Positions 1 to 64,000 of a stretch of DNA of 64,000 bases are shown here, in pieces. This DNA comes from a virus. The position numbers were made by a program, and so were the translations under genes. How positions within the stretch are numbered: position 1 is the stretch's first letter; each line of letters opens with the position of its first letter. Under the pieces are notes generated by a model. It was not told the origin of the DNA. It saw only the letters and a list, made by a program, of their open reading frames with translations, and did no database searches. The stretch is from the IMG/VR virus record IMGVR_UViG_3300038393_002936, one strand, 5' to 3'.

Positions 1-837
1 ATCGTCGAGATACTGGGTCCACATCAGGCGTACTGGGGGCTGTGTGCCGGTTCGACCTCGGTTCTGTTCGCCAAGCCGCGAAGTCGCCAAGAGGTGGTCG
101 TGGACCTAGACGGTCTCGTCACGAACCTGGCTCGGGTGGTTCAAGACGACCAGCTGAGCCTGAAGCTGTTCGACCGGGTTGAGCGGACCGCTTTCTGTGA
201 AGAAATCTACCAAGATTCGGTCCTGTGGCTTCAAATGCAAGAGACCAATTTGGCGAATGAAAAAGTAATACTCAGGCTATGCAGTTCAGTCGAATTTGAC
301 CTCGACTTGGCCTACCACTATTTCGTGGTCTGCTGGATGAGCAAAGGCGGCTTCGCCGGGACGACTCGCGAACTGGACATCGGCATCGCCAAGCGGTTCA
401 CCTCGAACGGCGGCGACCCGGCCACCCGCTTCCGGAACGCGGGCCGGTCCATTCCCTGCTGGTGGGAACGCCTCCAGGGTGTCACGGTCCTGTGCGGCGA
501 GATGTTCGGCGTGCTGCCCAAAATCGAGGACAAGAAAGGCACGGTGGTCGAAGTAGACCCTCCCTACTTCGAGAAAAGTGCGAATTATAAGCACGACTTT
601 ACGGTCGGTGAAGCCGACGCCAACGACGAGTGGGTCCGCAAGTACGGGGACCACGGCCGGCTCGCCCGAGCTCTCCAGCGTTTCAGGCAGACTCGAATTG
701 TGGTCGAGTATTACGAGTGGGGAGGAATCCAAGAACTCTACCTGGACCAAGGCTTCCGCAAGATTGACCGGACCACGACCAAACAGCTGGGGAACGGCAA
801 GAACGAGGCCAGGGAGGTTTTGCTGGTTAAAAACTGA
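1..837 (+). CDS. DNA adenine methyltransferase (Dam/D12 class), 5' truncated by the window edge
   Basis: Frame is open from base 1 (IVEILGPHQAYWGLCAGSTSVLFAKPRSRQEVVVDLDG, motif I-like) and contains catalytic DPPY. Confidence 0.85.
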   Translation: MVEILGPHQAYWGLCAGSTSVLFAKPRSRQEVVVDLDGLVTNLARVVQDDQLSLKLFDRVERTAFCEEIYQDSVLWLQMQETNLANEKVILRLCSSVEFDLDLAYHYFVVCWMSKGGFAGTTRELDIGIAKRFTSNGGDPATRFRNAGRSIPCWWERLQGVTVLCGEMFGVLPKIEDKKGTVVEVDPPYFEKSANYKHDFTVGEADANDEWVRKYGDHGRLARALQRFRQTRIVVEYYEWGGIQELYLDQGFRKIDRTTTKQLGNGKNEAREVLLVKN

Positions 838-862
838 GTTACTTCGCAACTGACCTACTTCA

Positions 863-1171
863 ATGGGAGTTACTATGGCTCGCAACCCACACGACTTGCT
901 CAATAAGGTCGACAAAGAACGAAAAGAAGAAGCAGATAGGCTCGAGCGAGAAATCGACCGCAAAATGGACCACGATTACGATGGAGGCGAATTTTATTTT
1001 ACGGTGTCCAGACGTATTCACCAGTCGGTAATAAACGAGCTGAAGAGGCGGTACACCGCGTGGATAATTCACACGGAAGAGCAGAGCTTTAATGACCCAC
1101 GAGAGCCATCATTAGAGTACAGTACGACCTTGACATTTACCCCCACCGGAAGTTGCAGTGCTCACGAGTGA
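863..1171 (+). CDS. hypothetical protein
   Basis: ORF with GGGAG RBS, in operon order. Confidence 0.6.
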   Translation: MGVTMARNPHDLLNKVDKERKEEADRLEREIDRKMDHDYDGGEFYFTVSRRIHQSVINELKRRYTAWIIHTEEQSFNDPREPSLEYSTTLTFTPTGSCSAHE

Positions 1172-1341
1172 TGAAGAACTCGGCCACCGATAGGCCGCTC
1201 GGAACCGTGCCGAGCGGCATGAGCGAGGATAGCTTCCCACCTCAAAACAAAGTGCTCGGTTCGGTCTACCGAACTACTGCACTGCTGACGAGGGATGTTG
1301 ATTTCGCTAATGAGAACAGCATTTCTAAAGGAGAATATTTC

Positions 1342-2514
1342 ATGAGCACCTGCGTTGAGGCTACCAAAAAGAAGTCGACCCACAAGGCCGAGGTCGTCCC
1401 GGTCACCCTCGAAAAACATCCGGATGCGGACACCCTTTCCGTGGTTCGCATCTGGGGTTACTGCTGTGTCGTAAAAACAGCAGACTGGGCCAACATCAAG
1501 AGGGCAGTTTACATTGTGCCAGACAGTCTTCTTGATGTAACGAGGCCCGAGTTCGCCTTCTTAGCCGAACAAGCCAACGCGGACGGCAAGGCCCGCATCA
1601 AGGCCAAGCGACTTCGCGGGGTGGTGAGCTACGGGCTACTGATTCCCGCACCAGAAGGTGCGGAGTTGGGTGACGACCTGGCCGAGTTGCTGGGCATGGA
1701 GCGGTACGAGCCGTCCGAGCCTGGCCAGGGGCAGAAGGACAAGTTCGTTATCAGTGGCGAGGAAGAGGCCGGTCCGGACGTCGACACCGGTCCCGGCCAT
1801 TACGATATCGACGCCTTCGAACGGTACGCCCATCAAATGTTCACCGAGGGCGAGCCGGTCGTGGTGTGCGAGAAGCTCGATGGCAGCAACGTGCGATTCG
1901 TGTACTGGGACGGTCGGTTCTGGGTCAAGTCCCGGAAGAGGTGGGTGAAACGGGTTCCGGACTACTCGCACATTACCCTCGACTCCCTGATGGCCAAGGG
2001 AGTGCCCGAAGACAAGGCCCGGGGCATCGTCGAGAAGGTGGCTCTCCGACAACCGAAGGTCAACGGGTTCTGGGAGGTGCTCGAACGGACCCCGGTGCTG
2101 ATGGACTTCCTTCGGGCTAACCCCGGCGTCACGGTGTACGGCGAGGTCTACGGAACGACCAACCGGTTGAAGTATGGGTTTCCGGATGGAAACCGGTTCG
2201 CCGCGTTCGACATCTATCGGGACGGCCGGTTCATGGACACGGAAGAGGCTGGAAACCTCGCGGTCACCATCCCGTGGGTTCCGCTCCTCAACGAGACAGA
2301 CTACGACCCGATGTGCGGCGGCTGCATCCACCCCATTCCGTACTCATTCGACACCATCAAGACCCTAGCCGAGGGCAAGACCACCGCGCTCGACGCCAAA
2401 ACCGGGGTCATCCGCGAAGGTGTCGTCATCAAGCCCCTGCGCGAACGCTGGGACCGCAAGCTCGGTCGCGTCATCCTCAAGTGCGTTTCCCCTGACTTCC
2501 TCTCGATGAAGTGA
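1342..2514 (+). CDS. RNA ligase (Rnl2/DRB0094-like) with N-terminal OB-like domain
   Basis: EKLDGSN, VYGEVYG, FAAFDI, EGVVIKP and KCVSPDFL nucleotidyltransferase motifs; AAGGAG RBS before ATG 1342. Confidence 0.9.
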   Translation: MSTCVEATKKKSTHKAEVVPVTLEKHPDADTLSVVRIWGYCCVVKTADWANIKRAVYIVPDSLLDVTRPEFAFLAEQANADGKARIKAKRLRGVVSYGLLIPAPEGAELGDDLAELLGMERYEPSEPGQGQKDKFVISGEEEAGPDVDTGPGHYDIDAFERYAHQMFTEGEPVVVCEKLDGSNVRFVYWDGRFWVKSRKRWVKRVPDYSHITLDSLMAKGVPEDKARGIVEKVALRQPKVNGFWEVLERTPVLMDFLRANPGVTVYGEVYGTTNRLKYGFPDGNRFAAFDIYRDGRFMDTEEAGNLAVTIPWVPLLNETDYDPMCGGCIHPIPYSFDTIKTLAEGKTTALDAKTGVIREGVVIKPLRERWDRKLGRVILKCVSPDFLSMK

Positions 2515-2524
2515 CGGGCGGTGT

Positions 2525-3532
2525 ATGGACTCCGGGAAAGTTGTCTCGGAGTCCAAGATGTCAAAACGACTCAGGGTTTCAGTCGAGGAGCTGAAGTTAC
2601 GGCTCCCGGAAGAGGTGGAGCTGGACGAGAACACGTATTCGGGGATGTCGTCCAGAGCCAGGTTCGTCGATAGAGACTTCGGCGAGTTCTGGGCTCTCCC
2701 GAAGGATGTCTGTCGTGGCCACGGGCACCGGCGGCGAGGCTCGTTGAAAATTGCCATGTCGAAGCGGACACCCGCGGAAGCGGTGGTGGCCGCCCTGCCT
2801 GATTACATCGTCCTGGATGTGGCCACCTACGTTTCCAAACATGAGCCGGCGAGGTTCGTGGACAAGGAGTTTGGAGAATGGTGGGCTTGCCCGAAAGAGG
2901 TTCTTCGGGGACACACTCTTCATCGAAAACGGGCGCTCCAGCTTGGGCAAAACATCAAATTGTCGGCTGCCGATGTGATGGCCAGGCTTCCGGGACACAT
3001 ATCGCTGGACGCATCAAGCTACGTGAACACTGCCGTGAAGGCAAGGTTTGTAGACGCAGACTACGGAGAGTGGTGGGTAACGCCCAATCAGGTTTTGTTC
3101 GGGAGCCACCATCCGGAACGAGCGAAGGAGAACCGTAAACGCACCTGCATTGCCAGGTACGGAGTTGAGCACGTTACCCAGTCACGCGAAATGTTCGTGA
3201 AAGGCCAGAAAACCAAGAGAAAAACTGTCCACATAAAACACTGGAAGACGGGCGAAACACTGGTGTGCGTTGGTTCCTACGAAAAGTCTGTTGTTGAATG
3301 GCTCAACAAAGAGGAAACCGAGTTTTCCTGGCAAATACCATTTGTGCTCTCGGGAGGGCGGGTGTATTACTGCGACCTCTACCTACATTCCGAGGATAAG
3401 TACGTGGAAATTAAGGGGTGGTGGATGCAAGAAGTTTCGCGCCGGAAATGGATGGAGTTTCACTCGACCCATCCGAATTCCGAGTTATGGGACCGTCCTA
3501 AGCTGAAGTCTATGGGGTTGATTAAGCGATAA
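2525..3532 (+). CDS. putative free-standing homing endonuclease: three N-terminal repeats plus PD-(D/E)XK-like C-terminus
   Basis: ARFVDxD/EFGEWWxxPxxVLxGH repeated three times; RKRTCIARYGVEH; YYCDLY...YVEIKG. Confidence 0.6.
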   Translation: MDSGKVVSESKMSKRLRVSVEELKLRLPEEVELDENTYSGMSSRARFVDRDFGEFWALPKDVCRGHGHRRRGSLKIAMSKRTPAEAVVAALPDYIVLDVATYVSKHEPARFVDKEFGEWWACPKEVLRGHTLHRKRALQLGQNIKLSAADVMARLPGHISLDASSYVNTAVKARFVDADYGEWWVTPNQVLFGSHHPERAKENRKRTCIARYGVEHVTQSREMFVKGQKTKRKTVHIKHWKTGETLVCVGSYEKSVVEWLNKEETEFSWQIPFVLSGGRVYYCDLYLHSEDKYVEIKGWWMQEVSRRKWMEFHSTHPNSELWDRPKLKSMGLIKR

Positions 3533-3649
3533 TTGCCACTCGCGCCGCTCTCGCCTAGTCATTTATCGGCCGAGTTGTCCTGAAATGGGTGGGATGCGGT
3601 TACTTGGAACGGTCAAAGTGACTGTCCCGGCAACGAGTTTTTAAAACCA

Positions 3650-3675
3650 GCCCGGGTGCAAACTCGGGCTTCTTT
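3650..3675 (+). terminator. rho-independent terminator-like hairpin
   Basis: gcccggg-tgcaaa-ctcgggc followed by ttcttt. Confidence 0.45.
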
Positions 3676-3687
3676 CCTGGAGACACT

Positions 3688-3981
3688 ATGACTCGTACCG
3701 AACATCTGCTGACCATCTTGGCCGAGGAATGCACTGAAGTGGCCCAGCGGGCTACGAAGTCATTGCGATTCGGGCTCGAGGAAGTCCAACCGGGCCAACA
3801 CCTCGCGAACGCCGAGCGTATCGCGGGCGAGATGGCCGATTTGCTCGGCATCTACGCGTTGTTGGTCAAGGGCAAGTTGGTCCCGCAGCCAGACGAGGAC
3901 GCGGTGCTCGTCAAGATGGCGAAGGTAGAAAATTACCTGCGGTATTCGACCGAATGCGGGACTTTGCAATGCACATCTTGA
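3688..3981 (+). CDS. MazG-like NTP pyrophosphohydrolase
   Basis: LAEECTEVAQ...GEMADLLG (EExxE / ExxD) pattern. Confidence 0.7.
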   Translation: MTRTEHLLTILAEECTEVAQRATKSLRFGLEEVQPGQHLANAERIAGEMADLLGIYALLVKGKLVPQPDEDAVLVKMAKVENYLRYSTECGTLQCTS

Positions 3982-4631
3982 ACCACCGCCTCTCGCAGCT
4001 CAGGCAATCTCCTGAAAACGAGACACTGCGAAAGCTTGTGTCGGTCGAAGTTAGCGGAATCGTTCTGTGTGGGACTATTGAAGAGGTCAGGCACGCTCGG
4101 GTCTGGACAGCGAATATCCTAGGATGTCTCGAAGACGACAAATGCCCAGGTGCAATAGGGGCCGTTGGTCTACTAACCGGCCTACTTGATATTTTGGCTG
4201 TTGCCGAGGATTTCAAGCATCATGAGGCTTGGCTGACTAAAAACATGAAACTGACTGCTCCACAAAAGCTTATGCAAAAGCTCGTCTTCATGGTAAGCGG
4301 CGAGCGATGCCAAACGGCGGAAGAAATCGAGGCACGATACGAAGAACTTCTCGGTCCCCAACATATAGACCAACTCCAACAAGCCCAAGAGGAAGTGAGA
4401 CCAGGAACGGAAGAAACCGAGCTACCGTGTGAATATGACCGTCATTACGAATCGAAATCGGTCGCGGCCCAAATGCTGGACGGTAGCTGGGTCGGGTGGG
4501 TTTACTGGTTCGGCGGAGGAAAGCACGGCGAGCCGGAACAGGTCGAATGGATAAGCGATGCTTACGATGTTGATGTGGTCGAGGTGCTGAAACCCGTTAA
4601 GCAGTTCAGCCGGCGAGAGGAGGTCCAGTGA
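3954..4631 (+). CDS. hypothetical phage protein
   Basis: Long ORF overlapping both neighbours. Confidence 0.55.
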   Translation: MRDFAMHILNHRLSQLRQSPENETLRKLVSVEVSGIVLCGTIEEVRHARVWTANILGCLEDDKCPGAIGAVGLLTGLLDILAVAEDFKHHEAWLTKNMKLTAPQKLMQKLVFMVSGERCQTAEEIEARYEELLGPQHIDQLQQAQEEVRPGTEETELPCEYDRHYESKSVAAQMLDGSWVGWVYWFGGGKHGEPEQVEWISDAYDVDVVEVLKPVKQFSRREEVQ

Positions 4632-5035
4632 ACGACACTCTCGTCCGCCACCACCCCACAGTTCCTGTGCTGATTCGCGGCCAAGAAATCTCTGTCGACG
4701 AGGAAATCGTCCCGCTCGTCCAGTGGTTCAACGGACTCAAAGGGGTCCAAACCCTATTCTGTTGCCAGGGCGACGATGGGGACGAGGAGAATGTCGAGTC
4801 GGTCGCCTGGTGGTATGCCGGGGGACGTCCTTATGTCATGTTTACGGCCGAGGATGTCGGTCGCGTCGAGTGGATTCTCAGGTTGCTCGACGAATTCCGG
4901 CAGGAAAAAGGATGGGTACACGAGGCCATGGTGGATAACCTCGGGGGCCGGGGTCTCCGATTTACCGTGCGGTGGGTCGATAAGGCAACGATGTTGGAAT
5001 TCACAGATTTTGTCCTGAGAAAGGCGGACTGGTGA
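4628..5035 (+). CDS. hypothetical phage protein
   Basis: GTGA overlap; VDEEIVPLVQWFN...TLFCCQG motif. Confidence 0.6.
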   Translation: MNDTLVRHHPTVPVLIRGQEISVDEEIVPLVQWFNGLKGVQTLFCCQGDDGDEENVESVAWWYAGGRPYVMFTAEDVGRVEWILRLLDEFRQEKGWVHEAMVDNLGGRGLRFTVRWVDKATMLEFTDFVLRKADW

Positions 5036-5104
5036 ACTTTCCTGCCGGTTGAGCAAAGCGAAGTCCGGTGTATGTACCTGTGGGTATTCTGCACCGGAGT
5101 CACC

Positions 5105-5380
5105 ATGAATCAGCGAATCAACAACATCGAATTTTATCTCGAACACGAACAGGCCTTCGCGTACGTCTCGGCCAAAGAGCGTGAATCACTCCCACTGTCG
5201 TCATTCGGGTGGCCGAGCGAGCGCAAATTTCCAGTGACCAATCAGCGAATGCTTGACGCCGCGGTCAAGCTGATTGGCCGGGCTCCGGCATCCGAGCAGC
5301 CGAAAATCAAGGCTCGGCTGAAACGCATTGGGAAACGACTGGGCTTGAAGTTGCCCGAGTCGTGGGGTGGCTCAACCTGA
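5105..5380 (+). CDS. DUF6582-like small protein
   Basis: ERESLPLSSFGWPSERKFPV...AAVKLIGRA. Confidence 0.55.
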   Translation: MNQRINNIEFYLEHEQAFAYVSAKERESLPLSSFGWPSERKFPVTNQRMLDAAVKLIGRAPASEQPKIKARLKRIGKRLGLKLPESWGGST

Positions 5381-5844
5381 AGTTGTTGCTGAGGTATTAT
5401 GAGCAGTGCCGCTCAGGCCAAGAGCTTGAACTCGCACACGAGATTGTCGACGGAGATATCTTTTTAGTTAAAGCTGGACAGGCCCTGGTCTGGGACATTT
5501 TCGCAAACGGAGCTAGTATGTCGAGTAGCTTGAATATTAACCAACTCGTGGCGATTGATGAAATCATTGACGGAGACGTCTGGTTCCTACGAAGTCGCCA
5601 CCAGGAAGCGGTCCGAGCCCTGCTCGAAGAGGCCGACGACTGGGAAGACTGCTCGAACGAGCTGGAAGAACTCCAGCAACGAGTAGCTGAACTCGAACGG
5701 CAAAATGCAGACCTCCAGGACCGTCAAAAGAAACTAGAGGCCGAAAATGCCACACTCTCCCTTCGGGCGACCAAGGCCACGTCGCACATCGGTAAAATTG
5801 GGCAGGCCCTCGTCCGGGCCGGCAATAGGCTAACCGCAGGTTAG
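5362..5844 (+). CDS. coiled-coil hypothetical protein
   Basis: Heptad-rich C-terminus. Confidence 0.55.
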   Translation: MGWLNLKLLLRYYEQCRSGQELELAHEIVDGDIFLVKAGQALVWDIFANGASMSSSLNINQLVAIDEIIDGDVWFLRSRHQEAVRALLEEADDWEDCSNELEELQQRVAELERQNADLQDRQKKLEAENATLSLRATKATSHIGKIGQALVRAGNRLTAG

Positions 5845-5869
5845 CTGACTACACAAACGGGGAGTAATC

Positions 5870-6109
5870 ATGGTTTGTGACGGTGCCGAACAGAGTCCGC
5901 CGCCGGGTCGTCGACCCTACCGCGTGAATCTCGTGGAGAAGGCGAGCGGCGAGAAGTTCGTCAAGCAAGTCACGGCGAGCGACCCCGACGACGCCATCGG
6001 CCGCGTCATGGACCAGGTCACACAGGGTCTGATGGAGCCCGAGGAATTCTGGGATGCCTACGGCATCCAACATGTCATCGCGGAATGTGCCGGGAAGGAC
6101 TCCGTATGA
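5870..6109 (+). CDS. hypothetical protein
   Basis: GGGGAG RBS; ATGA overlap with next gene. Confidence 0.5.
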   Translation: MVCDGAEQSPPPGRRPYRVNLVEKASGEKFVKQVTASDPDDAIGRVMDQVTQGLMEPEEFWDAYGIQHVIAECAGKDSV

Positions 6110-6798
6110 ACAGCATGGCCCTTGTCCTCGGGGCCTGCTTGTGCGGGCAGGCCACCCCGGGGCCGACCCCGGCCGACCTGATTGAGGCCCGCTTCCTGCT
6201 GGCTTCGCCAGTGAATGAGACAGAGACGAATCCGGCCCCCGAGCATTATGCGGCCCTGAAAGCCGCGGTAATTGCCGTCGCGACCCAGGACGAGCTAATT
6301 AGCGACGAGCTAATTAGCGACGAGCGAGAAATGATGGGGTTCGATTACGAACCGGGTCCGAACGGCGAGGCCCGGGGGACAGAGTTTCTGTTCGAGAAAC
6401 CCGGCGACTGGGTCCGCCACCTGAATTTGTTGCGTGAACGCCGGGCGGAACTCGAAAATTGTCCATTACTTCAAGAACTGGGACGGTTTCCATCCAATCA
6501 AACAACGCAATCCTATCGTTCCTTCAGTCAGTCGTTTTGCTTTGAACTCTCGAAGCGAATCAAAAGCGGTCTAGAGGTAGACCGAGCCGACATCTTGCAG
6601 GCCACGTTGGACGAAGCCCAGCAAATGGCAGCCCCCTGGAATAATCTACATGACGCCGAAGCGTCGTATCTGTCCATCGTGGAGCGAAGAAAAAGCCTGA
6701 AATTTCTAAAGCAAAGCTTGAGCGAAGAAGATTGGCGTTCCGGGTCCTTGCCACCGATTGTTCCCACCTGGCGATTCACAGAACGGAGCCGTCGATGA
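6106..6798 (+). CDS. exported hypothetical protein, Gemmataceae-like
   Basis: Signal-like N-terminus; C-terminal LPPIVPTWRF resembles a planctomycete family (recall, not searched). Confidence 0.6.
   Translation: MNSMALVLGACLCGQATPGPTPADLIEARFLLASPVNETETNPAPEHYAALKAAVIAVATQDELISDELISDEREMMGFDYEPGPNGEARGTEFLFEKPGDWVRHLNLLRERRAELENCPLLQELGRFPSNQTTQSYRSFSQSFCFELSKRIKSGLEVDRADILQATLDEAQQMAAPWNNLHDAEASYLSIVERRKSLKFLKQSLSEEDWRSGSLPPIVPTWRFTERSRR
6289..6325. repeat. 15-bp tandem duplication gacgagctaattagc x2.5 (DELIS-DELIS)
   Basis: Directly visible, in frame. Confidence 0.9.
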
Positions 6799-7007
6799 TT
6801 TGGCTTGTCGCCATTCCACTGTTCTTGTTTTGGGCCGCTGGAACTTATGTGGCGTTCTACGGCCTCCGGACCAACTACAGAGCTTACGCTCTGTTTAATG
6901 ACAAAAAGCAGACTTTCGCTATTTGTTGCCGACACCTGGTAATCGCATGCTTTTGGTTTGTTTGGGGTTGGAAGTCTTCTTGGAGTGAACGAGCCTACAA
7001 GGTTTAA
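6795..7007 (+). CDS. small membrane protein
   Basis: Two hydrophobic segments; ATGA overlap. Confidence 0.5.
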   Translation: MIWLVAIPLFLFWAAGTYVAFYGLRTNYRAYALFNDKKQTFAICCRHLVIACFWFVWGWKSSWSERAYKV

Positions 7008-7020
7008 TAGGAGGGATTGC

Positions 7021-7215
7021 ATGGGTCGTTTACCCTCGTACATCAAGAACTTCTCGTGCGGAACGACCGCTATTGACGCGGCCTTCTTCGGGCTCTACGT
7101 AGCCAACCAAACCTCTTTTCCTTTTCTTGTCGGCACTATGAGTCTGGCGGTCGAACTGGGCGGCCTCGCGATGGTTGGCTTGGCTTTTTTGGAGTTCGCC
7201 GAAACCGAACTGTAG
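7021..7215 (+). CDS. small membrane protein
   Basis: GGAGGG RBS; hydrophobic. Confidence 0.5.
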   Translation: MGRLPSYIKNFSCGTTAIDAAFFGLYVANQTSFPFLVGTMSLAVELGGLAMVGLAFLEFAETEL

Positions 7216-7225
7216 CAGGTCTATT

Positions 7226-7273
7226 TCCGGCAGGGAAGCACGCACATCTCCCTCTCCTGCCGGAGGTTTTTGT
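7226..7273 (+). terminator. terminator built from an inverted pair of the dispersed motif
   Basis: tccggcagggaag...ccctctcctgccgga followed by ggtttttgt. Confidence 0.65.
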
Positions 7274-7349
7274 TGGCGTAGCCAACCCACGAGCGGGTCT
7301 TAAGACCCGCGAGTGTAGTATCTGTTGCCCCCAACCAAAGGCAACAGGA

Positions 7350-9089
7350 ATGCATTACGCACTTAAATTAGAAGAACTGCGTCAGCGAATTAACCCCGTG
7401 GCCGTCTGGGCAGCCAACGGCAATTTGTACACTTCGAACATCGAGGTCACTGATTTATTCTCCGGCTTTGCCGGAGCCATCTCCACAGCAGCCATCGAGG
7501 TCCCCGGAGCCGCCACTGGAACCGACGGCGGTCTCGGCGTCTACAAAGTAGCAGCCGGGGCTGGTCCTGGGGGTGGTCCCCGCGTCACGGTCGGTCTGAC
7601 CCCAACGACCATTCTCGGCCAACTCGCTAATCGCCAGGACTTTTTTGCCTTCGAACCGACCTTTACGGGCGGGGTAACGGTCGCAGTCGGAGATGTGACG
7701 GGGGACGGGACTCCCGATGTGGTCGTCGGAACCGGCTCCGGCGGCGGCCCACGGGTCGAGGTGTTCGACGGGACCGACCTGCACTTGGTCTCGAGCTTCT
7801 TCGCGTACGACGCCGATTTCCGAGATGGCGTAAATGTGGCCGTCGCCAACGGCGATGTGGTCACCGGGGTCGGGGTCGGCGGCGGACCGAACGTTCGCAT
7901 ATTCGACGCTCACGGCACACAGCTCAGCTCGTTCTTCGCTGGGGACCCGTCTCTTCGTGATGGGGTCCAGGTTGCCGCCGGGGATTTGTCCCTTTCGGGG
8001 ACGGACCAACTCGCGACTCTCGCCAAGAGTTCGAGCGGTTATACGCTCGGCACTTTTGACCAGTACGGCACTCAACTAAACAGCTTTGAAGTGCTGACGG
8101 GCTTCGTTGGCCTGCGACCGACATTCGGCGTGGATTACCTGGGCAATAGCCTCATCGGCCGTCCCGACGTAGCCTACTCGGACCCAGTCACGGGCGATAC
8201 TTTCGTGGACGAGTGGGATACCGGCGGCCCGTTCGTCGGCGGCCGGCTCATCGACCACGTGGACCTGAACTTCTTCGACCCGTCCATCAACGCGGCCCCT
8301 GTCCAGCTCGGGTCCGTCTCTCAGGTCAATGGGGTGACCCGGTTTGACCTCAATGGCGGGTTGTTGTCCACCTACAGTGCCGAAGCCCTGGACGGTGGCA
8401 ACCCGCTCACGGGGCCACTCGACCCTGCCCCGGGTGGGGCCGCCATCGGGCCCGAAATCTCGCAGCAGGCCGGTACGCTGACCGGATATGTTCAAGATGC
8501 GAACGGGACCACTTACGGGCTGACGAACGAGCACGTGGTTGTCCCCGAGGGGACCGGCCCGGCCGGGGCCATCGGCTCGAACCAGGTGCAGCCCGGTCCT
8601 TATTTCGACGGGCCTTATCGGTCCCTCGGAACGGTCACGCAATATGGCGACCTGTCCCAGTCGGTCGACGCCGCCCTCATCAAGCTGAACGACCCCTCCG
8701 ACATCGATACACGGTCGGCTTACCAGAAACCCGACGGCTCCCTGGGATACGTGCAGGCCCACGGGACCGGAACCGTAAAAGTCGGCGACCTGGTCTATGC
8801 GGTCGGTGTGTTCGGGACCGTCGAGGGGCTGGTCATCGCGACCGGAGCAACCGCCGAGGTGACGGGTGAACCCGGGGTTCCGGCCGGTCAGCCTACCACC
8901 TTCAGTGACCAAATTGTGATGGCTGGGGTCGATTTCGGGGTCCAGGACATCATCCCGGGCGATTCCGGGTCACTGGTCATCTCGCAAGACGGGACTCGGG
9001 TCGCCATGGCGTTCGCAGGGGGGAGCCAAATCGGCATCGCCATGCCCATCCAGAGCGTGCTGAACAATTTGGGGGTCTCGTTCGCATGA
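7350..9089 (+). CDS. secreted FG-GAP-like repeat protein with C-terminal trypsin-like (PA clan) serine protease
   Basis: LKLEELRQRINP leader; GGGPRVxVF and FFAYD..F..GV.VAVGDV.GDG repeats; TNEHV, DAALI and GDSGS triad. Confidence 0.85.
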   Translation: MHYALKLEELRQRINPVAVWAANGNLYTSNIEVTDLFSGFAGAISTAAIEVPGAATGTDGGLGVYKVAAGAGPGGGPRVTVGLTPTTILGQLANRQDFFAFEPTFTGGVTVAVGDVTGDGTPDVVVGTGSGGGPRVEVFDGTDLHLVSSFFAYDADFRDGVNVAVANGDVVTGVGVGGGPNVRIFDAHGTQLSSFFAGDPSLRDGVQVAAGDLSLSGTDQLATLAKSSSGYTLGTFDQYGTQLNSFEVLTGFVGLRPTFGVDYLGNSLIGRPDVAYSDPVTGDTFVDEWDTGGPFVGGRLIDHVDLNFFDPSINAAPVQLGSVSQVNGVTRFDLNGGLLSTYSAEALDGGNPLTGPLDPAPGGAAIGPEISQQAGTLTGYVQDANGTTYGLTNEHVVVPEGTGPAGAIGSNQVQPGPYFDGPYRSLGTVTQYGDLSQSVDAALIKLNDPSDIDTRSAYQKPDGSLGYVQAHGTGTVKVGDLVYAVGVFGTVEGLVIATGATAEVTGEPGVPAGQPTTFSDQIVMAGVDFGVQDIIPGDSGSLVISQDGTRVAMAFAGGSQIGIAMPIQSVLNNLGVSFA

Positions 9090-9364
9090 AGACCCACTTT
9101 GTAAGACGAGCCCGGCCCGCTCGTGATGCCCATCTGGACACGCCCCAAGAAGCTCATGTGCTCGGGGCGATTCCTGTGGACCAACTCGTAACCGAGGACA
9201 GGGTGGTCGAGTTGACGGCCGCTTTCTGTCGAAAGGATAGCGAAGCTATTCTGACGCCGAAGGCGGTCAGCAATCTGCTCAAGACGCTGGTGTCCAAGGG
9301 CTTCGTGGTCGAGGTCCACGGGAGTAGACTGGAGAGGGTTTTGAAAGACTGTGCGGCGAACTAG
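9086..9364 (+). CDS. hypothetical protein
   Basis: ATGA overlap. Confidence 0.5.
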   Translation: MKTHFVRRARPARDAHLDTPQEAHVLGAIPVDQLVTEDRVVELTAAFCRKDSEAILTPKAVSNLLKTLVSKGFVVEVHGSRLERVLKDCAAN

Positions 9365-9407
9365 TCGCCGCAGTTTGTGACCTGGTTGACCGAACGTAGC
9401 GAGTTAT

Positions 9408-9446
9408 TCCGGCAGGGAAGTGGACTATATCTGCTTCCCTGCCGGA
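9408..9446. terminator. perfect 13-bp inverted pair of the dispersed motif between convergent genes
   Basis: tccggcagggaag-N13-cttccctgccgga. Confidence 0.65.
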
Positions 9447-9479
9447 CCCTCAGCCTTATCGACGGAGCTATACGCCGGT

Positions 9480-9872
9480 CTACGAAGCTGATTGCCCACA
9501 CCCACATTTCTTTTCTTGAATTTCCACCAACCGGCGAACCTCGTCCCATTTTTCATCAGGGCAATTCTCGCTCCTCCAACGAGCCTTGTCCTCAACAGGA
9601 CACCCACATTTCGGATGGGCACATAATCCTTGCGGGGTAATTCGCTCGCATTCGGAGCACGCCTCGAGTCGACGAACGTACTCGTCTTCCGCTACCCCTT
9701 CAAGCCCATCCAAAATGTGCAACGAAATGGCCTTTGAGAAATTCAAAACTCGCTTTAAAAACCCGGGCAAGCACGGGCGGTCAAGTCGCCCGTCCCAATT
9801 CCTCTCACACCGCTTGCAAACAGGAGGCTCTCCTGGAACCGGAGAGAACCTACAATATATTTGGGACGCCAT
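9480..9872 (-). CDS. Cys-rich protein (DUF6171-like)
   Basis: RLEACSEC...CAHPKCGCPVEDKARW...CPDEKW. Confidence 0.6.
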   Translation of the reverse strand: MASQIYCRFSPVPGEPPVCKRCERNWDGRLDRPCLPGFLKRVLNFSKAISLHILDGLEGVAEDEYVRRLEACSECERITPQGLCAHPKCGCPVEDKARWRSENCPDEKWDEVRRLVEIQEKKCGCGQSAS

Positions 9873-10506
9873 AGTAATTCGTCATAATAGGGCACGCCGT
9901 ACCGATTGACCCGAATGACGCCGCCCCGAAAGGCAAATAGTTCCCGACCACCATCACCCAACCTTGGCCGAGTGCCTCGACCGAGGCTATGGGCGTACTC
10001 GTCGACTCGGACACGAACACCGGAGTCCCACCTGATATCGCCGCTGCTTTATTGTATCCAAGCGTTCCACACGCAAACGTCAAAGGAATATTTGTAGGGA
10101 CCGCAGCACAAACCGTAAAAGGCACGCACTCATTCACTTCCGACCCAATTACAACCCTTAAGGAGACACCAAGAAACGCCAAGAAACTATTGATGTCACC
10201 ATTGGGCCACCCAGCAACAGAATCACCTACAATAGCCAGTCGTCCGCCGTCTAAAATCCAATTTTTATAAGTTACCCAGTCGACCGGCTTAATATCGAAA
10301 GAGTAAGAACTGCCACCAGTTTGGATAAAACCCGATATATTCAGACAAACGACCATTTTACAAGCATTAATTTGACTCGGGCTTGGCACACTATTAACCG
10401 ATATGTTTTTCCCACAGTTAATCCAAAAGGCCTCTCCGATGTCGTCTCCCGCATAACCGATGGCGTCTTTATTACAACAGGGTTGACAGGGATTAAATAG
10501 TGGCAG
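9850..10506 (-). CDS. low-GC hypothetical protein (possibly virion or tail related); probable CTG start at 10506
   Basis: Frame stays open upstream of GTG 10389; GGAG SD 7 nt before CTG; N-terminal PCQPCC. Confidence 0.55.
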   Translation of the reverse strand: MPLFNPCQPCCNKDAIGYAGDDIGEAFWINCGKNISVNSVPSPSQINACKMVVCLNISGFIQTGGSSYSFDIKPVDWVTYKNWILDGGRLAIVGDSVAGWPNGDINSFLAFLGVSLRVVIGSEVNECVPFTVCAAVPTNIPLTFACGTLGYNKAAAISGGTPVFVSESTSTPIASVEALGQGWVMVVGNYLPFGAASFGSIGTACPIMTNYYGVPNIL

Positions 10507-10530
10507 AGCTACGCTCCCTCGCGGAATCGA

Positions 10531-10815
10531 TTAATTGTTGGACTCACGATTCATCGTCGCGAAAGCAACAAGTTGATTAATCACCACAGGATGGGCAACG
10601 AGTCGCCCCGCAACCTTGTACACCGTCTGCTTGGGGACTTCGAGCACCACGAGGGGCATAAAACTCCTAGCTCGTTTTAGAGCCTTGCGAATCGGACCTC
10701 GGGACGCCCGAGAGCGGGGAAGTTTGACTACTTCGTAGTCAACGAGGTGTCGGTCGGCGACGAGAGACATCCCGTAGATTCGGTCTGGGAAAAGCATCGA
10801 CGACTGGCTTGACAT
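10531..10815 (-). CDS. hypothetical protein (start uncertain)
   Basis: Part of leftward operon; start placed at internal ATG (MSSQSS). Confidence 0.45.
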   Translation of the reverse strand: MSSQSSMLFPDRIYGMSLVADRHLVDYEVVKLPRSRASRGPIRKALKRARSFMPLVVLEVPKQTVYKVAGRLVAHPVVINQLVAFATMNRESNN

Positions 10816-10910
10816 AGGCGTATTTCCGGCAGTTGACGAAGTCAACCGGACCACAGGTCCGGCAGTCGGCTCTGCCGACGGGACCGGAGGTCCGGCAGGA
10901 GAGGAGAGCA

Positions 10911-11807
10911 TTAGCGGCTCGCCAGGGCCGCCTGAACCACCCTCTTTGCACGATTCCGTTGTTCTTGAAGGTCAGGCACAAGTGCATCGTAATGCGGTTC
11001 CGTGATTGTAGGATAGGGCGACATCCCGTCCCCACCCCAACACCCGCTATCGGTGACTATGTCGGCTTCCCATTGTTCCCACGCCAATAACACTGCCTTG
11101 GCTTGCTCGAGAGCCACCAAGAAGGACTTTAGTTTCTCGACAGCTAAATCTCTCTGGGCGATGGCTTCGTCACGCTCCTTCTCTCCTTCCTGCCGGAGTT
11201 CTAGTGGCGTCTTCCCCTCTGGCCGCCTGACGATGGTCACCAGGAAGCCGGTCCCGTCCGGACAACCCATCACCATCTCCACGCAATTTTCGGCTTCACC
11301 GAGACTATCCCGGAAAGACTCGACCAACCACCGGGCAGCCCAATGCTTGAACTTGACACTCCCGTCAGCAATTTCCACGGGAATGTTTCTGAATGACTCT
11401 TCGATGCCTTCGTCGACCAGCTTCTTATAGTGGTCCCGCTGTCTGCGAAGCTCCCGAACTTCGTTCACAATATCTACCGGAGCCGTCTCTTCGTACTCGA
11501 GCCCCAAGGCTTCCAGAGCCGCCAGTGCCAAGTGCTCACAGTGCTGGGCACGGCCGACATTGTGGGCCGCCAGTTCTGCTTGGTAGGCGTCACGCTCGGC
11601 CCTCGCCGAGCCTCGCTCTTGCGTAACACGAGCAAGCTCTTCTCGGAGCTGGGTCACCTCGGCGACAGCTGAATCTCGACTTGCTCGCAACGAGGCCTTC
11701 CTGGCACCGACCGGAGCACCTATGCAAATCTCCCCGCTCACCACAGGGTTTTTAGCGAGTGGGCCGTCCGCTTCAGCGGACGGGGGAATCACGTGCTTTT
11801 TTGGCAT
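10911..11807 (-). CDS. hypothetical coiled-coil phage protein
   Basis: GAGGT RBS 9 nt upstream of ATG 11807. Confidence 0.7.
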   Translation of the reverse strand: MPKKHVIPPSAEADGPLAKNPVVSGEICIGAPVGARKASLRASRDSAVAEVTQLREELARVTQERGSARAERDAYQAELAAHNVGRAQHCEHLALAALEALGLEYEETAPVDIVNEVRELRRQRDHYKKLVDEGIEESFRNIPVEIADGSVKFKHWAARWLVESFRDSLGEAENCVEMVMGCPDGTGFLVTIVRRPEGKTPLELRQEGEKERDEAIAQRDLAVEKLKSFLVALEQAKAVLLAWEQWEADIVTDSGCWGGDGMSPYPTITEPHYDALVPDLQEQRNRAKRVVQAALASR

Positions 11808-11826
11808 CGGTGTATTACCTCAATGG

Positions 11827-12948
11827 ATGAAACTCACAGTGCAACTACAACTCCTTCCGGATACCGACCAGGCCCAGAAACTTCTGGAGACGGTCGAGCG
11901 ATTTAACGAGGCGGCCAACTGGCTGGCCGGGAAGGCGTTCGAGGCCAAACTCGCCAACAAGTTCGAACTCCAAAAGCGGTTCTACCGGGACATCCGCGAG
12001 CAGTTCGGGATTCCCGCGGACATGGCCATCCGGGTGATTGCCCAGGTGGTCGAGGCGTACAAGCGGGACAAGACTATCCGGCCTGTGTTCCGCAAGCACG
12101 CGGCCGTTCCGTACACTTACAACCGCAATTACTCGTTCAAGGGCCTGGACCGGGTCAGTCTGTCCGTGGTCCCGAGCGGTCGCGTGGTCGTCCCGTTTGT
12201 GCTCGGGGCCTACCAAAAGCAGCAATTCGGGTTCGCCAAGGGTCAGGCCGACCTTGTGCTGCGGCCGGACGGCAAATGGTTCTTGCTGGTCACGGTCGAC
12301 CTGCCTGGTGAACCACAACTGCCCATTACGGATTTCGTCGGGGTCGACCTCGGCATCGTGAACATCGTCACGACCACCGAAGGCGAATCGGTCAGTGGAG
12401 CCCACATCGAGGCCGTTCGTCGGCGGTCGGCTCGGGCCCGGCAAACCTTTCAACGGAGGAACACCCGGAACAGCCGGCGGCGACTGCGGAAGTTGTCCGG
12501 TCGGCAATCGCGATTTCAGAAGGACATTAACCACACCATAGCAAAACGGCTCGTCGCCCAGGCAAAGGCACTCGGGAAAGGTCTGGCTCTTGAAAACCTC
12601 AAGGGGATTCGGACCCGGACCGAGCGAACGGTTAACAAGACTACGCGGCGAAAGCTTTCGAACTGGTCGTTTTTTCAGCTCCGAAACTACATCACCTACA
12701 AGGCAGAACTGGCCGGCGTCCCGGTCGTCTTCGTGCCGCCCCATAACACGTCCAGGACGTGCTCCCGGTGCGGACACTGCGACAAGGGAAATCGGCCGTC
12801 CCAAGAGCGGTTCTCCTGTCTGAGTTGTCACTTCACGATTCATGCCGACCAAAACGGGGCCGCGAACATCCGTTCGCGTGCCCTAGGGGTTTTTGTCAAC
12901 AACCCTCATTTAGCGGTGGCTCAGGCCGACCGCAAGCCGCCTGCTTGA
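11827..12948 (+). CDS. tnpB: IS200/IS605-family TnpB RNA-guided nuclease
   Basis: RuvC-I GVDLG, RuvC-II ALENL, Zn finger CSRCGH...FSCLSC, RuvC-III ADQNGAANI. Confidence 0.95.
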   Translation: MKLTVQLQLLPDTDQAQKLLETVERFNEAANWLAGKAFEAKLANKFELQKRFYRDIREQFGIPADMAIRVIAQVVEAYKRDKTIRPVFRKHAAVPYTYNRNYSFKGLDRVSLSVVPSGRVVVPFVLGAYQKQQFGFAKGQADLVLRPDGKWFLLVTVDLPGEPQLPITDFVGVDLGIVNIVTTTEGESVSGAHIEAVRRRSARARQTFQRRNTRNSRRRLRKLSGRQSRFQKDINHTIAKRLVAQAKALGKGLALENLKGIRTRTERTVNKTTRRKLSNWSFFQLRNYITYKAELAGVPVVFVPPHNTSRTCSRCGHCDKGNRPSQERFSCLSCHFTIHADQNGAANIRSRALGVFVNNPHLAVAQADRKPPA

Positions 12949-12964
12949 GCTGGCGGTGGTTGAC
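11829..12964 (+). mobile_element. solo tnpB (IS1341-like) element; no tnpA and no visible left end
   Basis: Typical right end aagccgcctgcttgagctggcggtggttgac ending at 12964. Confidence 0.75.
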
Positions 12965-12984
12965 GAATCGCACTTTGGACCGCT
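12800..12984 (+). ncRNA. putative TnpB omega RNA with guide GAATCGCACTTTGGACCGCT (12965-12984); 5' boundary approximate
   Basis: gtcaac(12895)...gttgac(12959) pairing and right-end hairpin; known TnpB architecture. Confidence 0.65.
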
Positions 12985-13124
12985 CGACTCCTTCCGGCAG
13001 GGAAGGGATTATGGGGCGGCTCGCTCTTGCAGTAAACGACGATTTCGTCCTTGCCGAGTCCGACAGCCTGCATCCACGAAGTGCCATGAAGGTGGTCAGC
13101 CAGTAGTTTGCACTGTTCGTTCAC
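12921..13124 (-). CDS. small hypothetical protein whose 3' end is replaced by the tnpB insertion
   Basis: First 53 aa lie outside the element; reconstructed empty site gives ...SAIHPLR-stop at 11815. Confidence 0.6.
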   Translation of the reverse strand: MNEQCKLLADHLHGTSWMQAVGLGKDEIVVYCKSEPPHNPFPAGRSRAVQSAIRQPPPAQAGGLRSA

Positions 13125-13240
13125 CGAAGACCTCCTGAGAAGAAAGAACGCCGGAGGGGTCCCCGGCGTCTTACTCCAGCAGTCTGCCGGACAGAGTACC
13201 GCGAGTGCCTTCGGGTCACGCCCGTGGCATCGCCACCTTA

Positions 13241-13268
13241 ATTATAGTGTTACCGACAACGAACTCAA
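13241..13268 (-). promoter_or_regulatory. leftward sigma70-type promoter
   Basis: TTGAGT-N16-TATAAT preceded by ACAC, as in other promoters here. Confidence 0.55.
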
Positions 13269-13621
13269 CAGCGAACGCGAGGAAATCTTCACCGTTTTGC
13301 ATCGCAAAACGTCATCGGTCGCAAAATTTATTTTTCCATGCCCCATAAGGACTTAGGACAAAATTGCGATTTTCTCGCTGAGGCCGCATCGTTTTTGGGG
13401 CTCAATCTTAGGTATCTTTCCGGCAGAAGGAAAGAGGTGTGTGCTTCTCAAACCACTCACCTCAACCGGTTCTCAGTCCAGTCTGACCTCTCAGAAAACC
13501 TCCGAGAGAAGATTAAGAGATAAAGAAGCCCGGGGGGATATTCCGTACCGAGGGGCACTATCAACCAGCGATGTTCAGGGCGAGACTCTGAACGACTTGC
13601 GAGCTGCGAAAAAAAACGCTT

Positions 13622-14080
13622 TCAACTACGAATTGCGCCTGACATCTTCGCCGCCAAGTAGTTCTTTTCCGGCGGAATCCAGTTTGCCTGCCATCCAACT
13701 TCCATTCGCTCCAGAGTCGCCCTGACGTTGTCGAGAAGCGGGAGCATGCCGGCTGGCAACCACTTCCCCTCGCCACCAAGGAAACCAACCAGGTCCCGCG
13801 AGTCGTTGCTAATGAGGATAAACCGCGGCTCAAGGTTGTCCATCACCATCCAGTCCAGAGCCTTAAGCAAGCCGTGCAGGGCTGGCGAAAAAGAACACCT
13901 TTGTTTTCCCTTGACCGTTCCACGACCGACCTTGACTACCTGCCAGGTCGCACAGTCCCGCACGACCCAGCCGTACCGACCCCTGCCCGTCTGCGGGTCG
14001 ACGTAACCTGCGAAGTTGAGAGCGTAGTCTGTCGTGGGCATCTGTCTCTCTCTTCCCGTACCCCCGCCTTTATCCCTCAC
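13622..14080 (-). CDS. RNase HI-fold protein with degenerate active site
   Basis: FAGYVDP..GRGRYGWVVRD, NDSRDLV, WIPPEKNYLAAKMS. Confidence 0.65.
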   Translation of the reverse strand: MRDKGGGTGRERQMPTTDYALNFAGYVDPQTGRGRYGWVVRDCATWQVVKVGRGTVKGKQRCSFSPALHGLLKALDWMVMDNLEPRFILISNDSRDLVGFLGGEGKWLPAGMLPLLDNVRATLERMEVGWQANWIPPEKNYLAAKMSGAIRS

Positions 14081-14525
14081 CCCACCATCGACCAGGCTTT
14101 CTGGCTCGTTAGTGAACTAAGGAATCTGCGCACACAAGGCGGGTTAGTCGCAAGAGGTCTTCGCGTGCCTGTCGTTCGATGGCCGACAGGGTAGGGTGGA
14201 GTGGAAGGACCCGGTGGTAGTGGGGTTGTGAGGACTGCGTTGAGAGGCTGGCTCAGAGCGCAGATTCAAATGGCCCCATCCACTCCATTCTCGACACCGT
14301 CCAGGGGGTACTGGACGGCTCCTCTTAAGTCGAACCCCGGCCGGGGATATGCCCGGCTCGCGGCGACCCTGGGTAAAGCCGACATCTGCAAACCAGCAGG
14401 CCCCAATTAGCCCGCACATTATGGTCGGCGTTTTTTGGGTCGCTTGCGAATAACCCACTTCCTTAATACCCCACCGCACGGTATCACTCTATAAGGCACA
14501 CTGTCTTTGTCACGCTGGAGGCGAC

Positions 14526-14777
14526 ATGGCCCTTATCTCGCAAAAGCCCACGGTCCAGGTCCAGGCTACTTTTCAACTCGACGAGGAAGAAATGCGGGCA
14601 CTCGACGCGCTCGCCGGATATGGGACCGAAGTTTTCTTGAAAACCTTCTATGAGAAGTTAGGTCGCGAATACCTCGAACCGCACGAAAACGGCCTGCGGA
14701 AACTGTTCAAGACAGTCCGAGACGCCATTCCGGCCATCCTCGAGCGAGCCGACGAAGCCCGGAAGGCGTTTGGGTAG
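14526..14777 (+). CDS. hypothetical protein
   Basis: GGAGG RBS. Confidence 0.65.
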   Translation: MALISQKPTVQVQATFQLDEEEMRALDALAGYGTEVFLKTFYEKLGREYLEPHENGLRKLFKTVRDAIPAILERADEARKAFG

Positions 14778-14819
14778 TAGAACACTTTTCCGGCAAGGAC
14801 GCTTAATGTGGGGGATTGC

Positions 14820-15398
14820 ATGGACAACCACGCCGACTGGACGCCCGAAGCCCGTGCGTTATGGTCTACTTCCCTGCCGGAAATGGACCGGGACATCCTC
14901 GTGGGCACTGGCCATCGCCCACAAACCCTTGGTCTCCACCACGGCCCCCAAACGAACAGGTTACTGACGGAGTTCGCCCGCAAGCACCTCGAGCAGGTCC
15001 CCCGCCCTCAAGTCGTGTTGACCGGCGGTGCCCTCGGCTGGGATTTAGCCCTCTCGCACGCCGCAATCCTGTTTGGAATTCCCCTCTGGGTCGCAATTCC
15101 GCACGCGGGCTACACAGAACGGTGGCCGGAACCGGCTCGGAAACGATTCTGGGCAATTCTCGACCGAGCCAAGAAGGTCGTCCAGGTCTGCACCGGCGGG
15201 TACTCGCACGGGAAACCGCTTTCTCGCAACCGTTTTATGGTTGACATTGGAACCCGCGTTCTTGCTCTTTGCAATGGCACGGGCGAAGGTGGGACAGCTC
15301 AGTGCGTCGAATACGCTCGCCGAGTCGGACGACCAGTTTTGAACCTCTGGGAAGACTGGGAGATTTTCCGGCAGTCTGCTGATGCAACTGGGCGGTAG
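14820..15398 (+). CDS. YspA/SLOG (DUF1273-like) protein
   Basis: VGTGHRP, TGGALGWD, RNRFMVD, GGTAQCVEYA. Confidence 0.85.
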   Translation: MDNHADWTPEARALWSTSLPEMDRDILVGTGHRPQTLGLHHGPQTNRLLTEFARKHLEQVPRPQVVLTGGALGWDLALSHAAILFGIPLWVAIPHAGYTERWPEPARKRFWAILDRAKKVVQVCTGGYSHGKPLSRNRFMVDIGTRVLALCNGTGEGGTAQCVEYARRVGRPVLNLWEDWEIFRQSADATGR

Positions 15399-15411
15399 TT
15401 CCGGCAGGGAA

Positions 15412-15590
15412 GCTTAATAGGGGGGATTGGATGGACAACTACCAGGACTGGACCCCCGAAGCCCGCACACTCTGGTTTACTTCCCTGCCGGAAACAGACC
15501 ATCGCCCGCAAACTCTTGGGCTCCAGCACGGTCCCCAGACAAGCAGGCTCCTCGTCATCAAGTCGTAACGACTGGCCGGGTAGTATTCAG
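15412..15590 (+). pseudogene. degenerate tandem copy of the SLOG gene 5' end
   Basis: MDNYQDWTPEARTLWFTSLPE..HRPQTLGL vs MDNHADWTPEARALWSTSLPE..HRPQTLGL; deletions, stop at 15568. Confidence 0.8.
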
Positions 15591-15815
15591 CGTCAGCAGG
15601 TTAACAAAACGAAAGCTCGGATTTTCCGGCCGGCTATTTTTGCCCGTGGAGCAATTGTGATGTCTTGGACTCGATTCAGGACTACTCACGAAGGTTCGCT
15701 TCGCTCACCGGAATAGGTTCCGTTCTCGAGGACACATCTCCCTCTCCTGCCGGAAAGAATTTTCAACTCTTGGGAGCGCTCTTACGAGCCCCGCTCGTGT
15801 TGGCGGAGCCAACTG

Positions 15816-16073
15816 GTGTATGACCCATTAGGACCGCACCCAGGGGGCCGTATGCCAATCCAACTGCCGCAAACTATTACGTGGGAAGTCTGGAAACGAC
15901 TTCGCCGCAAAAACAAGCGGCCGGGGGATTGGTTGTGCGTAGCCGAATTTTCGGCCCGTCGCTGGCAGTTCGCGCTCAAGCTAAAAGCCCGACTGGTCGC
16001 CCGCGGTTATGAGGTGGTCCTACGGCAAATCACCGTAAGTAGCGAAGAGCGGATTCCCGCAAAGGCGACCTAA
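15816..16073 (+). CDS. hypothetical basic protein
   Basis: ORF abuts next gene. Confidence 0.45.
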   Translation: MYDPLGPHPGGRMPIQLPQTITWEVWKRLRRKNKRPGDWLCVAEFSARRWQFALKLKARLVARGYEVVLRQITVSSEERIPAKAT

Positions 16074-16352
16074 ATGTGGACGTTGCATGTCGTTGCTTTT
16101 GGTGTTTCCGCCCTGGCCGGGCTTGCGGCCCTGCTCAGGTCCGATACGGCAATGACCCGCAAAACGGTCGCCGCTCACGTGCTGAACGCGGGCGTACTTG
16201 GGCTCGGTATCAGCCTCGTGTGGTATTCTCAGTTTCGTGATAACGTCCACCTGCTCGTCGGACTGTGCGTCATCGTGGGACTGGGCGGGATGTCGAGTGT
16301 CGAGTTCTTCACGAACTTGGCCCGTAATTTTATGAGCTTGGGGAAAAAGTGA
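16074..16352 (+). CDS. putative holin-like membrane protein
   Basis: 92 aa, three TM segments, basic C-terminus. Confidence 0.5.
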   Translation: MWTLHVVAFGVSALAGLAALLRSDTAMTRKTVAAHVLNAGVLGLGISLVWYSQFRDNVHLLVGLCVIVGLGGMSSVEFFTNLARNFMSLGKK

Positions 16353-16693
16353 TGAAACGGCATGTTGGGCGGGCCATCGGCTACACCGCCTTGGCAGGCG
16401 TTTGTTTTGTAGTCTCCCGGACCATTTGGCCCACGGAAGGCCTGGGCGTCAGCTTGGCTCTCTTTCTGCTCGTATCTCTTGTTGCCGAAACGATTTTGCC
16501 GGCTCTCTTCCCGCACCCGGACGACGCCGGGCATTTGGCCCTGAGTCGCGTTTTTTCGCTGGCGGGGCCGTGCAGTCGAGGACCGAGCCCAGAGCCCTGG
16601 CGGCCCATTGCCCTCCTGGCGGTCGGCGTCTTTATTGTGCTGTTGGGTTTCGTCCTCACTTCGCACGCGGTCGCTCTCAAGGCTGCCGGTTGA
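16349..16693 (+). CDS. membrane protein
   Basis: Three hydrophobic segments; GTGA overlap. Confidence 0.55.
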   Translation: MMKRHVGRAIGYTALAGVCFVVSRTIWPTEGLGVSLALFLLVSLVAETILPALFPHPDDAGHLALSRVFSLAGPCSRGPSPEPWRPIALLAVGVFIVLLGFVLTSHAVALKAAG

Positions 16694-16726
16694 TTCACAT
16701 TTTGCCCGCCAAACGGGCGAAGCCCC

Positions 16727-16755
16727 TTGACCTACACTGTAATAAACTCTAGAAT
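16727..16755 (+). promoter_or_regulatory. sigma70-type promoter
   Basis: TTGACC-N17-TAGAAT. Confidence 0.65.
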
Positions 16756-16787
16756 AGCGTTAAAGGCCGCACTCTGGAGTTATCGAT

Positions 16788-18422
16788 ATGCTGGTCGGCG
16801 ACATTCACATGTGGTCCCTGAATGGGACCACTCGTCGTTATACGGTCGTTACGCTTCCGTACGAATTGGCCTCGAAGCTGTTTAAGGCAAACGTCTACGA
16901 CGCCAAGACGGGCGAAGGGGAACAGCGGAAGGAAATCGCAACTCACGTCAAGGCCCTCAAGCGGGATATGCTAGCGGGGCAGTTCACCCCGACCCCGGTG
17001 TCTGCCGGATGTCGTCCGAAGCACCTAACTTCGGTTGTTTTTAACAAATACCAAGTCCATCTAGACCTCGACGAAGCCGACCCCCTTCCCTTGACCGACG
17101 GCCAGCAGCGATTTGGGGCTCTCCGGGCGATTGTGGAAGAGGCCAAGAAGGATGAAAACGCGGACCTGCTCAAGAAGGTCCTTGGCCTTCCCATCACCGT
17201 CACTATCCATTTTGACAGCAAGCCCGCGGTGGACTTTTTGAGGCTTCAGCTCGGCCGCCCGGTCGACACAGCCCACCTGTTGAGCCTCAAGGTCAAGGAA
17301 GGCCTGGTCCCGGACAAGGACTCGAGTCCGCTCAAGCTCGCGATGGCGGTCGCCAAGTTCATGCACGGCTCGTCGTCCAGTCCCTTTCACAAGATGGTCA
17401 AGTTCGACACGCGGGGGATGTCGAATCTGCCCGTGACGACTTTGTGTGCTCGTGGGGCCTCTGACCTGTCCGTCAGTCTCATGGGCCTGGTCAAGGTCGG
17501 GGCGAAGGCAGGCATCGAGACACCTGAAGAGCTTTCTGACTTCGTCACCCAGGTCGTCAAGACCCTGAATGAGCGGGCACCCTACCTGCTCGACACCGGA
17601 ATGCCCCTGTGCCCGCCACCGGACGGAACACGGGGTTCGGCCACGATGCTGATTGGGCTCGCGACGTGCCTCGCGTATCGCGTTTATGAAAAAGGCAACG
17701 GGAAGGTCGAAGAGGAGGACCTCGCGAAGCTGGTCGAGGTTGCCGAAGAAGTGTTCGAAACTCCCGTTTCGGGGAATTTTTCGAGCGCGTTCAAGCGGGA
17801 CCTGATGAAGGCGTTCGCCACCAGGTTCTTTTCCGACTTGGTCGGACCGCAGCACGAGGGGATTCCGGTCGAGCTGCTCAAGACCCTGAGCTGTTCGTCG
17901 TTCCGCGTGAGTCGTCTTCCGAAAGAGCGGACCGCGACTCGGGGTCGGGCGGCTACTTCTCGGGCCCCGCGAGCTTCGGCCAAGCTGGCTTCGCCAACGG
18001 TGGCTGAGCCGCCTAAGCCGTCCAAGGCAGCCGCGGTGATTCCTGCTCAGAAGCCTGCTCCGCAGCCCCCGGCGGAAGTGATGGTAGCCCCTCCTCCCCT
18101 GGTGAACAAAGTTCACGTCGGCGGAGCCGACCTGCCGGAAACGAGTCGGCCTCCGGAAGTGGCTTCGTCGCCAAAGATTACTGGCCCGGCAACCGCTGTT
18201 GAAAACAGCAAGGGGTCTGGGGTGGTCAAGCTTCAGTCGCTCGGTGAGTTCATCCCGGTAGTCGACTCCGACAACGGGAGCGAAGCTCCCATAGTCGCCT
18301 CTTGCGGCATGAACGCAGGTCCGGCAGGGAAGCAAGATATGGTGACTGGGGCGTCAGCCACAGTGACTATTCAAGAAGGTAGTAGTCAGTATCCTGATGT
18401 GGACCCGTGGGATGCTGCCTAG
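16788..18422 (+). CDS. DGQHR/DndB (ParB-like) domain protein with disordered Pro/Ala-rich tail
   Basis: LPLTDGQQRFGAL; about 160 aa low-complexity tail ending VDPWDAA. Confidence 0.7.
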   Translation: MLVGDIHMWSLNGTTRRYTVVTLPYELASKLFKANVYDAKTGEGEQRKEIATHVKALKRDMLAGQFTPTPVSAGCRPKHLTSVVFNKYQVHLDLDEADPLPLTDGQQRFGALRAIVEEAKKDENADLLKKVLGLPITVTIHFDSKPAVDFLRLQLGRPVDTAHLLSLKVKEGLVPDKDSSPLKLAMAVAKFMHGSSSSPFHKMVKFDTRGMSNLPVTTLCARGASDLSVSLMGLVKVGAKAGIETPEELSDFVTQVVKTLNERAPYLLDTGMPLCPPPDGTRGSATMLIGLATCLAYRVYEKGNGKVEEEDLAKLVEVAEEVFETPVSGNFSSAFKRDLMKAFATRFFSDLVGPQHEGIPVELLKTLSCSSFRVSRLPKERTATRGRAATSRAPRASAKLASPTVAEPPKPSKAAAVIPAQKPAPQPPAEVMVAPPPLVNKVHVGGADLPETSRPPEVASSPKITGPATAVENSKGSGVVKLQSLGEFIPVVDSDNGSEAPIVASCGMNAGPAGKQDMVTGASATVTIQEGSSQYPDVDPWDAA

Positions 18423-18452
18423 TCGAATTAGTGCGATTTCCTGACCAGTGAG

Positions 18453-18740
18453 TTGGGACAATTCACAGGAGACATGATGAGCGATTGCCCTGTGGCGAGG
18501 TTGGCTCTGGCTTTCAACAGGCTAGTCGACGTAATGCTTGATGGTGGGCCCGAAAACGAAAAGAAGACTATTGCCGACGAAGGCATTGCTCTAATTCAGC
18601 AAGTTCAGGATAAATTTGGCGAAGAAGTTGTCAACACGGTTGTTCCTGATGGTGTCTTGGAGTCACTCAACCCTCGGGCTCGCTCGTTCGCTCTTTACGG
18701 AGCCTTCCTCGCTCTCCAAGAAGAGATGAGTCGTGCTTAA
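18453..18740 (+). CDS. hypothetical protein
   Basis: ORF in operon. Confidence 0.55.
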   Translation: MGQFTGDMMSDCPVARLALAFNRLVDVMLDGGPENEKKTIADEGIALIQQVQDKFGEEVVNTVVPDGVLESLNPRARSFALYGAFLALQEEMSRA

Positions 18741-19842
18741 TTATTTATCACCGGTTTCTAGTCTTGGTTTTGGGGTTTGTGGTGCCAATCTGCTCGAAGC
18801 CCTGGACCAAATCGGGGCCAAACCCGCCCTGTTCCCCATCGGCCCCCTGGAGGTTCAGCACGAGCACCAACAGGAGTGCGTCCGCAGGTCGCTTGAGCGG
18901 TCCCGGCGGTTTTCCTACGGTGCCCCCTCGCTTCGAGTCTGGCACCAGTTTGCCATGCACGAGCATGTCGGCCGGGGACCGAAGGCCGGGTACAGCTTCT
19001 TCGAATTGGACCGCCTGACCGAGGACGAAGTTCATCACCAGAACGGGCTCGATACCGTGTTCGCTTCGTCGGAGTGGGCAGCCGACGTGATGCGGCAGAG
19101 CGGGGTCCGGGTGCCCATTGTGGTGGCCAAGCCGGCGGTGGATACGCGGGTATTTCATCCGGGGGTCACCCCGCTGCCGCTCAAGAAGCCGACGCCGGAC
19201 ACTTGTGTCTTTTTGAGCGTGGGGAAGTGGTCGGTCCTGAAAGGCCATGATTGGCTGGTTCGTGTCTTCAACGCGGCATTCACTGTATCGGACGACGTTC
19301 TGCTGGTCCTGGCCTGCTTCAACCCCCTGATGGTCCCTGGCTTCAACGGGCCCGAGGAATCCCGTCGCTGGGAACGACTTTACATGGAGAGTTCGCTGGG
19401 GCGTGCTGGCAAGATTCGGGTGGTCTCGGGTCGGCTTCCGACCCAGCGGGACGTTGCGTCCTTGATGGCTGGGGCCGACTGTGGGGTGTTTCTGGCTCGG
19501 GGCGAGGGGTTCAACCTGGAGCTGGCCGAGATGCTAGCAATGGGTCGGCACTGCGTGGCCACCAATTATGCGGCTCACCGCGACTTTGCCGGACCAGGAG
19601 GCTGCCGACTAGTCGAGGTAAAAGAGACTGAGGAGGGCTTCGAGCCGCCGTTTTTACCGGCAGGGAAAGGAGGATGGGCTCGACTCGGGGATGACGAGTT
19701 CGAACAGGCGGTGGCTGCTCTGCGAGCAGTGCTCGCAGACAAGCAGGCCGGCCGACTCGGGTTCAACCAGGCTGGGTACGAGTTGTTCCAGCGGCAAACG
19801 TGGGCGGGATGTGCCAGAACCATTATGGAGCATTTGTCATGA
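18733..19842 (+). CDS. glycosyltransferase family 4 (GT-B)
   Basis: SVGKWSVLKG; EGFNLELAEMLAMG (EX7E). Confidence 0.85.
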   Translation: MLNYLSPVSSLGFGVCGANLLEALDQIGAKPALFPIGPLEVQHEHQQECVRRSLERSRRFSYGAPSLRVWHQFAMHEHVGRGPKAGYSFFELDRLTEDEVHHQNGLDTVFASSEWAADVMRQSGVRVPIVVAKPAVDTRVFHPGVTPLPLKKPTPDTCVFLSVGKWSVLKGHDWLVRVFNAAFTVSDDVLLVLACFNPLMVPGFNGPEESRRWERLYMESSLGRAGKIRVVSGRLPTQRDVASLMAGADCGVFLARGEGFNLELAEMLAMGRHCVATNYAAHRDFAGPGGCRLVEVKETEEGFEPPFLPAGKGGWARLGDDEFEQAVAALRAVLADKQAGRLGFNQAGYELFQRQTWAGCARTIMEHLS

Positions 19843-20117
19843 GTGTAAGTCTTTTGCCTTTTATTGTTCGGGCATGCGGGATTTTGGTTGTTGTTTGGGG
19901 GTTTTGGAATGCCGTAGGCCTGGGAAATGCGTATTCAAACCATCAGGAACTTAAACCGGTTGCGGCTATTGTGATTATTTGCTATGGAATCGCTTTGTTT
20001 ATAGCTGGAACTTTAGGGTCCAAACTGGAAGAAAAGGAAAAAGAGGTCAAAAGGCTCAAAAAGCAAATCGCAGAATTGGGTGATAAATGTAACAGCGACG
20101 AGCACAGCGAGTCATGA
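19839..20117 (+). CDS. membrane protein with coiled-coil tail
   Basis: Two TM segments; ATGA overlap. Confidence 0.55.
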   Translation: MSVSLLPFIVRACGILVVVWGFWNAVGLGNAYSNHQELKPVAAIVIICYGIALFIAGTLGSKLEEKEKEVKRLKKQIAELGDKCNSDEHSES

Positions 20118-20356
20118 AGAGTGCAGCCGCAACCTTCACCTTCTTAGCCGGTCTATGCCTGTTGACCATCTGGGTTCTGAATAGGACCTTGCTGGGCGTC
20201 CAAAGCGAGCTGGTTGTCAGTGGGCTCCTCGGTCTCATTTACGCCATCCTCACCATACTGCTGGGTATCGTCATGGGTATTGTGCGGAGTCAGGAAGATA
20301 GGATTGAGCGGCTCGAGCAGCAGGTGGCGGAATTGGGTGAGGTGCCGTGCGACTAG
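20114..20356 (+). CDS. membrane protein
   Basis: Two TM segments; similar tail ...EQQVAELG. Confidence 0.55.
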   Translation: MKSAAATFTFLAGLCLLTIWVLNRTLLGVQSELVVSGLLGLIYAILTILLGIVMGIVRSQEDRIERLEQQVAELGEVPCD

Positions 20357-20400
20357 CGGGCTCTCATAATTTTCTCATGAACCAGTTGCGAGGAATTCCG

Positions 20401-20658
20401 ATGCAGCAGACCGAAACACCCATCCTTGGGATGGCGGAGCAGGCTCGGGTCGACCAAGAAAGCGACCCTCCTGATGTGTCCGCGATTGTCGGCATGACCA
20501 CCGAGGAAGCCACCAAACATCTGGAAACCTTCGGTTACAAACTGAGGATTACGAGTCGCGACGGGCATCCTTGTATCGTCTCGATGGACTATCGCACGGA
20601 CCGGGTTAACGTGGGCGTCGTTGGTGGAATTGTGAAATCAGTTCGGGGCTTCGGCTGA
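20401..20658 (+). CDS. peptidase inhibitor I78 / potato-I-like protein
   Basis: IVGMT.EEA...MDYRTDRVNVGVVGGIV. Confidence 0.6.
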   Translation: MQQTETPILGMAEQARVDQESDPPDVSAIVGMTTEEATKHLETFGYKLRITSRDGHPCIVSMDYRTDRVNVGVVGGIVKSVRGFG

Positions 20659-20717
20659 GGTGCTCCTCATAATCTTCTCATCGCCCACCCTCGCTTCCCT
20701 GCCGGAAATTTGCCTCG

Positions 20718-21245
20718 ATGGTTGCGGCCCGCACTCGATTCCTCGGGGACCTCGCCATTGGCCGCCAGGGTGAGGCCCGCCTTCTGGAGCTCTGTCGCCG
20801 ACACGGGTTGGATTGTGGGCTGAACCCGTCAAGGACCAAAGCGGGCCGAACTCAGCATGATGTTTACGTAGACCTTCCGGGTCACGGCCGGACACTCATC
20901 GAGGTTAAATTCGACCGCTGGGAATCTCGCTCCGGAAACGTGGCGGTCGAGTATTTCAACCCTCGCTCCCAAATCCCTTCCGGTATCACGGCCACCGTCG
21001 CCAGTATCTGGGTTTTTGTACTCGGCGACAGGTCGACCTGGGCGTGTCGAACAAGCGATTTGCTCCGCCAGCACAACAAAAATGAAGAGGCGACCGGGTT
21101 CGTCCGCGACTTGCCGGTTTGCGGCGACCGAAATAGTTCGTCCCGTCTTTACGACCGCACGCAGCTATTTGGGCACATCTTTTTTCGGCTGGACACGTTG
21201 CGAAGCGACGAGTTCATTGCGGTGCTGGAAGTCCTGGCCAGCTAG
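20718..21245 (+). CDS. PD-(D/E)XK nuclease-fold protein
   Basis: HDVYV...LIEVKFD...SGNVAVEY. Confidence 0.75.
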   Translation: MVAARTRFLGDLAIGRQGEARLLELCRRHGLDCGLNPSRTKAGRTQHDVYVDLPGHGRTLIEVKFDRWESRSGNVAVEYFNPRSQIPSGITATVASIWVFVLGDRSTWACRTSDLLRQHNKNEEATGFVRDLPVCGDRNSSSRLYDRTQLFGHIFFRLDTLRSDEFIAVLEVLAS

Positions 21246-21248
21246 GGC

Positions 21249-21276
21249 TTGACCACACTGTTAGTTACACTATAAT
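21249..21276 (+). promoter_or_regulatory. sigma70-type promoter
   Basis: TTGACC-N16-TATAAT. Confidence 0.7.
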
Positions 21277-21298
21277 CAACTTAGCACCCGAGAATTTT

Positions 21299-21730
21299 AT
21301 GTTCGCCATTGCTCACCAAGAAAGCGAGCCCCAGCCCATCCTGCTAGTGGTTGGGCTCGTCGTCCTGACCAACACACCGGGAAGTCCTTCTGTGCTGGTA
21401 GTCGGCGATAGCCAACTCCCCGCCCAGGCTCTCGGACCAGGCGAGCAATTAACGACGGTGGCGTCCAAGCTTCTGTACGGGCTCACTCGGATTGCCGCCT
21501 CGGCAGGACCCGGGATGTCCGGCTGGCTCGGGACCGACCTCCGAATGTCCTTCCTGCACGACCATCCCGCTAATGCCGAAGGCATTCAGCGAGTGGTCTA
21601 CGCAGTTTATTCGGCCGTCGTTCCCGTTGGGACTAGTGTCGAGACCGGAACGTGGGTGCCGTACGGCGAACTGTGTCGTGTGAGCCCGGAAGTGGGCATA
21701 CTAGTTACCGAAGCAATGAGGAGAACATAA
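21299..21730 (+). CDS. hypothetical protein, possibly a degenerate NUDIX fold
   Basis: VVGLVVL...VLVV...LP.....GEQL..VA..L layout without REUXEE. Confidence 0.5.
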   Translation: MFAIAHQESEPQPILLVVGLVVLTNTPGSPSVLVVGDSQLPAQALGPGEQLTTVASKLLYGLTRIAASAGPGMSGWLGTDLRMSFLHDHPANAEGIQRVVYAVYSAVVPVGTSVETGTWVPYGELCRVSPEVGILVTEAMRRT

Positions 21731-22105
21731 GTGGGCTTTTTCAGTCGCCTGTTCAAAGGTCGGCCCCGGTTCCCGACCTTGACCGCTGTTTTTGAACCGG
21801 ACCGCCTTTACTGTTCGTTTGACTGGCCGGACCCGTCCGCATTACCGACTCATGTGGCCGAGAATTTTGCCCGTTCGGTGGCACTAGGTCTGATGGTGAT
21901 GACCGGGGGAAACCGGACTTCTTTGGCTTCCCTCAAGCGGTCGATTGGGGCGGCGGCTTATCACCGCAATGATAAAATCTGGGCCTCGATGGTCATCGAG
22001 TGCGTGGACTTTTTGCAGCTGAAGCAAGCTTCAGAGGACGATGTTGGCGAAGCCAACCAGCCTTCGATGATGCCGTCCGAGGTTTTCAAAGGAGTTCATT
22101 CTTGA
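21731..22105 (+). CDS. hypothetical protein
   Basis: ORF in operon. Confidence 0.55.
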   Translation: MGFFSRLFKGRPRFPTLTAVFEPDRLYCSFDWPDPSALPTHVAENFARSVALGLMVMTGGNRTSLASLKRSIGAAAYHRNDKIWASMVIECVDFLQLKQASEDDVGEANQPSMMPSEVFKGVHS

Positions 22106-23058
22106 AAATTATTACGAAACCGTCGGTTTATCTGGTCGGCAAACAGACTGTTTCCAACGAAGAACTTGACCGGTTCTTGTCGGATATCGGAGTTACCTGG
22201 GAAAGTGACAGCGAAGTCGCGGCCGAGGTGCTCAGTGAGGTGTCTGGCAGGACGTGTTACCTTTCGTTTTCCCGCCCCCGCCCGGGTGGTAATGCGGCCT
22301 ATCTGGAACATATCAAGGAATGCTCGCACGGGAGCACGCTAGAACATGCTGTATTCAATTTTATTTTTAGCGGCGTTTCCCGCTCTTTGACCCACGAACT
22401 GGTCCGGCACAGAGCGGGATTCGGATATTCGCAAGTTAGTCAGAGATATGTGGACGAATCTAGTACCGATTTTGTCGTGCCTCCAGACCTCCAGGAAGAA
22501 GTGGCGGCAGCGGAAGACGTTCGTGATTCCCTTGGTGGTTACTGGGGTCAACCTACGCCCGAGTGGCAGGCGGTTCATCCGAGGTGGGGTGAACTGCCGT
22601 ATTTTCAGTTCCTTGGCATGGTGGAAGCGGGTCGCAACTGGTTGGAATCGGTCGAAGACGCCCAAATGAGGTACGTGAGCCTTTCGGAATATCTGACGAA
22701 GAAGGCCTATGACCAAGGGGCGGCGGCAAAGGGTATCCAGCACCGTTCGGCTTACCTCCCGAACCAGTTATTCACCCAGGAGGAGCGAACCGGGTTCCGG
22801 AAATTCGCCCGCCAGGCCGCTCGCTCGGTGCTCCCAAACGCCACCGAAACCAAAATCTTTGTGACCGTCAACGGTCGGGCCGCTCGCCACTTTTTGGAAC
22901 AGCGGGGGAGCAAGTTCGCCGACCCGGAAATTCGGGTGCTCGCCGGGGCCGTGTTGGATGTGCTCCAAAAGGAAGCCCCGAACCTGTTCGGTGACTATGT
23001 GAAGACCGAGCTGTCCGACGGAACTTTTGCCATCGCCACCCCGTACGAGAAGGTGTAA
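22102..23058 (+). CDS. thyX: flavin-dependent thymidylate synthase
   Basis: HGSTLEH, RHRAGFGYSQVSQRY, ARSVLPNATETK; GGAG RBS before TTG. Confidence 0.95.
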   Translation: MKIITKPSVYLVGKQTVSNEELDRFLSDIGVTWESDSEVAAEVLSEVSGRTCYLSFSRPRPGGNAAYLEHIKECSHGSTLEHAVFNFIFSGVSRSLTHELVRHRAGFGYSQVSQRYVDESSTDFVVPPDLQEEVAAAEDVRDSLGGYWGQPTPEWQAVHPRWGELPYFQFLGMVEAGRNWLESVEDAQMRYVSLSEYLTKKAYDQGAAAKGIQHRSAYLPNQLFTQEERTGFRKFARQAARSVLPNATETKIFVTVNGRAARHFLEQRGSKFADPEIRVLAGAVLDVLQKEAPNLFGDYVKTELSDGTFAIATPYEKV

Positions 23059-23639
23059 TGCGCGAAGTTAAATTCACCAAATTCCAGGACCCGTTTCGGG
23101 CTCCTGATGACCAGGACGACCCGTTCACCGACGAAGCGGATTGGGCCTTTTCCCGCCAGGAATTCCTGGGCGAAAACTTGAAGCCCTCGCCGCACCGCGG
23201 GTCTTATTTCTTTTCGCAGTACGTCGGGTTGTTAGCCCTGGGCGATAACAACTTGCCATCTCGCCGGCACAAGATGTGGAACGGGCACACGAACTTCGTG
23301 CTGTACCCTGGTGACATCGCTGCCATTAACGGGACCTTGGGGGTCGAAGGGTTCCGCCAGCTCACCCCCTACCAGTTCCTGTTTAGCGTCGGGTGGATGT
23401 TCAAGGACAACGAAGTCAAAGGGTGGGTGCGAGAGGCCCTGTGTCCACTGGTGCCTGCGGCACCAGCTCTGCCGGAAGACCCACTGTTAAGAGCGGCCAC
23501 GACGCGATACCGGGCGTGGGCTGTGGTGAGGTTGCCGAACCACAAGCGGGACGTGGTCGGGGGGGATAGCCGGGAGAGCGTCGAAGGCAGGTTGTCCGGC
23601 AGGGAAGTGCTCATGACGTCTTGGGGGGACGCTCAGTGA
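23058..23639 (+). CDS. hypothetical protein
   Basis: TAATG overlap. Confidence 0.6.
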   Translation: MREVKFTKFQDPFRAPDDQDDPFTDEADWAFSRQEFLGENLKPSPHRGSYFFSQYVGLLALGDNNLPSRRHKMWNGHTNFVLYPGDIAAINGTLGVEGFRQLTPYQFLFSVGWMFKDNEVKGWVREALCPLVPAAPALPEDPLLRAATTRYRAWAVVRLPNHKRDVVGGDSRESVEGRLSGREVLMTSWGDAQ

Positions 23640-24169
23640 ACAAGCGGCGGGAGGTGTCGAACGACGAAGTGGTGCGGGCCCTGGCCGACCCCAATGTCCG
23701 CGAGATGGTGGAGTACGAGACGGGCAAGTACCGGAACGGGCTGGACGACCAGCAGCGGGAAAGTATCGGCCAGTACGCGGTTTGGCGGGCCCTCCAGTAT
23801 TACAAGAAGGAGTTCGGCCAAAAATTCACGACTTCGCTGTATCGGTTCATCCATTATGAGTGCTGTCGTGAGCTCAAGAAGGTCCGCCGAAATGGCCACC
23901 TCCAACGGTACGGGCCGGACGTGTCCGAAATGGGCTTGGCTCACCAGGAACCGGAACCTCGGCAGGTTGACCCCCGGCTCGGCCGGGTTGCGGAAATGAT
24001 TGATAAGTTTCTTCCGAAACGGGTCGCGGTGGTCATGCGTCGACATTACTTGGAACGCCAATCGCTGGACGAGGCCGCCGCGGAAGCCGGGATGAGCCGA
24101 GAGGCCGCGGGCCGGGCAATTATGTGGGGGGTAGAAAGAATGCGGGAATTGTGCGACGTGAATGACTGA
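23636..24169 (+). CDS. phage RNA polymerase sigma factor (regions 2 and 4)
   Basis: RALQYYKKEFGQKFTTSLYRFI; C-terminal HTH SLDEAAAEAGMSREA. Confidence 0.75.
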   Translation: MNKRREVSNDEVVRALADPNVREMVEYETGKYRNGLDDQQRESIGQYAVWRALQYYKKEFGQKFTTSLYRFIHYECCRELKKVRRNGHLQRYGPDVSEMGLAHQEPEPRQVDPRLGRVAEMIDKFLPKRVAVVMRRHYLERQSLDEAAAEAGMSREAAGRAIMWGVERMRELCDVND

Positions 24170-24276
24170 CTGTTCTAGTGGATAGTTTTGGATACCAAGT
24201 GAGCGACACGGGGTATTAGCTTGTGTGGAGTGTCTACAGTGATAACTTGAGCCCGACTCAAGATTAATTCACTTAA

Positions 24277-24558
24277 GTGGCGACGAGCATCAAACAAGGA
24301 GCAGCGATGGCGGACGCGACGGTTGGTGCGGTTGACCCGGCTTCCCTCGGCAAGCTGGCCGACACGGGTCTGACGATTGTGGGCAATCTGGTCACGGCGG
24401 CCGGGTTCGCGAAGGGCGGGGCGGCTCTGGCGGCCCTCGGGACGGTCCTGGAGGACGGCCAGATTATCGGGGTCATCGCTGGGTTGTTCAGCAGCAATAA
24501 GAGTGTGAGCGGTGCGGACGTCCACGCGGCCCTCAAGGCTCACTTTGCCGGGGCGTGA
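24277..24558 (+). CDS. small Ala/Gly-rich protein
   Basis: AAGGAG RBS (likely ATG 24307). Confidence 0.55.
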   Translation: MATSIKQGAAMADATVGAVDPASLGKLADTGLTIVGNLVTAAGFAKGGAALAALGTVLEDGQIIGVIAGLFSSNKSVSGADVHAALKAHFAGA

Positions 24559-24598
24559 TGGGTAAGCCCGGGTTTGAACGGCACGAAAGGTTGAGAAC

Positions 24599-25036
24599 AT
24601 GTCCGACGCAGCTTTTACCGGAGAGGTTCTTTTTGGCGGCATTCTGGCCGCCTGCCTCTTCGACTATGTGCTGTTCAAAACGCTGGGCAACGACTACACG
24701 ATTTCGTGGACCCTTCTGGGGATGGAATCATCCCATCCCCTCTTTGGGATGGGTATAGCTTACACCCTGGCTACCCTGACCGGCCACCTCACCTTGCCTC
24801 ACATGGGGCCGCCGCCACCGGCCTGGCGGGAGTGGGTCGGCATCATTATTGGACTAAGTCCGATTCTCGCAGCCATTCTTTACATCGGTCTTCACCCGAA
24901 CGGCAAAGATGGAGCAACCGAGCGGCTCAAGGTCCTTTTTGGGTCGGGTGTCCGTCGGTGGTTCTTTGTCCAGGCAGCGACGGCGGTGGCCGGTTTGCTC
25001 AACGGGATGCTGAACGTGCCTCAGCATGTTTACTGA
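24599..25036 (+). CDS. multi-pass membrane protein
   Basis: Four hydrophobic segments. Confidence 0.6.
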   Translation: MSDAAFTGEVLFGGILAACLFDYVLFKTLGNDYTISWTLLGMESSHPLFGMGIAYTLATLTGHLTLPHMGPPPPAWREWVGIIIGLSPILAAILYIGLHPNGKDGATERLKVLFGSGVRRWFFVQAATAVAGLLNGMLNVPQHVY

Positions 25037-25049
25037 CCAGGAAAGAGTA

Positions 25050-25838
25050 ATGAAGTGCTTTTTTACCATAGTTGCCGCCCTGCTCGTGGGGGCGGTCGTT
25101 TTGGGTGCCGACCCACAGGTCCCTACCCAGAAGATTGTCGGGGCCGAGCAGCCCATTCCGTTGGGCGAACTGGTCACACTGGGCGTCAGTCCGGCAGGGA
25201 ATGTGAGTGGACTGAAGGCGGTCACTTACGAGTGGAGTATCTTCGACGGGTTCACCAAGAAATCCCTGGCCGAAGACTCCAAGGGCAAGGTGTTTTTCGG
25301 GGCCGGCGTCAAGAACAAGAAACTGCTGGCGGTCGTGGCCGCGACTTACGTGTTTGACGGCGGGAATGGCCAGTACACGGTCAAGACCGTGCAGCTGAAC
25401 GAGACGGTGACCATTGGTGGGGGCGATACCCCCGAAAATCCGGTCACCCCGGCGGTCCCTCCAGGGACAGGTCCGGTTGCACCTCCTACTCCCCCTCTCC
25501 TGCCGGAAGGTAAGTACGGCCTGGCTCAGACCGCTTTTAATCTCGCCCTGAAGGTGGACGCGACCAGTCGGGTCTCGGCCGTTCAGCTCGCGGCGGCGTA
25601 CGACTCGACCGCGGCCAAGATTAAGAGCGGCGGCCTCAGTGGTGCCAAGAACATCCTGGTGGTCCTGAAGGGCGAGAGCGACAAGGCCCTCAACAACAAG
25701 ACGGACGGCTGGCAGGATTGGGCCGCTGGCGTTGGTGATGTGCTTTTTAGTCTCGCGCAAGCGAGCAAAATCCAGAACGACGACGATTTCGCGACGGCGT
25801 TTTCCGAAATTGCCACCGGGCTCAAGGGGGTCAAGTAA
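25050..25838 (+). CDS. exported protein with Pro-rich linker
   Basis: Signal peptide MKCFFTIVAALLVGAVVLG; PENPVTPAVPPG linker. Confidence 0.7.
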   Translation: MKCFFTIVAALLVGAVVLGADPQVPTQKIVGAEQPIPLGELVTLGVSPAGNVSGLKAVTYEWSIFDGFTKKSLAEDSKGKVFFGAGVKNKKLLAVVAATYVFDGGNGQYTVKTVQLNETVTIGGGDTPENPVTPAVPPGTGPVAPPTPPLLPEGKYGLAQTAFNLALKVDATSRVSAVQLAAAYDSTAAKIKSGGLSGAKNILVVLKGESDKALNNKTDGWQDWAAGVGDVLFSLAQASKIQNDDDFATAFSEIATGLKGVK

Positions 25839-26662
25839 TGACGGCGACGGGTATCCACGAACACGGCAGTTTCAAGCTTGGTCTCAAGCCACCAGACCCC
25901 TCGAAGCCCTCGCTGAAGCTGTCCAGCTATTTGACGGGGGCGGTTCCGGCCCACCCGACTTCTGTTGATTATATTAAGACCGTTCAGTACGGTCTATATC
26001 AGAACGATACATGGGGGGATTGCGGGCCAACGGCCGTGGCGAATAGCCGTAGGCTCGTGACTCAGTGGCTGACGGGGACCATGCAGGCCCCGAGTCAGGA
26101 TGAGGTCTTTGACCTCTATCGGCGTAGCGGGAATCCGAACTTCGACCCGGCGACCGGGGTCGACGACAACGGCGTCAACATGCAGTTGATGCTACAAGCA
26201 GTGGTGAGCGGCGGCATCGGTGGCGTGAAGGGTCTGGGATTCGCCAAGGTCGACACCCGGAACGAGGAGGAACTGAAGGCGGCCGTCGCCATCTTCGGGT
26301 TCCTGTTGTTCGGAGTCAACCTGGAGAACGCCCAGAAGACGCAGACCAACAGCGGGGTCTGGGACTACAGCTGGTCGCTTGCCTGGGGCGGTCACGCGAT
26401 TCTCGGGGCGGCGTACGAAGCGAACGGAATCGACGTCGTGACGTGGGCCCAGCGGGTCCGCATGACCGACCGGTTCGTCCAAAAACAGTTGGACGAGGCC
26501 TGGGTTCTCATTTGGCCGGAGCACCTGCGGGACAAGACCTTTCTGGAGGGGGTCGACATGCAGGCCCTGGCCAAGGACTTCTCGGCCATCACGGGTCGCC
26601 CGTTCCCCGTCAAGATTCCGACCGTGGCGGATTTGGAGCGCTCGGACTTCGTCCTGGTGTGA
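25838..26662 (+). CDS. papain-like (C1-type) cysteine peptidase
   Basis: WGDCGPTA (Cys), GGHAI (His), VVTW. Confidence 0.75.
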   Translation: MTATGIHEHGSFKLGLKPPDPSKPSLKLSSYLTGAVPAHPTSVDYIKTVQYGLYQNDTWGDCGPTAVANSRRLVTQWLTGTMQAPSQDEVFDLYRRSGNPNFDPATGVDDNGVNMQLMLQAVVSGGIGGVKGLGFAKVDTRNEEELKAAVAIFGFLLFGVNLENAQKTQTNSGVWDYSWSLAWGGHAILGAAYEANGIDVVTWAQRVRMTDRFVQKQLDEAWVLIWPEHLRDKTFLEGVDMQALAKDFSAITGRPFPVKIPTVADLERSDFVLV

Positions 26663-26702
26663 CCCTTCCGGGTCACTGGTCTCGAGGCGGGGTAATTTTC
26701 AA

Positions 26703-28406
26703 ATGCGAATCCCGAACGGGGCCGTCTTAGGGGCGGCCCTTATTCTTTGTGGACCCACGACCCAGGCTGTCGCAGCCGAGCCGGCTCTGGCCCCTGCCCC
26801 GGTTCTGGTGGCTTCGCCGGACTCCGAGCTCGCCGCGTGCCAGGCCTTTCTGGACAAGCGGGCTCAAGCCGGGGATGACCGCGTCAATTATTATTTGTTT
26901 TTCACGAACTACACGATTCCACTCAAGTGGACGTGGAAGAACGAGGAAGTCGAGCTTCGCCGCCAGGCCGAGCTTGCCCTCCCGTACGTACTAAACTCGC
27001 TGGCCGGCGTTCATGCAGACTCATTCATCGTCAAACCTAAACGGCTTCCAGGCTCGGATACTATTTGGTACGTGGACATCGAGGATTTCGGCTGGTCCAA
27101 GGAAGACGTGAACGCGGTCGCCCGACTATCTCCCTATTTCTTGAACCCGGTAGTTGACGCCACCAATACGACCATCCTGTTGCGGACCGACTGGTTCCTG
27201 GTCTACGCCACGGACAATACGAAGTTGAACGACCGGGGCATCAAAACTATCCCGTACTACGTACTCCAATACGGGCTCGGGAAGGAACCGGCCAACAAGG
27301 ACGATTTTTTGAAGACTTGGGAAATTGACGAAAAACGAGCGCAGGCCCGAAATATTTTGACCGGGACTATCGTGGACGCTGGGGACAGCGGGGTCTCGAG
27401 TCATACGCGGCAACTGGGGCGGGCCCGGACTGACCTTGGTTATTACTGGTTTACGAAGGACGTCAAGTCGCACGACGTGGACCCGGACGCGGTCCAGAGT
27501 CGGGACTATCTGGAAGAACTGAAGGCCGCCCGGGTGGACGCCGGGGAATACATCGCCACGAACAAGCGACGGCTCCAGACCTACTTTTTGACGGCGGGTA
27601 CGGCGAGCAATTTTAAGCGGGTCGAGGACGGCGACACGGGAATTGTGGTGGACCGCCAGGACGCTCACGACGTGCGGGTCCGGACCGCCAAATCGTGCAT
27701 CGTTTGTCATAGTTTCGGCATCATCCCGTACACGAACGCTTTCCGGGAATTGTTGGCGAAGGGCGGGAAGCTCTATGCGAAGGACAAGGTTCGCGAGCGG
27801 GAACTCCGGTCGTTCTACCTGACCTACAAGAACGGCGAGGAGGTGAAGCAGGATAACGACCTGTTCGCGGCGGCCGTGGTCGAGTGCAACGGGCTGAGCC
27901 CCGAGGACAACCTGAAGGCCTACCTGAGCGTTTACGAGTGGTACTGGACGCAGAAAGTGGGCCTCGAGCAGGCGGCGACCGAGTTCGGGGTCATGCCCGC
28001 GGAGCTCAAGGCGGGCATCCAGGGAGCGACGACCGCCCGGCTCGTCCAGTTGCACCAGGGCAAGGCCATCCCGCGGGAAATCTGGGACAGTCCCAATTTT
28101 GGCGGATACGTGCAGGTGGGGCTGTTTCTGAAGCGAATTGACGGAACTCGCCTGAAACAGTCGTCTCCGACGACAGGAGCCCAAGAGGCTCCACTCCGGC
28201 AGGGAAGTGAGGATGGCACTGTCCCTCTCCTGCCGGAAAAATCTGTGGGGGTCGTTCAGACTCTACTGGTGGACAAAGACGACAAACCGGTGGTGTATTT
28301 AAATAAGGGGACCACCGTCACGGTCTTAAAAGATTATGATGAAGATTGGTGCAAGGTGCGGGTCGGTCAACACCAGGGGTACGTTCGCCGGGCTCATTTG
28401 AGGTGA
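26703..28406 (+). CDS. exported planctomycete-type protein with CxxCH motif and C-terminal SH3 domain
   Basis: Signal peptide; SGVS..R...GYYW..D, GEYI, SCIVCH; KGTTVTVL...WCKV....GYV. Confidence 0.75.
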   Translation: MRIPNGAVLGAALILCGPTTQAVAAEPALAPAPVLVASPDSELAACQAFLDKRAQAGDDRVNYYLFFTNYTIPLKWTWKNEEVELRRQAELALPYVLNSLAGVHADSFIVKPKRLPGSDTIWYVDIEDFGWSKEDVNAVARLSPYFLNPVVDATNTTILLRTDWFLVYATDNTKLNDRGIKTIPYYVLQYGLGKEPANKDDFLKTWEIDEKRAQARNILTGTIVDAGDSGVSSHTRQLGRARTDLGYYWFTKDVKSHDVDPDAVQSRDYLEELKAARVDAGEYIATNKRRLQTYFLTAGTASNFKRVEDGDTGIVVDRQDAHDVRVRTAKSCIVCHSFGIIPYTNAFRELLAKGGKLYAKDKVRERELRSFYLTYKNGEEVKQDNDLFAAAVVECNGLSPEDNLKAYLSVYEWYWTQKVGLEQAATEFGVMPAELKAGIQGATTARLVQLHQGKAIPREIWDSPNFGGYVQVGLFLKRIDGTRLKQSSPTTGAQEAPLRQGSEDGTVPLLPEKSVGVVQTLLVDKDDKPVVYLNKGTTVTVLKDYDEDWCKVRVGQHQGYVRRAHLR

Positions 28407-28408
28407 GT

Positions 28409-28990
28409 ATGCGGAAGTTGTTGACAATCATTGTTGTGGTGGTGAGTGGGTCCCTCGCCCTGGCTCAAAATTACGGCTACCAGCAGTACAATTATCGGAC
28501 GAAGACGGTTGTGGTCGGCGTGCCCCTTGCTCCGGACTACTATTATAGCGTGGGTGACGGTGACCCCGAAGAGCACGCCAAGCGTATCGCGGACGAGGTC
28601 TTGAAGCGACTCAAGAAGGAATTTGTTACGGCCGGCGAAGTGGAGACCAAGCCGGCCCCCTTGGACCGCTCCGCTTTCCAGGTCTTGGGCAAGCCGAACG
28701 ACCTCGACAATAAAGTCCTGGCTCTCTTCAACGATAGTTGTGTGAAGTGCCACAAGCCCGGTGCGAACAAGCCGGGTAATATCCAGTTGTTCACGAGTGA
28801 CCGCCGGCTGTGGGTGGACCCGGACCCGAAAAGGGAGCTGGTCAGGCGGGAAACGGTGTATTCCTCTATTGACCATAGCGTCGGTGGGTCCATGCCGAAG
28901 GGACAGCCGCCCCTCCCAATGGCCAAGTTGGACATCATCAAGGAATGGGTCGATACAACCAAATCCGTGGCCCAGAGAGGTTCGAAATGA
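28409..28990 (+). CDS. exported c-type cytochrome domain protein
   Basis: Signal peptide; CVKCH...SMPK..PPL...I.EWV (His/Met-type). Confidence 0.75.
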   Translation: MRKLLTIIVVVVSGSLALAQNYGYQQYNYRTKTVVVGVPLAPDYYYSVGDGDPEEHAKRIADEVLKRLKKEFVTAGEVETKPAPLDRSAFQVLGKPNDLDNKVLALFNDSCVKCHKPGANKPGNIQLFTSDRRLWVDPDPKRELVRRETVYSSIDHSVGGSMPKGQPPLPMAKLDIIKEWVDTTKSVAQRGSK

Positions 28991-29298
28991 AGCGATTCGC
29001 GATTGTGGTAGGGGCGGTCTTGGGGTTCGCCGGTCTGGCGACGGCTCAGCATTGTCGGGTCGCGGCCCCGGTTTATCAGGGGTCAACCTACTATGGAACC
29101 CCGGCTTACACCGCTCCGGTATACTATCCGCCGACCAATGAGGTCGAGCTGGTCATCGCTCACCCCGTCTTTAATGCGGTCAAGACTATTACGGTCACAG
29201 AGCATCAAGTGCTCGTGCCGCACGTCCAGACCGGGGTGGCGGTCACTCAGGAAGTCCAGTCAACAACGAAGAAAGTCCTAGTTTTGAAAGCTCGGTAA
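28987..29298 (+). CDS. exported Val/Tyr/Pro-rich protein
   Basis: MKRFAIVVGAVLGFAGLATAQ signal. Confidence 0.6.
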   Translation: MKRFAIVVGAVLGFAGLATAQHCRVAAPVYQGSTYYGTPAYTAPVYYPPTNEVELVIAHPVFNAVKTITVTEHQVLVPHVQTGVAVTQEVQSTTKKVLVLKAR

Positions 29299-29349
29299 GT
29301 AATTAGAGTGATGTCTCGCTCAAGAAGCGGGAAAACTCACAGGAGCGAA

Positions 29350-29775
29350 ATGAAGAGTCTTTTCAGCACGATGGTGGTTCTGGTCGCGGGGGCTGCGGGG
29401 TCTGCCTGCGATAAACCGGTTCAGGTTCAGCTTGCTGACCCCGCCCCGGTCAAGGTTGTGGCGGTCGCGGCCGTTCCCGCGGGGAATTACTGTCAGCAGG
29501 CGAAGGTGGCCCTGGCGAATGCCAACTATGCCAACACGGTTCAGCTGGTCGCGGCTCCGGTCCGGACGGTTCGGGTGGTCAACACGCACGCGGTGGCTGT
29601 CGCCGCTACTCACAATGTGGCGGTGGTGAACACCCACACCAAGGTGGGCTTGGCGGCTCCGGCCAACAACGGGGTGAACGTGACGGTGGTCAACCAGCCC
29701 CAGCAGCGACAGGGGTTCCTCGGTCGCCTTCTGGGGCGGAACCGGACGAAGACGAAGGTTGTGGTTCGTCAGTAA
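29350..29775 (+). CDS. exported Val/Ala-rich protein
   Basis: AGGAG RBS; signal peptide. Confidence 0.6.
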   Translation: MKSLFSTMVVLVAGAAGSACDKPVQVQLADPAPVKVVAVAAVPAGNYCQQAKVALANANYANTVQLVAAPVRTVRVVNTHAVAVAATHNVAVVNTHTKVGLAAPANNGVNVTVVNQPQQRQGFLGRLLGRNRTKTKVVVRQ

Positions 29776-29850
29776 TTTCTTGCCCCGTCCGGCCAGCCGA
29801 GAGTCGCCGGCGGGGATAATACTGGGACTGGGTTACCCGGTCGACGAGTG

Positions 29851-29881
29851 GCCCCGGTGAAAGCCGGGGCTTCTTGTTTTT
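29851..29881 (+). terminator. rho-independent terminator
   Basis: gccccgg-tgaaag-ccggggc followed by ttcttgttttt. Confidence 0.75.
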
Positions 29882-30031
29882 CCAGAACATTTTCGTTTGC
29901 GATAGCGGGCGTTAGCCCCTACACCGCTCCCCCTCCTGCCGGACCGTTTTTATGCTTCCGACCGTTGACCCGTCAGGGTCAGGTCAGGGGGTATTAGACT
30001 CTCTGCCCCTTTTTCCCCGGCAGGGTAATCC

Positions 30032-33000
30032 ATGTCCGTCGCAGAGCTGCAAAAGTACACAGCCGTCTCAAAATACGCTCGCCATCTAAAGGACCAGGGT
30101 CGTCGCGAAGTCTGGTCGGAAACGGTCGAGCGGTCCAAGCAGATGATGACGGAGAAATATCCGGGGCGGGCGGTTCAGATTCGCCGGCTGTATGACGAAT
30201 TCGTGTTGCCGATGAAGGTCCTTCCGAGTATGCGAGGACTTCAGTTCGGTGGGCCGCCGCTTTTTAAGCACAATAGCCGCATTTTTAATTGTTGGGGAAG
30301 CTATGTCGACCGACTCAGTTTTTTTGGCGAAGCATTTTACATTTTGCTGTGCGGCGGCGGGGTTGGGTATTCGGTTCAGGTTTGCCACATGCGGAGCCTG
30401 CCGAATTTCAGCCGGGCTCGGCTCACGGGGCGGTCGCTCCCGAAAAAGGTTTACCGGCCCGACGACAGCATTGAGGGGTGGGCGAACTGCGGCCACGTCC
30501 AGATGTCCTCCTATCACGAACGCCCGGTTCCCGGCTTCGAGGAATGGATGGACTGCGATGTGGAATTCGACCTGTCCGGCATTCGCAAGAAGAATTCTCC
30601 ACTGTCGTACGGAGTCGGCCGGGCCCCGGGGCCGATGCCCCTCGGAAAGGCCCTGAAACGGAACAAGAAATTGCTGGACATGGCCGTCGGGTCTGGGCTG
30701 ACCCGGATGACGGACGAGCTGGCCAGTGACGTTCACCTGAATAACTCGGACGCGGTGGTGTCGGGCGGAGTTCGGCGGTCGGCCAATATCTGTTTGTTCG
30801 ACCTCCGGTCCGAGCGGATGCGGCGGTACAAGACCGGGGACTGGCGAAGTACACGGGACCAGCGAGCTCGTGCCAATATCTCGGCTGTTCTTGTTCGTGG
30901 ACAGGTCAACTGGGAACAGTTCTGGGAACTGTTTGGGGCCACCAAGGAATTCGGGGAACCCGGGTTTTGGTGGTGCGACCACGAGGACTATATAACAAAT
31001 CCTTGTCAGCCGGCATTTGCACCCATCATCACGCCAGACGGTCTTCGGACAATGGGGGATATCGAAGTCGGCTCCAGGATTTGGACCGAGACCGGTTGGG
31101 CGACTGTCGTTAAAAAATGGAGTACGGGTGTCAAGCCTGTGTTTCGTTATCGAACGGCGGCCGGCACGTTTATTGGTACGGCCAACCACCGCATTCTTCA
31201 AAATGGGCAAAAGGTCGAGGCTGGGAACGCGTCGGCTATCGACACACTCGCCGGTCCTGCCGATTTGCCGGTGGAGCACGACGCACAACTTATCATGGAT
31301 GGGCTCGTTCTGGGTGACGGGACTGTCCACAAGGCTTCCGGTGACTTGATTTTGCTTTGTATCGGCAAATACGATACTTCTTATCACGACTCGGAAATCC
31401 GTCATCTGGTAGGTATTTACCGCCCTGGTGTTTCGAAGTACATGTGGGAAGTCGCGACAGGGCTATTGCCTTCGGAATTGCCCCGGACATTCGAGCGTCG
31501 TATTCCGGACCGTTATAAATTCTCGGATGTGGCTTCCGTCCGGAGTTTTCTGCGGGGTCTTTTCTCGGCGAACGGAAGTGTGGTCGGCAAGGGGAAGCTG
31601 GGCCGGGCCACCCTCAAGACCTCGAGTCGGCAAATTGCCGACGATGTCCAGTTGATGCTTTCGTTGGTTGGCATCCGGTCGTACGTCACCGTGAACAAGC
31701 CGGCAGTTGTTTCGTTCAAAAACGGCGACTACAAGTGCAAGCAGAGTTACGACGTGAATATCTCTGCGGACCTCGGCCGGTTTGCCCAGACCATCGGATT
31801 TCTCCAGCCCTACAAGCGGGACAAGTTGTGGGTCGCGGTCGAGGCGAGACTGACCGTAGAAAACCTACGCCCTAAGACGACTTATGAGATTACTGAGGCC
31901 GAGCCTCTCGGGGAGATGGAAGTTTTTGATATTACGGTCGATAACGAACCGCATACTTACTGGACCGGCGGCTGCAATGTTTCGAACTGTGCTGAGATTC
32001 AATTTTACGCCAGACTGTTGCTCGAGCGAGGCCACCCAGACTTGGCCCGCCTTCTCCTGAAGTACGACGGCCCGCTGGTCAAGGTGGATGGGAAGGTCGG
32101 GCTTTCAGGGTGGCAGGCGTGCAATTTGACCACGCAGAACGGCAAACTGGTCAAAACCCCGGAAGACCTTTACGAGTTGTCGGACGCGGCAGCCGAGCTC
32201 GGGACCTACCAGGCCGGCTTCACCAGCTTCCCGTATCTGGGCGAGATTACCGAGCGGATTGTCGAAAAAGAGGCCCTTCTCGGGGTATCCATCGCCGGGG
32301 TCATGCACAATCCGGCGGTGATGCTGGAGCCTGCGGTTCTGCAAGAGGCCGCCCGCCGGGTACGACTTCGGAACCAAGAGACGGCTGATGCCATCGGGAT
32401 AAATAGGGCCGCTCGGCTGACGTGCGAAAAGCCGGACGGGAATTCGGCCTGTACACTCGGTTCGTTCAGCGGGGCTCATCCAGGCAAGATTCGCCGCGGG
32501 TTCCGGATGACCCAAGAGAACAAAGGCGGCGTCCCGTACCAATTCTTTAAGTCGGTCAATCCGGAAGCCTGCGAACCCTCGTGTTGGAATCCGAACCAGA
32601 CGGACGACGTGATTCGGTTCTGTGTCGAGTACGACGGACTCCTCGAGGATGACATGACCGCCCTCGAGTTCCTCGGGCACGTCCGGACGCTCCGAAAGCA
32701 CTGGGTCGAGGCCGGGACTGTGCCGGAGCGGTGTAGCCGACCAGGCCTAACCCACAACGTGAGCTGCACGGTCAAGGTCCGAAACCACGAATGGGGAGGC
32801 GTGGCGAGGGAGATTTTCGTCAAGCAGCAGGATTTCGGCGGCGTCTCGTTCATTTCGGACTACGGGGACCGGGACTATCCACAGGCCCCCTTCACTCCGG
32901 TCTTTCTTCCGGACGAACTCCTGAAAATGTACGGCGGTCACGGCGTGGTTCGGGCCGGGGATATGGTCGACATCCTTCCTGCCGGACCGAGCTTCCGTCT

Positions 33001-33271
33001 GTGGGACTGGTGCGATATGGCTTTGGGGATTCGGGAGAAGACGGAAGAAGCCGCTGATTGGCTGGAGCAGTTCCGGCAGGTAAGTGAGGGGGTGTTCGGT
33101 GGAGACGTTCGGCGAACTACGTATGCGGTGAAGGACGTATTTAACTTGCGATTGTGGCAGCACCTGCGAAGCACCTACCGACCGGTTGACTACACAGAAA
33201 TGAAGGAAGAAGTGGGCGGGGTGAATTTCCAAGGGGAAATTTCTTGTGCGGCCGGGGCGTGCGAGACCTAG
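30032..33271 (+). CDS. nrdJ: class II (B12-dependent, monomeric-type) ribonucleotide reductase with intein
   Basis: LPSMRGLQFGG, GGGVG, GGVRRSA, spliced NP/CAEI, C-terminal CAAGAC. Confidence 0.9.
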   Translation: MSVAELQKYTAVSKYARHLKDQGRREVWSETVERSKQMMTEKYPGRAVQIRRLYDEFVLPMKVLPSMRGLQFGGPPLFKHNSRIFNCWGSYVDRLSFFGEAFYILLCGGGVGYSVQVCHMRSLPNFSRARLTGRSLPKKVYRPDDSIEGWANCGHVQMSSYHERPVPGFEEWMDCDVEFDLSGIRKKNSPLSYGVGRAPGPMPLGKALKRNKKLLDMAVGSGLTRMTDELASDVHLNNSDAVVSGGVRRSANICLFDLRSERMRRYKTGDWRSTRDQRARANISAVLVRGQVNWEQFWELFGATKEFGEPGFWWCDHEDYITNPCQPAFAPIITPDGLRTMGDIEVGSRIWTETGWATVVKKWSTGVKPVFRYRTAAGTFIGTANHRILQNGQKVEAGNASAIDTLAGPADLPVEHDAQLIMDGLVLGDGTVHKASGDLILLCIGKYDTSYHDSEIRHLVGIYRPGVSKYMWEVATGLLPSELPRTFERRIPDRYKFSDVASVRSFLRGLFSANGSVVGKGKLGRATLKTSSRQIADDVQLMLSLVGIRSYVTVNKPAVVSFKNGDYKCKQSYDVNISADLGRFAQTIGFLQPYKRDKLWVAVEARLTVENLRPKTTYEITEAEPLGEMEVFDITVDNEPHTYWTGGCNVSNCAEIQFYARLLLERGHPDLARLLLKYDGPLVKVDGKVGLSGWQACNLTTQNGKLVKTPEDLYELSDAAAELGTYQAGFTSFPYLGEITERIVEKEALLGVSIAGVMHNPAVMLEPAVLQEAARRVRLRNQETADAIGINRAARLTCEKPDGNSACTLGSFSGAHPGKIRRGFRMTQENKGGVPYQFFKSVNPEACEPSCWNPNQTDDVIRFCVEYDGLLEDDMTALEFLGHVRTLRKHWVEAGTVPERCSRPGLTHNVSCTVKVRNHEWGGVAREIFVKQQDFGGVSFISDYGDRDYPQAPFTPVFLPDELLKMYGGHGVVRAGDMVDILPAGPSFRLWDWCDMALGIREKTEEAADWLEQFRQVSEGVFGGDVRRTTYAVKDVFNLRLWQHLRSTYRPVDYTEMKEEVGGVNFQGEISCAAGACET
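31004..31987 (+). mobile_element. LAGLIDADG intein (328 aa) at the RNR catalytic NPCxE site
   Basis: Starts CQPAFAPIITPDG, ends VFDITV...VSN before Cys; DGLVLGDG and RGLFSANG blocks. Confidence 0.92.
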
Positions 33272-33311
33272 GCGGCTCTGCCGCCGTCAGCGAAGCTGAC
33301 CAACTTTTGCC

Positions 33312-33340
33312 TTGACAGCCTCTTTTACAGTGTATATAAA
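33312..33340 (+). promoter_or_regulatory. near-consensus sigma70 promoter
   Basis: TTGACA-N17-TATAAA. Confidence 0.8.
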
Positions 33341-33419
33341 TAAGAGTAGCGAGGGTTCGGTCGCTCCCGGACTTCGTCGCACGCTTCTTAAGTGAGAACT
33401 GAGTCCAAAGGACGACGCT

Positions 33420-33842
33420 ATGCCCGATACTCAGCAGAACCCGATTCGTCTCGACGCCAACGGCAACCTGGTCGACAACCACTTTACGTTCCTGAACGGC
33501 CCCCAAGGCCCCGTTCCGTTCAACGGCGTGGCCGGCGGCGGAGAAACCACGTACACCTCGCCCATCGCGCAGGTGACCGGGGTGACTCCGACCGCCCAGA
33601 CTGGGGCGATTAGTGTTGCGTTCAGTACCGTGACGAACGCTGACCGCTACCAGCTCGTCTACTGGGACAACAAGACCCCCAATACCAAGCTGTCCGCCTG
33701 GGGGACCGCTTCGCCCATCATCGCCCCGAACCTGACCAGTGGGCACAGCTATACTGTGCAAATTTTGGCAGAAGTCGATTATGGGAGGGGTGAGTTCTGT
33801 CAAGGTCCCCTGTCGGGGACAGGGTCCGCTACGGCTCTGTAA
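33420..33842 (+). CDS. fibronectin type III-like protein
   Basis: ISVAFSTV.NADRYQLVY...LTSGHSYTVQI. Confidence 0.7.
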   Translation: MPDTQQNPIRLDANGNLVDNHFTFLNGPQGPVPFNGVAGGGETTYTSPIAQVTGVTPTAQTGAISVAFSTVTNADRYQLVYWDNKTPNTKLSAWGTASPIIAPNLTSGHSYTVQILAEVDYGRGEFCQGPLSGTGSATAL

Positions 33843-33883
33843 GTAAGCCTTCGGCTTACGCTGGCGCAACTGCGAAGTTCCTC

Positions 33884-33913
33884 GAGCGGGTCGGTTTGGC
33901 CCGCTCTCTTTTT
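33884..33913 (+). terminator. rho-independent terminator
   Basis: gagcgggtc-ggttt-ggcccgctc followed by tcttttt. Confidence 0.7.
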
Positions 33914-34001
33914 CGAAACGCTTAATAGGGGGGATTGCATGGTTCGCTTCGCTCACTGGTAAAACAGTGTCGTCGGTATAATTCACAGTAACCCCAGGAG
34001 G

Positions 34002-34442
34002 ATGGAAGTGTCAGCACGAAGTAAGCTGGTCGCCCTGTGTCTGCTCGGGTCTGTTGGTTGTGGGTGGTTCGGCGAAGGTGCTCGGGTCGCCCGCCAGGAA
34101 TTCGGCCCGGCCGCTCTGCTCAAGAAGTATGAATTGTTCAAGGACCAGGTCGCAGCCCTGGACGCCAAGCGGGCGGACATCGAGGTTTATGAGGTCCAAC
34201 TCGCCTCGGTCAAGGCCTCGCTCGCCGAAGTCCCCCGGAAGGACTGGCCACGGCACGAGGTCGAGCGGATTTCCCTGCTGGAACTAGAGGTGGCCGCACT
34301 TAAATCGAGCTATAACCAGCTTTGTTCTAATTACAATTCGAATATGGCCAAGGACAATTATCGGTTCGCCAATGTGGGCGAGTTGCCTCCGGGGGCAACC
34401 CAGCCGCTTCCGCGTGAGTTCCGGGCGTACGTAACCAAGTAG
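34002..34442 (+). CDS. putative lipoprotein, coiled-coil
   Basis: AGGAGG RBS; LLGSVGC lipobox-like. Confidence 0.7.
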   Translation: MEVSARSKLVALCLLGSVGCGWFGEGARVARQEFGPAALLKKYELFKDQVAALDAKRADIEVYEVQLASVKASLAEVPRKDWPRHEVERISLLELEVAALKSSYNQLCSNYNSNMAKDNYRFANVGELPPGATQPLPREFRAYVTK

Positions 34443-34490
34443 TGGCATTCTCCACTTGAACAAACCCGACTTTCCGGCAGAGGAGTTCTT

Positions 34491-35069
34491 ATGAATAAGT
34501 TTTTGGCGATTGCGGCGGCCATCAGTTTTGGTCTCACAGGCTGCGGCAGCCACAGCGGCGGCCCGGTGGTTCAGACCAAATCGGCCTCGGGCGTGTCCCA
34601 GACGACGGCCGAGGTCAAGACCGATGAAAAGGGCCACACTACGGAACAGAACAATATTATCGAGCGGCTTAAGCGGGATAACGAGCCGGGTAGTATCAAG
34701 CACCTTTATCTGATTTCCGCTCACTCCGGACAGGTCATCCTGTACAGCCCGGTTAAGGGTAAGGTGACCAGTAGTGGGAAGCGACTGACCCCAACTTCCG
34801 TAGCGGCCGGTCAGCATTCGTCGCAGGGTTACAACGAGCTTCCTTACGGGATTCCGGTAAACCTGAGTGGCAATAGATATCGCACGACCGAAGTTTTGCA
34901 AGACGACGGGACTTATGGCTCCAGTATTGAGTACCTCTACTGGTTTAGCCCAAACGGTCGATTTTATCAAATTTACCGGTCGGCCGGAACGGAAATTGTG
35001 ATAAGCGACCAGCCGATTGCCGCCATCAAGAACATTACCATGAACCTCGAAATCACGGAGAAAAAGTGA
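34491..35069 (+). CDS. putative lipoprotein
   Basis: FGLTGC lipobox; EQNNI..RL...VKGKVTSSGKRLTP. Confidence 0.75.
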   Translation: MNKFLAIAAAISFGLTGCGSHSGGPVVQTKSASGVSQTTAEVKTDEKGHTTEQNNIIERLKRDNEPGSIKHLYLISAHSGQVILYSPVKGKVTSSGKRLTPTSVAAGQHSSQGYNELPYGIPVNLSGNRYRTTEVLQDDGTYGSSIEYLYWFSPNGRFYQIYRSAGTEIVISDQPIAAIKNITMNLEITEKK

Positions 35070-35392
35070 AAATTACCACTATTACTCTGAGCCGTCTGCG
35101 GTCCTACGGCTCCTACGACAACGTGCGGTTCGAAGCCACCGCGGTCATCGACGAAGGAGAATCCGAGCACGATGCGGCCGATGTTCTAGCTCGTTTTGTC
35201 GATTTTCAACTCGACAAGCTGGTTGATGGGCAAACTCAACGTGACTATACGAAAAATGAGTCTCAGCAACTGGAATGGGATTTGAAAGACAAGAAGGCCG
35301 AGCTCGAAACCTTGCAGGAAAAGGCCACGAAGGTAGTCGAATTTCTTGAACGGCACGGGGTTAACGGCATCCGGTCTGAACTGCCTTTCTGA
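35066..35392 (+). CDS. hypothetical protein
   Basis: GTGA overlap. Confidence 0.6.
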   Translation: MKITTITLSRLRSYGSYDNVRFEATAVIDEGESEHDAADVLARFVDFQLDKLVDGQTQRDYTKNESQQLEWDLKDKKAELETLQEKATKVVEFLERHGVNGIRSELPF

Positions 35393-35491
35393 TGCCAGAA
35401 GCCGCGCAAATTCTGGGGGCCAGTCTTTTTATCGGCTGGCTCTCTTTACGCCTCGGACCGCCCTTGTTGTTTATCGGCGACTTCCTCATGA

Positions 35492-36151
35492 ATGGAAGGA
35501 CCATCCGTGAACATCCTCGAACTACTAAAGAGCCTCCCGCACCATGCGAGCCCGGGAACTGACTGGTTGTGTAGTGAGCACCAGTACCCTTGGTACGCGA
35601 GAGTCTTCCAGACTCTCAGCCCCAAATCCATTTTAGAAATCGGGACATTTTTGGGGTACAGCCTGGCAACCGCTGCTGTAGCACTGCCGGAACTGGACCG
35701 GGTCGAGTGGGTAGATAATGAAGCCTATCTGGAAGGCTCGAACCGACTGGCCGCCGAGAACATTCGGGTGGCCCGGGAGCGAGCCGGATATCGCCCGCTT
35801 ATCTCCTGGTCGTGTCGGGAAATTCCGCTCGATGCGGCCGAACGCCAGTCGTATATGGAACTGGTTCACATCGACGGGGACCATAGAAAGGATTGTGTGC
35901 TCCGGGACCTCCAGTATGCGTTTCAGGTCGGCACTTCGTGCATTATCGGTCACGATTATAAGCTAGAAGGTGGGGTCCGGGAGGCGGTCGTCGAGACCTG
36001 CAACAGACTGGACATCCTCCATTATGTGCTGGATGACTTTACTCACGGCCTGTTCGTAATTCCACTAGTAGACCACGCCAGTGTCTTAATGAAGTTGGCT
36101 CGTGCCCGAGTCGGGCGGATTTCCGTGATGCCCCCGCATGGGGGTAAATAA
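35492..36151 (+). CDS. class I SAM-dependent methyltransferase (Methyltransf_24-like)
   Basis: ILEIGTFLGYS; LVHIDGDH; IIGHDY. Confidence 0.85.
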   Translation: MEGPSVNILELLKSLPHHASPGTDWLCSEHQYPWYARVFQTLSPKSILEIGTFLGYSLATAAVALPELDRVEWVDNEAYLEGSNRLAAENIRVARERAGYRPLISWSCREIPLDAAERQSYMELVHIDGDHRKDCVLRDLQYAFQVGTSCIIGHDYKLEGGVREAVVETCNRLDILHYVLDDFTHGLFVIPLVDHASVLMKLARARVGRISVMPPHGGK

Positions 36152-37164
36152 TGGCGAACATCCTGTTTCTGGGCGGTGGCCGGCGAGTTGAGCTTGCCCG
36201 CCTGTTCAAGGTTCGTGGTCATGCCATCTTTGGGTACGAAACCTCGACGCAGGTCCCGTTGGCGTCCGAAGCCCAGATAGTTCGGGGTTTGCCCTGGACG
36301 GATGTTGGCTTCGCAGCCAACTTGTCGGAAACTTGCCGGCTTTACGGTATGGACCTGCTGGTCCCACTTGATTGTCGAGCTGTAGCAGAATTGGCGGTCT
36401 GGCGAGCGGTTGGCGAGCGTGAACGAGCTGCTCATTTGGCTTATCGGCGTGTCTCGGACAACTTGATGTTCTTGCTTCGAGAGAGATTCGTCGGTCCTGA
36501 CAATGAGGAAGTTGCCACCACCTGCCTGGATAAGGGTCTGTTTGCGGCCTTCATTGTCGCACACTTTGGGTTCGACACGGACCTATACCCGTTCCCGGTC
36601 TCGGGAAAGCCGGCCATCATCAAGCCGCGGAGGGGGTTCGGGTCGCGGGGCGTGATGAAGGTGGGGGCACTAGTGCCCAACAGTTTCCAGTACGACGGCG
36701 ACGTGGCCCAGGCGTATTTGCCGGGGACCGAATGGTCGGTCGATGCTTATTTCAGTCGGCGAAACGCCGACGGAGCTCCCAAGCTAGTCGGGGCTTCCCC
36801 TCGCCAGCGTCTTCGGGTAGCCGGCGGCGAGGTCATCGAATCCGTTACGGTTGACCGGCCTGACCTGGTCTCGATGACCAAAGAAGTGGGCGAAGCCCTT
36901 CGCCTCACCGGTCCGACGTGCTTTCAGTTTAAGGGTGATGTCGCCAATTCGCCTCGTCTTATCGAGGTGAACGCCAGGTTCGGGGGCGGGGCCACGCTGA
37001 GCATCGAGGCGGGTCTGCCGATGGTGGACTGGGTCTGTGGTGAATATCTGGAGGGCAAAACCTTTCCTGCCGGAAGTGGGCGTGCCCGTCAGGGCGTGTA
37101 CATGAGTCGGTCGTATCGAGACCACTACTGGTTCCCTTCTGCAAAACAAAGCGAGGCGGTATGA
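36151..37164 (+). CDS. ATP-grasp domain ligase
   Basis: ILFLGGGRRV; KPRRGFGSRG; EWSVD; IEVNARFGGG. Confidence 0.85.
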   Translation: MANILFLGGGRRVELARLFKVRGHAIFGYETSTQVPLASEAQIVRGLPWTDVGFAANLSETCRLYGMDLLVPLDCRAVAELAVWRAVGERERAAHLAYRRVSDNLMFLLRERFVGPDNEEVATTCLDKGLFAAFIVAHFGFDTDLYPFPVSGKPAIIKPRRGFGSRGVMKVGALVPNSFQYDGDVAQAYLPGTEWSVDAYFSRRNADGAPKLVGASPRQRLRVAGGEVIESVTVDRPDLVSMTKEVGEALRLTGPTCFQFKGDVANSPRLIEVNARFGGGATLSIEAGLPMVDWVCGEYLEGKTFPAGSGRARQGVYMSRSYRDHYWFPSAKQSEAV

Positions 37165-37343
37165 AGTGGCTTTTTCGAATCGCTACTTACCTCTTGGGCT
37201 GTCGCCACAAATGGAAAATTTTTGGCGTCGGCCCCATCATGGACGACGAAAATCGAGCGGTAGGCAATTATTTCAACATGCAGTGTACAAAGTGCGGCTG
37301 GATTCGTCGAAAAAATGTTCATAGCGGAAGGAGTTGGTGGTAA
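37161..37343 (+). CDS. small protein with CxH / CxxC
   Basis: ATGA overlap. Confidence 0.45.
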   Translation: MKWLFRIATYLLGCRHKWKIFGVGPIMDDENRAVGNYFNMQCTKCGWIRRKNVHSGRSWW

Positions 37344-37705
37344 TGTGCGTTTATAGTATGATTGTTGACCATTACGGTCAGAAGTGGCAAAAAATTATCT
37401 CGCCCGAGCCGCCGTATGCACCGAGCGTGCCTTTTCCGAATCCTCCGCCCTGGAAACTTCCAGGCACTCTCCCTCTCCTGCCGGAGCAGGGCTCTGGTGA
37501 CCAAAGTCGACCGTCGGAAAATAACCCGGTCACTCAAGAAGACCTGGACCAAATCCGTCGGGACATTCAGGACTTAAAGGACCTCCTAAAACGGGCCAAA
37601 GAATATGACGAAAAGACCGGCCAGCCGGACTGCAAGCTGGATGAGAAAAAGAGACGGCTAAAGGAAATCGCGGATATGGTCGGAGTGGACATCGAATTCC
37701 CCTGA
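37334..37705 (+). CDS. hypothetical protein
   Basis: GGAG RBS; Pro-rich segment. Confidence 0.55.
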   Translation: MVVMCVYSMIVDHYGQKWQKIISPEPPYAPSVPFPNPPPWKLPGTLPLLPEQGSGDQSRPSENNPVTQEDLDQIRRDIQDLKDLLKRAKEYDEKTGQPDCKLDEKKRRLKEIADMVGVDIEFP

Positions 37706-37716
37706 CGGAGCATTGA

Positions 37717-38478
37717 ATGGTTAATATTGCCGTCGCGAGTATGTTCCGGAATTCGGAAGTTTGGCATGGCCGCCAAATTAACCAGGTAGACAAGTTTTTT
37801 AACAGCATTCTTGGACAGGAAGGTGGCAGTAAACACTTCGACCTAACTTTCCACCTGGTTGAAGGGAATAGCACGGACACCACACTTAAGAAACTGCGTT
37901 ACTGGCAATCCATCTTTCCCGACATCACCTTGTACCAAAAGCAGGTGAAGGGGTCAGAAGTCGCAAGCGTGGTGAGCGAAACCCGGTTTAAGAACTTATC
38001 GTCAGTTGGGAATGTGGCCCTGCAAGCCGCACGGGATAGCGGAACTGACTATGTTCTGTGGATGGAATCCGACCTGATTCCACCAGCAAATCTGGCTATC
38101 TCGCTCTTACTTCCGTTCATGGAAGAGTCGGCTGAACAAAGTATTTTTGCTGTGGCTCCAGTTCCGGTCTTTCACCAGGGCGGCCGAAAGCTCTTTTACG
38201 ACACCTGGGCCTTCGAAGGGTCGGATGGGCAAAAATGGGGGAATGGAGACCTGGACAAGCTGGTCAAAACCAGCACTTGCCTTCGTTCCATGAACAGTAT
38301 CGGGTCCTGCGCTTTGCTGAACGGTAGTATTTTGCGGGAACACCGACTGGACTTCGGCGAAGGGTGTTTCCCGGCACTATGCAAGTCCGGCAGGGAAGCA
38401 GGATATGGGGTTTACTGCGACGTAACGGTTGAGGTCCAACACCCTTGCAACGAGAACGTCAACGGTCGACTGATTTGA
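37717..38478 (+). CDS. GT-A-like glycosyltransferase
   Basis: YVLWMESDL; FYDTWAF; SIGSCAL. Confidence 0.65.
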   Translation: MVNIAVASMFRNSEVWHGRQINQVDKFFNSILGQEGGSKHFDLTFHLVEGNSTDTTLKKLRYWQSIFPDITLYQKQVKGSEVASVVSETRFKNLSSVGNVALQAARDSGTDYVLWMESDLIPPANLAISLLLPFMEESAEQSIFAVAPVPVFHQGGRKLFYDTWAFEGSDGQKWGNGDLDKLVKTSTCLRSMNSIGSCALLNGSILREHRLDFGEGCFPALCKSGREAGYGVYCDVTVEVQHPCNENVNGRLI

Positions 38479-38504
38479 GGTCGGGTCCTCCGGACACCCT
38501 GGCA

Positions 38505-39617
38505 GTGCCAACAATTCCCGTGTACCGGCCGTACGTGGCCACGAACCAGACCGCTTATGTGCTGGACTGTTTGCGGCGAAACGAACTGAGCTACCGGGGG
38601 TTCTGGGTTCCCCGGTTCGAGGAGAAGGTTTCACAGTACCTGGGCGTCAAGCACGTTGTCGCCACATGCAATGGGACACTATCGCTGTTCGCCGCCTATC
38701 AGGTAGTATTCGGTGCTGACTGTGCTGCTCCTGCCTTGAAGCAGGTGCGAAGCACGAACTATGTGGTGGTTCCGACGACGACGTATGCGGCGACCGTTTC
38801 CCAGCTTATCCTGGCCGGGTTTACCCCGCTCTACATCGACTGCGACGAGGGTTTCCGGGCGGACCTGAACCAGCTCGATGATGCCCTTCGTCGCTACTTG
38901 GTCGCCGGTGTGGTGATTCCGACGCTGTACGCGGACGGCCCCGACATGGGCGAGGTGGTGCGGCTTTGCCAAAAGAGGGGCGTTCCGCTGGTCGAGGATG
39001 CGGCCGAGGCTTTCGCTTGTGCTCAAGGAACGAAGTTCCTTGGCACATTCGGGGCCGCCAGCTCCTTTTCTTTTTTTGCCAACAAAATTATGACGAGCGG
39101 GGGCGAGGGCGGTTGCGTAGCGACCAACGATGATGGGGTGGCCGCTCGCGTTCGCCGGTTCATCAACCAAGGCACGGTCGGTGGCTATCGGCATTTGGAA
39201 CCGGGGACGAACGCCCGGATGACGGCGATTCAGGCGGCCATCGGCTGTGCCCAGCTCGAAGACTTACCGACCATCCTTGAACGAAAGCGAGCTATCGCCC
39301 GGTTTTACCGGGAAAATCTGCGGTTCAAGGGTGTTACATCGAGGTCGTCTTCGACCTCGGAGTGGATGCCGGTCTTTCAGTTACCCTTCGCAACCTACGA
39401 AGACTTCCGCCAGCACTGCGAACGACACGGGGTCGAAGTAAGACCGACCTTCCCGCCCCTGCACCACATGCCAGGATTTGCCGGTTATCAGCCGTTCGAC
39501 CTGTGGACCTCACTATGGTTGGAAAACCGACATTTTATCGTGCCGTGTTTTCCGGACATATCGGAAGCGGAACTCGAAAGGGTGGTTGATGTGGTCAACA
39601 GTTGCGACTATTTTTAG
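38505..39617 (+). CDS. DegT/DnrJ/EryC1/StrS PLP sugar aminotransferase
   Basis: NGTLSL; VEDAAEA; SFFANKIMTSGGEGG. Confidence 0.92.
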   Translation: MPTIPVYRPYVATNQTAYVLDCLRRNELSYRGFWVPRFEEKVSQYLGVKHVVATCNGTLSLFAAYQVVFGADCAAPALKQVRSTNYVVVPTTTYAATVSQLILAGFTPLYIDCDEGFRADLNQLDDALRRYLVAGVVIPTLYADGPDMGEVVRLCQKRGVPLVEDAAEAFACAQGTKFLGTFGAASSFSFFANKIMTSGGEGGCVATNDDGVAARVRRFINQGTVGGYRHLEPGTNARMTAIQAAIGCAQLEDLPTILERKRAIARFYRENLRFKGVTSRSSSTSEWMPVFQLPFATYEDFRQHCERHGVEVRPTFPPLHHMPGFAGYQPFDLWTSLWLENRHFIVPCFPDISEAELERVVDVVNSCDYF

Positions 39618-39628
39618 GAGTAGGAACC

Positions 39629-40120
39629 ATGCACTGGCGAACTTTCCTTGGCTCCCTTGCCACGCTCCTAATTCCTTTTCGGAAGTCTCGAGCGGCCCCG
39701 AAGGTAGTTCACCCGCTTTACGGCGAGTATGTCTCGCACCACTGTTCGAATAACATCAGACATATGGAATTGTGCCTGGACGACCTAAAGTATCCGCCAG
39801 TTTCCAAAACGGCTTCGTCGTATTTTCGATATGTGGATTTTCCAATTGAAACCACTCTAGTTATTCGGCTGGGCAAGTCAGAATTCTTATATATGGCGTT
39901 TAACGCCTCGCAGCAACTATGCGATGAAATTAACCAGATGAGTCCGACCGAAATCGTGCGAGTGTTGTCGCTAGATGTCGAGACGGAGGCCCACGATATC
40001 GAATTTATCGACAAGGGCTCCATTGTAAAGGAACAGTATCCAGACGCCATCACTGTTCAAGATTCAGGACCCCGTAAGGTTAAGTTTCGACTGACTTCCG
40101 TGGTTTTGAGGGGCGAATGA
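39629..40120 (+). CDS. hypothetical protein
   Basis: AGGAG RBS. Confidence 0.55.
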   Translation: MHWRTFLGSLATLLIPFRKSRAAPKVVHPLYGEYVSHHCSNNIRHMELCLDDLKYPPVSKTASSYFRYVDFPIETTLVIRLGKSEFLYMAFNASQQLCDEINQMSPTEIVRVLSLDVETEAHDIEFIDKGSIVKEQYPDAITVQDSGPRKVKFRLTSVVLRGE

Positions 40121-40701
40121 AACCCATTATTTTTTTTGACCTTGACGGTGTCTTAGCCGACCTTGTCACCGGTGCTTTACGACACCACAAAGCCACGTTG
40201 CCTATTATGGAAGTCCAGTACGACTTTTGCACCCAACTTGGCTTCAGCGGACATACAGACCCAGCTTTTTGGGACCCTCTCGGATTCAATTTCTGGTCTA
40301 CTTTGGGTATTTACCCGGACGGTCTCTGTTTGTTGCGTGCGGCCGAGTCGCTCGTCGGGCCTGACAGCATTGGATTCCTGACTGCTCCGACCAAGTCTCG
40401 CGGGTGTGTGGACGGCAAACTGGCGTGGGTCGAGAAGCATTTTCCGGATTACGTCGACCGGGTCTTTACCGGCAAATCGAAGGAGATGTTCGCCTCGCCC
40501 GACAAGATTCTGGTGGACGACTCGGATTTGAACATCGAGAAGTTTTCCGGCAGAGGAGGGAGGGGTGTGCTTGTGCCGCGGCCGTGGAATCGCAACCGGG
40601 CTGGCTGCAATAAGGATGGCTCGTTCAACGTGGTGGTCGCCCACTCAGAACTCCAGTATGTAGTGCGACTAATCGATTGTTTGCCGGCTCTCAAGGTGTA
40701 A
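40117..40701 (+). CDS. HAD 5'(3')-deoxyribonucleotidase
   Basis: FDLDGVLAD; GKLAWV; LVDD. Confidence 0.85.
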   Translation: MKPIIFFDLDGVLADLVTGALRHHKATLPIMEVQYDFCTQLGFSGHTDPAFWDPLGFNFWSTLGIYPDGLCLLRAAESLVGPDSIGFLTAPTKSRGCVDGKLAWVEKHFPDYVDRVFTGKSKEMFASPDKILVDDSDLNIEKFSGRGGRGVLVPRPWNRNRAGCNKDGSFNVVVAHSELQYVVRLIDCLPALKV

Positions 40702-40703
40702 TC

Positions 40704-41075
40704 ATGAGTTGGTATCCGGTTGTTTGTAAAAAGTGTGGGTTCGCGGACCCCGAATTGTGGGTTCCGATGAGCGATGCGAACTGGCCCATCAAGTGCCCCC
40801 AGTGCAAGAAAAAGAAATTAGAGCGAGATTATGGGGTGCCCATTGTTCCGGTCATTCAAGACAAGACTCCGAAGACGGTAGGCCAACAGGCCGAGGCCAA
40901 CAAAAAGGCAATGGGCAACGAACAGTGGCAAAAGAAGCGAGATGAATTGCTGGGTGAAAAAGGTCGCCAGCAGCAGGCTACGCCAACACCGTGGTGGCGG
41001 CCGGAAGGGTCGAAACCGCTGGACGTGACGAAAATCAAGGATGTTCAAAAGTACATTGAGACTGGGGAGAAGTGA
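40704..41075 (+). CDS. FmdB-like zinc-ribbon protein
   Basis: YPVVCKKCG...CPQCKK..LER. Confidence 0.7.
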   Translation: MSWYPVVCKKCGFADPELWVPMSDANWPIKCPQCKKKKLERDYGVPIVPVIQDKTPKTVGQQAEANKKAMGNEQWQKKRDELLGEKGRQQQATPTPWWRPEGSKPLDVTKIKDVQKYIETGEK

Positions 41076-41146
41076 GTTGAGCTTCGCTCAACGGCATAGG
41101 TCGTACTTTGTACGACGTCGCAGCTCACCTTGGAGGCCATTAGAAA

Positions 41147-41518
41147 GTGATTAAAACACAGTGGAATCATGTGACCGAACCGGCCAAGAAGGTCGGTCTT
41201 AGCGATGGTGGAGAACAAGTTCTCCGGTGTAGCAATTGTGATAAACCTTTGTGCTGCCTGAAAATCGTCCGGCCTGATGTGCGGCACGCTTGGCGTGCCA
41301 GGGCGACTTGCCCATACGGCTGCGTGAAGCGAGACGGAACCCCGGAACTCTCCTTCCCGGTCGAGATTGTCGGCCTGGTCAAGCAAGGCGGATACGGGGT
41401 CGACAGCGAAACGAATCCGAACGACAGCCGCATGCTGACTGCGATTTCGCATAGTACCGAGGATGTGGACTCGGAAGGACCCATCATTACTTTTCATTGC
41501 GTGAAACGTGCATACTGA
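41147..41518 (+). CDS. hypothetical protein with CxxC
   Basis: ORF in operon. Confidence 0.55.
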   Translation: MIKTQWNHVTEPAKKVGLSDGGEQVLRCSNCDKPLCCLKIVRPDVRHAWRARATCPYGCVKRDGTPELSFPVEIVGLVKQGGYGVDSETNPNDSRMLTAISHSTEDVDSEGPIITFHCVKRAY

Positions 41519-41909
41519 AAAAATCGACATTAATTGTTTTAGGCAGGAACCTCCTCCGGCCAAGCCGAGGGTGGCAAAGTCACCCGAGGGAAAGCCGGCT
41601 GGGGCGACTTACTGGTTGTTCGACCGGACCAAGGCGGAAGCGGATTCGCTGCACTGCGTGGCGAAGGCCACCCCGCTTCAGGACCGCGGCGGGTTCGCGT
41701 ACTTTGTCCGCCGCAGCACGATGGGCGACAAGCGGTTTTTTAACGTGCTCGAGGATTCACCCGCGGAGCTGACCGGGCAGAACCGCTCAAGCGGCCGGCT
41801 CCGCTGGGAGTACGTGTCGGTTCCCGAAGACTCGTATCTGGCGTACGTCCAGTTTCTGACCACTTCCAATCCTGTTCACCTGCGGCACGCGGAAAGGCTG
41901 GGCTCTTAA
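41508..41909 (+). CDS. hypothetical protein
   Basis: ORF in operon. Confidence 0.55.
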   Translation: MHTEKIDINCFRQEPPPAKPRVAKSPEGKPAGATYWLFDRTKAEADSLHCVAKATPLQDRGGFAYFVRRSTMGDKRFFNVLEDSPAELTGQNRSSGRLRWEYVSVPEDSYLAYVQFLTTSNPVHLRHAERLGS

Positions 41910-42325
41910 TGACTACTCCAAAGGGGGGTGCGTCCCGCACCAAAAAGGCAGCGAAATCTGAGCCCGCCACGCGGGCGAAGAAGTGGACTGAAGTCGAGGA
42001 CTTCTACCTTCGTAACAATGCGACGGTCCCCGAGAAGGACCTGGCCAAGTCCCTGAAGCGACCCGTGAAACAGGTCCAGGACCGACTCAAGGAGCTGGAA
42101 ATCGACGTGGACTCACTGCGGGCCCAACAGCGGCGAGAGGCCGGAATGAAGGGGTTCCAGGTCGGGTCGGCCAACGACAAGAGCGCAAACATTGTCGCCA
42201 TGACTGGAGGCAGGAGCCTCCAGGATGATATCAAAGCCGGCACGAGCCCGTTCGGGGCGAAGCCGGAGGAGAAGCCCGGCGAGGTGTTTATGGAGCGGTT
42301 TAAGAACCAAATTGCTCGCGGGTAA
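41909..42325 (+). CDS. hypothetical protein with possible HTH
   Basis: WTEVED.YL...DLAKSLKRP. Confidence 0.55.
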   Translation: MTTPKGGASRTKKAAKSEPATRAKKWTEVEDFYLRNNATVPEKDLAKSLKRPVKQVQDRLKELEIDVDSLRAQQRREAGMKGFQVGSANDKSANIVAMTGGRSLQDDIKAGTSPFGAKPEEKPGEVFMERFKNQIARG

Positions 42326-42393
42326 CTGCATTCCCCGGTTTTTAAACCTATCCGGCACCGAAACAACTGCGAGAGCGGTGAGCGAAGCGAACC

Positions 42394-42822
42394 ATGGTAA
42401 TTGGTGAAGACGACTGGACCCGGTCCCGCTGGCTTACCCACGCCCGGTGGGAAGCCGACCTGTCAGACGGGACGCTGGCCATCGGGGACGACGACCGGCT
42501 GCCGAATTCTTGGGGTCGGCTCAAGCTCTATTGCGAGGCTCGGAGTCTGACCGTCCGAACGGTCCGGCTCCGGTTCCGCACGAACACGGTCGAGGCCCTG
42601 CCCCGCAACGCCGCCGGCTACCTGGTCCGACCCGGGGTCTGGTCGGACATGCACGAGCAGGTCACCCGGGGCACGTTCGCGGTGGGTTATCTGGACCCCG
42701 CCGTGAACAAGGTCAAGGTGTCTATCTTTTTCGTGCCCGAACTCGTCCTTTTCCGGCAGGAAGAGCGAGATGTGGGTGACGAGCAGGGTGTCGGGGAGTC
42801 CCTCTTGACCAACCCTGTTTAA
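42394..42822 (+). CDS. hypothetical protein
   Basis: ORF. Confidence 0.55.
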   Translation: MVIGEDDWTRSRWLTHARWEADLSDGTLAIGDDDRLPNSWGRLKLYCEARSLTVRTVRLRFRTNTVEALPRNAAGYLVRPGVWSDMHEQVTRGTFAVGYLDPAVNKVKVSIFFVPELVLFRQEERDVGDEQGVGESLLTNPV

Positions 42823-42833
42823 GACACTATTAT
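42805..42833 (+). promoter_or_regulatory. sigma70-type promoter
   Basis: TTGACC-N17-TATTAT, flanked by motif copies at 42751 and 42863. Confidence 0.6.
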
Positions 42834-42858
42834 ATAGGTACGCACCGTGACACCCTGA

Positions 42859-43647
42859 TTGACTTCCCTGCCGGAACGGGCGGAGCCGCCAATGCATATC
42901 AAGTCGGACCAGGAATACCTGGAAGTGTTTCGCCTTCGGCAGAAGTTGCTGAGGTCAGTTGACTCCGACGACGACTGGGGGCTCGACGGCGGGGAAGCCG
43001 CCCATCTCGACCGAGTCCTTCGCTCTGCACTCGATGAGTACGAAGACGACAAAGGGGACGAGACCCGCCAGGGTCACTGGATACCCACCGTCTCCGGCCG
43101 CCGCTTCTGGTTGGGCGACCCTCGGCCCGAGGACATCGAGCCGTTCGACATCGCGTACGGGCTCAGCCGCATCCCCCGCTTTAACGGTATGACGGTCGGC
43201 GACCCGTACAGCGTGGCCCAGCACAGCACGGTCGGCTCGTTCTTGGCTCCGCCCGGGTTCGCCCTTCATTTTTTGCTGCACGATGCCCACGAGTTCTTGG
43301 GCCAAGACATCACGTCTCCCCTGAAGCGGGAGCTGGGCCCCGAATACCGGAGGGTCGAAGAGGGTTTCAAGGACGCGGTCGACCGCCGGTTCGGGTTGGC
43401 CTGGACCGAAGAAGCGAAGCGAGTCGTCAAAGATGTCGACAACCAGATGTTGTTGCTGGAAATTGAAGAACTGACGCCGTGGCGGGTGCTGAACGGACAT
43501 GTGTCTGCGACACGGCCTCGCCTGCGGCTTCAGCCTCAGAAGTGGCAAATGGCCTTCGTCAGTTTTTCGTGGCGACTAAATGCTCTACTAGACTGCGAGG
43601 CCATCAAAATCCCCGATGACATCCGGGAGGCGGCAGGTGTCAGATGA
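42859..43647 (+). CDS. HD-superfamily 5'-deoxynucleotidase (YfbR-like, phage type)
   Basis: DIAYGLS...YSVAQHS...LLHDAHE. Confidence 0.85.
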   Translation: MTSLPERAEPPMHIKSDQEYLEVFRLRQKLLRSVDSDDDWGLDGGEAAHLDRVLRSALDEYEDDKGDETRQGHWIPTVSGRRFWLGDPRPEDIEPFDIAYGLSRIPRFNGMTVGDPYSVAQHSTVGSFLAPPGFALHFLLHDAHEFLGQDITSPLKRELGPEYRRVEEGFKDAVDRRFGLAWTEEAKRVVKDVDNQMLLLEIEELTPWRVLNGHVSATRPRLRLQPQKWQMAFVSFSWRLNALLDCEAIKIPDDIREAAGVR

Positions 43648-44089
43648 GGCACGATACGAAAGCCAGTTCGGGGCAGGTCAGGTTAAAGTAGAACACTGGT
43701 TGGCAGAGTTCTTGTGTGCTCGCCAAGCCCGTTCGAAGAACGTAGAATTGCCCCCGAAGTTCTGGTCACACCCGCAATACAAAACGATTTGGGAACGCTG
43801 TTATAAACAGCAACTGAGGGCGGCACTCGCCCTGTTGCGACTTTATTCGCCCCGGGCCATCTCGGCGGCTCTCAGGTCGAAAGAGGGCAAAAAGGTACTA
43901 TCGCTGGCGGCCCCCTGGTTCGACCCGCTCGTTCAGGCCGAACAACACAAATTGGATGTCGCGGAGCGGCTACGACAGGACCAACCGGCCGAGCCAGTGA
44001 TTCCTGAACCACCGGTTCAAAACCTAAAAAGTATCAGGCCACCTTTTGTGTTGAATCGCAGTATTTTGGAGCGGCTGGATGAAGGGTGA
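43616..44089 (+). CDS. hypothetical protein
   Basis: ORF in operon. Confidence 0.55.
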   Translation: MTSGRRQVSDEARYESQFGAGQVKVEHWLAEFLCARQARSKNVELPPKFWSHPQYKTIWERCYKQQLRAALALLRLYSPRAISAALRSKEGKKVLSLAAPWFDPLVQAEQHKLDVAERLRQDQPAEPVIPEPPVQNLKSIRPPFVLNRSILERLDEG

Positions 44090-44879
44090 GAGAAAGCCGT
44101 TGGTCCCAGGAGGTCTTTACGGCAAATGGAAAGTTATTGAGGTCGACCCAGTAAGAGGGAGCCGCGGAAGCATAAAATACCTGTGTATTTGCACTCCGTG
44201 TGGAAAAACCTTTTCGGTTTATAAACATATCATTGTCAAGGGGCGAAGTAGCCAGTGCAGAAGCTGCGCAAGAAAGGAACAACGAGCCCAAAAGTACATG
44301 CTTCGGGAGGGAGAACGGTTTGGCAAGTGGGAGGTGATAAAGTTCGACTCAAGACCCCGAAGCATAAAATATAAGGGGTTCAAGTTCATCTGCTTGTGTC
44401 ATGAATGTGGCAAAAAGTGGTCGGTGATGGGTTCGCAGCTTCGAAGAGGCAAATCCACCTACTGTCGACCTTGTAATCTGGGAAAGCAACAAGAAGAAAA
44501 CGTCAATTGGCGAGGATATGGAAAAATATCGCGGACTACCTTCTTTTTCATACAGAAAGGTGCGGAAACTCGCGGGTTGGAGTTCCGGGTCACAATTCAA
44601 GAATTATGGGAACTTTACGAGTCACAAGGAGGGCTTTGTGCCCTGACCAAGCAACCTATTTCATTTGGCTCATACCGGTATGACAATATAACCGCATCTC
44701 TTGACCGAATTAACTCAGAATATGGTTATTACATAGGCAATGTCCAATGGGTCCATAAAGACATCAACATGATGAAACTCGACTACGGTCAAGACGAGTT
44801 TATTGAGTGGTGTCGAAAAGTAGCGGACGCAAACCCTCGGAGACAAGAAAATGGCCAAGAAAACCCAGTCTCAGCCTGA
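44079..44879 (+). CDS. free-standing HNH-like homing endonuclease, low GC
   Basis: Two C.C.CG zinc-ribbon repeats; SLDRINS..GY..GNVQWV...N.MK. Confidence 0.8.
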   Translation: MKGERKPLVPGGLYGKWKVIEVDPVRGSRGSIKYLCICTPCGKTFSVYKHIIVKGRSSQCRSCARKEQRAQKYMLREGERFGKWEVIKFDSRPRSIKYKGFKFICLCHECGKKWSVMGSQLRRGKSTYCRPCNLGKQQEENVNWRGYGKISRTTFFFIQKGAETRGLEFRVTIQELWELYESQGGLCALTKQPISFGSYRYDNITASLDRINSEYGYYIGNVQWVHKDINMMKLDYGQDEFIEWCRKVADANPRRQENGQENPVSA

Positions 44880-45957
44880 TAGCAGTGTGTCGTCCGAGAT
44901 TGCTCGCCTTATCGCTGAGGTCGACAAGGAGTACGGAGCCGGCATTATCCGACCGGGCCAGTTCCTGCTTGAAAACCCGCCGAACATTATTCCTTTTAGT
45001 CCGGGAATTGACACGAAGGTAAAAGGATGTCCGGATGGCTCTTTCGTGACCATTTCCGGGCCGCCGAAGACCGGCAAGGGTGTTACGGCCCTGAGTTTCC
45101 TGGCCGAGTGCCAAAAGCCCGAAAACGGGTCTCGACCGGTCATGATTCTGAGCGTTGAACACCGCCTTAGTCAGCGGGACCTTATGGGGATTGAGGGACT
45201 CAAGTACACCGAGCCGCATCTTTATTTCATCGAGTCTAAAAAGGGCAGATTGCTAAGTAGCGTAGATTTCTTAGACATCGGCGGGCGGTTTCTCAAGAGT
45301 TGCCCAGGTGGCGTTCTCCTGATTGACAGCGTGAGTGCCCTTGTCAATCCGGACATGATGAACGAGAACCTGGACGCCCAGGACCGGGGGGCGGGCAACA
45401 AGTACGTGTGCCGCTTCTGCGACATTTACGGGCCGGTGTGTCGCGTTAACGGGAACATCGTGGTAGGCATCGTTCAAATGTATAGCAATACATCAGGAAA
45501 AGGCGCATGGGTGCTCGAAAAAGTCCCATCGAGATTTAAGCATCAGACCGACCTCTGGCTCTGTCTCAAATCTAGTCGGCCCTGGAAGACATCTGACGCA
45601 GAAGACGCAGAAGAAGTTGGCCTCCAGGTGACTTGGGAGATAAAGAACTCCAGCATCGGCAATAGAGGCAAGGTCGAGTCATGGATACGGTACGGGGTCG
45701 GCGTCGACAAGGTTTATGAACTCTTCTTGCTTGCCAACGCCTTCGGCATCATCAGCGGGACCGGTTGGTACACGTTCGATTTTTTGGAGAAGAAACCCGA
45801 GCTCCGCAAGGGAACTGACTACGCGGATAAGGAGGTAGTGAAAGTGCAGGGCAAAGAAAAGGCCTTGCAATTGTTAAAGGACCATCCTGCATGGATTGCA
45901 GCACTTTATGAAGCGGTAGGACCATTTATCCGGCCGGCGGCTTCGTCTGGGGCCTAA
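44851..45957 (+). CDS. recA: RecA/UvsX-like recombinase
   Basis: GPPKTGK Walker A; LLIDSVSAL Walker B. Confidence 0.8.
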   Translation: MAKKTQSQPDSSVSSEIARLIAEVDKEYGAGIIRPGQFLLENPPNIIPFSPGIDTKVKGCPDGSFVTISGPPKTGKGVTALSFLAECQKPENGSRPVMILSVEHRLSQRDLMGIEGLKYTEPHLYFIESKKGRLLSSVDFLDIGGRFLKSCPGGVLLIDSVSALVNPDMMNENLDAQDRGAGNKYVCRFCDIYGPVCRVNGNIVVGIVQMYSNTSGKGAWVLEKVPSRFKHQTDLWLCLKSSRPWKTSDAEDAEEVGLQVTWEIKNSSIGNRGKVESWIRYGVGVDKVYELFLLANAFGIISGTGWYTFDFLEKKPELRKGTDYADKEVVKVQGKEKALQLLKDHPAWIAALYEAVGPFIRPAASSGA

Positions 45958-45958
45958 G

Positions 45959-46372
45959 GTGGCTAATCCTTTTTTCCGGCAGGGAAACATCATGCTGCTG
46001 GCGACATTCGGCGTGGAAGATGCCGTCAATCTGGTTCGAACCCTCACGGCTCAAGAAGGGCCGCATGAGTCGGTTGTCGTCACCGCCCCGACTTACGCCC
46101 AAGCCAAGAAGGTTCTTCGGCAACTGTCGACCGAACTTTTCGGCTGCAAAGAGCAGGTCACAGTCGAGTTCGACCGCACCTCGCTCAAGGTCTGGAATAC
46201 GGAGGTCGTGGCTATGTCCCTCGGTCGAGTGGCGGACCTCAAGCCCGATGTTCTGGTCGTTGTGAATATCTACCAGGTCCCCCGCCAGGTACTCGGCAAA
46301 ATCCTCGTGTCGCTCGGGGGGTCGCGAGCCGACCTGCTCGCCATCGGAAAGCACATGGAAATCTGCGGGTGA
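45959..46372 (+). CDS. hypothetical protein
   Basis: ORF flanked by convergent motif copies. Confidence 0.5.
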   Translation: MANPFFRQGNIMLLATFGVEDAVNLVRTLTAQEGPHESVVVTAPTYAQAKKVLRQLSTELFGCKEQVTVEFDRTSLKVWNTEVVAMSLGRVADLKPDVLVVVNIYQVPRQVLGKILVSLGGSRADLLAIGKHMEICG

Positions 46373-46476
46373 GGGCACACCTCCCTCTCCTGCCGGAACT
46401 GCGTTCCGGTCGCCAAAGGTGACTATGGAAGCTTCGCTCCCGTCGGCGGAGCCAACTGCCGAAAGGTGTCCCACAC

Positions 46477-46923
46477 ATGCAGGTGACCGGTCTGGACTTT
46501 CGCACTTACAAATTGGACTTGGCCCGGAAGGTGGTAGTAGCGGACACTCGCGTGCGTTCCTCGGGGCATCTGGAAGCCCGCCGCTTGTTGGTCGAGCTCT
46601 ACCCCTTCGACCCCCCGCACGAAGAGGTATCATTGCCGGGGTGCCAGCGACCGCTGTATCTGGATTTTTTGCTGCCGACCCGGAAGCTGGCCGTCGAGGT
46701 CCAGGGCGTTCAGCACCGGCAGTTCACCCCCCACTTTCACGGCTCGCAAGCCAAGTTCCGCGAGCAGGTCCACCGCGACCGGCTCAAGGTTCAGTTTTGC
46801 GAACTCAACGGCATTGTTCTGGTGCATTTACATGACGATAGGCGAGAGGGATGGGCCGGACAACTCCGCAACGCCTGGCTGGCTGGCTCTCCAGCACCAG
46901 AGGCTGGACCAGTGGGAACTTGA
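46477..46923 (+). CDS. DUF559/Vsr-like endonuclease
   Basis: YLDF...LAVEVQG.QH...D..K..FC..NG. Confidence 0.75.
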   Translation: MQVTGLDFRTYKLDLARKVVVADTRVRSSGHLEARRLLVELYPFDPPHEEVSLPGCQRPLYLDFLLPTRKLAVEVQGVQHRQFTPHFHGSQAKFREQVHRDRLKVQFCELNGIVLVHLHDDRREGWAGQLRNAWLAGSPAPEAGPVGT

Positions 46924-47350
46924 CGTGGGTTTACCCACCCTTCAGGTCCCCCTCATCAAGGACGAGGCCGTTCGACTACTAGAGCTGACCCCGGACGACC
47001 GCCGCAGGCTGTCCGGAGAAGAGCTGGCCGACGCCGCGGTGACCTTGAGTATGTACGCGACGTACCTTTCGAGATTGGCCCAGAGGGAGGAAGCTGACGC
47101 AGTCCTGCTCGATGAACGGGTAGTCTCGTTGTTACGATGTTCGCTTGCGAACCAGCCGGCTTACACCCCGCACGAACGGCGGGTTCTGGCACTGAACCAG
47201 AGCGTCGAAGCTCGGGCGACTGACCTTCAACGGGTTGGGGCCTCGGTGAAGGCCAAGCGGCTCGCGTTCTTTGCCGCTCGCGTGGACCGGGTAGCCCAGT
47301 CATACGAGCGGCTTGCTTATTCGAGGAGAGGGGAACGACATGGCCAGTAA
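46814..47350 (+). CDS. hypothetical helical protein
   Basis: ORF in operon; start uncertain. Confidence 0.5.
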   Translation: MFWCIYMTIGERDGPDNSATPGWLALQHQRLDQWELDVGLPTLQVPLIKDEAVRLLELTPDDRRRLSGEELADAAVTLSMYATYLSRLAQREEADAVLLDERVVSLLRCSLANQPAYTPHERRVLALNQSVEARATDLQRVGASVKAKRLAFFAARVDRVAQSYERLAYSRRGERHGQ

Positions 47351-47966
47351 GAAACCGACCGTGGCGGAACTGAAAGAGAAAATCCGCCATAGTATCGAAG
47401 CGGGTCGAATGGGTGATGCCCTGGAGGCGACAGAAGAGCTCGCAAAGCTCGCGGGAACTTCACCTCCCAAGAAAAAGGCGGCGGCCAAACCGAAGAGGTC
47501 GGCACCCAAAAAAAGCCGCGAGGCTGGGGCGAAGCCCCAGAAGCCCCAGAAGGCTATCGACCTACCTGACCTCGATACGACCGGGGCCGTCCTGCTTGAT
47601 ATTCCCAGTTCGACAAAGTCGAACAAGCCGGATATCGCCGACCAGTTCCGTGTGCAACCAAACCCCACGGCTCCCGACGGCCGCAAGTTTATGACCTCCG
47701 GAAAGGTCCAGACTGGCGTCAAAAAGAACACGTTCAGACCCAACAAAAAGGATGCGGTCAAGGAGCTGGAAGAGGACCGCCAGTTCTGGGAAGGGAAGGA
47801 GCCAACCTCTCGCGGCGACCGGGGCGAGGTGGATGTCCGCAGGGTGAAGGTTAAATGTGATAGATGCGAACGCACGTACGAGGCCGAGCCCTGGGACGTG
47901 GACCGACGGGTGGCGGGCGACGACGAGCGGATGGACAACGTGTGTCCGCGGTGCTTTCGTTCCTGA
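47340..47966 (+). CDS. Lys-rich hypothetical protein with C-terminal zinc ribbon
   Basis: GAGGGG RBS; CDRC...CPRC. Confidence 0.6.
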   Translation: MASKKPTVAELKEKIRHSIEAGRMGDALEATEELAKLAGTSPPKKKAAAKPKRSAPKKSREAGAKPQKPQKAIDLPDLDTTGAVLLDIPSSTKSNKPDIADQFRVQPNPTAPDGRKFMTSGKVQTGVKKNTFRPNKKDAVKELEEDRQFWEGKEPTSRGDRGEVDVRRVKVKCDRCERTYEAEPWDVDRRVAGDDERMDNVCPRCFRS

Positions 47967-47985
47967 CTGTTCTGGAGAACAGTAA

Positions 47986-49443
47986 ATGCCTGATGAGCTT
48001 TGCGACGTCTGGTCTGAGCGGGCAATTTTGGGGGCCTGCTTCCGGTACGGAGCAGATGTCTTTATTGACGTGGACGATTTGGTTACCGACCGCTCGTTCA
48101 CGGTTGATAGCAATAGGACCATCTTCAAGTGCCTGCGACACCTGTTCGGCCAGGACCCCGAATGCGTGCCGGATGTCCCGTCGATTTTATCCGCAGCTCG
48201 GGCCATCGGACTTGAAACGGTGTTTGAGGACGCGGAAGAACTCAAGCATCTGCGGGCGGTTCTGAATACGCCGGTCGAAAAAAACAATGCTCGCAAGCTC
48301 GCGGCGAAGGTCCGCAAGCTGGAAGTCGCTCGGGCCGGGCTCGAAATCGGCGACCAAATCAAGGACGGGCTGCTGAAGGTCACCGGGGACGAGTCGGTCG
48401 CGGCCATCCTGAACCTGCTCGAGGCCCCCGTCTTCGAATTCGTTAACGGTCTCGCCAAGGACCAGCAGGACGGCCCGAAACCCATCGGGGCCGACATCGA
48501 CCTGTTCCTGGCCCACCTGGAGCAGCATCCAGTTGACCAGATGGGGCTGCCTCTGGGCCTGCCGAACTGGGAACGGGCAGTCGGGGGCGGAGCCAGGCCG
48601 GGCACACTGAACGTGTTCGGAGCTCGTCCAAAAACCGGGAAAACTTCCCTGGGTTTGAATATTGGAAGGTTTGTTGCCTCGCAGTTGAATTTGCCTGTCC
48701 TCTACCTCGATACGGAGATGACCGACAAGGACCACAAGGTCAAGATGCTGGCCGCCCTGTCCGGGGTCCCCATGAAGACCATCGAGACGGGCAAGTTCGC
48801 GAGCACGGAGGAGGGACGACAGAAGGTGGCGGCAGCGGCCGACGTTATCCGCCCGATGCCGTACGAGCCACTGAGCATCGCCGGGCAGCCGTTCGAGGAG
48901 ACCGTGGCGATTATGCGGCGGTGGCTGGTCCGCCGGGTTGGGCTCGGGTCGGACGGCAAGGCCAAGCCCTGCCTGATTATTTTTGATTATCTGAAGCTGA
49001 TGGAGGCCTCGGGGCTCTCGAAGCACCTCCAGGAGTTCCAATTACTGGGCTTCATCATGACCGGCCTGCACAACTTCGCGGTCAAGTATGGGGTGCCCAT
49101 TGTCCTGTTTGTCCAGCTCAACCGGGACGGCATTGAGGCCGAAAACTCGACGGCCGCTTCCGGCTCGGACCGCATCATTTGGCTGTGCAGCAACTTCACG
49201 ATTTTCAAGCCGTTGACCGACGAAGAAATGGCCGACCAAACGGGCCGCAAAAAAAAGTTCAACCGCAAGTTCAAGGTCTCGGAATGTCGTCATGGGCCCG
49301 GACTCGACGGAGATGATTTTATTTACGTGGACTTCCAGCGGGACTGCTGCCTGATTACCGAGGGCCCCACGGTCAACCAGCTGCGGGCGAGCGACCCGAC
49401 CAAACCGTTCTCGGTCGATGGGGGTGCGGATGTCGCGTTCTAG
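47986..49443 (+). CDS. dnaB: replicative DNA helicase
   Basis: SERAILG; GARPKTGKT; FDYLKLM; QLNR. Confidence 0.93.
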   Translation: MPDELCDVWSERAILGACFRYGADVFIDVDDLVTDRSFTVDSNRTIFKCLRHLFGQDPECVPDVPSILSAARAIGLETVFEDAEELKHLRAVLNTPVEKNNARKLAAKVRKLEVARAGLEIGDQIKDGLLKVTGDESVAAILNLLEAPVFEFVNGLAKDQQDGPKPIGADIDLFLAHLEQHPVDQMGLPLGLPNWERAVGGGARPGTLNVFGARPKTGKTSLGLNIGRFVASQLNLPVLYLDTEMTDKDHKVKMLAALSGVPMKTIETGKFASTEEGRQKVAAAADVIRPMPYEPLSIAGQPFEETVAIMRRWLVRRVGLGSDGKAKPCLIIFDYLKLMEASGLSKHLQEFQLLGFIMTGLHNFAVKYGVPIVLFVQLNRDGIEAENSTAASGSDRIIWLCSNFTIFKPLTDEEMADQTGRKKKFNRKFKVSECRHGPGLDGDDFIYVDFQRDCCLITEGPTVNQLRASDPTKPFSVDGGADVAF

Positions 49444-50587
49444 CCATCACCGCTTCTCGGATGTCGACCATGCGAGACTGAGTCTCTTGGGAGAACTCGC
49501 GTCCTACAAGACCGATGAGCTACTGACGCAACTGGACGTGCGGTGTCGGCGAACTGGCAAGTTGTACCTGGGTCCCTGCCCTGTTCATGACGGCGACCGG
49601 GCAAACGGCTGGAATTTTTACCCGGACGGGCACACGACGCGGGGCGTTTGGTATTGCCGGACCCGCGAGTGCCACAAGACGTTCGTCGGGGACATCCCGG
49701 GCTTGGTCCGCGGGATTCTGTCCCGGCGGGACCTGGGGTGGGAACCGGGGAGCCGCAAGCTTGTCCCGATGACGGAAGTCATCCAGTACCTGTGCGGGTT
49801 CGTCGGCCAGAGCTGGGACAGTCTCAAGGCAGACCTGGTGGCGGCCGAGAAGCGGCGGTTCGTGGCGGACATGGCGGTCCTGGGGCGGGCGGTAGAGACG
49901 CGAAGTGAGGGCTGGGACCCCAAGGTCGCCCGGGACCGGCTGTCGATTCCCTCCCAATATTTTTTGAAGCGGGGGTGTTCCCGCGAGGTTCTCGAGCGGT
50001 ATCTGGTGGGCGAATCCCGCGCGACGGACCCTGGTGCCGAGATGTATCAGAGGGCGGTGGTCCCCATTTTTGACCGGGAAGGCCGGCGGGTGGTCGGGGG
50101 GACTGGACGCAGTGTGTGGGAGTGCTGCGCACGCTGTCGCCTCTGGCACAATCCCGAAGAGGGTTGTCCGTCCGGTGCGACGAGCGAAGCGAGAAGCACC
50201 AAGTGGAGACATAGCCGCGGATTCCCCGTCGAGCACACGCTGTATAACTGGTGGGCGGCTCGCGAGCCGATTCGGACCCTGGGGCGGGTGGTCCTGGTCG
50301 AGGGCCCGCTCGATGTGCTCAAGCTCGAGATGGCCGGGGTGCGAAACTCGGTCGCCCTCTTCGGGGTGAATCTCAGCGACCCCCAGCAGGTTTTGCTGGA
50401 AGGCTCCGGGGCCCACACGGTCATCCCCCTCCTGGACTCGGACCCCGCGGGGGCGGCCGGACGGGCGAACCTTATCAAGGAACTGCGTCGGTCGTTCCGG
50501 GTTCGGGCAGTTGAACTGCCGGGTAAGGACCCCGGGGATATGACTGCCGAACAGATTCGGGCCGAGCTAATTCCCCTGATTTCTTAG
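49430..50587 (+). CDS. dnaG: DNA primase (zinc-binding domain plus TOPRIM)
   Basis: CPVH.GD...YC...C; LVEGPLD; LDSDPAG. Confidence 0.88.
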   Translation: MSRSSHHRFSDVDHARLSLLGELASYKTDELLTQLDVRCRRTGKLYLGPCPVHDGDRANGWNFYPDGHTTRGVWYCRTRECHKTFVGDIPGLVRGILSRRDLGWEPGSRKLVPMTEVIQYLCGFVGQSWDSLKADLVAAEKRRFVADMAVLGRAVETRSEGWDPKVARDRLSIPSQYFLKRGCSREVLERYLVGESRATDPGAEMYQRAVVPIFDREGRRVVGGTGRSVWECCARCRLWHNPEEGCPSGATSEARSTKWRHSRGFPVEHTLYNWWAAREPIRTLGRVVLVEGPLDVLKLEMAGVRNSVALFGVNLSDPQQVLLEGSGAHTVIPLLDSDPAGAAGRANLIKELRRSFRVRAVELPGKDPGDMTAEQIRAELIPLIS

Positions 50588-50611
50588 TGACCTATCCACG
50601 GAGTAGTTTTA

Positions 50612-51118
50612 GTGTCGACAAAACGACTACTCGTTGTCGGACATGGCAGGGCAGGCAAAGATACGGCCCTCGAGCACTTGGCCCTCATTACCGGGCTCAA
50701 GAATGCCGGAACGACCAGCCTGTACTTGGCCAAGTACGTAGCCGAAGCCCTTGGAGTTCCAAAGGAACTCGCGTACGCCGAACGCCACCAGAACCGCGAG
50801 ATATGGAAACGAATTGGCGATGAAATCCGCCAAGACGACCCCACAAAGCTGATTCGCGAGGCGTTGGCGGTTGGGCCATTGACGGGCGGGGTGCGGGATA
50901 TTGCGGAGGTCGCCGCGGCTCGGGCCGAAGGGCTATTCGACCTCATTGTGTGGGTTCAAAACGACCGAGTCCCACCAGACCCCACGGTGACATTCACCGA
51001 GCGTGAGTGCGACGTGGTGATTCAGAATAATTGGGGTCTGTGTGAGTTCAAGAAGCGGCTGGAAAATATGGCGAAGTTTGGCGGATTTCTTTCGAGTCGG
51101 GATTTTCTTCACAGGTGA
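50612..51118 (+). CDS. P-loop deoxynucleoside monophosphate kinase-like protein
   Basis: VVGHGRAGKDT; VRD..E. Confidence 0.7.
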   Translation: MSTKRLLVVGHGRAGKDTALEHLALITGLKNAGTTSLYLAKYVAEALGVPKELAYAERHQNREIWKRIGDEIRQDDPTKLIREALAVGPLTGGVRDIAEVAAARAEGLFDLIVWVQNDRVPPDPTVTFTERECDVVIQNNWGLCEFKKRLENMAKFGGFLSSRDFLHR

Positions 51119-51130
51119 GCGGAGCGGACC

Positions 51131-51368
51131 CATGAACCACATCAACAATTTGCCCGTCGGGCTTCGTGAGGCCCTTAAGGATTACGCGACTCGTAAACGA
51201 GTCTTGGAACTGGCCGAGAAGGAATTGCAGGAGGCCCGGGACTGGGTTGAACAGTGTGTCGATACGCTCGACGGTCGCACGGTCGTGAATTACCTGGGCG
51301 TGGCCTACACGCTCGACCCGACCGACCGGTTTGTTCCATTTTCGGACGACGGAGGGAGTTCGCGATGA
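51131..51368 (+). CDS. hypothetical protein
   Basis: GGAG RBS; ATGA overlap. Confidence 0.5.
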
Positions 51369-51523
51369 CTTGGGGTGAGTTCAAGCAATACTTGGCCGAC
51401 CACGACGTGAAGGACTCGGACCCCATCTGGTATATAGACATTTCCCTGCCGGAACTCGAGAGTGTGACGAGGGAACCGACCGTAGTGGTTGACACCCAAC
51501 TGGGGGTTGGGGTACACAATTGA
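51365..51523 (+). CDS. small hypothetical protein
   Basis: MTWGEFKQYL...; overlaps both neighbours. Confidence 0.45.
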   Translation: MTWGEFKQYLADHDVKDSDPIWYIDISLPELESVTREPTVVVDTQLGVGVHN

Positions 51524-52551
51524 TTATCACATACCTGAGAAGTTCCTCGTATGGCACTTACTCCCTTTGCCCCTTCCAGTTCTATCTTAACTATACTTTA
51601 GGTATCCAACAGAAGCCGAATTTTAAGACTGAGAAGGGCTCAATTGTTCACAAGGCTCTCGAACTCCTGGCCCACCGCAAGGTGTGCGAACAGGGGGGAT
51701 TGGCTGGATTCCGAGAGGACGAGCTCGGCCGCCAGTTCTGGGCCGAAGATATCAGTGTCGAGGCTGCGGTCGAAGCAGCCTGGCGGCATTACACGCACTT
51801 CAACGAAAGTGGGCACAATTGGCCACGGGCAGATTACGACGACTGCTTGCGGTGGACCCGGGACGTGGTCGAGTTCAACGATGGGTGTTTTAATCCGCTA
51901 AACCGACACATTGTTTGTCCGGAGCAATATTTCGACCTAACGGTCGATGAGCCCTGGGCTCGGTACGAATACACCGACCCGTTCACGGGTAAAAAACTGG
52001 TGGGCCAACTGGCCGTCAAAGGTAGTATTGACCTGATTACGGAAGTGAACCAGGGTGTTCTCGAGTATCTAGACTGGAAGTCGGGCCGGCTCTGGGATTG
52101 GGCTAAGGACAAGCCAAAAGAGTACAAGGACCTATACGAGGACCCCCAACTTCTTCTTTATTTTTATGCCCTCAGCCGGCTTTACCCCCAATACCGGACC
52201 ACGCTGGTGACCATCTTTTTCGCCCAGGTTCGAATGCCGTTTACTATCCCATTTAACCGGGAAGTCGACGTGCCGCGGGCGCTCGACATGCTCCGAAAGC
52301 GGTTCGAGCTAATTCGCCACGACAACAAGCCGGCACGAATCATGGACGACCCGGCGAAGCGGTGGAAGTGTGGCAGTTTCTGCTACTTCGGTCGCAATAA
52401 ATATAAGGAGTCGAGCGACAGCATTTGCAATGTGGTCCACAAAGATGTCGTGAAGCTGGGTCTGGAACGGGCAATGGTAAAACACGGACGATTTAACGCT
52501 TATAAGAATTACGGCAGCGGCGGCGGCCAATCTAATCGGGAGACGGTATGA
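51520..52551 (+). CDS. PD-(D/E)XK Cas4/RecB-like exonuclease
   Basis: S.SS...CP; KGSIDL...DWKSG; QL..Y; C..CYF. Confidence 0.88.
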   Translation: MIITYLRSSSYGTYSLCPFQFYLNYTLGIQQKPNFKTEKGSIVHKALELLAHRKVCEQGGLAGFREDELGRQFWAEDISVEAAVEAAWRHYTHFNESGHNWPRADYDDCLRWTRDVVEFNDGCFNPLNRHIVCPEQYFDLTVDEPWARYEYTDPFTGKKLVGQLAVKGSIDLITEVNQGVLEYLDWKSGRLWDWAKDKPKEYKDLYEDPQLLLYFYALSRLYPQYRTTLVTIFFAQVRMPFTIPFNREVDVPRALDMLRKRFELIRHDNKPARIMDDPAKRWKCGSFCYFGRNKYKESSDSICNVVHKDVVKLGLERAMVKHGRFNAYKNYGSGGGQSNRETV

Positions 52552-52760
52552 GCCTGACCCTAGTTGAAATCGACGGCGGATGGTCCGGTCTTTACCAAGA
52601 CGGCGTCCTGAAAGTCGAAGGCCCCTTTATTACGGCTCAAGACCTGGCAGCCCTCGCCGGGATTCCGCTCGAAGTTCGCGAAGTGTCCGAACAGTTTTTG
52701 TTGAACAACGGCGGCTTACCGCTCAATCTGGCCCTGGTTTCTGACTCTCATAAGGAATAG
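52548..52760 (+). CDS. hypothetical protein
   Basis: ATGA overlap. Confidence 0.5.
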   Translation: MSLTLVEIDGGWSGLYQDGVLKVEGPFITAQDLAALAGIPLEVREVSEQFLLNNGGLPLNLALVSDSHKE

Positions 52761-52763
52761 TAA

Positions 52764-53255
52764 ATGGACCTCGATACTTTTCAGGCCAAGGTTCGCGAGA
52801 CGGCGGCTTACCCCAGCGAAGCTTCGGTGGTTTACCCCGTGCTGGGCCTGGCGGGGGAAGCCGGTGAGGTCGCTGAAAAAGTCCGGGCTGCCCTCTTCCC
52901 TGCCGGACCTCCGACCGACTGGTCAGATATTTCCTGCCTGTTGAAGGAGCTCTACCGGTCATTAACCGAGGCTATGAACGCCGGCCGCCAGTGCGAACAC
53001 CTCAAGAAGCGACTGCGGGACCGCACGGACAAGCTCCCACGGGGGTTCCTGGACGCTTTGGCCGGACTGGTTTCCCAGATTTCCGAGGATGCCAAGGTCG
53101 GAATCTTGAAGGAAGTCGGCGATGTGTGCTGGTACGGGCCTTCGGTCATCCACGACGTAGGTTCGACTCTCGAGAAGGTCTGTCAGGAGTTACTCGACAA
53201 GCTGGCCTCGCGGAAGGCTCGCGGGGTGATTGGGGGGTCGGGCGACAACAGGTGA
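52764..53255 (+). CDS. MazG-like pyrophosphohydrolase with internal insertion
   Basis: LGLAGEAGEVAEKV; KEVGDVCWY. Confidence 0.8.
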   Translation: MDLDTFQAKVRETAAYPSEASVVYPVLGLAGEAGEVAEKVRAALFPAGPPTDWSDISCLLKELYRSLTEAMNAGRQCEHLKKRLRDRTDKLPRGFLDALAGLVSQISEDAKVGILKEVGDVCWYGPSVIHDVGSTLEKVCQELLDKLASRKARGVIGGSGDNR

Positions 53256-53296
53256 ACGAAGTTCACTTCCGGCAGGAGAGGGACATGGGACATCTC

Positions 53297-53323
53297 TTGA
53301 CCTTCCCTGCCGGACACTATAAT
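53297..53323 (+). promoter_or_regulatory. promoter whose spacer is occupied by the dispersed motif
   Basis: TTGACC-ttccctgccggacac-TATAAT (15-nt spacer). Confidence 0.5.
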
Positions 53324-53342
53324 ATGAACTGTATAAAGACTC

Positions 53343-54047
53343 GTGACAAGCGGAGAACAGGCGGTGTCGGCATTTCTTGAGCCCGAGCAGATTGAACGCT
53401 TTTGGTCCAAGGTCAACAAGTCGCCTGGACTTGGCCCAAATGGCGACTGTTGGCATTGGACAGCGGGAAAGAAAAACTTAGAAGGCTATGGTGGTTTTTA
53501 TCTTAAACAAATTGACAATACTATTAATTGCCACAAGCTTTCGTTTCTTTTGGCTCACAACTTCGGCCTTGAAGATATTCCGAATTCCGTCGTTGTTCGC
53601 CACTTATGCAACAATCCTATCTGTGTAAACCCAGCACATTTGGTTCTGGGCACCTACAAAGACAACAGTCAAGATATGGTGGCTGCCGGAAACGCCAGGA
53701 GCGGAGAAGGCAACTGCAATGCCAAACTGACCGAATTGCTAGTTGCGGAAATCCGAGAACTCTGGGACACCGGTAAGTGGTCCAAAGGTTCCTTGGCCGA
53801 TAAATTCGGTGTTACGACGTCAGCCATTGGAAATATTGTGACGAATAAAACATGGAAGGACCCCAATTACTCTCCACGAAAATTCGCAGAAAACGGGAAT
53901 CACCGCTGGAAGTACGGCCAGCAGGTAATCGATGAGGTGAGAGAGTTAAGAGACAGTGGCAAGAGCTACGGCCAAATTTCTGCCATCACTGGGGTAAGCA
54001 AATCGCAGATTTCCAATATTATTCGCGGTCGACAACGAAAAGGATAA
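53343..54047 (+). CDS. HNH homing endonuclease with HTH domains
   Basis: RFWSKV...CW.W; VRHLCNNP.CVNP.HL..GT..DN. Confidence 0.9.
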   Translation: MTSGEQAVSAFLEPEQIERFWSKVNKSPGLGPNGDCWHWTAGKKNLEGYGGFYLKQIDNTINCHKLSFLLAHNFGLEDIPNSVVVRHLCNNPICVNPAHLVLGTYKDNSQDMVAAGNARSGEGNCNAKLTELLVAEIRELWDTGKWSKGSLADKFGVTTSAIGNIVTNKTWKDPNYSPRKFAENGNHRWKYGQQVIDEVRELRDSGKSYGQISAITGVSKSQISNIIRGRQRKG

Positions 54048-54051
54048 TAAT

Positions 54052-56091
54052 ATGACATATGTCCCACTGCATTGTCATACAATGCTCTCCTTGCTCGACG
54101 GACTTTCCAAGCCCCACCAGGTGGCCGCTCGAACCCGGCATATTGGTGCTCCGGCTTGTGCAATCACTGACCACGGGAATGTTTCAGGGGTTCCGGCCTT
54201 TCAAAAGGCAATGTCGGCTGCTTGCAAGCACTGCGGAAACCAGCCCGACCGACACGCAGACGGCGGCAAGGGCCCGTGCGTACTCAAGGGAGTCGAATGC
54301 CCCGGCTACGAGAAGGCCCCGCTCAAAGCCATCCTGGGCGAAGAGTTCTATTTGTGCAAACAGAGCGCAACCCAGCGGGACAACGAGAACCGCTCGCTTT
54401 CGCACCTGTGTGTCCTGGCCAAGAACAAGGACGGCTGGCGGAATCTGGTCCAGGCGTCGACCGCGTCCAACCGGCCCGAGCATTATTATTACAAGCCGCG
54501 TCTGAGCCTCACCGAACTGGCGGCGTTCGCGAAGGGGAACTGGGTCACCTTCAGTGGCCACCCCGGCTCGGACTTGGCCAACATCTGCTTTGCAGACCCC
54601 AAGGCCGCGTATGGGGCCCGGACTTACGAGGAGGCTCGCGGTTTCGTCAAGGACCAGCGGTCGCTCAAGAAGGACGTGACGGACTTGGCCGGGCTCTATC
54701 GGGAACTGTTCGGCCCCGACAACTTTTTCCTCGAAATTCAGCTGATTGACCACCAGAACTGCCCGGCCGCCGGCATCGTCGCGAGCATCCTCCGGGACAT
54801 CAGCCGCCGAACCGGCATCCCCTGTGTGGCCACTCCGGACGCTCACTATCCCACCAAGGAAGATGCCAAGGACCAGCGAGTCCTTTTGTGCTCGGCTATC
54901 GACACGACGCTGGCCGAGGCCGAACGCAAGCTGGCGGCCGGCGAAGATATCGGTCTGGGCGGCTTCTTCCGCTCGAACCGCTATCACATTCCGTCTTACG
55001 AGGAGATGGCTGAAGCAGGTCAGACAGCCGAGGAGTTGGCAAACACGCTCCGAATCGCCGAGATGTGCGAGCCGTACGACATCTTGAAGCCGCCTCAACT
55101 TCCGCGGTTCGAATGTCCGGCAGGGAAGTCACCAGACCAGTACCTGCGGGAGATTTGCCGGGACGGCTGGAACCGGAAGGTCGAACCGCTGCTCGCGAGG
55201 GGACAGGGGAGTCGGGCAGAATACTCGGCCCGCATCCGGGAAGAACTAGCGACGTTGACCGAGGTCGGGCTTGCCCCCTATTTCCTGATTGTCCGCGATT
55301 ACAACAAGTACGCCCAGGAGGTGCTCGGGTGTCCGAAAGACCCGGGGCGGGGGTCGGCCGCCGGCTGCCTCGTCAGCTACCTGGCCGACATTACAGATAC
55401 GGACCCTGTACTATATGAACTATCGTTTGTTAGATTTTTTAATAGAGGGAGGCACTCCCCCGAACACGGCCGGTACGCCATGCCCGACATCGACAGCGAC
55501 TTTCCCTCGGGCAAACGGGACCAAATCATCGAGTATGTGCGGACCAAGTACGGGGACGAACACGTGGCCCAGATGGCGACGTTCGCCGAGCTCCAGGGCC
55601 GCGAGGCCATCACGGCGGTCTTGCGGGCTCACTCGTGGGGCTCGTTCGAGGACCGCAAAAAAGTCACGGCGGCCATCCCGGACAAGGCGGCCATCTCGGA
55701 CGAACTCCAGGACATGATGGAAGAAGAAGGCGAGGCCTCGAGCATTCGCTGGACCCTCGAGAATAAACCCGACGCCCTCCGCGAATATTGCACGCTGAAC
55801 GAAGACGGGACCCTGGAGGGGCCACTCGCCGCCCACTTCGAACAGGCGATGCGGCTGGAGGGTAACAAGAAGAGCCAGGGGCGGCACCCGTCCGGAATCG
55901 TCATCTCGCCGACCCCGCTCCGGGATGAGGTCCCGATGGTCTACGACAAGAGCACCAAGCGGATGGTGACAGGGTTCGACATGCACGGGGTCGAGGCCGC
56001 CGGAATTCTCAAGTTCGACATTCTGGCAACACGCGCGTCCGATAAAATTTTGGACGCCTGCGTCGGGGCCCGAACCGGGAGGGTTTCTTGA
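54052..56091 (+). CDS. dnaE: DNA polymerase III alpha, N-terminal half (PHP plus palm/thumb)
   Basis: HCHT..S.LDG; ITDHG; GRGSAAG; PDIDSDF; RHPSG; KFDIL. Confidence 0.93.
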   Translation: MTYVPLHCHTMLSLLDGLSKPHQVAARTRHIGAPACAITDHGNVSGVPAFQKAMSAACKHCGNQPDRHADGGKGPCVLKGVECPGYEKAPLKAILGEEFYLCKQSATQRDNENRSLSHLCVLAKNKDGWRNLVQASTASNRPEHYYYKPRLSLTELAAFAKGNWVTFSGHPGSDLANICFADPKAAYGARTYEEARGFVKDQRSLKKDVTDLAGLYRELFGPDNFFLEIQLIDHQNCPAAGIVASILRDISRRTGIPCVATPDAHYPTKEDAKDQRVLLCSAIDTTLAEAERKLAAGEDIGLGGFFRSNRYHIPSYEEMAEAGQTAEELANTLRIAEMCEPYDILKPPQLPRFECPAGKSPDQYLREICRDGWNRKVEPLLARGQGSRAEYSARIREELATLTEVGLAPYFLIVRDYNKYAQEVLGCPKDPGRGSAAGCLVSYLADITDTDPVLYELSFVRFFNRGRHSPEHGRYAMPDIDSDFPSGKRDQIIEYVRTKYGDEHVAQMATFAELQGREAITAVLRAHSWGSFEDRKKVTAAIPDKAAISDELQDMMEEEGEASSIRWTLENKPDALREYCTLNEDGTLEGPLAAHFEQAMRLEGNKKSQGRHPSGIVISPTPLRDEVPMVYDKSTKRMVTGFDMHGVEAAGILKFDILATRASDKILDACVGARTGRVS

Positions 56092-56648
56092 TGCACTCTT
56101 TGCCGGTTGTCAAAGAGGAAATCCTTGCCTGTCGCCGTTGTGAACTTCGCGGGGAGGATGAGCCGGTTCCCGGCCTCGGACCCGAAACCGCCTCCGTTAT
56201 GGTTGTGGGCGACGGCCCGACCGGCGACGAAGGGTTGCTGGGTAGGCCGTTCGAGGAACGTTCCGGACTACTTCTAAAGAAAGTTATGCTTATGGCAGGC
56301 TTGCCTCACGAGCAGACCTACATGACGTTGCTGGTGCGATGCGGGGGTAAACCATCGGCTCCCTGTGTGAACCAGTGCAAGGGCTGGCTGTGGCAAGAAA
56401 TGAGGGCCATGAGGCCCAAAGTTGTTGTCACACTGGGTCGATTGTCGACCACAGTTTTATCACGGTCCAAGACCGTCAAACTGGACGAGTTCGTCGGACG
56501 GTTTGTCCCGCTCGATTATTTGCCGGGAACTGTCTTGGCCCCCTGGTACAGTGCTTCGTTACTGGTTCAACGGGGTAAGGCCTTCGAATCCAAATGGGTT
56601 GAATTCTTTCGTTCTGTCAAGGAGCAGGCTCATGCGTTGGCTGCGTAA
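56088..56648 (+). CDS. family-4 uracil-DNA glycosylase-like protein with degenerate motifs
   Basis: CRRCEL; VGDGP..DEG..G.PF; VRC...C; no HP motif. Confidence 0.75.
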   Translation: MMHSLPVVKEEILACRRCELRGEDEPVPGLGPETASVMVVGDGPTGDEGLLGRPFEERSGLLLKKVMLMAGLPHEQTYMTLLVRCGGKPSAPCVNQCKGWLWQEMRAMRPKVVVTLGRLSTTVLSRSKTVKLDEFVGRFVPLDYLPGTVLAPWYSASLLVQRGKAFESKWVEFFRSVKEQAHALAA

Positions 56649-56988
56649 ACTCCGTGCCCGATTTGCCGACCGGGTAGCCCGTGAAGACCTCGCCGATGCC
56701 ATTCAAGAAGTTGAAGTCTTGGAGGACGAAAACAAAGCCTTGCGAGACGCCCTCCGGAATAACCACGTGCAAATGTCCGAGGTCGTCGAAACACTCCACC
56801 AGATTATCGGGGCGGTCGTCCTCCAACAGGAAAAAGGTCAGCCCCTGGTCCTGTCGGGGGACCTGCTCGCCTCGGCCGCGTGCATGCCGGCGGTCGAACT
56901 GGAACAAGCCCAGGACGGGACTATGACCGTCTTTTTCCCCGGACATACCGAAAAAGACGAGAAGGAGTACCCTGCCGTATGCTGCTAG
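56632..56988 (+). CDS. hypothetical protein
   Basis: GGAG RBS. Confidence 0.55.
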   Translation: MRWLRKLRARFADRVAREDLADAIQEVEVLEDENKALRDALRNNHVQMSEVVETLHQIIGAVVLQQEKGQPLVLSGDLLASAACMPAVELEQAQDGTMTVFFPGHTEKDEKEYPAVCC

Positions 56989-57644
56989 AAAATCCTCTCG
57001 TCGTGTTCGACATGGAAACGAACGGCCTCGACATCGACACGTGCGAGTGCGTGGAAATCGCGTGCGTGGCCCTGGACCCGAACAAGCTCACAATTATTCC
57101 GGGTTCGGAGTTCGAATCACTGGCCCGACCAATCGACCTCGACACAGTCGACGACACGGACAAGAAGCGGGAGGCTTTGTCGGTCTCGGGCATTACGAAG
57201 GAGATGCTGAGAAACGCTCCGGTCCGACCGGCGGTCATCGACGGGTTTCTCAAACACATCAAGAAAATCACGGGCCGCAAGAAGGCGATTCCGTGTGGGT
57301 TCAACATTAGTTTGTTCGACCTCCCGCTTTTGAACCGGTTCTGTCGCGAGCAAAAGTTGGCGGACAAGGCCGGCAACAACCCGGTTTTCCGCGAAGGTGT
57401 CATTTTCGACTGGAAACATGACTTGTTCCGGTGGTGGTTTCAGGACGAGAAAGGCCCAATCCCGTCCTTCGACGGCCTTCGGAAGTTTTTCGGCATGAGC
57501 CAAGAAGGGGCTCACCGGGCATATTTCGACTGTCTTCAGGAAGCATGGGTGACCGTGAAGATGCTCACTCTTTACCAGTCGCTTCGGCCTCGCGTGCCGT
57601 TCGCCGGCTCGGCTAAAAACTGTGGAGGAGTTCTGCTCTCATGA
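56979..57644 (+). CDS. DEDDh 3'-5' exonuclease (DnaQ-like)
   Basis: VFDMETNG; GFNI..FD; HRAYFD. Confidence 0.88.
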   Translation: MLLENPLVVFDMETNGLDIDTCECVEIACVALDPNKLTIIPGSEFESLARPIDLDTVDDTDKKREALSVSGITKEMLRNAPVRPAVIDGFLKHIKKITGRKKAIPCGFNISLFDLPLLNRFCREQKLADKAGNNPVFREGVIFDWKHDLFRWWFQDEKGPIPSFDGLRKFFGMSQEGAHRAYFDCLQEAWVTVKMLTLYQSLRPRVPFAGSAKNCGGVLLS

Positions 57645-59251
57645 TGTACCGGTTTGAGTGTGGCTGCGAATTCCCGGTGACCGGGCCGCCACCTCGGCCC
57701 GGGGCCCCTCCGCTCATCGATATTGACCCCGACCACCTGCCCGACTGCAAGGCGGCATGGGCCATCTACGCAACCGGTCGAACCAAGGGTCTCTTTCAGG
57801 TCGAGGGCGGGACCGGTCGCAAGTGGAGCCCCATTTTGAAGCCCGAGAGTATCGAGCACTTGGGAGCTCTATTAGCGGTGATAAGGCCGGGTTGCCTTGA
57901 GGTTCAAATGGAAGATGGAATGACAGTTACCGAAAAATACTGTCGCCGGAAGAACGGCTTGGAGGCCCCGACCCCGTTTCATCCCGCTTTGGAAGAGGTG
58001 CTAAGGAAAACGTATGGCCTCATGCTCTACCAGGAGCAGATGACGAAAATTGCCGAAGTCCTGGCCGGGTTTGACTTGGTCGAGCAGGACATGCTGCGAA
58101 AAGCGGCCGGCAAGAAGGATATGGCCGCGATGGACAAGGTCGGGCTCCTGTTTGTCGAAAAAGCGGTCGCCAAGCGACTGGTCGGCAAGCAAGAAGCCGA
58201 AACCATATTCTCTAACATTCGTAAGTCTGGACGATACTTATTTAATAAGAGCCACTCTATTTCTTATGCAAAGAAATCTTATCAGACGGCCTACCTGAAG
58301 ACCCACATCTTGGGCTGGTTCTTTGCCTCGTGGCTGAAGAACGCCCAGGACGCGGCCGACTCCCAAGAAGAAGTTCTCGAACTGGTCGAAAACGCCAGGC
58401 AGTACGAGCTCGAAGTGCTGGTCCCGGACGTGCGAACCCTGTCCACCACAATTTCTTCGGACGGACTCTCGGTCCGGTTCGGACTGGCGGACGTGAAGGG
58501 GGTCGGGCCGTCACAGCCCCAAAAGCTATCCGAGGCGTTCCCGGACGGCTTCGGCGGCTGGACCTGGCCCGATTTTCTGTACAGGGCGGCCGACACGGTG
58601 GCCTCAACCGCAATGCGCGCTTGGGTCGGGGCCGGGGCGTTCGACTGGACCGGCGTGACCCGAACCCGGATGGGCAAGGAATTCGATGCCTGGTTGGAGT
58701 TGACGGACATCGAGAAAGAATGGGTGCGGAGCAAAGCTCCGGGCACGACTCTCGTGGAAGCTCTGAAAAGCCTTGGTCGAACTCGCAAAGAAGGCGGCGG
58801 GTGCTCGAACCACAAGCGGGCCGACCTGGTCCGGTCCCTGGCCCTGATGCTCGAGAACCAGGCCTCGTCCGATGCGGACCACCCGAACTTGCTCTGCGCG
58901 ATGGAAGAGTCGTACCTGGGAGTCGCCCTGACCTGTTCCCGGGTCGACGGGTGCGACGTGTCGTCGGCCAACGTGACGTGCGGGGAGTTTCTGGCGGGTA
59001 AGGCCGGGCACCTGATGCTGGCGTGCGAGGTAAAAGATGTCCGGATAATCCGGACGAAGAAAGACGGGCGAGAGATGGCGTTCGTGACGGTGGCGGACCG
59101 TACCGCTTCCCTGCCGGATGTCGTCGTATTCCCCGACACATGGGCGAAGTTCGGGCGACTGTTCCGGGCTAAAAACACGGTTCTGCTGGAGGGGGAGCGG
59201 GACTACAAAAAGGGTGTTTCGTTCATTGTGAACCGCGCTATTCAACTTTGA
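57641..59251 (+). CDS. dnaE: DNA polymerase III alpha, C-terminal half (fingers, HhH, OB)
   Basis: GLFQVEG; IRPG; YQEQ; FNKSHS; FGL.DVKGVG; EMAFVT..D. Confidence 0.92.
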   Translation: MMYRFECGCEFPVTGPPPRPGAPPLIDIDPDHLPDCKAAWAIYATGRTKGLFQVEGGTGRKWSPILKPESIEHLGALLAVIRPGCLEVQMEDGMTVTEKYCRRKNGLEAPTPFHPALEEVLRKTYGLMLYQEQMTKIAEVLAGFDLVEQDMLRKAAGKKDMAAMDKVGLLFVEKAVAKRLVGKQEAETIFSNIRKSGRYLFNKSHSISYAKKSYQTAYLKTHILGWFFASWLKNAQDAADSQEEVLELVENARQYELEVLVPDVRTLSTTISSDGLSVRFGLADVKGVGPSQPQKLSEAFPDGFGGWTWPDFLYRAADTVASTAMRAWVGAGAFDWTGVTRTRMGKEFDAWLELTDIEKEWVRSKAPGTTLVEALKSLGRTRKEGGGCSNHKRADLVRSLALMLENQASSDADHPNLLCAMEESYLGVALTCSRVDGCDVSSANVTCGEFLAGKAGHLMLACEVKDVRIIRTKKDGREMAFVTVADRTASLPDVVVFPDTWAKFGRLFRAKNTVLLEGERDYKKGVSFIVNRAIQL

Positions 59252-59263
59252 AAGTGACTATTT

Positions 59264-59545
59264 ATGAAAGTCGAAAACGTAATACGCATGGCTCTTTATG
59301 AGGCTGGCTTCGGCCAAGACGAAGGCGAGAAACTGCTCGAAGAGTTCGCGAAACTCGACCAATTCCGTGAGAGGCTCGATTATCTCCGTCAACGTAAGCT
59401 GGAAATCGACGAAGAGCGGAATAGGGCCTTGATGGTTCTCGAAGCAGAAATCGCAAAAGTTCAAAGTGAGTGCCCCCATCCGTCATTGGCACTGAACCGT
59501 TTTCAGGACGGGACGGAATGTACGCTTTGTTGTCGAGTTTGGTAG
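59264..59545 (+). CDS. hypothetical protein with C-terminal CPH..CxxC
   Basis: ORF. Confidence 0.55.
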   Translation: MKVENVIRMALYEAGFGQDEGEKLLEEFAKLDQFRERLDYLRQRKLEIDEERNRALMVLEAEIAKVQSECPHPSLALNRFQDGTECTLCCRVW

Positions 59546-59626
59546 GTAGTATTAATTACAGGGCTGGCCCGAACATGATTCAGGCTATCGCTCTGGTAGG
59601 TATTATTTATTAACGAGGAGGATTGC

Positions 59627-60217
59627 ATGGCGTCTTACAACAAAGTTTTGCTGATTGGTCGTCTGACGGCGGACCCGGACGCCCCTCGGACGCTCCCAGG
59701 CGGCAGTTCGGTCATCAAGTGGCGATTCGCGGTCGGCCGCAGTCGAAAGAACCCACAGACGGGAGAGTGGGAGAACGACCCGAATCCCCTGTATGTGGAC
59801 TGCGAGGCCTACTCGCGAGCGGAGGGTAGCCGAAACCTGGTCGACGTGATTGGGCAGTGGGCCAAGAAGGGGTCCGAACTACTCGTCGAGGGCCGACTCC
59901 AGCTCGACACCTGGGACGACAAGCAGAGCGGGCAGAAACGGTCCAAGCACAAGGTCGTGGTGGAGAACGTGGAGTTCCTGGGTGGTGGTGGCTCCGCCTC
60001 TCCTGGCGGCTCCTCGGATGTCCCCGCGAATTCGGGAGGGTCTTCTGGCTCCCAAGAAGGCGAATCTCCGGCGGTCGGCGGAGCCGACGCACAGTCGGTG
60101 AAGACCCGGGCTTCCAAGGGCGGTCGTAAGCCGGCCAAGTCTGCGGCTCCAGTCGCTCCCCCTCCCCCGCCTGATGAGGATGGCGGCGACGGTCATAATG
60201 ACGACATTCCCTTCTAA
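59627..60217 (+). CDS. ssb: single-stranded DNA-binding protein
   Basis: NKVLLIGRLT.DP; VEGRL...W; DDIPF tail. Confidence 0.95.
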   Translation: MASYNKVLLIGRLTADPDAPRTLPGGSSVIKWRFAVGRSRKNPQTGEWENDPNPLYVDCEAYSRAEGSRNLVDVIGQWAKKGSELLVEGRLQLDTWDDKQSGQKRSKHKVVVENVEFLGGGGSASPGGSSDVPANSGGSSGSQEGESPAVGGADAQSVKTRASKGGRKPAKSAAPVAPPPPPDEDGGDGHNDDIPF

Positions 60218-60226
60218 GGAGCAAAG

Positions 60227-60587
60227 CATGAACACCATTAATAAGGAACGATTGCTGACGTTGGCCGACCGGCTCGACACGGTTCCGCCGCATGATTTCA
60301 GCCTCGGTAAGTGGGTCGAACGGCCCGCGGATTCCAAGTGTGGGTTCGCCGGGTGTGCCGTGGGCTGGGCCGGCACCATCGACGAGTTCAACCGGGACGG
60401 ATTCAAGTTCGGCCCGGGTGGGTTTCATGTGGTGTACGGCCAGTCACAGAATTGGCGGGCCGTAACCGAATTTTTCGGACTCGAATTCCACCAGGCCGAG
60501 TATTTATTCGATGTGGGGCGGTATTTGAACGGTCGCCACACAACTCCTGGTGAGGTGGCGTCGAGGATTCGTGCGGCCGTGGCATAA
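60227..60587 (+). CDS. hypothetical phage protein
   Basis: AAGGAG RBS; CGFAGCAVGW. Confidence 0.6.
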
Positions 60588-60841
60588 CCACAAGGAGGTT
60601 CTGGTGACGGATAAGAACGATGCGGTCGAACGATTTCGGTCGACTCCCAATCACAAGGTAAAGTTACCGGACGCCGTACATGTTTTGGCGGCGGTGAATC
60701 CTCCGGTCGTCCCGGCCGAAACGCAGCCGGTGGTGAAGGCAGTCGAAAAGCCAAAGGGTGAGACTATCGTCACGAAAGTGACCGAGGGGCCAAAAACCGA
60801 GACCAGCAAGGTAGAAAAGTGACGGGACGGCGAGGGTGGTC

Positions 60842-62605
60842 ATGTGGCCTTCCTCGTCGTCTTTTTTGGAGCCCACCTCTTTTCCTGCCGGAATTTCGAA
60901 CGTGCGTAAGCCGAGAGTCTTGGTGGCCGGTGAAAGTTCGTTCTTAAATTCTGGTTTTGCGACCTACGGTTACGAACTTCTCAAGCGATTGCACGCGACC
61001 GACCTGTTCGACCTGACCGAGTTCGGGTCGTTCGGCCAGTTCGACGATGTGCGGGCTTTAGACCTGCCCTGGCGATTCATCTCCGCACTTCCCGACCCCG
61101 ACAAGCCGGACGAAGTCGCCCGGTACGAATCGAACCCCCTCTACAAGTTCGGGGCATGGAAACTTGAAGAAGCCTTGCTCAATGTTAAGCCCGATATAGT
61201 CTTATCATGGCGCGATTTTTGGATGGATGAATGTATTTTTAGGTCTCCATTTCGCAAGTTTTATCATTATAGTCATATGCCGACTGTTGACGCGGCTCCG
61301 CTCAACCTACAGTGGGTAGCGTCTTATTTAGAAGCCGACGCGGTTTTTGCTTACACGGACTGGGGTCTGGAGACCCTCCGGCAGGAAGGTGGGGGCCGCA
61401 TCAAGACGAAGTGTTCCGCCCCCCCGGGTGCCGACACGGAGGTCTTCCGCCCGCGGGGCGACCGCGAGAGCCTCAAACGGCTCATCGGACTTCCGGAAGG
61501 AGCTTTGGTCGTCGGGACTGTCATGCGGAATATGAAAAGGAAATTGTACCCGGACCTGTGCGAGGCATTCGCGATGTTCCTCCGCGAGGCCCCCGAGGAC
61601 ATCCGGAACCGAACTTATCTCTACCTGCACACCTGCTACCCGGACCTGGGCGGCTGGGACATCCCCCGGCTCATCAAGGACAACGGCATTGGCCACCGGG
61701 TCCTCGTCACCTACATTTGCCGGTCGTGCGGCGAGGCTTTCCCCTGCCCGTTCTCGGACGCCTTGACCCACTGTAGAAGTTGCGGCAAGTCGACCGCGGT
61801 CATGCCGGATTCGGGAGCCGGGGTCTCGCGGGAGACGCTGTCGAAAATTTATAATATATTCGACTGTTATGTCCAATATTCAAGCAATGAAGGCATGGGT
61901 ATGCCGGCTGTCGAGGCGGCGGCATGCGAAGTCCCCGTAATGGAAGTCGACTACAGCGCGATGTCGGATGTTGTCCGCAAACTCCACGGCGTACCCATCA
62001 AGGTCCAGCGGTTCTACCGAGAGGCCGAGACCTACCGGTTGTTCGCAATGCCTGACCAGGACGACTTCGTTTCGAAGTTGTCTCACCTCCTTTCCCTACC
62101 GGAAGTCATCCGTCGTCGCATGGGCTGGCAGGCCCGAAAGGGAGTGCTCGAGCACTACACGTACGACCGGACCGCCAAAATTTGGGCCGACCACCTGCTG
62201 AGCGTGCCGCTCCGCGACCATTCGGTCACCTGGGACAGTCCGCCCCGCTATCACGAACCGAACACACGAATCCCCGATGGCCTCTCGAACGAGGAGTGGG
62301 TTCGCTGGTGTTTCGTGAACGTACTCGGGCGGCCAGATTTGGTCGATTCGTACGCCGCCGTGCGGATGACACGAGACCTGAACTGGCGGACGACAACCGG
62401 TGGGATGGGTGGCTTTATCTATAACGACGCCTCGGCTTTAGGGCTCGAAGTGGAGACCCGCCGGACGGCCTTCGACCGACAAGCGGCCCTGGACCAGATG
62501 TTGAACACCGTCGGCGAGTGGAATTACTGGGAGCGTCGTCGGTGTATGTTCCGACAGACCGACTCTGTCGGCGTGAGCTCCGCTCACTCGGAGGTCCGGA
62601 TTTGA
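60842..62605 (+). CDS. glycosyltransferase family 4 with zinc-ribbon insertion
   Basis: SGFATY; VMRNMKRK; EGMGMPAVEA; CRSCG x2. Confidence 0.88.
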   Translation: MWPSSSSFLEPTSFPAGISNVRKPRVLVAGESSFLNSGFATYGYELLKRLHATDLFDLTEFGSFGQFDDVRALDLPWRFISALPDPDKPDEVARYESNPLYKFGAWKLEEALLNVKPDIVLSWRDFWMDECIFRSPFRKFYHYSHMPTVDAAPLNLQWVASYLEADAVFAYTDWGLETLRQEGGGRIKTKCSAPPGADTEVFRPRGDRESLKRLIGLPEGALVVGTVMRNMKRKLYPDLCEAFAMFLREAPEDIRNRTYLYLHTCYPDLGGWDIPRLIKDNGIGHRVLVTYICRSCGEAFPCPFSDALTHCRSCGKSTAVMPDSGAGVSRETLSKIYNIFDCYVQYSSNEGMGMPAVEAAACEVPVMEVDYSAMSDVVRKLHGVPIKVQRFYREAETYRLFAMPDQDDFVSKLSHLLSLPEVIRRRMGWQARKGVLEHYTYDRTAKIWADHLLSVPLRDHSVTWDSPPRYHEPNTRIPDGLSNEEWVRWCFVNVLGRPDLVDSYAAVRMTRDLNWRTTTGGMGGFIYNDASALGLEVETRRTAFDRQAALDQMLNTVGEWNYWERRRCMFRQTDSVGVSSAHSEVRI

Positions 62606-63756
62606 AAATCCTCGTCACTGGTGTGTTCACCGAACCGACCGGCTTCGGCCACGCGGTCCGCGAAACCATCCTAAGTCTCGACAGTGCCGGGGCCGATGTC
62701 GCCTGTCGCCCCATCCAGTTCACACCCAATCTTCCGGTCACCCACCCCCGCCTCCAGGAACTGTGCCGCAAGAGTTTCCCGGGCGGCTCGGATGTGCTCC
62801 TTCAGTACATGCCGCCGTACTGCCACCAGTACCACGCCAAGGGCGGCCTGAACGTCGGCAGTTTTTTCGCCGAAACCGAGCCAGTGCCTGGCTCGTGGGC
62901 TTCGCGAGCTAATCTGCTCGACCTGCAAGTGGTGCCGTGCCGGGACCAGGCGGATGCCCTGCGAGCGTCCCCGCACTACCGGAAGCCCGTCGAGGTCGTC
63001 GGCTTGCCGTCCGACGTCAGTAAGTTTGACCGCCAGTATCCGGTGCCAAAGGCCATCGAGGGATTCAAGCGGGGCCGGTTCCTCTTTTACACGGTCGGCG
63101 AGTACGTCAAGCGGAAAGGGTTCTCGCTGCTCGTCCGGGCCTTCGTTCAGGAATTTCGCCTTGGCGAACCGGTCGGTCTCGTCCTTAAGGTTTCCAAGGA
63201 GCGGATGATGGCCGCCGAGCTTGTCAAGGGCGTGACGGGTGACGTCGAGGCCATCAAAGCCGGGTGCGGGCTGACCCGGACACCCCCCGTTCTGGTCTTG
63301 GGCGAGCGACTGAGCGAGGACGAATTGTGCGGCCTGCACCAGGCCTGCGACGTGTTCGTGCAGCCCTCCCACGCCGAAAGCTGGTCTTATCCCTCCTTCG
63401 ACGCGATGGGTTTCGGCAAGACCCCCATTGTGACGGACTGGGGCGGGTTCCGCGAGTACGTCGACACCACCACAGGCTACCCCCTCTCCTGCCGGAAAGA
63501 ACCGGTGTTCGGCGAAGGTCGGGTCCACGCCGAGTTGTTCACCGGTCGGGCCACCTGGGCCGCACCGGACCTGTTGGACATCCAGACGAAAATGCGCGAG
63601 GCGTACACGGATGCCGTGGGTCGGGCTGCCAAGGCAGCCAGTGGCCGGCTCCGGGTCCGCGAGTTCGACCACGGGCACATTGGTGCCCGGCTGTTGAAGG
63701 TGTTCGAAGATGCGCAAAAGTGTCGAGCTGAAAGACTGGGTTCGGGAACGCGATAA
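62602..63756 (+). CDS. glycosyltransferase family 4
   Basis: TGFGHA; VGEYVKRKG; AESWSYP.FDAMGFG. Confidence 0.88.
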   Translation: MKILVTGVFTEPTGFGHAVRETILSLDSAGADVACRPIQFTPNLPVTHPRLQELCRKSFPGGSDVLLQYMPPYCHQYHAKGGLNVGSFFAETEPVPGSWASRANLLDLQVVPCRDQADALRASPHYRKPVEVVGLPSDVSKFDRQYPVPKAIEGFKRGRFLFYTVGEYVKRKGFSLLVRAFVQEFRLGEPVGLVLKVSKERMMAAELVKGVTGDVEAIKAGCGLTRTPPVLVLGERLSEDELCGLHQACDVFVQPSHAESWSYPSFDAMGFGKTPIVTDWGGFREYVDTTTGYPLSCRKEPVFGEGRVHAELFTGRATWAAPDLLDIQTKMREAYTDAVGRAAKAASGRLRVREFDHGHIGARLLKVFEDAQKCRAERLGSGTR

Positions 63757-64000
63757 GGATGTCGAGAGCCGCATCCAGCAGACCCGTCAGCTCAAGCCGC
63801 TCACGAAGAACCAGGCCGTTTACGCGGATGCCATTCGCAAGCACACCGTCACGATTGCCGCCGGCCCGCCGGGCTCGGGCAAGACCTATATCCCCTGCGG
63901 TATTGCCGCCAAGATGCTGCAAGCGGGCGAGGTCGAGCGAATCGTCGTGGCCCGGCCGCTCATTCAGTGCGACGAAGAATTGGGCATTTTGCCCGGCGAC
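63710..64000 (+). CDS. phoH: PhoH-like ATPase, 3' truncated by the window edge
   Basis: Manual translation: KPLTKNQ...GPPGSGKT...RPL....ELGILPGD. Confidence 0.88.
   Translation, partial: MRKSVELKDWVRERDKDVESRIQQTRQLKPLTKNQAVYADAIRKHTVTIAAGPPGSGKTYIPCGIAAKMLQAGEVERIVVARPLIQCDEELGILPGD

Follow-up and report, generated by a model that had tools for sequence, protein, structure and literature searches.

Known Chi sites are G/purine-rich, asymmetric words of 5 to 8 nt that are read by the host RecBCD or AddAB. Known ParB-family sites are palindromes, and known DnaG-type primases require three bases only. The DnaG of gammaproteobacteria starts on 5'-d(CTG) from the middle base, and its primers begin with pppAG (PMC2978363); for the T7 primase site, two reports describe the flanking sequence context as affecting primase binding or activity (PMC12839067, PMC6136900). 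Chi-enriched phages have been described, and in lambdoid phages Chi richness accompanies the lack of an own Rec module (PMC12315714). Dialects exist among the uptake sequences (DUS) of Neisseriaceae (PMC3630211). Here, we describe an uncultured soil phage with a genome of ∼166 kb in which a 13-nt asymmetric word, TCCGGCAGGGAAG (consensus tTCCGGCAGG[GA][AG]AG), recurs at a density of ∼0.65 copies/kb on both strands, essential genes included; this phage and its closest relatives each maintain their own version of the word, at roughly one copy per kb. The window analyzed is a 64,000-nt stretch from IMG/VR record IMGVR_UViG_3300038393_002936.

Results

An earlier note on this DNA listed 17 exact copies of TCCGGCAGGGAAG and 8 of the variant TCCGGCAGGAGAGGG, and we recovered every one at the same coordinate and strand; neither exact form occurred in 100 dinucleotide-preserving shuffles. 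Its near-matches proved to be true one-mismatch copies, with starts within 1 to 3 nt of those given. The 9-nt core TCCGGCAGG is the top overrepresented 9-mer in the window, with 39 occurrences (17 on the plus and 22 on the minus strand) versus ∼1.5 expected under an order-3 Markov model, and a position weight matrix scan found 45 sites versus none in shuffled sequence. In other samples, contigs of this phage continue 6.2 kb beyond the window and hold 4 further copies. The copies identified are as follows.

4896..4908, plus strand: word copy TCCGGCAGGAAAA in CDS 4667-5035
5037..5049, minus strand: near copy ACCGGCAGGAAAG at a gene junction
7226..7264, both strands: intergenic convergent pair, exact 13-mer on plus and AGAG form on minus; hairpin fold, then T-run
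9408..9446, both strands: convergent pair whose 13-nt arms match perfectly, lying between convergent genes
10825..10903, plus strand: direct triplet at 33-nt intervals (two copies of TCCGGCAGT, one of TCCGGCAGGAGAG), with a hairpin (6-bp stem, 3-nt loop) after each copy; the minus strand encodes a repeated PAG/TAG peptide
11185..11197, minus strand: word copy in CDS 10911-11807 (minus strand)
12993..13005, plus strand: exact copy in noncoding DNA after tnpB
14869..14881, minus strand: exact copy within the 5' part of SLOG/YpsA-like gene 14820-15398, paired convergently with a near copy at 14789
15400..15492, both strands: convergent pair (15400 plus, 15480 minus) bracketing the start of truncated paralog 15433-15567
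15742..15754, minus strand: intergenic AGAG-form copy, in a 28-nt family with 7238, 29917, and 46371
18127..18139, minus strand: core copy beside two small hairpins, where gene 16788-18422 encodes its disordered C-terminal tail
18320..18332, plus strand: exact copy in the same tail, reading GPAGKQ
19656..19668, plus strand: near copy ACCGGCAGGGAAA at the 3' end of the GT4 gene
20694..20706, minus strand: intergenic exact copy, 12 nt before ATG 20718
23595..23607, plus strand: exact copy 26-41 nt upstream of the sigma-like gene
25190..25507, both strands: convergent pair 309 nt apart inside CDS 25026-25838
28195..28237, both strands: convergent pair (hairpin) within the linker that precedes the SH3 domain in CDS 26703-28406
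29931..29943, minus strand: copy in the gap before nrdJ
30016..30028, plus strand: start-associated near copy CCCGGCAGGGTAA, 16 nt before the nrdJ ATG
32974..32986, minus strand: copy in the nrdJ 3' part
33072..33084, plus strand: copy in the nrdJ 3' part
34270..34282, minus strand: near copy TCCAGCAGGGAAA
34473..34485, plus strand: start-associated near copy, 18 nt before ATG 34491, its GGAG serving as Shine-Dalgarno (SD) sequence
37062..37074, minus strand: copy at the 3' end of CDS 36151-37164
37473..37485, minus strand: AGAG-form copy
38386..38398, plus strand: exact copy 59 nt before the DegT gene start
40546..40558, plus strand: near copy in a CDS
42752..42875, both strands: convergent pair 115 nt apart, spanning gene junction 42822/42892
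45975..46397, both strands: convergent pair bracketing a 126-aa gene after recA; plus copy 17 nt before ATG 45992
51441..51453, minus strand: copy in a small CDS
52895..52907, minus strand: exact copy in the 163-aa gene 52764-53255
53268..53314, both strands: convergent pair (hairpin) after the 163-aa gene; hairpin GTGAACgaaGTTCAC precedes
55116..55128, plus strand: exact copy in the DnaE N half; PAGK versus PGGI/PGGM in orthologs, gap-free
59106..59118, minus strand: exact copy in the DnaE C half; SLPD versus HLTD in an ortholog, gap-free
60880..60892, minus strand: copy at a GT gene start
61377..61389, plus strand: copy in the same GT gene
62091..62103, minus strand: near copy in the same GT gene
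63484..63496, minus strand: AGAG-form copy in the same GT gene

The 163-aa gene, called MazG in the earlier note, is orthologous by position to a faint MazG match in the relative L183.

The word is maintained by selection on the DNA itself, as the earlier note had proposed. Synonymous-codon shuffling within genes (300 shuffles) gave a mean of 3.3 and a maximum of 8 core copies in CDS, versus the 25 observed, so codon usage does not explain the counts. All six reading frames are used, as had been claimed, and the 13-mer occupies 9 of 12 places where the protein sequence would permit its encoding. Copies in conserved genes are gap-free base substitutions relative to orthologs (DnaE, DnaB, DegT, primase, and UDG), some of which alter an amino acid. 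Recently acquired mobile genes are free of the word; its reported absence from tnpB and endonucleases holds for tnpB, the HNH genes, and the genes at 43.6-44.9 kb.

We examined six relatives, with DnaB 49 to 67% identical or found through the DndB-like protein described below. All six carry an enriched word built on GCAG and a purine run, e.g., CCAGCAGGGAAGG, GAGCAGGGGAGG, and GCAGACGAGAA, with weaker enrichment in L182 and in the 30%-GC L238. Each phage with the DndB-like gene, as well as L182, has its own enriched dialect, in which an invariant GCAG, which could simply reflect shared descent, is followed by purines; related dialects occur in phages of 49 to 63% GC. Enrichment was not found in the AT-rich, more distant relatives (∼45 relatives, 4 whole viral records). 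Relatives keep the density of copies but not their positions: the 7 conserved genes compared, with 32 copies, gave 1 positional coincidence. In L183 and L182, a dialect copy likewise lies in the MazG/NUDIX-to-dnaE interval that holds the 53268..53314 pair, and the DnaB and DnaE of L239 contain gap-free convergent pairs.

The earlier note took strand balance to mean a nonpolar signal. The balance holds, but it does not make orientation irrelevant, because close neighbors are mostly convergent pairs, 30 to 500 nt apart. Neighbors <300 nt apart comprise 20 convergent, 5 divergent, and 4 same-strand cases, an orientation runs test gave a Stouffer z of 2.2, and the relatives alone retain orientation structure at <500 nt (16 versus 5). 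Nearly half of the copies are antisense, while the phage genes, and likewise the GC skew, run almost all in one direction. Spacing on each strand is no more regular than random, with gaps (read from the positions) of up to ∼5 to 7 kb. Across the clade, 11 of 77 sense copies (∼14%) lie 12 to 22 nt before a start versus 1.2 expected, and ATG or GTG stands at +16 to +19 in 17 of 39 copies versus ∼4.5 expected by our own estimate.

Given its presence inside essential genes, the word is probably read on DNA by the phage's own machinery. The window encodes the following candidate readers and partners.

16788..18422, plus strand: ParB/DndB-like protein with a ParB/Srx-fold N-domain, candidate reader
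18733..19842, plus strand: GT4 glycosyltransferase, close downstream of the DndB-like gene
23636..24169, plus strand: small sigma-70-family protein with weak r2 and r4 matches, candidate reader
44851..45957, plus strand: RecA, candidate partner in a Chi-like process
47986..49443, plus strand: DnaB-like helicase, primase partner
49430..50587, plus strand: DnaG-type primase (Toprim), candidate reader
51520..52551, plus strand: PD-(D/E)XK exonuclease, candidate partner in a Chi-like process

The ParB/DndB-like protein is conserved in the motif-bearing phages found. GT4 also lies close downstream of its gene in the L303, L304, and L385 loci, with 1 to 4 small genes between them (none in L385). The sigma-like protein shares 36% identity with a homolog in L304 that is r4 positive. 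All six phages whose replication modules were compared have primase and DnaB, and no word copy occurs in RecA in any of the 5 genomes compared. A methyltransferase had been proposed at 1-837; we found no methyltransferase domain in 94-837.

Discussion

We infer that a phage-encoded factor reads the word as a "self" signal that is sensitive to orientation and for which frequency matters and place does not. A small mobile element (MITE, REP-like, or IS605-derived) whose scars or ends spread through the genome is extremely improbable. Convergent pairs do resemble terminal inverted repeats, a tnpB gene is present, and 25 to 28 nt are common to a few intergenic copies, but the copies in conserved genes are substitutions rather than insertions, which refutes this reading. 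In addition, nothing in the flanks is informative beyond ∼14 nt, two 93-nt "elements" are a duplicated gene start, all frames are used, and relatives carry the same kind of word in different dialects, not one same element. It is also very improbable that the word is a host-derived signal (an uptake sequence, host Chi, or similar) gained by host matching. The density and spread recall DUS, which likewise have dialects. However, the asymmetric word is unenriched in candidate hosts, with ≤15 copies per genome in 401 Planctomycetota (a multicopy insertion sequence accounts for them in the single genome with 15) and ≤5 in 81 Latescibacterota, and in 151 Planctomycetota genomes the dialects of the relatives stay at control level. 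No enriched contig emerged when metagenome contigs were scanned for the paired form, the dialects span phages of differing GC content, and this phage has its own Rec genes, unlike Chi-rich lambdoid phages. The uptake-sequence or HIP1-type analogy of the earlier note is thus unsupported.

Among phage-encoded functions, a gene-expression signal seems improbable. The sense word would act in translation initiation (SD plus enhancer) or as a one-block promoter for a small sigma factor, with antisense copies pairing with sense copies in mRNA to mask starts or driving antisense transcription. The sharp peak before real start codons and the ATG/GTG excess suit this proposal, as do the purine half of the word, which resembles the GGAG-type SD sequences used by phage genes, the conservation of the sigma-like gene (with a copy just upstream in two genomes), and the leaning of sense copies in genes to 3' ends and of antisense copies to 5' ends. 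Yet ∼85% of copies are not near a start, almost half are antisense, a real gene begins at only 3 of the copies with ATG/GTG, the ATG is missing from copies in conserved genes, and a second promoter block is not conserved. Rather unlikely, too, is a site where the clade-specific ParB/DndB-like NTPase would load or be targeted, to coat phage DNA or mark it chemically together with the nearby GT4. Its N-domain has an invariant GxGEQR motif; the family is rare (25 matches among 5.8 billion proteins, L239 and L183 included), and its most distant homolog (33% identity) is in a phage with its own word, GCAGACGAGAA. A family match was absent from four word-less AT-rich relatives in a search run without a positive control, the DndB-like and GT4 genes are near each other in four genomes, and an MT-A70 DNA methyltransferase domain is fused to one of the homologs. 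Phylogeny confounds the co-occurrence of protein and word, as the subclade has many genes of its own; moreover, the word is asymmetric whereas known ParB-family sites are palindromic, no HTH domain was recognized in the helical part, and a plain double-strand binder would be indifferent to orientation, whereas the close pairs seen here converge at variable spacing. We are similarly doubtful of a phage-specific Chi-like signal, at which RecA, the PD-(D/E)XK exonuclease, and unseen partners would resect ends to the word in its active orientation and then load RecA; phage DNA would be spared and recombine while word-less host DNA was degraded. The word shares its purine richness and asymmetry with known Chi sites, its positions turn over at kept density, sampled hosts are unenriched, Chi-enriched phages are known, and RecA and the nuclease were called in every replication module compared (L238 RecA is intein-split). 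The two orientations are interspersed beyond chance, which suits ends entering a permuted genome from either side. Set against this, known Chi sites are shorter and have a host reader, and we know of no precedent for a phage-encoded one; a RecBCD/AddAB-type helicase-nuclease was not seen in the phage DNA examined, lambdoid Chi richness goes with a missing Rec module whereas this phage has RecA, and no convergent-over-divergent preference is predicted in close pairs.

Our preferred reader, held tentatively as a possibility, is the DnaG/DnaB replisome, with the word as a favored start site for the DnaG-type primase traveling with DnaB. The complementary strand, 5'-CTTCCCTGCCGGA-3', contains the 5'-CTG-3' trinucleotide of gammaproteobacterial DnaG initiation; starting from its middle base, the primer would be an all-purine pppAGGGAAG, expected to pair stably with the pyrimidine template. 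The variable 5' part of the word may be a flank that the zinc-binding domain particular to each phage recognizes. In a convergent pair, priming on one strand would head towards priming on the other, as with the first primers at a bidirectional start, and sense copies in short gene junctions could double as SD sequences. Several points weigh against priming, including the three-base requirement of known DnaG-type primases; to our knowledge, no genome is enriched for an extended primase site. Okazaki priming would not favor the long gaps and irregular spacing, and the lack of strand bias despite one-way genes and GC skew means that forks would have to run in both directions. Neither the hairpin-type pairs 30 to 38 nt apart nor the ATG/GTG excess is predicted by priming, shared descent of the dialects could account for their common GCAG, and the word's distribution is matched by the ParB/DndB-like protein no less well than by the primase.

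Among known systems, a ParB/DndB-like reader would be likened to a Noc/ParB/KorB loader or a DpdB-type helper, here with ∼100 asymmetric sites per genome. The word itself is like DUS/USS in its density, its use of both strands, its coding and intergenic placement, and its inverted pairs.

A short word at one copy per kilobase

The window carries a short word with the 9-nt core TCCGGCAGG at 39 to 45 copies per 64 kb (∼1 per kb); the copies use both strands and all frames and lie in noncoding as well as coding DNA. The earlier note had reported 17 exact copies of TCCGGCAGGGAAG and 8 of a variant, TCCGGCAGGAGAGGG; all of them are where it placed them and on the strands it gave, and neither form occurred in 100 dinucleotide-preserving shuffles of the window. 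The core is present 39 times (17 plus, 22 minus) against 1.5 copies expected under an order-3 Markov model of the window, bearing out the proposed k-mer over-representation, and the most over-represented 9-mers of the window are the core and its overlapping subwords. The consensus, tTCCGGCAGG[GA][AG]AG, is asymmetric, and the flanks of the copies hold no information beyond ∼14 nt. A PWM built from the copies found 45 sites in the window and none in shuffled sequence.

The genes of the window lie nearly all on the plus strand and form a phage replication and nucleotide-metabolism module with RNA ligase, ThyX-like thymidylate synthase, intein-bearing NrdJ, RecA, DnaB, DnaG-type primase, PD-(D/E)XK exonuclease, SSB, and several GT4 glycosyltransferases. 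DnaE is split, and its two halves flank UDG and a proofreading exonuclease. The same phage was recovered from several soil and rhizosphere metagenomes in contigs of up to 165,690 bp and at assembler (k-mer) contig depths of up to ∼150x, and all fetched contigs of it were at least 99.98% identical to the window. At 21376-21508, 22092-23058, 24195-24307, and 25483-25485, co-occurring strains differ by SNP clusters, by 898 other letters replacing the thyX-like segment, by a 111-to-61-nt swap, and by a 3-nt insertion right beside a word copy.

Selection on the DNA

Copies occur in all six reading frames, as the earlier note had claimed. Synonymous shuffling of each gene left on average 3.3 copies of the core in coding sequences (maximum, 8 in 300 shuffles) against the 25 observed, and of the 12 sites at which the encoded protein allows the full 13-mer, 9 carry it. 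Shuffles, Markov expectation, and this synonymous-codon null led us to reject chance and codon usage as causes of the excess. In ortholog alignments, the copies within conserved proteins are gap-free and were made by substitutions, some of them nonsynonymous. The copy in DnaE reads PAGK in the window phage against PGGI or PGGM in orthologs, that in DnaE-C reads SLPD against HLTD in the ortholog, and DnaB of one relative has LAGK where the window phage has LAAK. The word is selected on the DNA itself, and its upkeep at ∼1 per kb costs amino acid changes in essential genes.

A MITE/REP-like reading fails because the copies are gap-free substitutions in conserved proteins; these alignments, and the lack of shared flank sequence beyond ∼14 nt, exclude scars of mobile elements. 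The absence of the word from mobile genes was confirmed, with no copies in tnpB, the HNH genes, or the genes at 43.6 to 44.9 kb. Apparent “joints” at word copies in contig alignments had one side of only 21 to 38 nt and were treated as alignment artifacts. Two 93-nt “inverted-repeat elements” at 14788 and 15399, considered as a MITE, are actually a duplicated gene end:

14788-14889 and 15399-15500: 5′ end of a SLOG/YpsA-like gene with its upstream word copy, duplicated 611 nt downstream (truncated 44-codon paralog, 82% identity)

Position of copies relative to genes

Eighteen of the 45 PWM sites lie in noncoding DNA, which makes up 7.3% of the window, and 27 lie in coding sequences. Only 15 of 41 gaps of at least 25 nt bear a site, so the word is not a general gene-boundary signal. 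Coding copies favor gene 3′ ends and disordered tails (11 of 21 in the last 18% of the gene, by our own count); within genes, sense copies lean to 3′ ends and antisense copies to 5′ ends. RecA (44851-45957) and its orthologs carry no copy in five genomes, where ∼5 would be expected at average density. One set of copies is periodic:

10531-10911, minus strand: three word copies with a 33-nt period, encoding a repeated (S/T)(P/T)AG(P/N) peptide at the N terminus of a possible 126-amino-acid protein

An ATG or GTG stands 16 to 19 nt past the word start in 17 of 39 copies, against ∼4.5 expected by our estimate; only three real genes, nrdJ and those at 34491 and 45992, open with such a codon. Shine-Dalgarno sequences of the phage genes are generally of the GGAG type. 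Among 144 copies across phages, the G of GCAG lies 12 to 22 nt before an annotated start in 11 of the 77 sense copies (1.2 expected) and in only 3 of the 67 antisense copies. We read the start-associated subclass as dual use, in which a sense copy is tolerated in short junctions where its purine half can be a ribosome-binding site. Two other repeated elements of the window were recorded. One is a block, CTTAATAGGGGGGATTGCATG, comprising a ribosome-binding site and start codon. The other is a class of perfect hairpins (6-bp stem, 3-nt loop), numbering 64 in the whole window versus 20 expected; many follow the pattern GTYGRC-nnn-GYCRAC, with GAA or AAA as the loop, and ∼11 are no more than 45 nt away from a word copy.

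6999-7031, 14799-14840, 15409-15451, and 33917-33959: CTTAATAGGGGGGATTGCATG block before four genes
7272, 10832, 10865, 15799, 18102, 18117, 22043, 33286, 53252, and 60074: examples of 6-bp-stem hairpins

Dialects among related phages

We compared the DNA around DnaB of five relatives (49 to 67% identical) and two further loci of the same genomes. TCCGGCAGG is absent from the fetched DNA of all five of these DnaB-selected relatives, and each is enriched for its own word built on GCAG plus purines, on both strands and mostly inside genes. A sixth phage was found via its DndB-like homolog, the most distant one. GCAG is common to all dialects, which occur also in phages spanning 49 to 63% GC.

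Dialects of the word in relative phages
L239 and its further locus L303: CCAGCAGGGAAGG; 20 and 22 copies in 21 kb with one mismatch allowed
L183 and its further locus L304: C[GT]AGCAGGGGAGG
L237: AGCAGGGA / GCAGGAGAG
L182: TGAGCAGGGAA; weaker enrichment
L238: CAGCAGAGAA; weak enrichment, 30% GC
L385 (the sixth phage): GCAGACGAGAA; 100 to 175 times expectation

No such word was seen in ∼45 more distant, AT-rich IMG/VR relatives (DnaB 45 to 49% identical), and four whole viral records of 92 to 223 kb gave only 2 to 7 generic matches. Across seven conserved genes, word positions coincided once among 32 copies of different genomes, indicating that density is maintained while positions turn over. 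Such turnover at constant density is typical of a genome-wide signal, unlike locus-specific operators.

Orientation and pairing

The earlier note had called the strands roughly balanced and dismissed a polar signal. The balance stands (17 plus, 22 minus), but the irrelevance of orientation does not, since the arrangement is nonrandom. Orientation alternates more often than by chance (31 runs versus 21.8 expected in the window; Stouffer z of 2.2 over eight loci). Neighbors less than 300 nt apart form 20 convergent pairs (opposite strands, purine ends facing each other), 5 divergent pairs, and 4 same-strand pairs, against a chance ratio of 1:1:2, and in the relatives alone neighbors less than 500 nt apart are convergent in 16 cases and divergent in 5. 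Four pairs in the window, 30 to 38 nt apart, fold as strong hairpins; in L239, L303, and L237, convergent pairs are 130 to 300 nt apart, some of them within DnaB and DnaE and gap-free. The word is probably read with a sense of direction, and the pair geometry points to a directional reader.

Many pairs are 130 to 300 nt apart and within genes, so these are not terminator hairpins. A role for the pairs as terminators was likewise unsupported by a test for intrinsic terminators, in which a T-run followed the hairpin only at the 7251-7266 pair and terminator-like sites were not above chance (23 versus 22 expected in 19 kb). Neither the regular spacing expected from Okazaki priming, by our reading of the window positions, nor a strand bias tied to replication direction or genome ends was seen (17 plus and 22 minus copies under one gene direction and one GC-skew sign).

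Searches of hosts and databases

The word occurs 0 to 4 times in most of 401 Planctomycetota genomes; the maximum, 15 copies in a lone outlier, is due to a multicopy IS. In 81 Latescibacterota genomes it occurs 0 to 5 times per genome, and the dialects of the relatives are at control level in 151 Planctomycetota genomes. The closest relatives of tnpB (52 to 57% identity) are from Latescibacterota and Isosphaeraceae. In one sample, the assembler depth of tnpB (11670-13003) is about twice that of its flanks (60 to 74 versus 30) and contigs break at its edges, which points to further copies of the element, or to relatives of it, in this sample.

INPHARED contains neither the phage nor a near match or close cultured relative, and in IMG/VR neither a near relative nor a carrier of the word turned up, the relatives there being distant ones with DnaB 45 to 49% identical; IMG/VR scans with 14- and 15-mers returned single chance matches only. 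A metagenome scan for the paired form gave 63 unrelated single matches and no enriched contig, and one for the 544-amino-acid DndB-like protein gave no match. At least 11 metagenome contigs of 41 to 63% GC (L243, L248, L251, L258, L268, L270, L282, L284, L286, L296, and L298) share an unrelated hairpin, TCCGGCAGGGAAGGCSGATGTCCTGCCGGA, which may be conserved in a different organism.

The word is not a MITE, not a codon artifact, and not a host word in the genomes searched. Because the sampled candidate host genomes are not enriched for the word and dialects occur in phages of 49 to 63% GC, a phage-encoded reader coevolving with the word is more likely than a host factor.

Candidate readers

We tentatively propose, at somewhat less than even confidence, that in a subclade of large soil phages the DNA is tagged as the phage's own by a word that is specific to the lineage, read according to orientation, and often at work as a convergent pair, and that a phage-encoded machine reads it to tell phage from host DNA. 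The machine could be the replisome primase, phage Chi-type recombination, or a ParB/DndB-like NTPase directing a glycosyltransferase. If true, viruses would have here an equivalent of the uptake and Chi “self” signals of bacteria, with a reader that coevolves with its word.

The function that we favor most, though at well below even confidence, is priming or initiation by the replisome. The DnaG-type primase (49430-50587), with DnaB (47986-49443), is a candidate reader: the strand complementary to the word (5′-CTTCCCTGCCGGA-3′) contains a 5′-CTG-3′ opposite the invariant GCAG, the word would template an all-purine primer, AGGGAAG, and priming on both strands would run inward between the members of a convergent pair. 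Gammaproteobacterial DnaG initiates on d(CTG) from the middle base to give pppAG primers (PMC2978363), and two T7 reports describe a primase affected by the sequence context flanking its 5′-GGGTC-3′ site (PMC12839067, PMC6136900). As a sequence match, every dialect keeps GCAG and a complement with CTG. Against priming stand the shortness of known primase sites (only 3 to 5 nt), the irregular spacing, and the lack of a strand bias. An unlikely role for the word is that of a phage Chi-like signal for RecA and the PD-(D/E)XK nuclease. Only these two were seen in the window, with no RecBCD/AddAB-type helicase-nuclease, and Chi-rich lambdoid phages are those without a Rec module of their own (PMC12315714).

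We consider it similarly improbable that the ParB/DndB-like protein (16788-18422, plus strand) is a loader on the word, although several observations favor this. The 544-amino-acid protein has a ParB/Srx-fold N-terminal domain of the DndB family, spanning residues 1 to 385, as well as an invariant GxGEQR motif and a disordered tail. Its family is rare (25 matches in 5.8 billion proteins), with members in L239 and L183 (both confirmed on fetched DNA), putatively in L237, and also in L385; the protein was not detected in four relatives without the word. The gene lies close upstream of a GT4 glycosyltransferase gene (18733-19842, plus strand). This co-occurrence of protein and word is, however, confounded by phylogeny, and the word is asymmetric whereas ParB-family sites are palindromic. 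One DndB-like homolog is fused to an MT-A70 methyltransferase.

ParB/DndB-like NTPase and GT4 gene pairs (adjacent in L385, with one to four small genes between them elsewhere)
Window: 16788-19842
L303: 10001-13386
L304: 10001-14231
L385: 10001-12322

A gene-expression signal seems more improbable still. Its candidate reader would be a small sigma-70-family protein, of which the clade has one or two; in two genomes its gene is closely preceded by a word copy. A promoter is hard to reconcile with the antisense copies and with the missing second promoter block. A two-block promoter was rejected, with no second conserved block near word copies. The window sigma-70-family protein is very divergent, with subthreshold r2 and r4 matches. 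Pfam searches of ∼30 uncharacterized proteins revealed no classical regulator, and Rfam and tRNA scans returned nothing. The probability left by these four readings falls to something not yet considered.

Small sigma-70-family proteins
Window: 23636-24169
L304: 17383-17976
L303: 18949-19461 and 969-1649

Comparison with known systems

ParB-family sites (parS, Noc NBS, and KorB OB) are 13- to 16-bp palindromes, present in tens per replicon and many of them in genes, with a ParB/Srx-fold NTPase as reader. The word is likewise dispersed, with many copies in genes, and a clade-specific ParB/Srx-fold protein is conserved in the word-bearing phages found, but the word is asymmetric and much denser. 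With 5′-CTG-3′ sites of DnaG it shares the CTG in the complement of GCAG and a predicted primer starting pppAG; primase sites are 3 to 5 nt long, and we know of none that are enriched or form dialects.

Stoperators of Cluster A mycobacteriophages (the L5 gp71 sites) are 13-bp asymmetric sites in tens of copies, read by a phage protein; as part of the repressor circuit of temperate phages, they occupy short gaps between genes and all face the same way with respect to transcription. The word is also a 13-bp asymmetric site scattered over a phage genome, but it occurs in both orientations, with 27 of 45 sites in coding sequences and 15 of 41 gaps occupied, and no repressor or integrase was seen in the window. 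Stoperators are mentioned in a report on Cluster K mycobacteriophages (PMC3203893). The SAS of Cluster K is a 13-bp asymmetric repeat with an SD-like GGAG, absent from the host and with subcluster variants; it has no known function, and some of its copies are accompanied by inverted repeats whose spacers vary (PMC3203893). There are 11 to 19 SAS per genome, virtually all in one orientation and a few nucleotides before start codons, and the genes concerned are mostly preceded by larger intergenic gaps (PMC3203893). A subset of word copies sits at a like place before start codons, whereas ∼85% are elsewhere and most copies are in genes; 67 of 144 are antisense, and 11 of the 77 sense copies are start associated.

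Chi is an asymmetric, G-rich word whose density in phage genomes can be raised by selection and which is read on DNA in an orientation-dependent manner (PMC12315714); the word of the window phage shares the form and the raised density, and probably the manner of reading. P1, LLS, and other lambdoid phages use the 8-nt host Chi, lack their own Rec module, and have sites clustered towards the genome ends (PMC12315714). Unlike in these Chi-enriched phages, the word is 13 nt long, clade specific, and equal on both strands, and the window phage has RecA.

The DUS/HIP1 likeness proposed in the earlier note holds for density, for occurrence on both strands, and for use of any frame, but not for sharing with the sampled candidate hosts or for symmetry, HIP1-type words being palindromes and this word asymmetric. 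As with the DUS of Neisseriaceae and the USS of Pasteurellaceae, the word is 9 to 13 nt long, occurs at ∼1 per kb on both strands and in genes in any frame, is enriched between genes, and forms inverted pairs. DUS/USS have a cognate uptake receptor, ComP or a type IV pilus, as their reader. A virion has no uptake step; in contrast to DUS/USS carriers, this one is a virus without uptake machinery, and no competence genes were seen in the window. Neisseriaceae DUS form lineage-specific dialects around a fixed core (PMC3630211), and so does the word of the window phage and its relatives.

In its statistics, the word comes closest to DUS/USS and Chi, and one subclass of its copies comes closest to SAS, but it fails defining features of each. 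Genome-wide “self” words, among them Chi, DUS/USS, KOPS, and parS-like sites, hold a central place in bacterial DNA handling. The phage cases known to us are host Chi sites taken over by phages, or regulatory sites that lie near genes and number a few dozen; here, a whole subclade keeps its own evolving word at ∼1 per kb. Its reader, once found, would be a new DNA-recognition module and would explain a constraint on phage gene evolution, and the word would serve as an easily scored sequence marker by which metagenomic contigs could be placed in the clade and its sublineages.

Follow-up and report, generated by a model that had tools for sequence, protein, structure and literature searches.

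A phage-borne tnpB element with two ends, probably a complete IS1341-type insertion sequence

Introduction

Does a tnpB gene that starts only 19 nt from a divergent start codon have a left end at all, and, if it does, where does that end lie? The question is raised by the IMG/VR virus record IMGVR_UViG_3300038393_002936, a stretch of 64,000 nucleotides (hereafter the window) in which tnpB (11827–12948, + strand) and an annotated 298-aa phage ORF (10911–11807, − strand) are read away from each other. Both the gene and the 19-nt gap are real, as a preliminary description of this DNA had stated; that description, however, saw no room for a left end and proposed that the gene spreads by homing rather than by transposition. 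Comparison with a second copy, found in sister phage strains, points elsewhere: positions 11745–12964 are, with a probability of roughly 85%, a complete, non-autonomous, tnpB-only insertion sequence (IS) of the IS200/IS605 family (IS1341 type), lodged in a phage genome.

Extent of the element and its target motif

The element measures 1220 bp, and both of its ends are set by the second copy (copy B, as opposed to copy A in the window), which comes from the same metagenome series. Copy B can be aligned to window positions 11740–12964 and nowhere beyond. Relative to copy A it is inverted; it follows ACCAC and occupies the place that corresponds to 34441/34442 in the window, and its outer flanks match 34452–42356 and 34443–34009; the break falls within the TAG stop codon of the ORF 34002–34442. 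The site is filled in L010, L011 and L106, which give the side of the right end (RE), and in L014, L016 and L017, which give that of the left end (LE); the window and a single co-occurring strain, L107, have it empty. In the window the empty site (34426–34446, − strand) consists of GCCAC (34446–34442) and then TACTTGGTTACGTACG (34441–34426). Filled alleles read AACCAC, the element from LE to RE, and TACTTGG, whereas in the empty ones (window, L107) GCCAC is followed directly by TACTTGG, and their comparison reveals no target duplication at the insertion. At least one move to a new site has occurred in this phage lineage.

For copy A, the boundary is placed at 11744/11745 on the basis of copy B and of the family comparison, and the true junction, as judged from these alignments, is 11744/12965. 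It replaces the junction 11828/12965 of the preliminary description, and with it the reading ...AIHPLR-TAA and the coupled operon that had been derived from it. Directly 5′ of the left end stands CCAC (11741–11744, + strand, within CACCAC), the predicted target motif or TAM. Insertion 3′ of such a motif, without target-site duplication and without terminal inverted repeats, is found here as in IS1341-type elements, and so are subterminal imperfect hairpins at both ends, which are kept in copy B and paralleled in relatives.

The relatives bear on the motif as well. Nine multi-copy families were examined, and both ends could be resolved in eight; these eight bacterial families are tnpB-only, measure 1.26–1.36 kb and have a hairpin followed by (A/G)GTTGAC at their end, and the 5′ motif is TCAC or CCAC in seven of them and TCAT in the eighth. 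Since relatives start after TCAC or CCAC, and TCAC is the TAM tested (5′-TCAC) for AmaTnpB of Alicyclobacillus macrosporangiidus (PMC10278001), both the TAM TGGAT and the junction at 11828 are refuted; in the two phage copies as in the relatives, the TAM is probably CCAC/TCAC-like. The phage has CCAC, TCAC being the commoner form in the family.

Database searches with the locus itself gave little. A blastn search of 10900–13400 against GenBank phages returned no match, the 5′ sequence of tnpB had 0 exact matches in metagenome_contigs, a collection from which this phage is therefore missing, and exact scans of IMG/VR with the right and the left flank of copy A gave 0 matches each. No empty allele of site A was present in the databases, and all recorded contigs have the site filled. 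At site B a real empty allele carries a perfect target: the putative guide of copy B matches it without mismatch over at least 45 nt beside CCAC, and filled and empty alleles occur in one sample.

The left end and the neighbouring phage ORFs

The left end comprises 82 nt (11745–11826, + strand) and begins where similarity to copy B (L014, L016, L017) begins; the two copies differ at 6 of these 82 positions, while their outer flanks are unrelated. A subterminal hairpin is predicted by DNA folding at 11764–11783 (+ strand), with an 8-bp stem formed by CCGTCCGC and GCGGACGG around the loop TTCA. In copy B the stem is kept and the loop is the reverse complement, TGAA, and hairpins resembling this one occur at both ends in relatives. 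That the hairpin might be a coincidence of coding sequence was considered and dropped, as copy B identifies it as left-end sequence.

The proximity of the two genes also finds an explanation. Both copies contain the ATG at 11807 together with its GAGGT; these had been attributed to the neighbouring gene but are element sequence. The gene seems to start 19 nt from tnpB because this outward ATG and GAGGT of the left end happen to be in frame with the ORF, whose codons 1–21 (11745–11807) are left-end sequence; the corresponding ATG of copy B begins just a 48-codon, out-of-frame ORF. The 298-aa protein has no relative in IMG/VR and no homologue but itself among 5.8 billion proteins. A gene start that apparently abuts tnpB can be an annotation artefact of an IS end within an ORF, and the 21 phage-gene codons that are transposon sequence call for caution when a tnpB is described as “end-less” from one sequence alone.

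The element landed between this ORF and a small phage ORF (12921–13124, − strand) that has an AGGAGG and a GTG start, and whose last 15 codons and stop (12921–12964) are antisense to RE and tnpB. The frame of the small ORF shows a coding-like GC content by codon position, and the ORF is on record solely in its IS-fused form (6 contigs). In the rebuilt empty allele of site A it would continue, oddly, into the 298-aa ORF, reading about 50 codons there in a different frame.

The notion of a left-end-less tnpB, immobile by TnpA and kept by homing only, with TGGAT as TAM and an empty allele in which CAATGGAT joined to GAATCGCAC restores a translationally coupled operon, has points in its favour: the start codons are just 19 nt apart with GAGGT in between, tnpA is missing from the window, the right end and the guide position are correct, and the join yields, on reading the sequence, a short ORF that ends just before the ATG. 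Against it, 82 nt upstream of the tnpB ATG, conserved hairpin included, are shared with a copy in an unrelated flank, two different sites are occupied, each 3′ of CCAC, and TGGAT is never found in relatives. Moreover, the pattern in which contigs end, for k=127 as for k=31, agrees with a mismatch at 11809, which makes this, and not 11828, the first copy-specific base. Copy B thus shows both a different junction and a left end, the two observations that the preliminary description had itself set against its proposal, which we now regard as very nearly excluded.

The insertion sequence so delimited contains no Shine-Dalgarno sequence before tnpB, and the gene may have a leaderless start. Comparison with relatives identifies a degenerate −10-like box, TATTAC (11813–11818, + strand), 8 nt before the ATG. 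In 59 of 78 relatives, TAnnnT begins 10–16 nt (mostly 12–13) before the start codon, and in those that have it TTGAC often stands about 17 nt upstream. The box of the window is weak by comparison with those of the relatives.

The tnpB gene and its product

The gene encodes 373 aa with intact catalytic motifs, as judged from Pfam and from the alignment of homologues. The Pfam domains OrfB_IS605 and Cas12f1-like TNB are recognized with E-values of 1e-10 and 4e-22, so that the combination of an OrfB_IS605 RuvC domain with catalytic D-E-D and a zinc-ribbon TNB, proper to IS1341-type proteins, is present. The motifs GVDLG, ALENL and HADQNGAAN and the CxxC...CxxC align to Cas12f/TnpB structures, and the best PDB matches are Cas12f-type chains. 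Across 25 homologues M1 and the RuvC triad (D174, E256, D341) are invariant, and the zinc finger is intact. The closest protein outside this phage is 62% identical. Between copies A and B there are 42 synonymous and 11 non-synonymous differences (dN/dS 0.088). The gene appears to encode a TnpB-type RNA-guided nuclease, with a right end typical of the family; that it may be active is suggested indirectly by the intact motifs, by this ratio and by the perfect TAM plus target of the empty alleles.

The right end, the predicted omega-RNA and its guide

The right end stops exactly after GGTTGAC at 12964, where homology with the independent second copy ends and where the RNA model of the family ends too; in this respect the preliminary description, which had called the end canonical, was accurate. 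An omega-RNA scaffold is predicted at 12843–12964 (+ strand), overlapping the 3′ end of tnpB and RE and reaching the element boundary, as in IS1341-type elements. The prediction comes from a covariance model (R1) built from 26 bacterial relatives, the phage being left out, which matches the window over its full length with 62 bits (E 3.9e-15) and ends at 12964. Its helices covary in the family, and the fold has a z-score of −3.85. One of them is a long-range helix in which GTCAAC (12895–12900, + strand) is the 5′ strand and the terminal GTTGAC of RE (12959–12964) the partner; according to RNAalifold, 31 of 33 sequences form this pairing, and compensated variants (GTCGCC/GGTGAC and GTCATC/GGTGAC among them) occur. 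Neither Rfam at gathering thresholds nor the scans for tRNAs returned anything.

A subterminal hairpin can be read at 12937–12956 (+ strand), formed by CCGCCTGC, the loop TTGA and GCTGGCGG with one T-T mismatch; the tnpB stop codon lies inside it. The hairpin fits the layout of about 50 relatives (CAAGCC, hairpin, (T)(A/G)GTTGAC) and is the single occurrence of this layout in the window. Low divergence between copies A and B at 12801–12964 was considered as proof of RNA constraint and rejected; it is not separable from recombination, because 11827–12410 is also identical between the copies.

The putative guide of copy A, GAATCGCACTTTGGAC (12965–12980, + strand), begins at the first base past the RE boundary, in the position that had already been proposed for it, and this flank is unique in the window. 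Its role as a guide is suggested by analogy with the mechanism of TnpB.

Two copies and a possibly invertible segment

The two inverted copies have 601 identical bases in common and flank about 21.4 kb, and this segment is present in both orientations among the contigs. In Ga0395901_0001702 and Ga0395907_0000491, tnpB sequence is found at both ends of the segment.

It may be asked whether the two-copy genome and the inversion are products of assembly, one strain having copy A only and another copy B only, the two joined via the 601 identical bases. Such a stretch is too long for short reads to span; breaks at 11936, 12284 or 12410 are frequent among the contigs, as a repeat would cause, and identity to the window shifts along contigs from 99.98% to 87%. 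On the other hand, two contigs from different samples contain the whole 21-kb segment with A-type and B-type 3′ halves of tnpB at opposite ends, an arrangement that needs no crossing of the repeat, and four of four junction types occur in sample 3300038443. An artefact is, on balance, unlikely.

Mobility and maintenance

The existence of two insertion sites implies past mobilisation. Two different CCAC sites without target duplication are the mark of single-strand transposition of the TnpA type and cannot be produced by homing; of the earlier idea of homing instead of transposition, maintenance by recombination is plausible, and the exclusion of transposition is what the two sites speak against. 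No Y1 tnpA (Y1_Tnp) was detected in the window, which covers 64 kb of a phage contig of at least 166 kb, as the preliminary description had noted, or in the phage loci retrieved. A Planctomycetaceae MAG that contains relatives has 26 Y1_Tnp matches. To reach a new site, the element would depend on a Y1 TnpA supplied in trans, either by the host or by parts of the phage that lie outside this sequence.

This absence of tnpA can also be read as the sign of an immobile relic or of a domesticated TnpB (a regulator directed by guide RNA, for instance, or a weapon that the phage uses on its competitors), copy B having arisen by recombination between phages. The purifying selection on tnpB, the filling of site A in all contigs on record and the fact that LE now provides the start of a phage ORF agree with such a history. 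The RuvC triad is intact, unlike that of nuclease-dead domesticated forms, and the ends, hairpins and terminal motifs are those of mobile multi-copy relatives; copy B is a clean insertion without duplication, with a matching empty allele in co-occurring strains, which illegitimate recombination would not give. We therefore consider a relic or domesticated gene quite improbable.

For a mobile element of the IS1341 type, the following route can be proposed from what is known of the family. The tnpB mRNA would be processed into an omega-RNA with the flank as its guide, and the complex of TnpB and omega-RNA would cut alleles in which CCAC directly precedes the guide sequence, that is, empty or excised sites; recombination with a filled genome would then restore the element. 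Cleavage of this kind, with the element copied back by recombination, is a plausible route of maintenance. Beyond this, where strains co-infect, the element may act between them as a natural gene drive guided by RNA, and its inverted copies may drive a reversible 21-kb inversion, a possibility that we put forward tentatively and hold to be somewhat doubtful. The related strains, with a fixed site A, a polymorphic site B and an empty allele whose predicted TAM and target are both intact, constitute a natural test bed; with these sites and the inverted copies that bracket 21 kb, viral RNA-guided homing and IS-mediated inversion become directly testable.

Comparison with known systems

With the IS1341 group the phage element shares a single tnpB, hairpins at both ends, a length of about 1.2 kb, insertion 3′ of a motif without target duplication and an omega-RNA (here predicted) over the 3′ end of tnpB and RE. 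It differs in that the DNA that harbours it is a virulent-looking large phage genome and not a chromosome, and in that its promoter-like boxes are degenerate; LE, of 82 nt, is also shorter than the 100–135 nt of the closest multi-copy relatives. The TAM tested for AmaTnpB matches the motif proposed here (CCAC in the phage, TCAC/CCAC in the relatives), a likeness that concerns the motif alone and from which the phage departs by having C in place of T at the first position.

ISDra2 TnpB, to which a role in retention or “homing” has been attributed (PMC10055086), is a distant relative of the phage protein, and the RuvC/zinc-finger core of its structures (PDB 8H1J, 8EXA) aligns with an E-value of 1.8e-7. 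The logic is alike, with a TAM beside LE, a guide from the RE flank, and an empty site that is first cut and then undergoes recombination; in contrast, ISDra2 has its own tnpA and the TAM TTGAT.

Finally, a tnpB has been described in cyanophage A-1(L), and invertible segments flanked by inverted repeats in cyanophages (bioRxiv 10.64898/2026.02.14.705889). The resemblance lies in a phage-borne tnpB and in a segment, tens of kb long, that lies between inverted repeats of 500–700 bp and is found in both orientations. The cyanophage repeats are something other than copies of tnpB, and that gene is located within the module, whereas in the phage studied here, whose isomers are known from assemblies alone, the tnpB copies are themselves the inverted repeats.

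Ends of the element

The element of the window (copy A, 11745-12964) can be delimited by comparison with a second, inverted copy present in sister phage strains (copy B). One contig (L006) is identical to the window, other contigs of the series end within tnpB, at window position 12410 or 11936, and contig L007 tracks the window to 12964 and then enters different DNA. L007, L010 and L011 carry the tnpB variant that constitutes copy B, which shows no difference from the window across 11827-12410, 51 differences across 12411-12800 and 3 across 12801-12964. Given that homology stops exactly behind GGTTGAC, at 12964, and that copy B continues with TACTTGGTTACG, the reverse complement of the window from 34441 downward, the right end located at 12964 by the preliminary description is borne out, and copy B has an empty site at window 34441/34442.

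The left side of copy B was located by searching with the first 36 TnpB residues, which led to three phage loci (L014, L016 and L017). These share with the window 82 nt 5' of the tnpB ATG, with 6 mismatches; the common stretch begins at AGGGTTTTTAGCG (window 11745) and contains an 8-bp hairpin (11764-11783), and outside 11745 the flank of copy B corresponds to window 34452-42356 in reverse complement. Because this stretch is common to both copies and the outer flanks differ, copy A does have a left end (11745-11826), which covers codons 1-21 of the 298-aa ORF as annotated, contrary to what had been stated. Independent support comes from contig ends, which branch at the G/A mismatch at 11809 with both k=127 (JGI) and k=31 (Logan). 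The hairpin stems of the two copies are identical and their loops (window 11772-11775; approximately 7945-7948 in L014) are reverse complements of each other, TTCA in copy A and TGAA in copy B, which gives the impression of a flipped palindrome.

The last 226 nt of the element, the putative omega-RNA region, fold far more stably than shuffled sequences (z score -3.85). In an RNAalifold analysis of 33 aligned right ends, an internal GTCAAC (window 12895-12900) pairs with the terminal GTTGAC, a long-range helix that is retained in variants such as GTCGCC/GGTGAC, and a GUCUC/GGGAC-type helix is likewise paired, with both of its sides altered in 10-11 sequences. A covariance model derived from 26 bacterial relatives, with the phage left out, matches window 12843-12964 at full length, ending at 12964 (62 bits, E 3.9e-15); copy B in the sister strains is matched in the same way, and the window, which contains only one right end of this type, gives no other match.

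TnpB and the neighbouring genes

The tnpB gene (11827-12948, plus strand) encodes 373 aa with Pfam OrfB_IS605 and Cas12f1-like TNB matches, and its start methionine is invariant in 25 homologues. The nuclease centre is intact, since GVDLG, ALENL, HADQNGAAN and the CxxC...CxxC zinc ribbon align to solved Cas12f/TnpB chains, and the 42 synonymous and 11 non-synonymous changes between copies A and B (ratio 0.088) show that TnpB is maintained at the protein level. On the strand opposite tnpB lies an open frame of 335 aa (11845-12852, minus strand), apparently of the long kind that GC-rich coding DNA commonly shows in antisense; for cyanobacterial tnpB, translation of an ORF on the reverse strand has been described in a preprint. 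In a survey of the 40 nt 5' of tnpB (window 11787-11826; L001-L003 and L019-L098), 59 of 78 distinct relatives have a TAnnnT box that begins 10-16 nt (mostly 12-13) before the start codon, often with TTGAC approximately 17 nt further upstream, and no Shine-Dalgarno, a pattern that points to leaderless tnpB transcripts in this clade; the phage copy shows TATTAC alone.

The divergent 298-aa ORF (10911-11807, minus strand) begins, as previously described, 19 nt from the tnpB start with GAGGT inside the gap; both this ATG and GAGGT fall inside the stretch common to the two copies. A phage ribosome-binding site at GAGGT was ruled out, as the motif is also present in copy B, where the reading frame opened by this ATG has only 48 codons and is not in frame with the gene that follows; ATG 11807 and GAGGT therefore belong to the element. 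A homologue search with the 298-aa protein returned nothing but itself, and the identical protein is encoded on a dozen metagenome contigs, all of one JGI series.

Over 12965-13124, GC by codon position in the frame of the small ORF that starts at 13124 (0.65/0.43/0.62) follows the pattern of real genes, which the 298-aa frame, extended upstream, lacks. The short coupled ORF of the reconstructed empty allele is not obtained: on joining 11744 to 12965, the small ORF extends over the 298-aa ORF for approximately 50 codons in another frame. The databases searched contain no empty A allele.

Copies of the motif TCCCTCTCCTGCCGGA and of its complement are found repeatedly at gene ends (7249-7279, 25492-25522, 28222-28252, 29928-29958, 37470-37500, 46381-46423), often as inverted pairs (for example 7226-7264 and 9408-9446), and a CCGGCAGGGAAGG copy lies at 12995-13007, just past the predicted copy A guide, the flank 3' of the right end. 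A 102-nt direct repeat, 82% identical (14788-14889 and 15399-15500), encompasses the starts of two neighbouring ORFs together with the sequence upstream of each, and the first ORF (14808-15398) has a weak YpsA/SLOG match. A 15-bp stretch (6289-6303) missing from L007 is the sole indel in 7.5 kb of near-identical left flank.

Insertion sites, target motif and transposition

Copy A lies between CACCAC and GAATCG, and copy B between AACCAC and TACTTGG. The empty B site, found in the window and in L107, a contig from the same sample as filled-B contigs, reads GCCAC followed directly by TACTTGG, with no target duplication at the filled junction. The insertion point splits the TAG stop codon of ORF 34002-34442, a codon that the last base of the right end restores; filled and empty alleles are identical for at least 45 nt on the right and differ at 14 of 28 nt on the left. 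The predicted guides of both copies are unique except at their own sites.

It had been proposed that the element spreads by homing rather than by transposition. Homing alone cannot produce a new insertion site, and the presence of the element at two different CCAC sites without duplication implies that at least one TnpA-type transposition would have taken place in this phage lineage. A profile made from three Y1 transposases, from genomes containing relatives, detected none in six-frame translations of the window or the phage loci, in agreement with the reported lack of tnpA. One Planctomycetaceae MAG has 26 Y1_Tnp matches, which makes trans-mobilisation in such a host plausible.

Scanning one genome per prokaryote species yielded 80 relatives (40-57% identity) in Latescibacterota, Planctomycetota, Acidobacteriota, Tepidimonas and others. 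Both ends were resolved in 8 of 9 multi-copy families, all tnpB-only and 1.26-1.36 kb long; the conserved block starts at TCAC or CCAC in seven of the eight and at TCAT in the other. Since TCAC is also the experimentally determined TAM (the target motif 5' of the left end) of AmaTnpB (PMC10278001), the predicted TAM near TGGAT is not supported. The blocks end in CAAGCC, a hairpin and then (T)(A/G)GTTGAC or GGTGAC/GTTTAC, so that GGTTGAC is indeed canonical for this clade.

Arrangement of the two copies

One end of Ga0395901_0001702 (22.7 kb) holds the 3' half of an A-type tnpB and the A flank, 99.985% identical to window 12284-18948, and the other end a B-type 3' half and the B flank, the halves being inverted relative to each other. 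Ga0395907_0000491 (43 kb) starts at approximately 12288, reaches the B right end and a full tnpB after crossing the segment, and proceeds through an A-type left end to the left flank of A, the order expected from crossing-over between inverted copies; Ga0395906_0001342 has the uninverted order. With 601 bases identical between the copies, neither path can be proved from short reads; two copies in one genome are likely and inversion isomers plausible.

A single 1079-aa ORF with a LAGLIDADG_3 match (window 30032-33271) is found in the window and L107. Sister strains, those with a filled B site, have at the same place separate genes for the small (345 aa) and large (553 aa) ribonucleotide reductase subunits (L010 2363-5061, L105 13333-16031).

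Relation to known elements

All the structural features of IS1341-type IS200/IS605 elements were found in copy A, which on this basis is a regular member of the group. That phages can carry tnpB has been described before, cyanophage A-1(L) being one example (bioRxiv 10.64898/2026.02.14.705889), and the role of TnpB in retention is established (PMC10055086); of value here are the natural filled/empty polymorphism at the B site with an intact target, the inverted element pair enclosing 21 kb and a phage ORF whose start is transposon-encoded.
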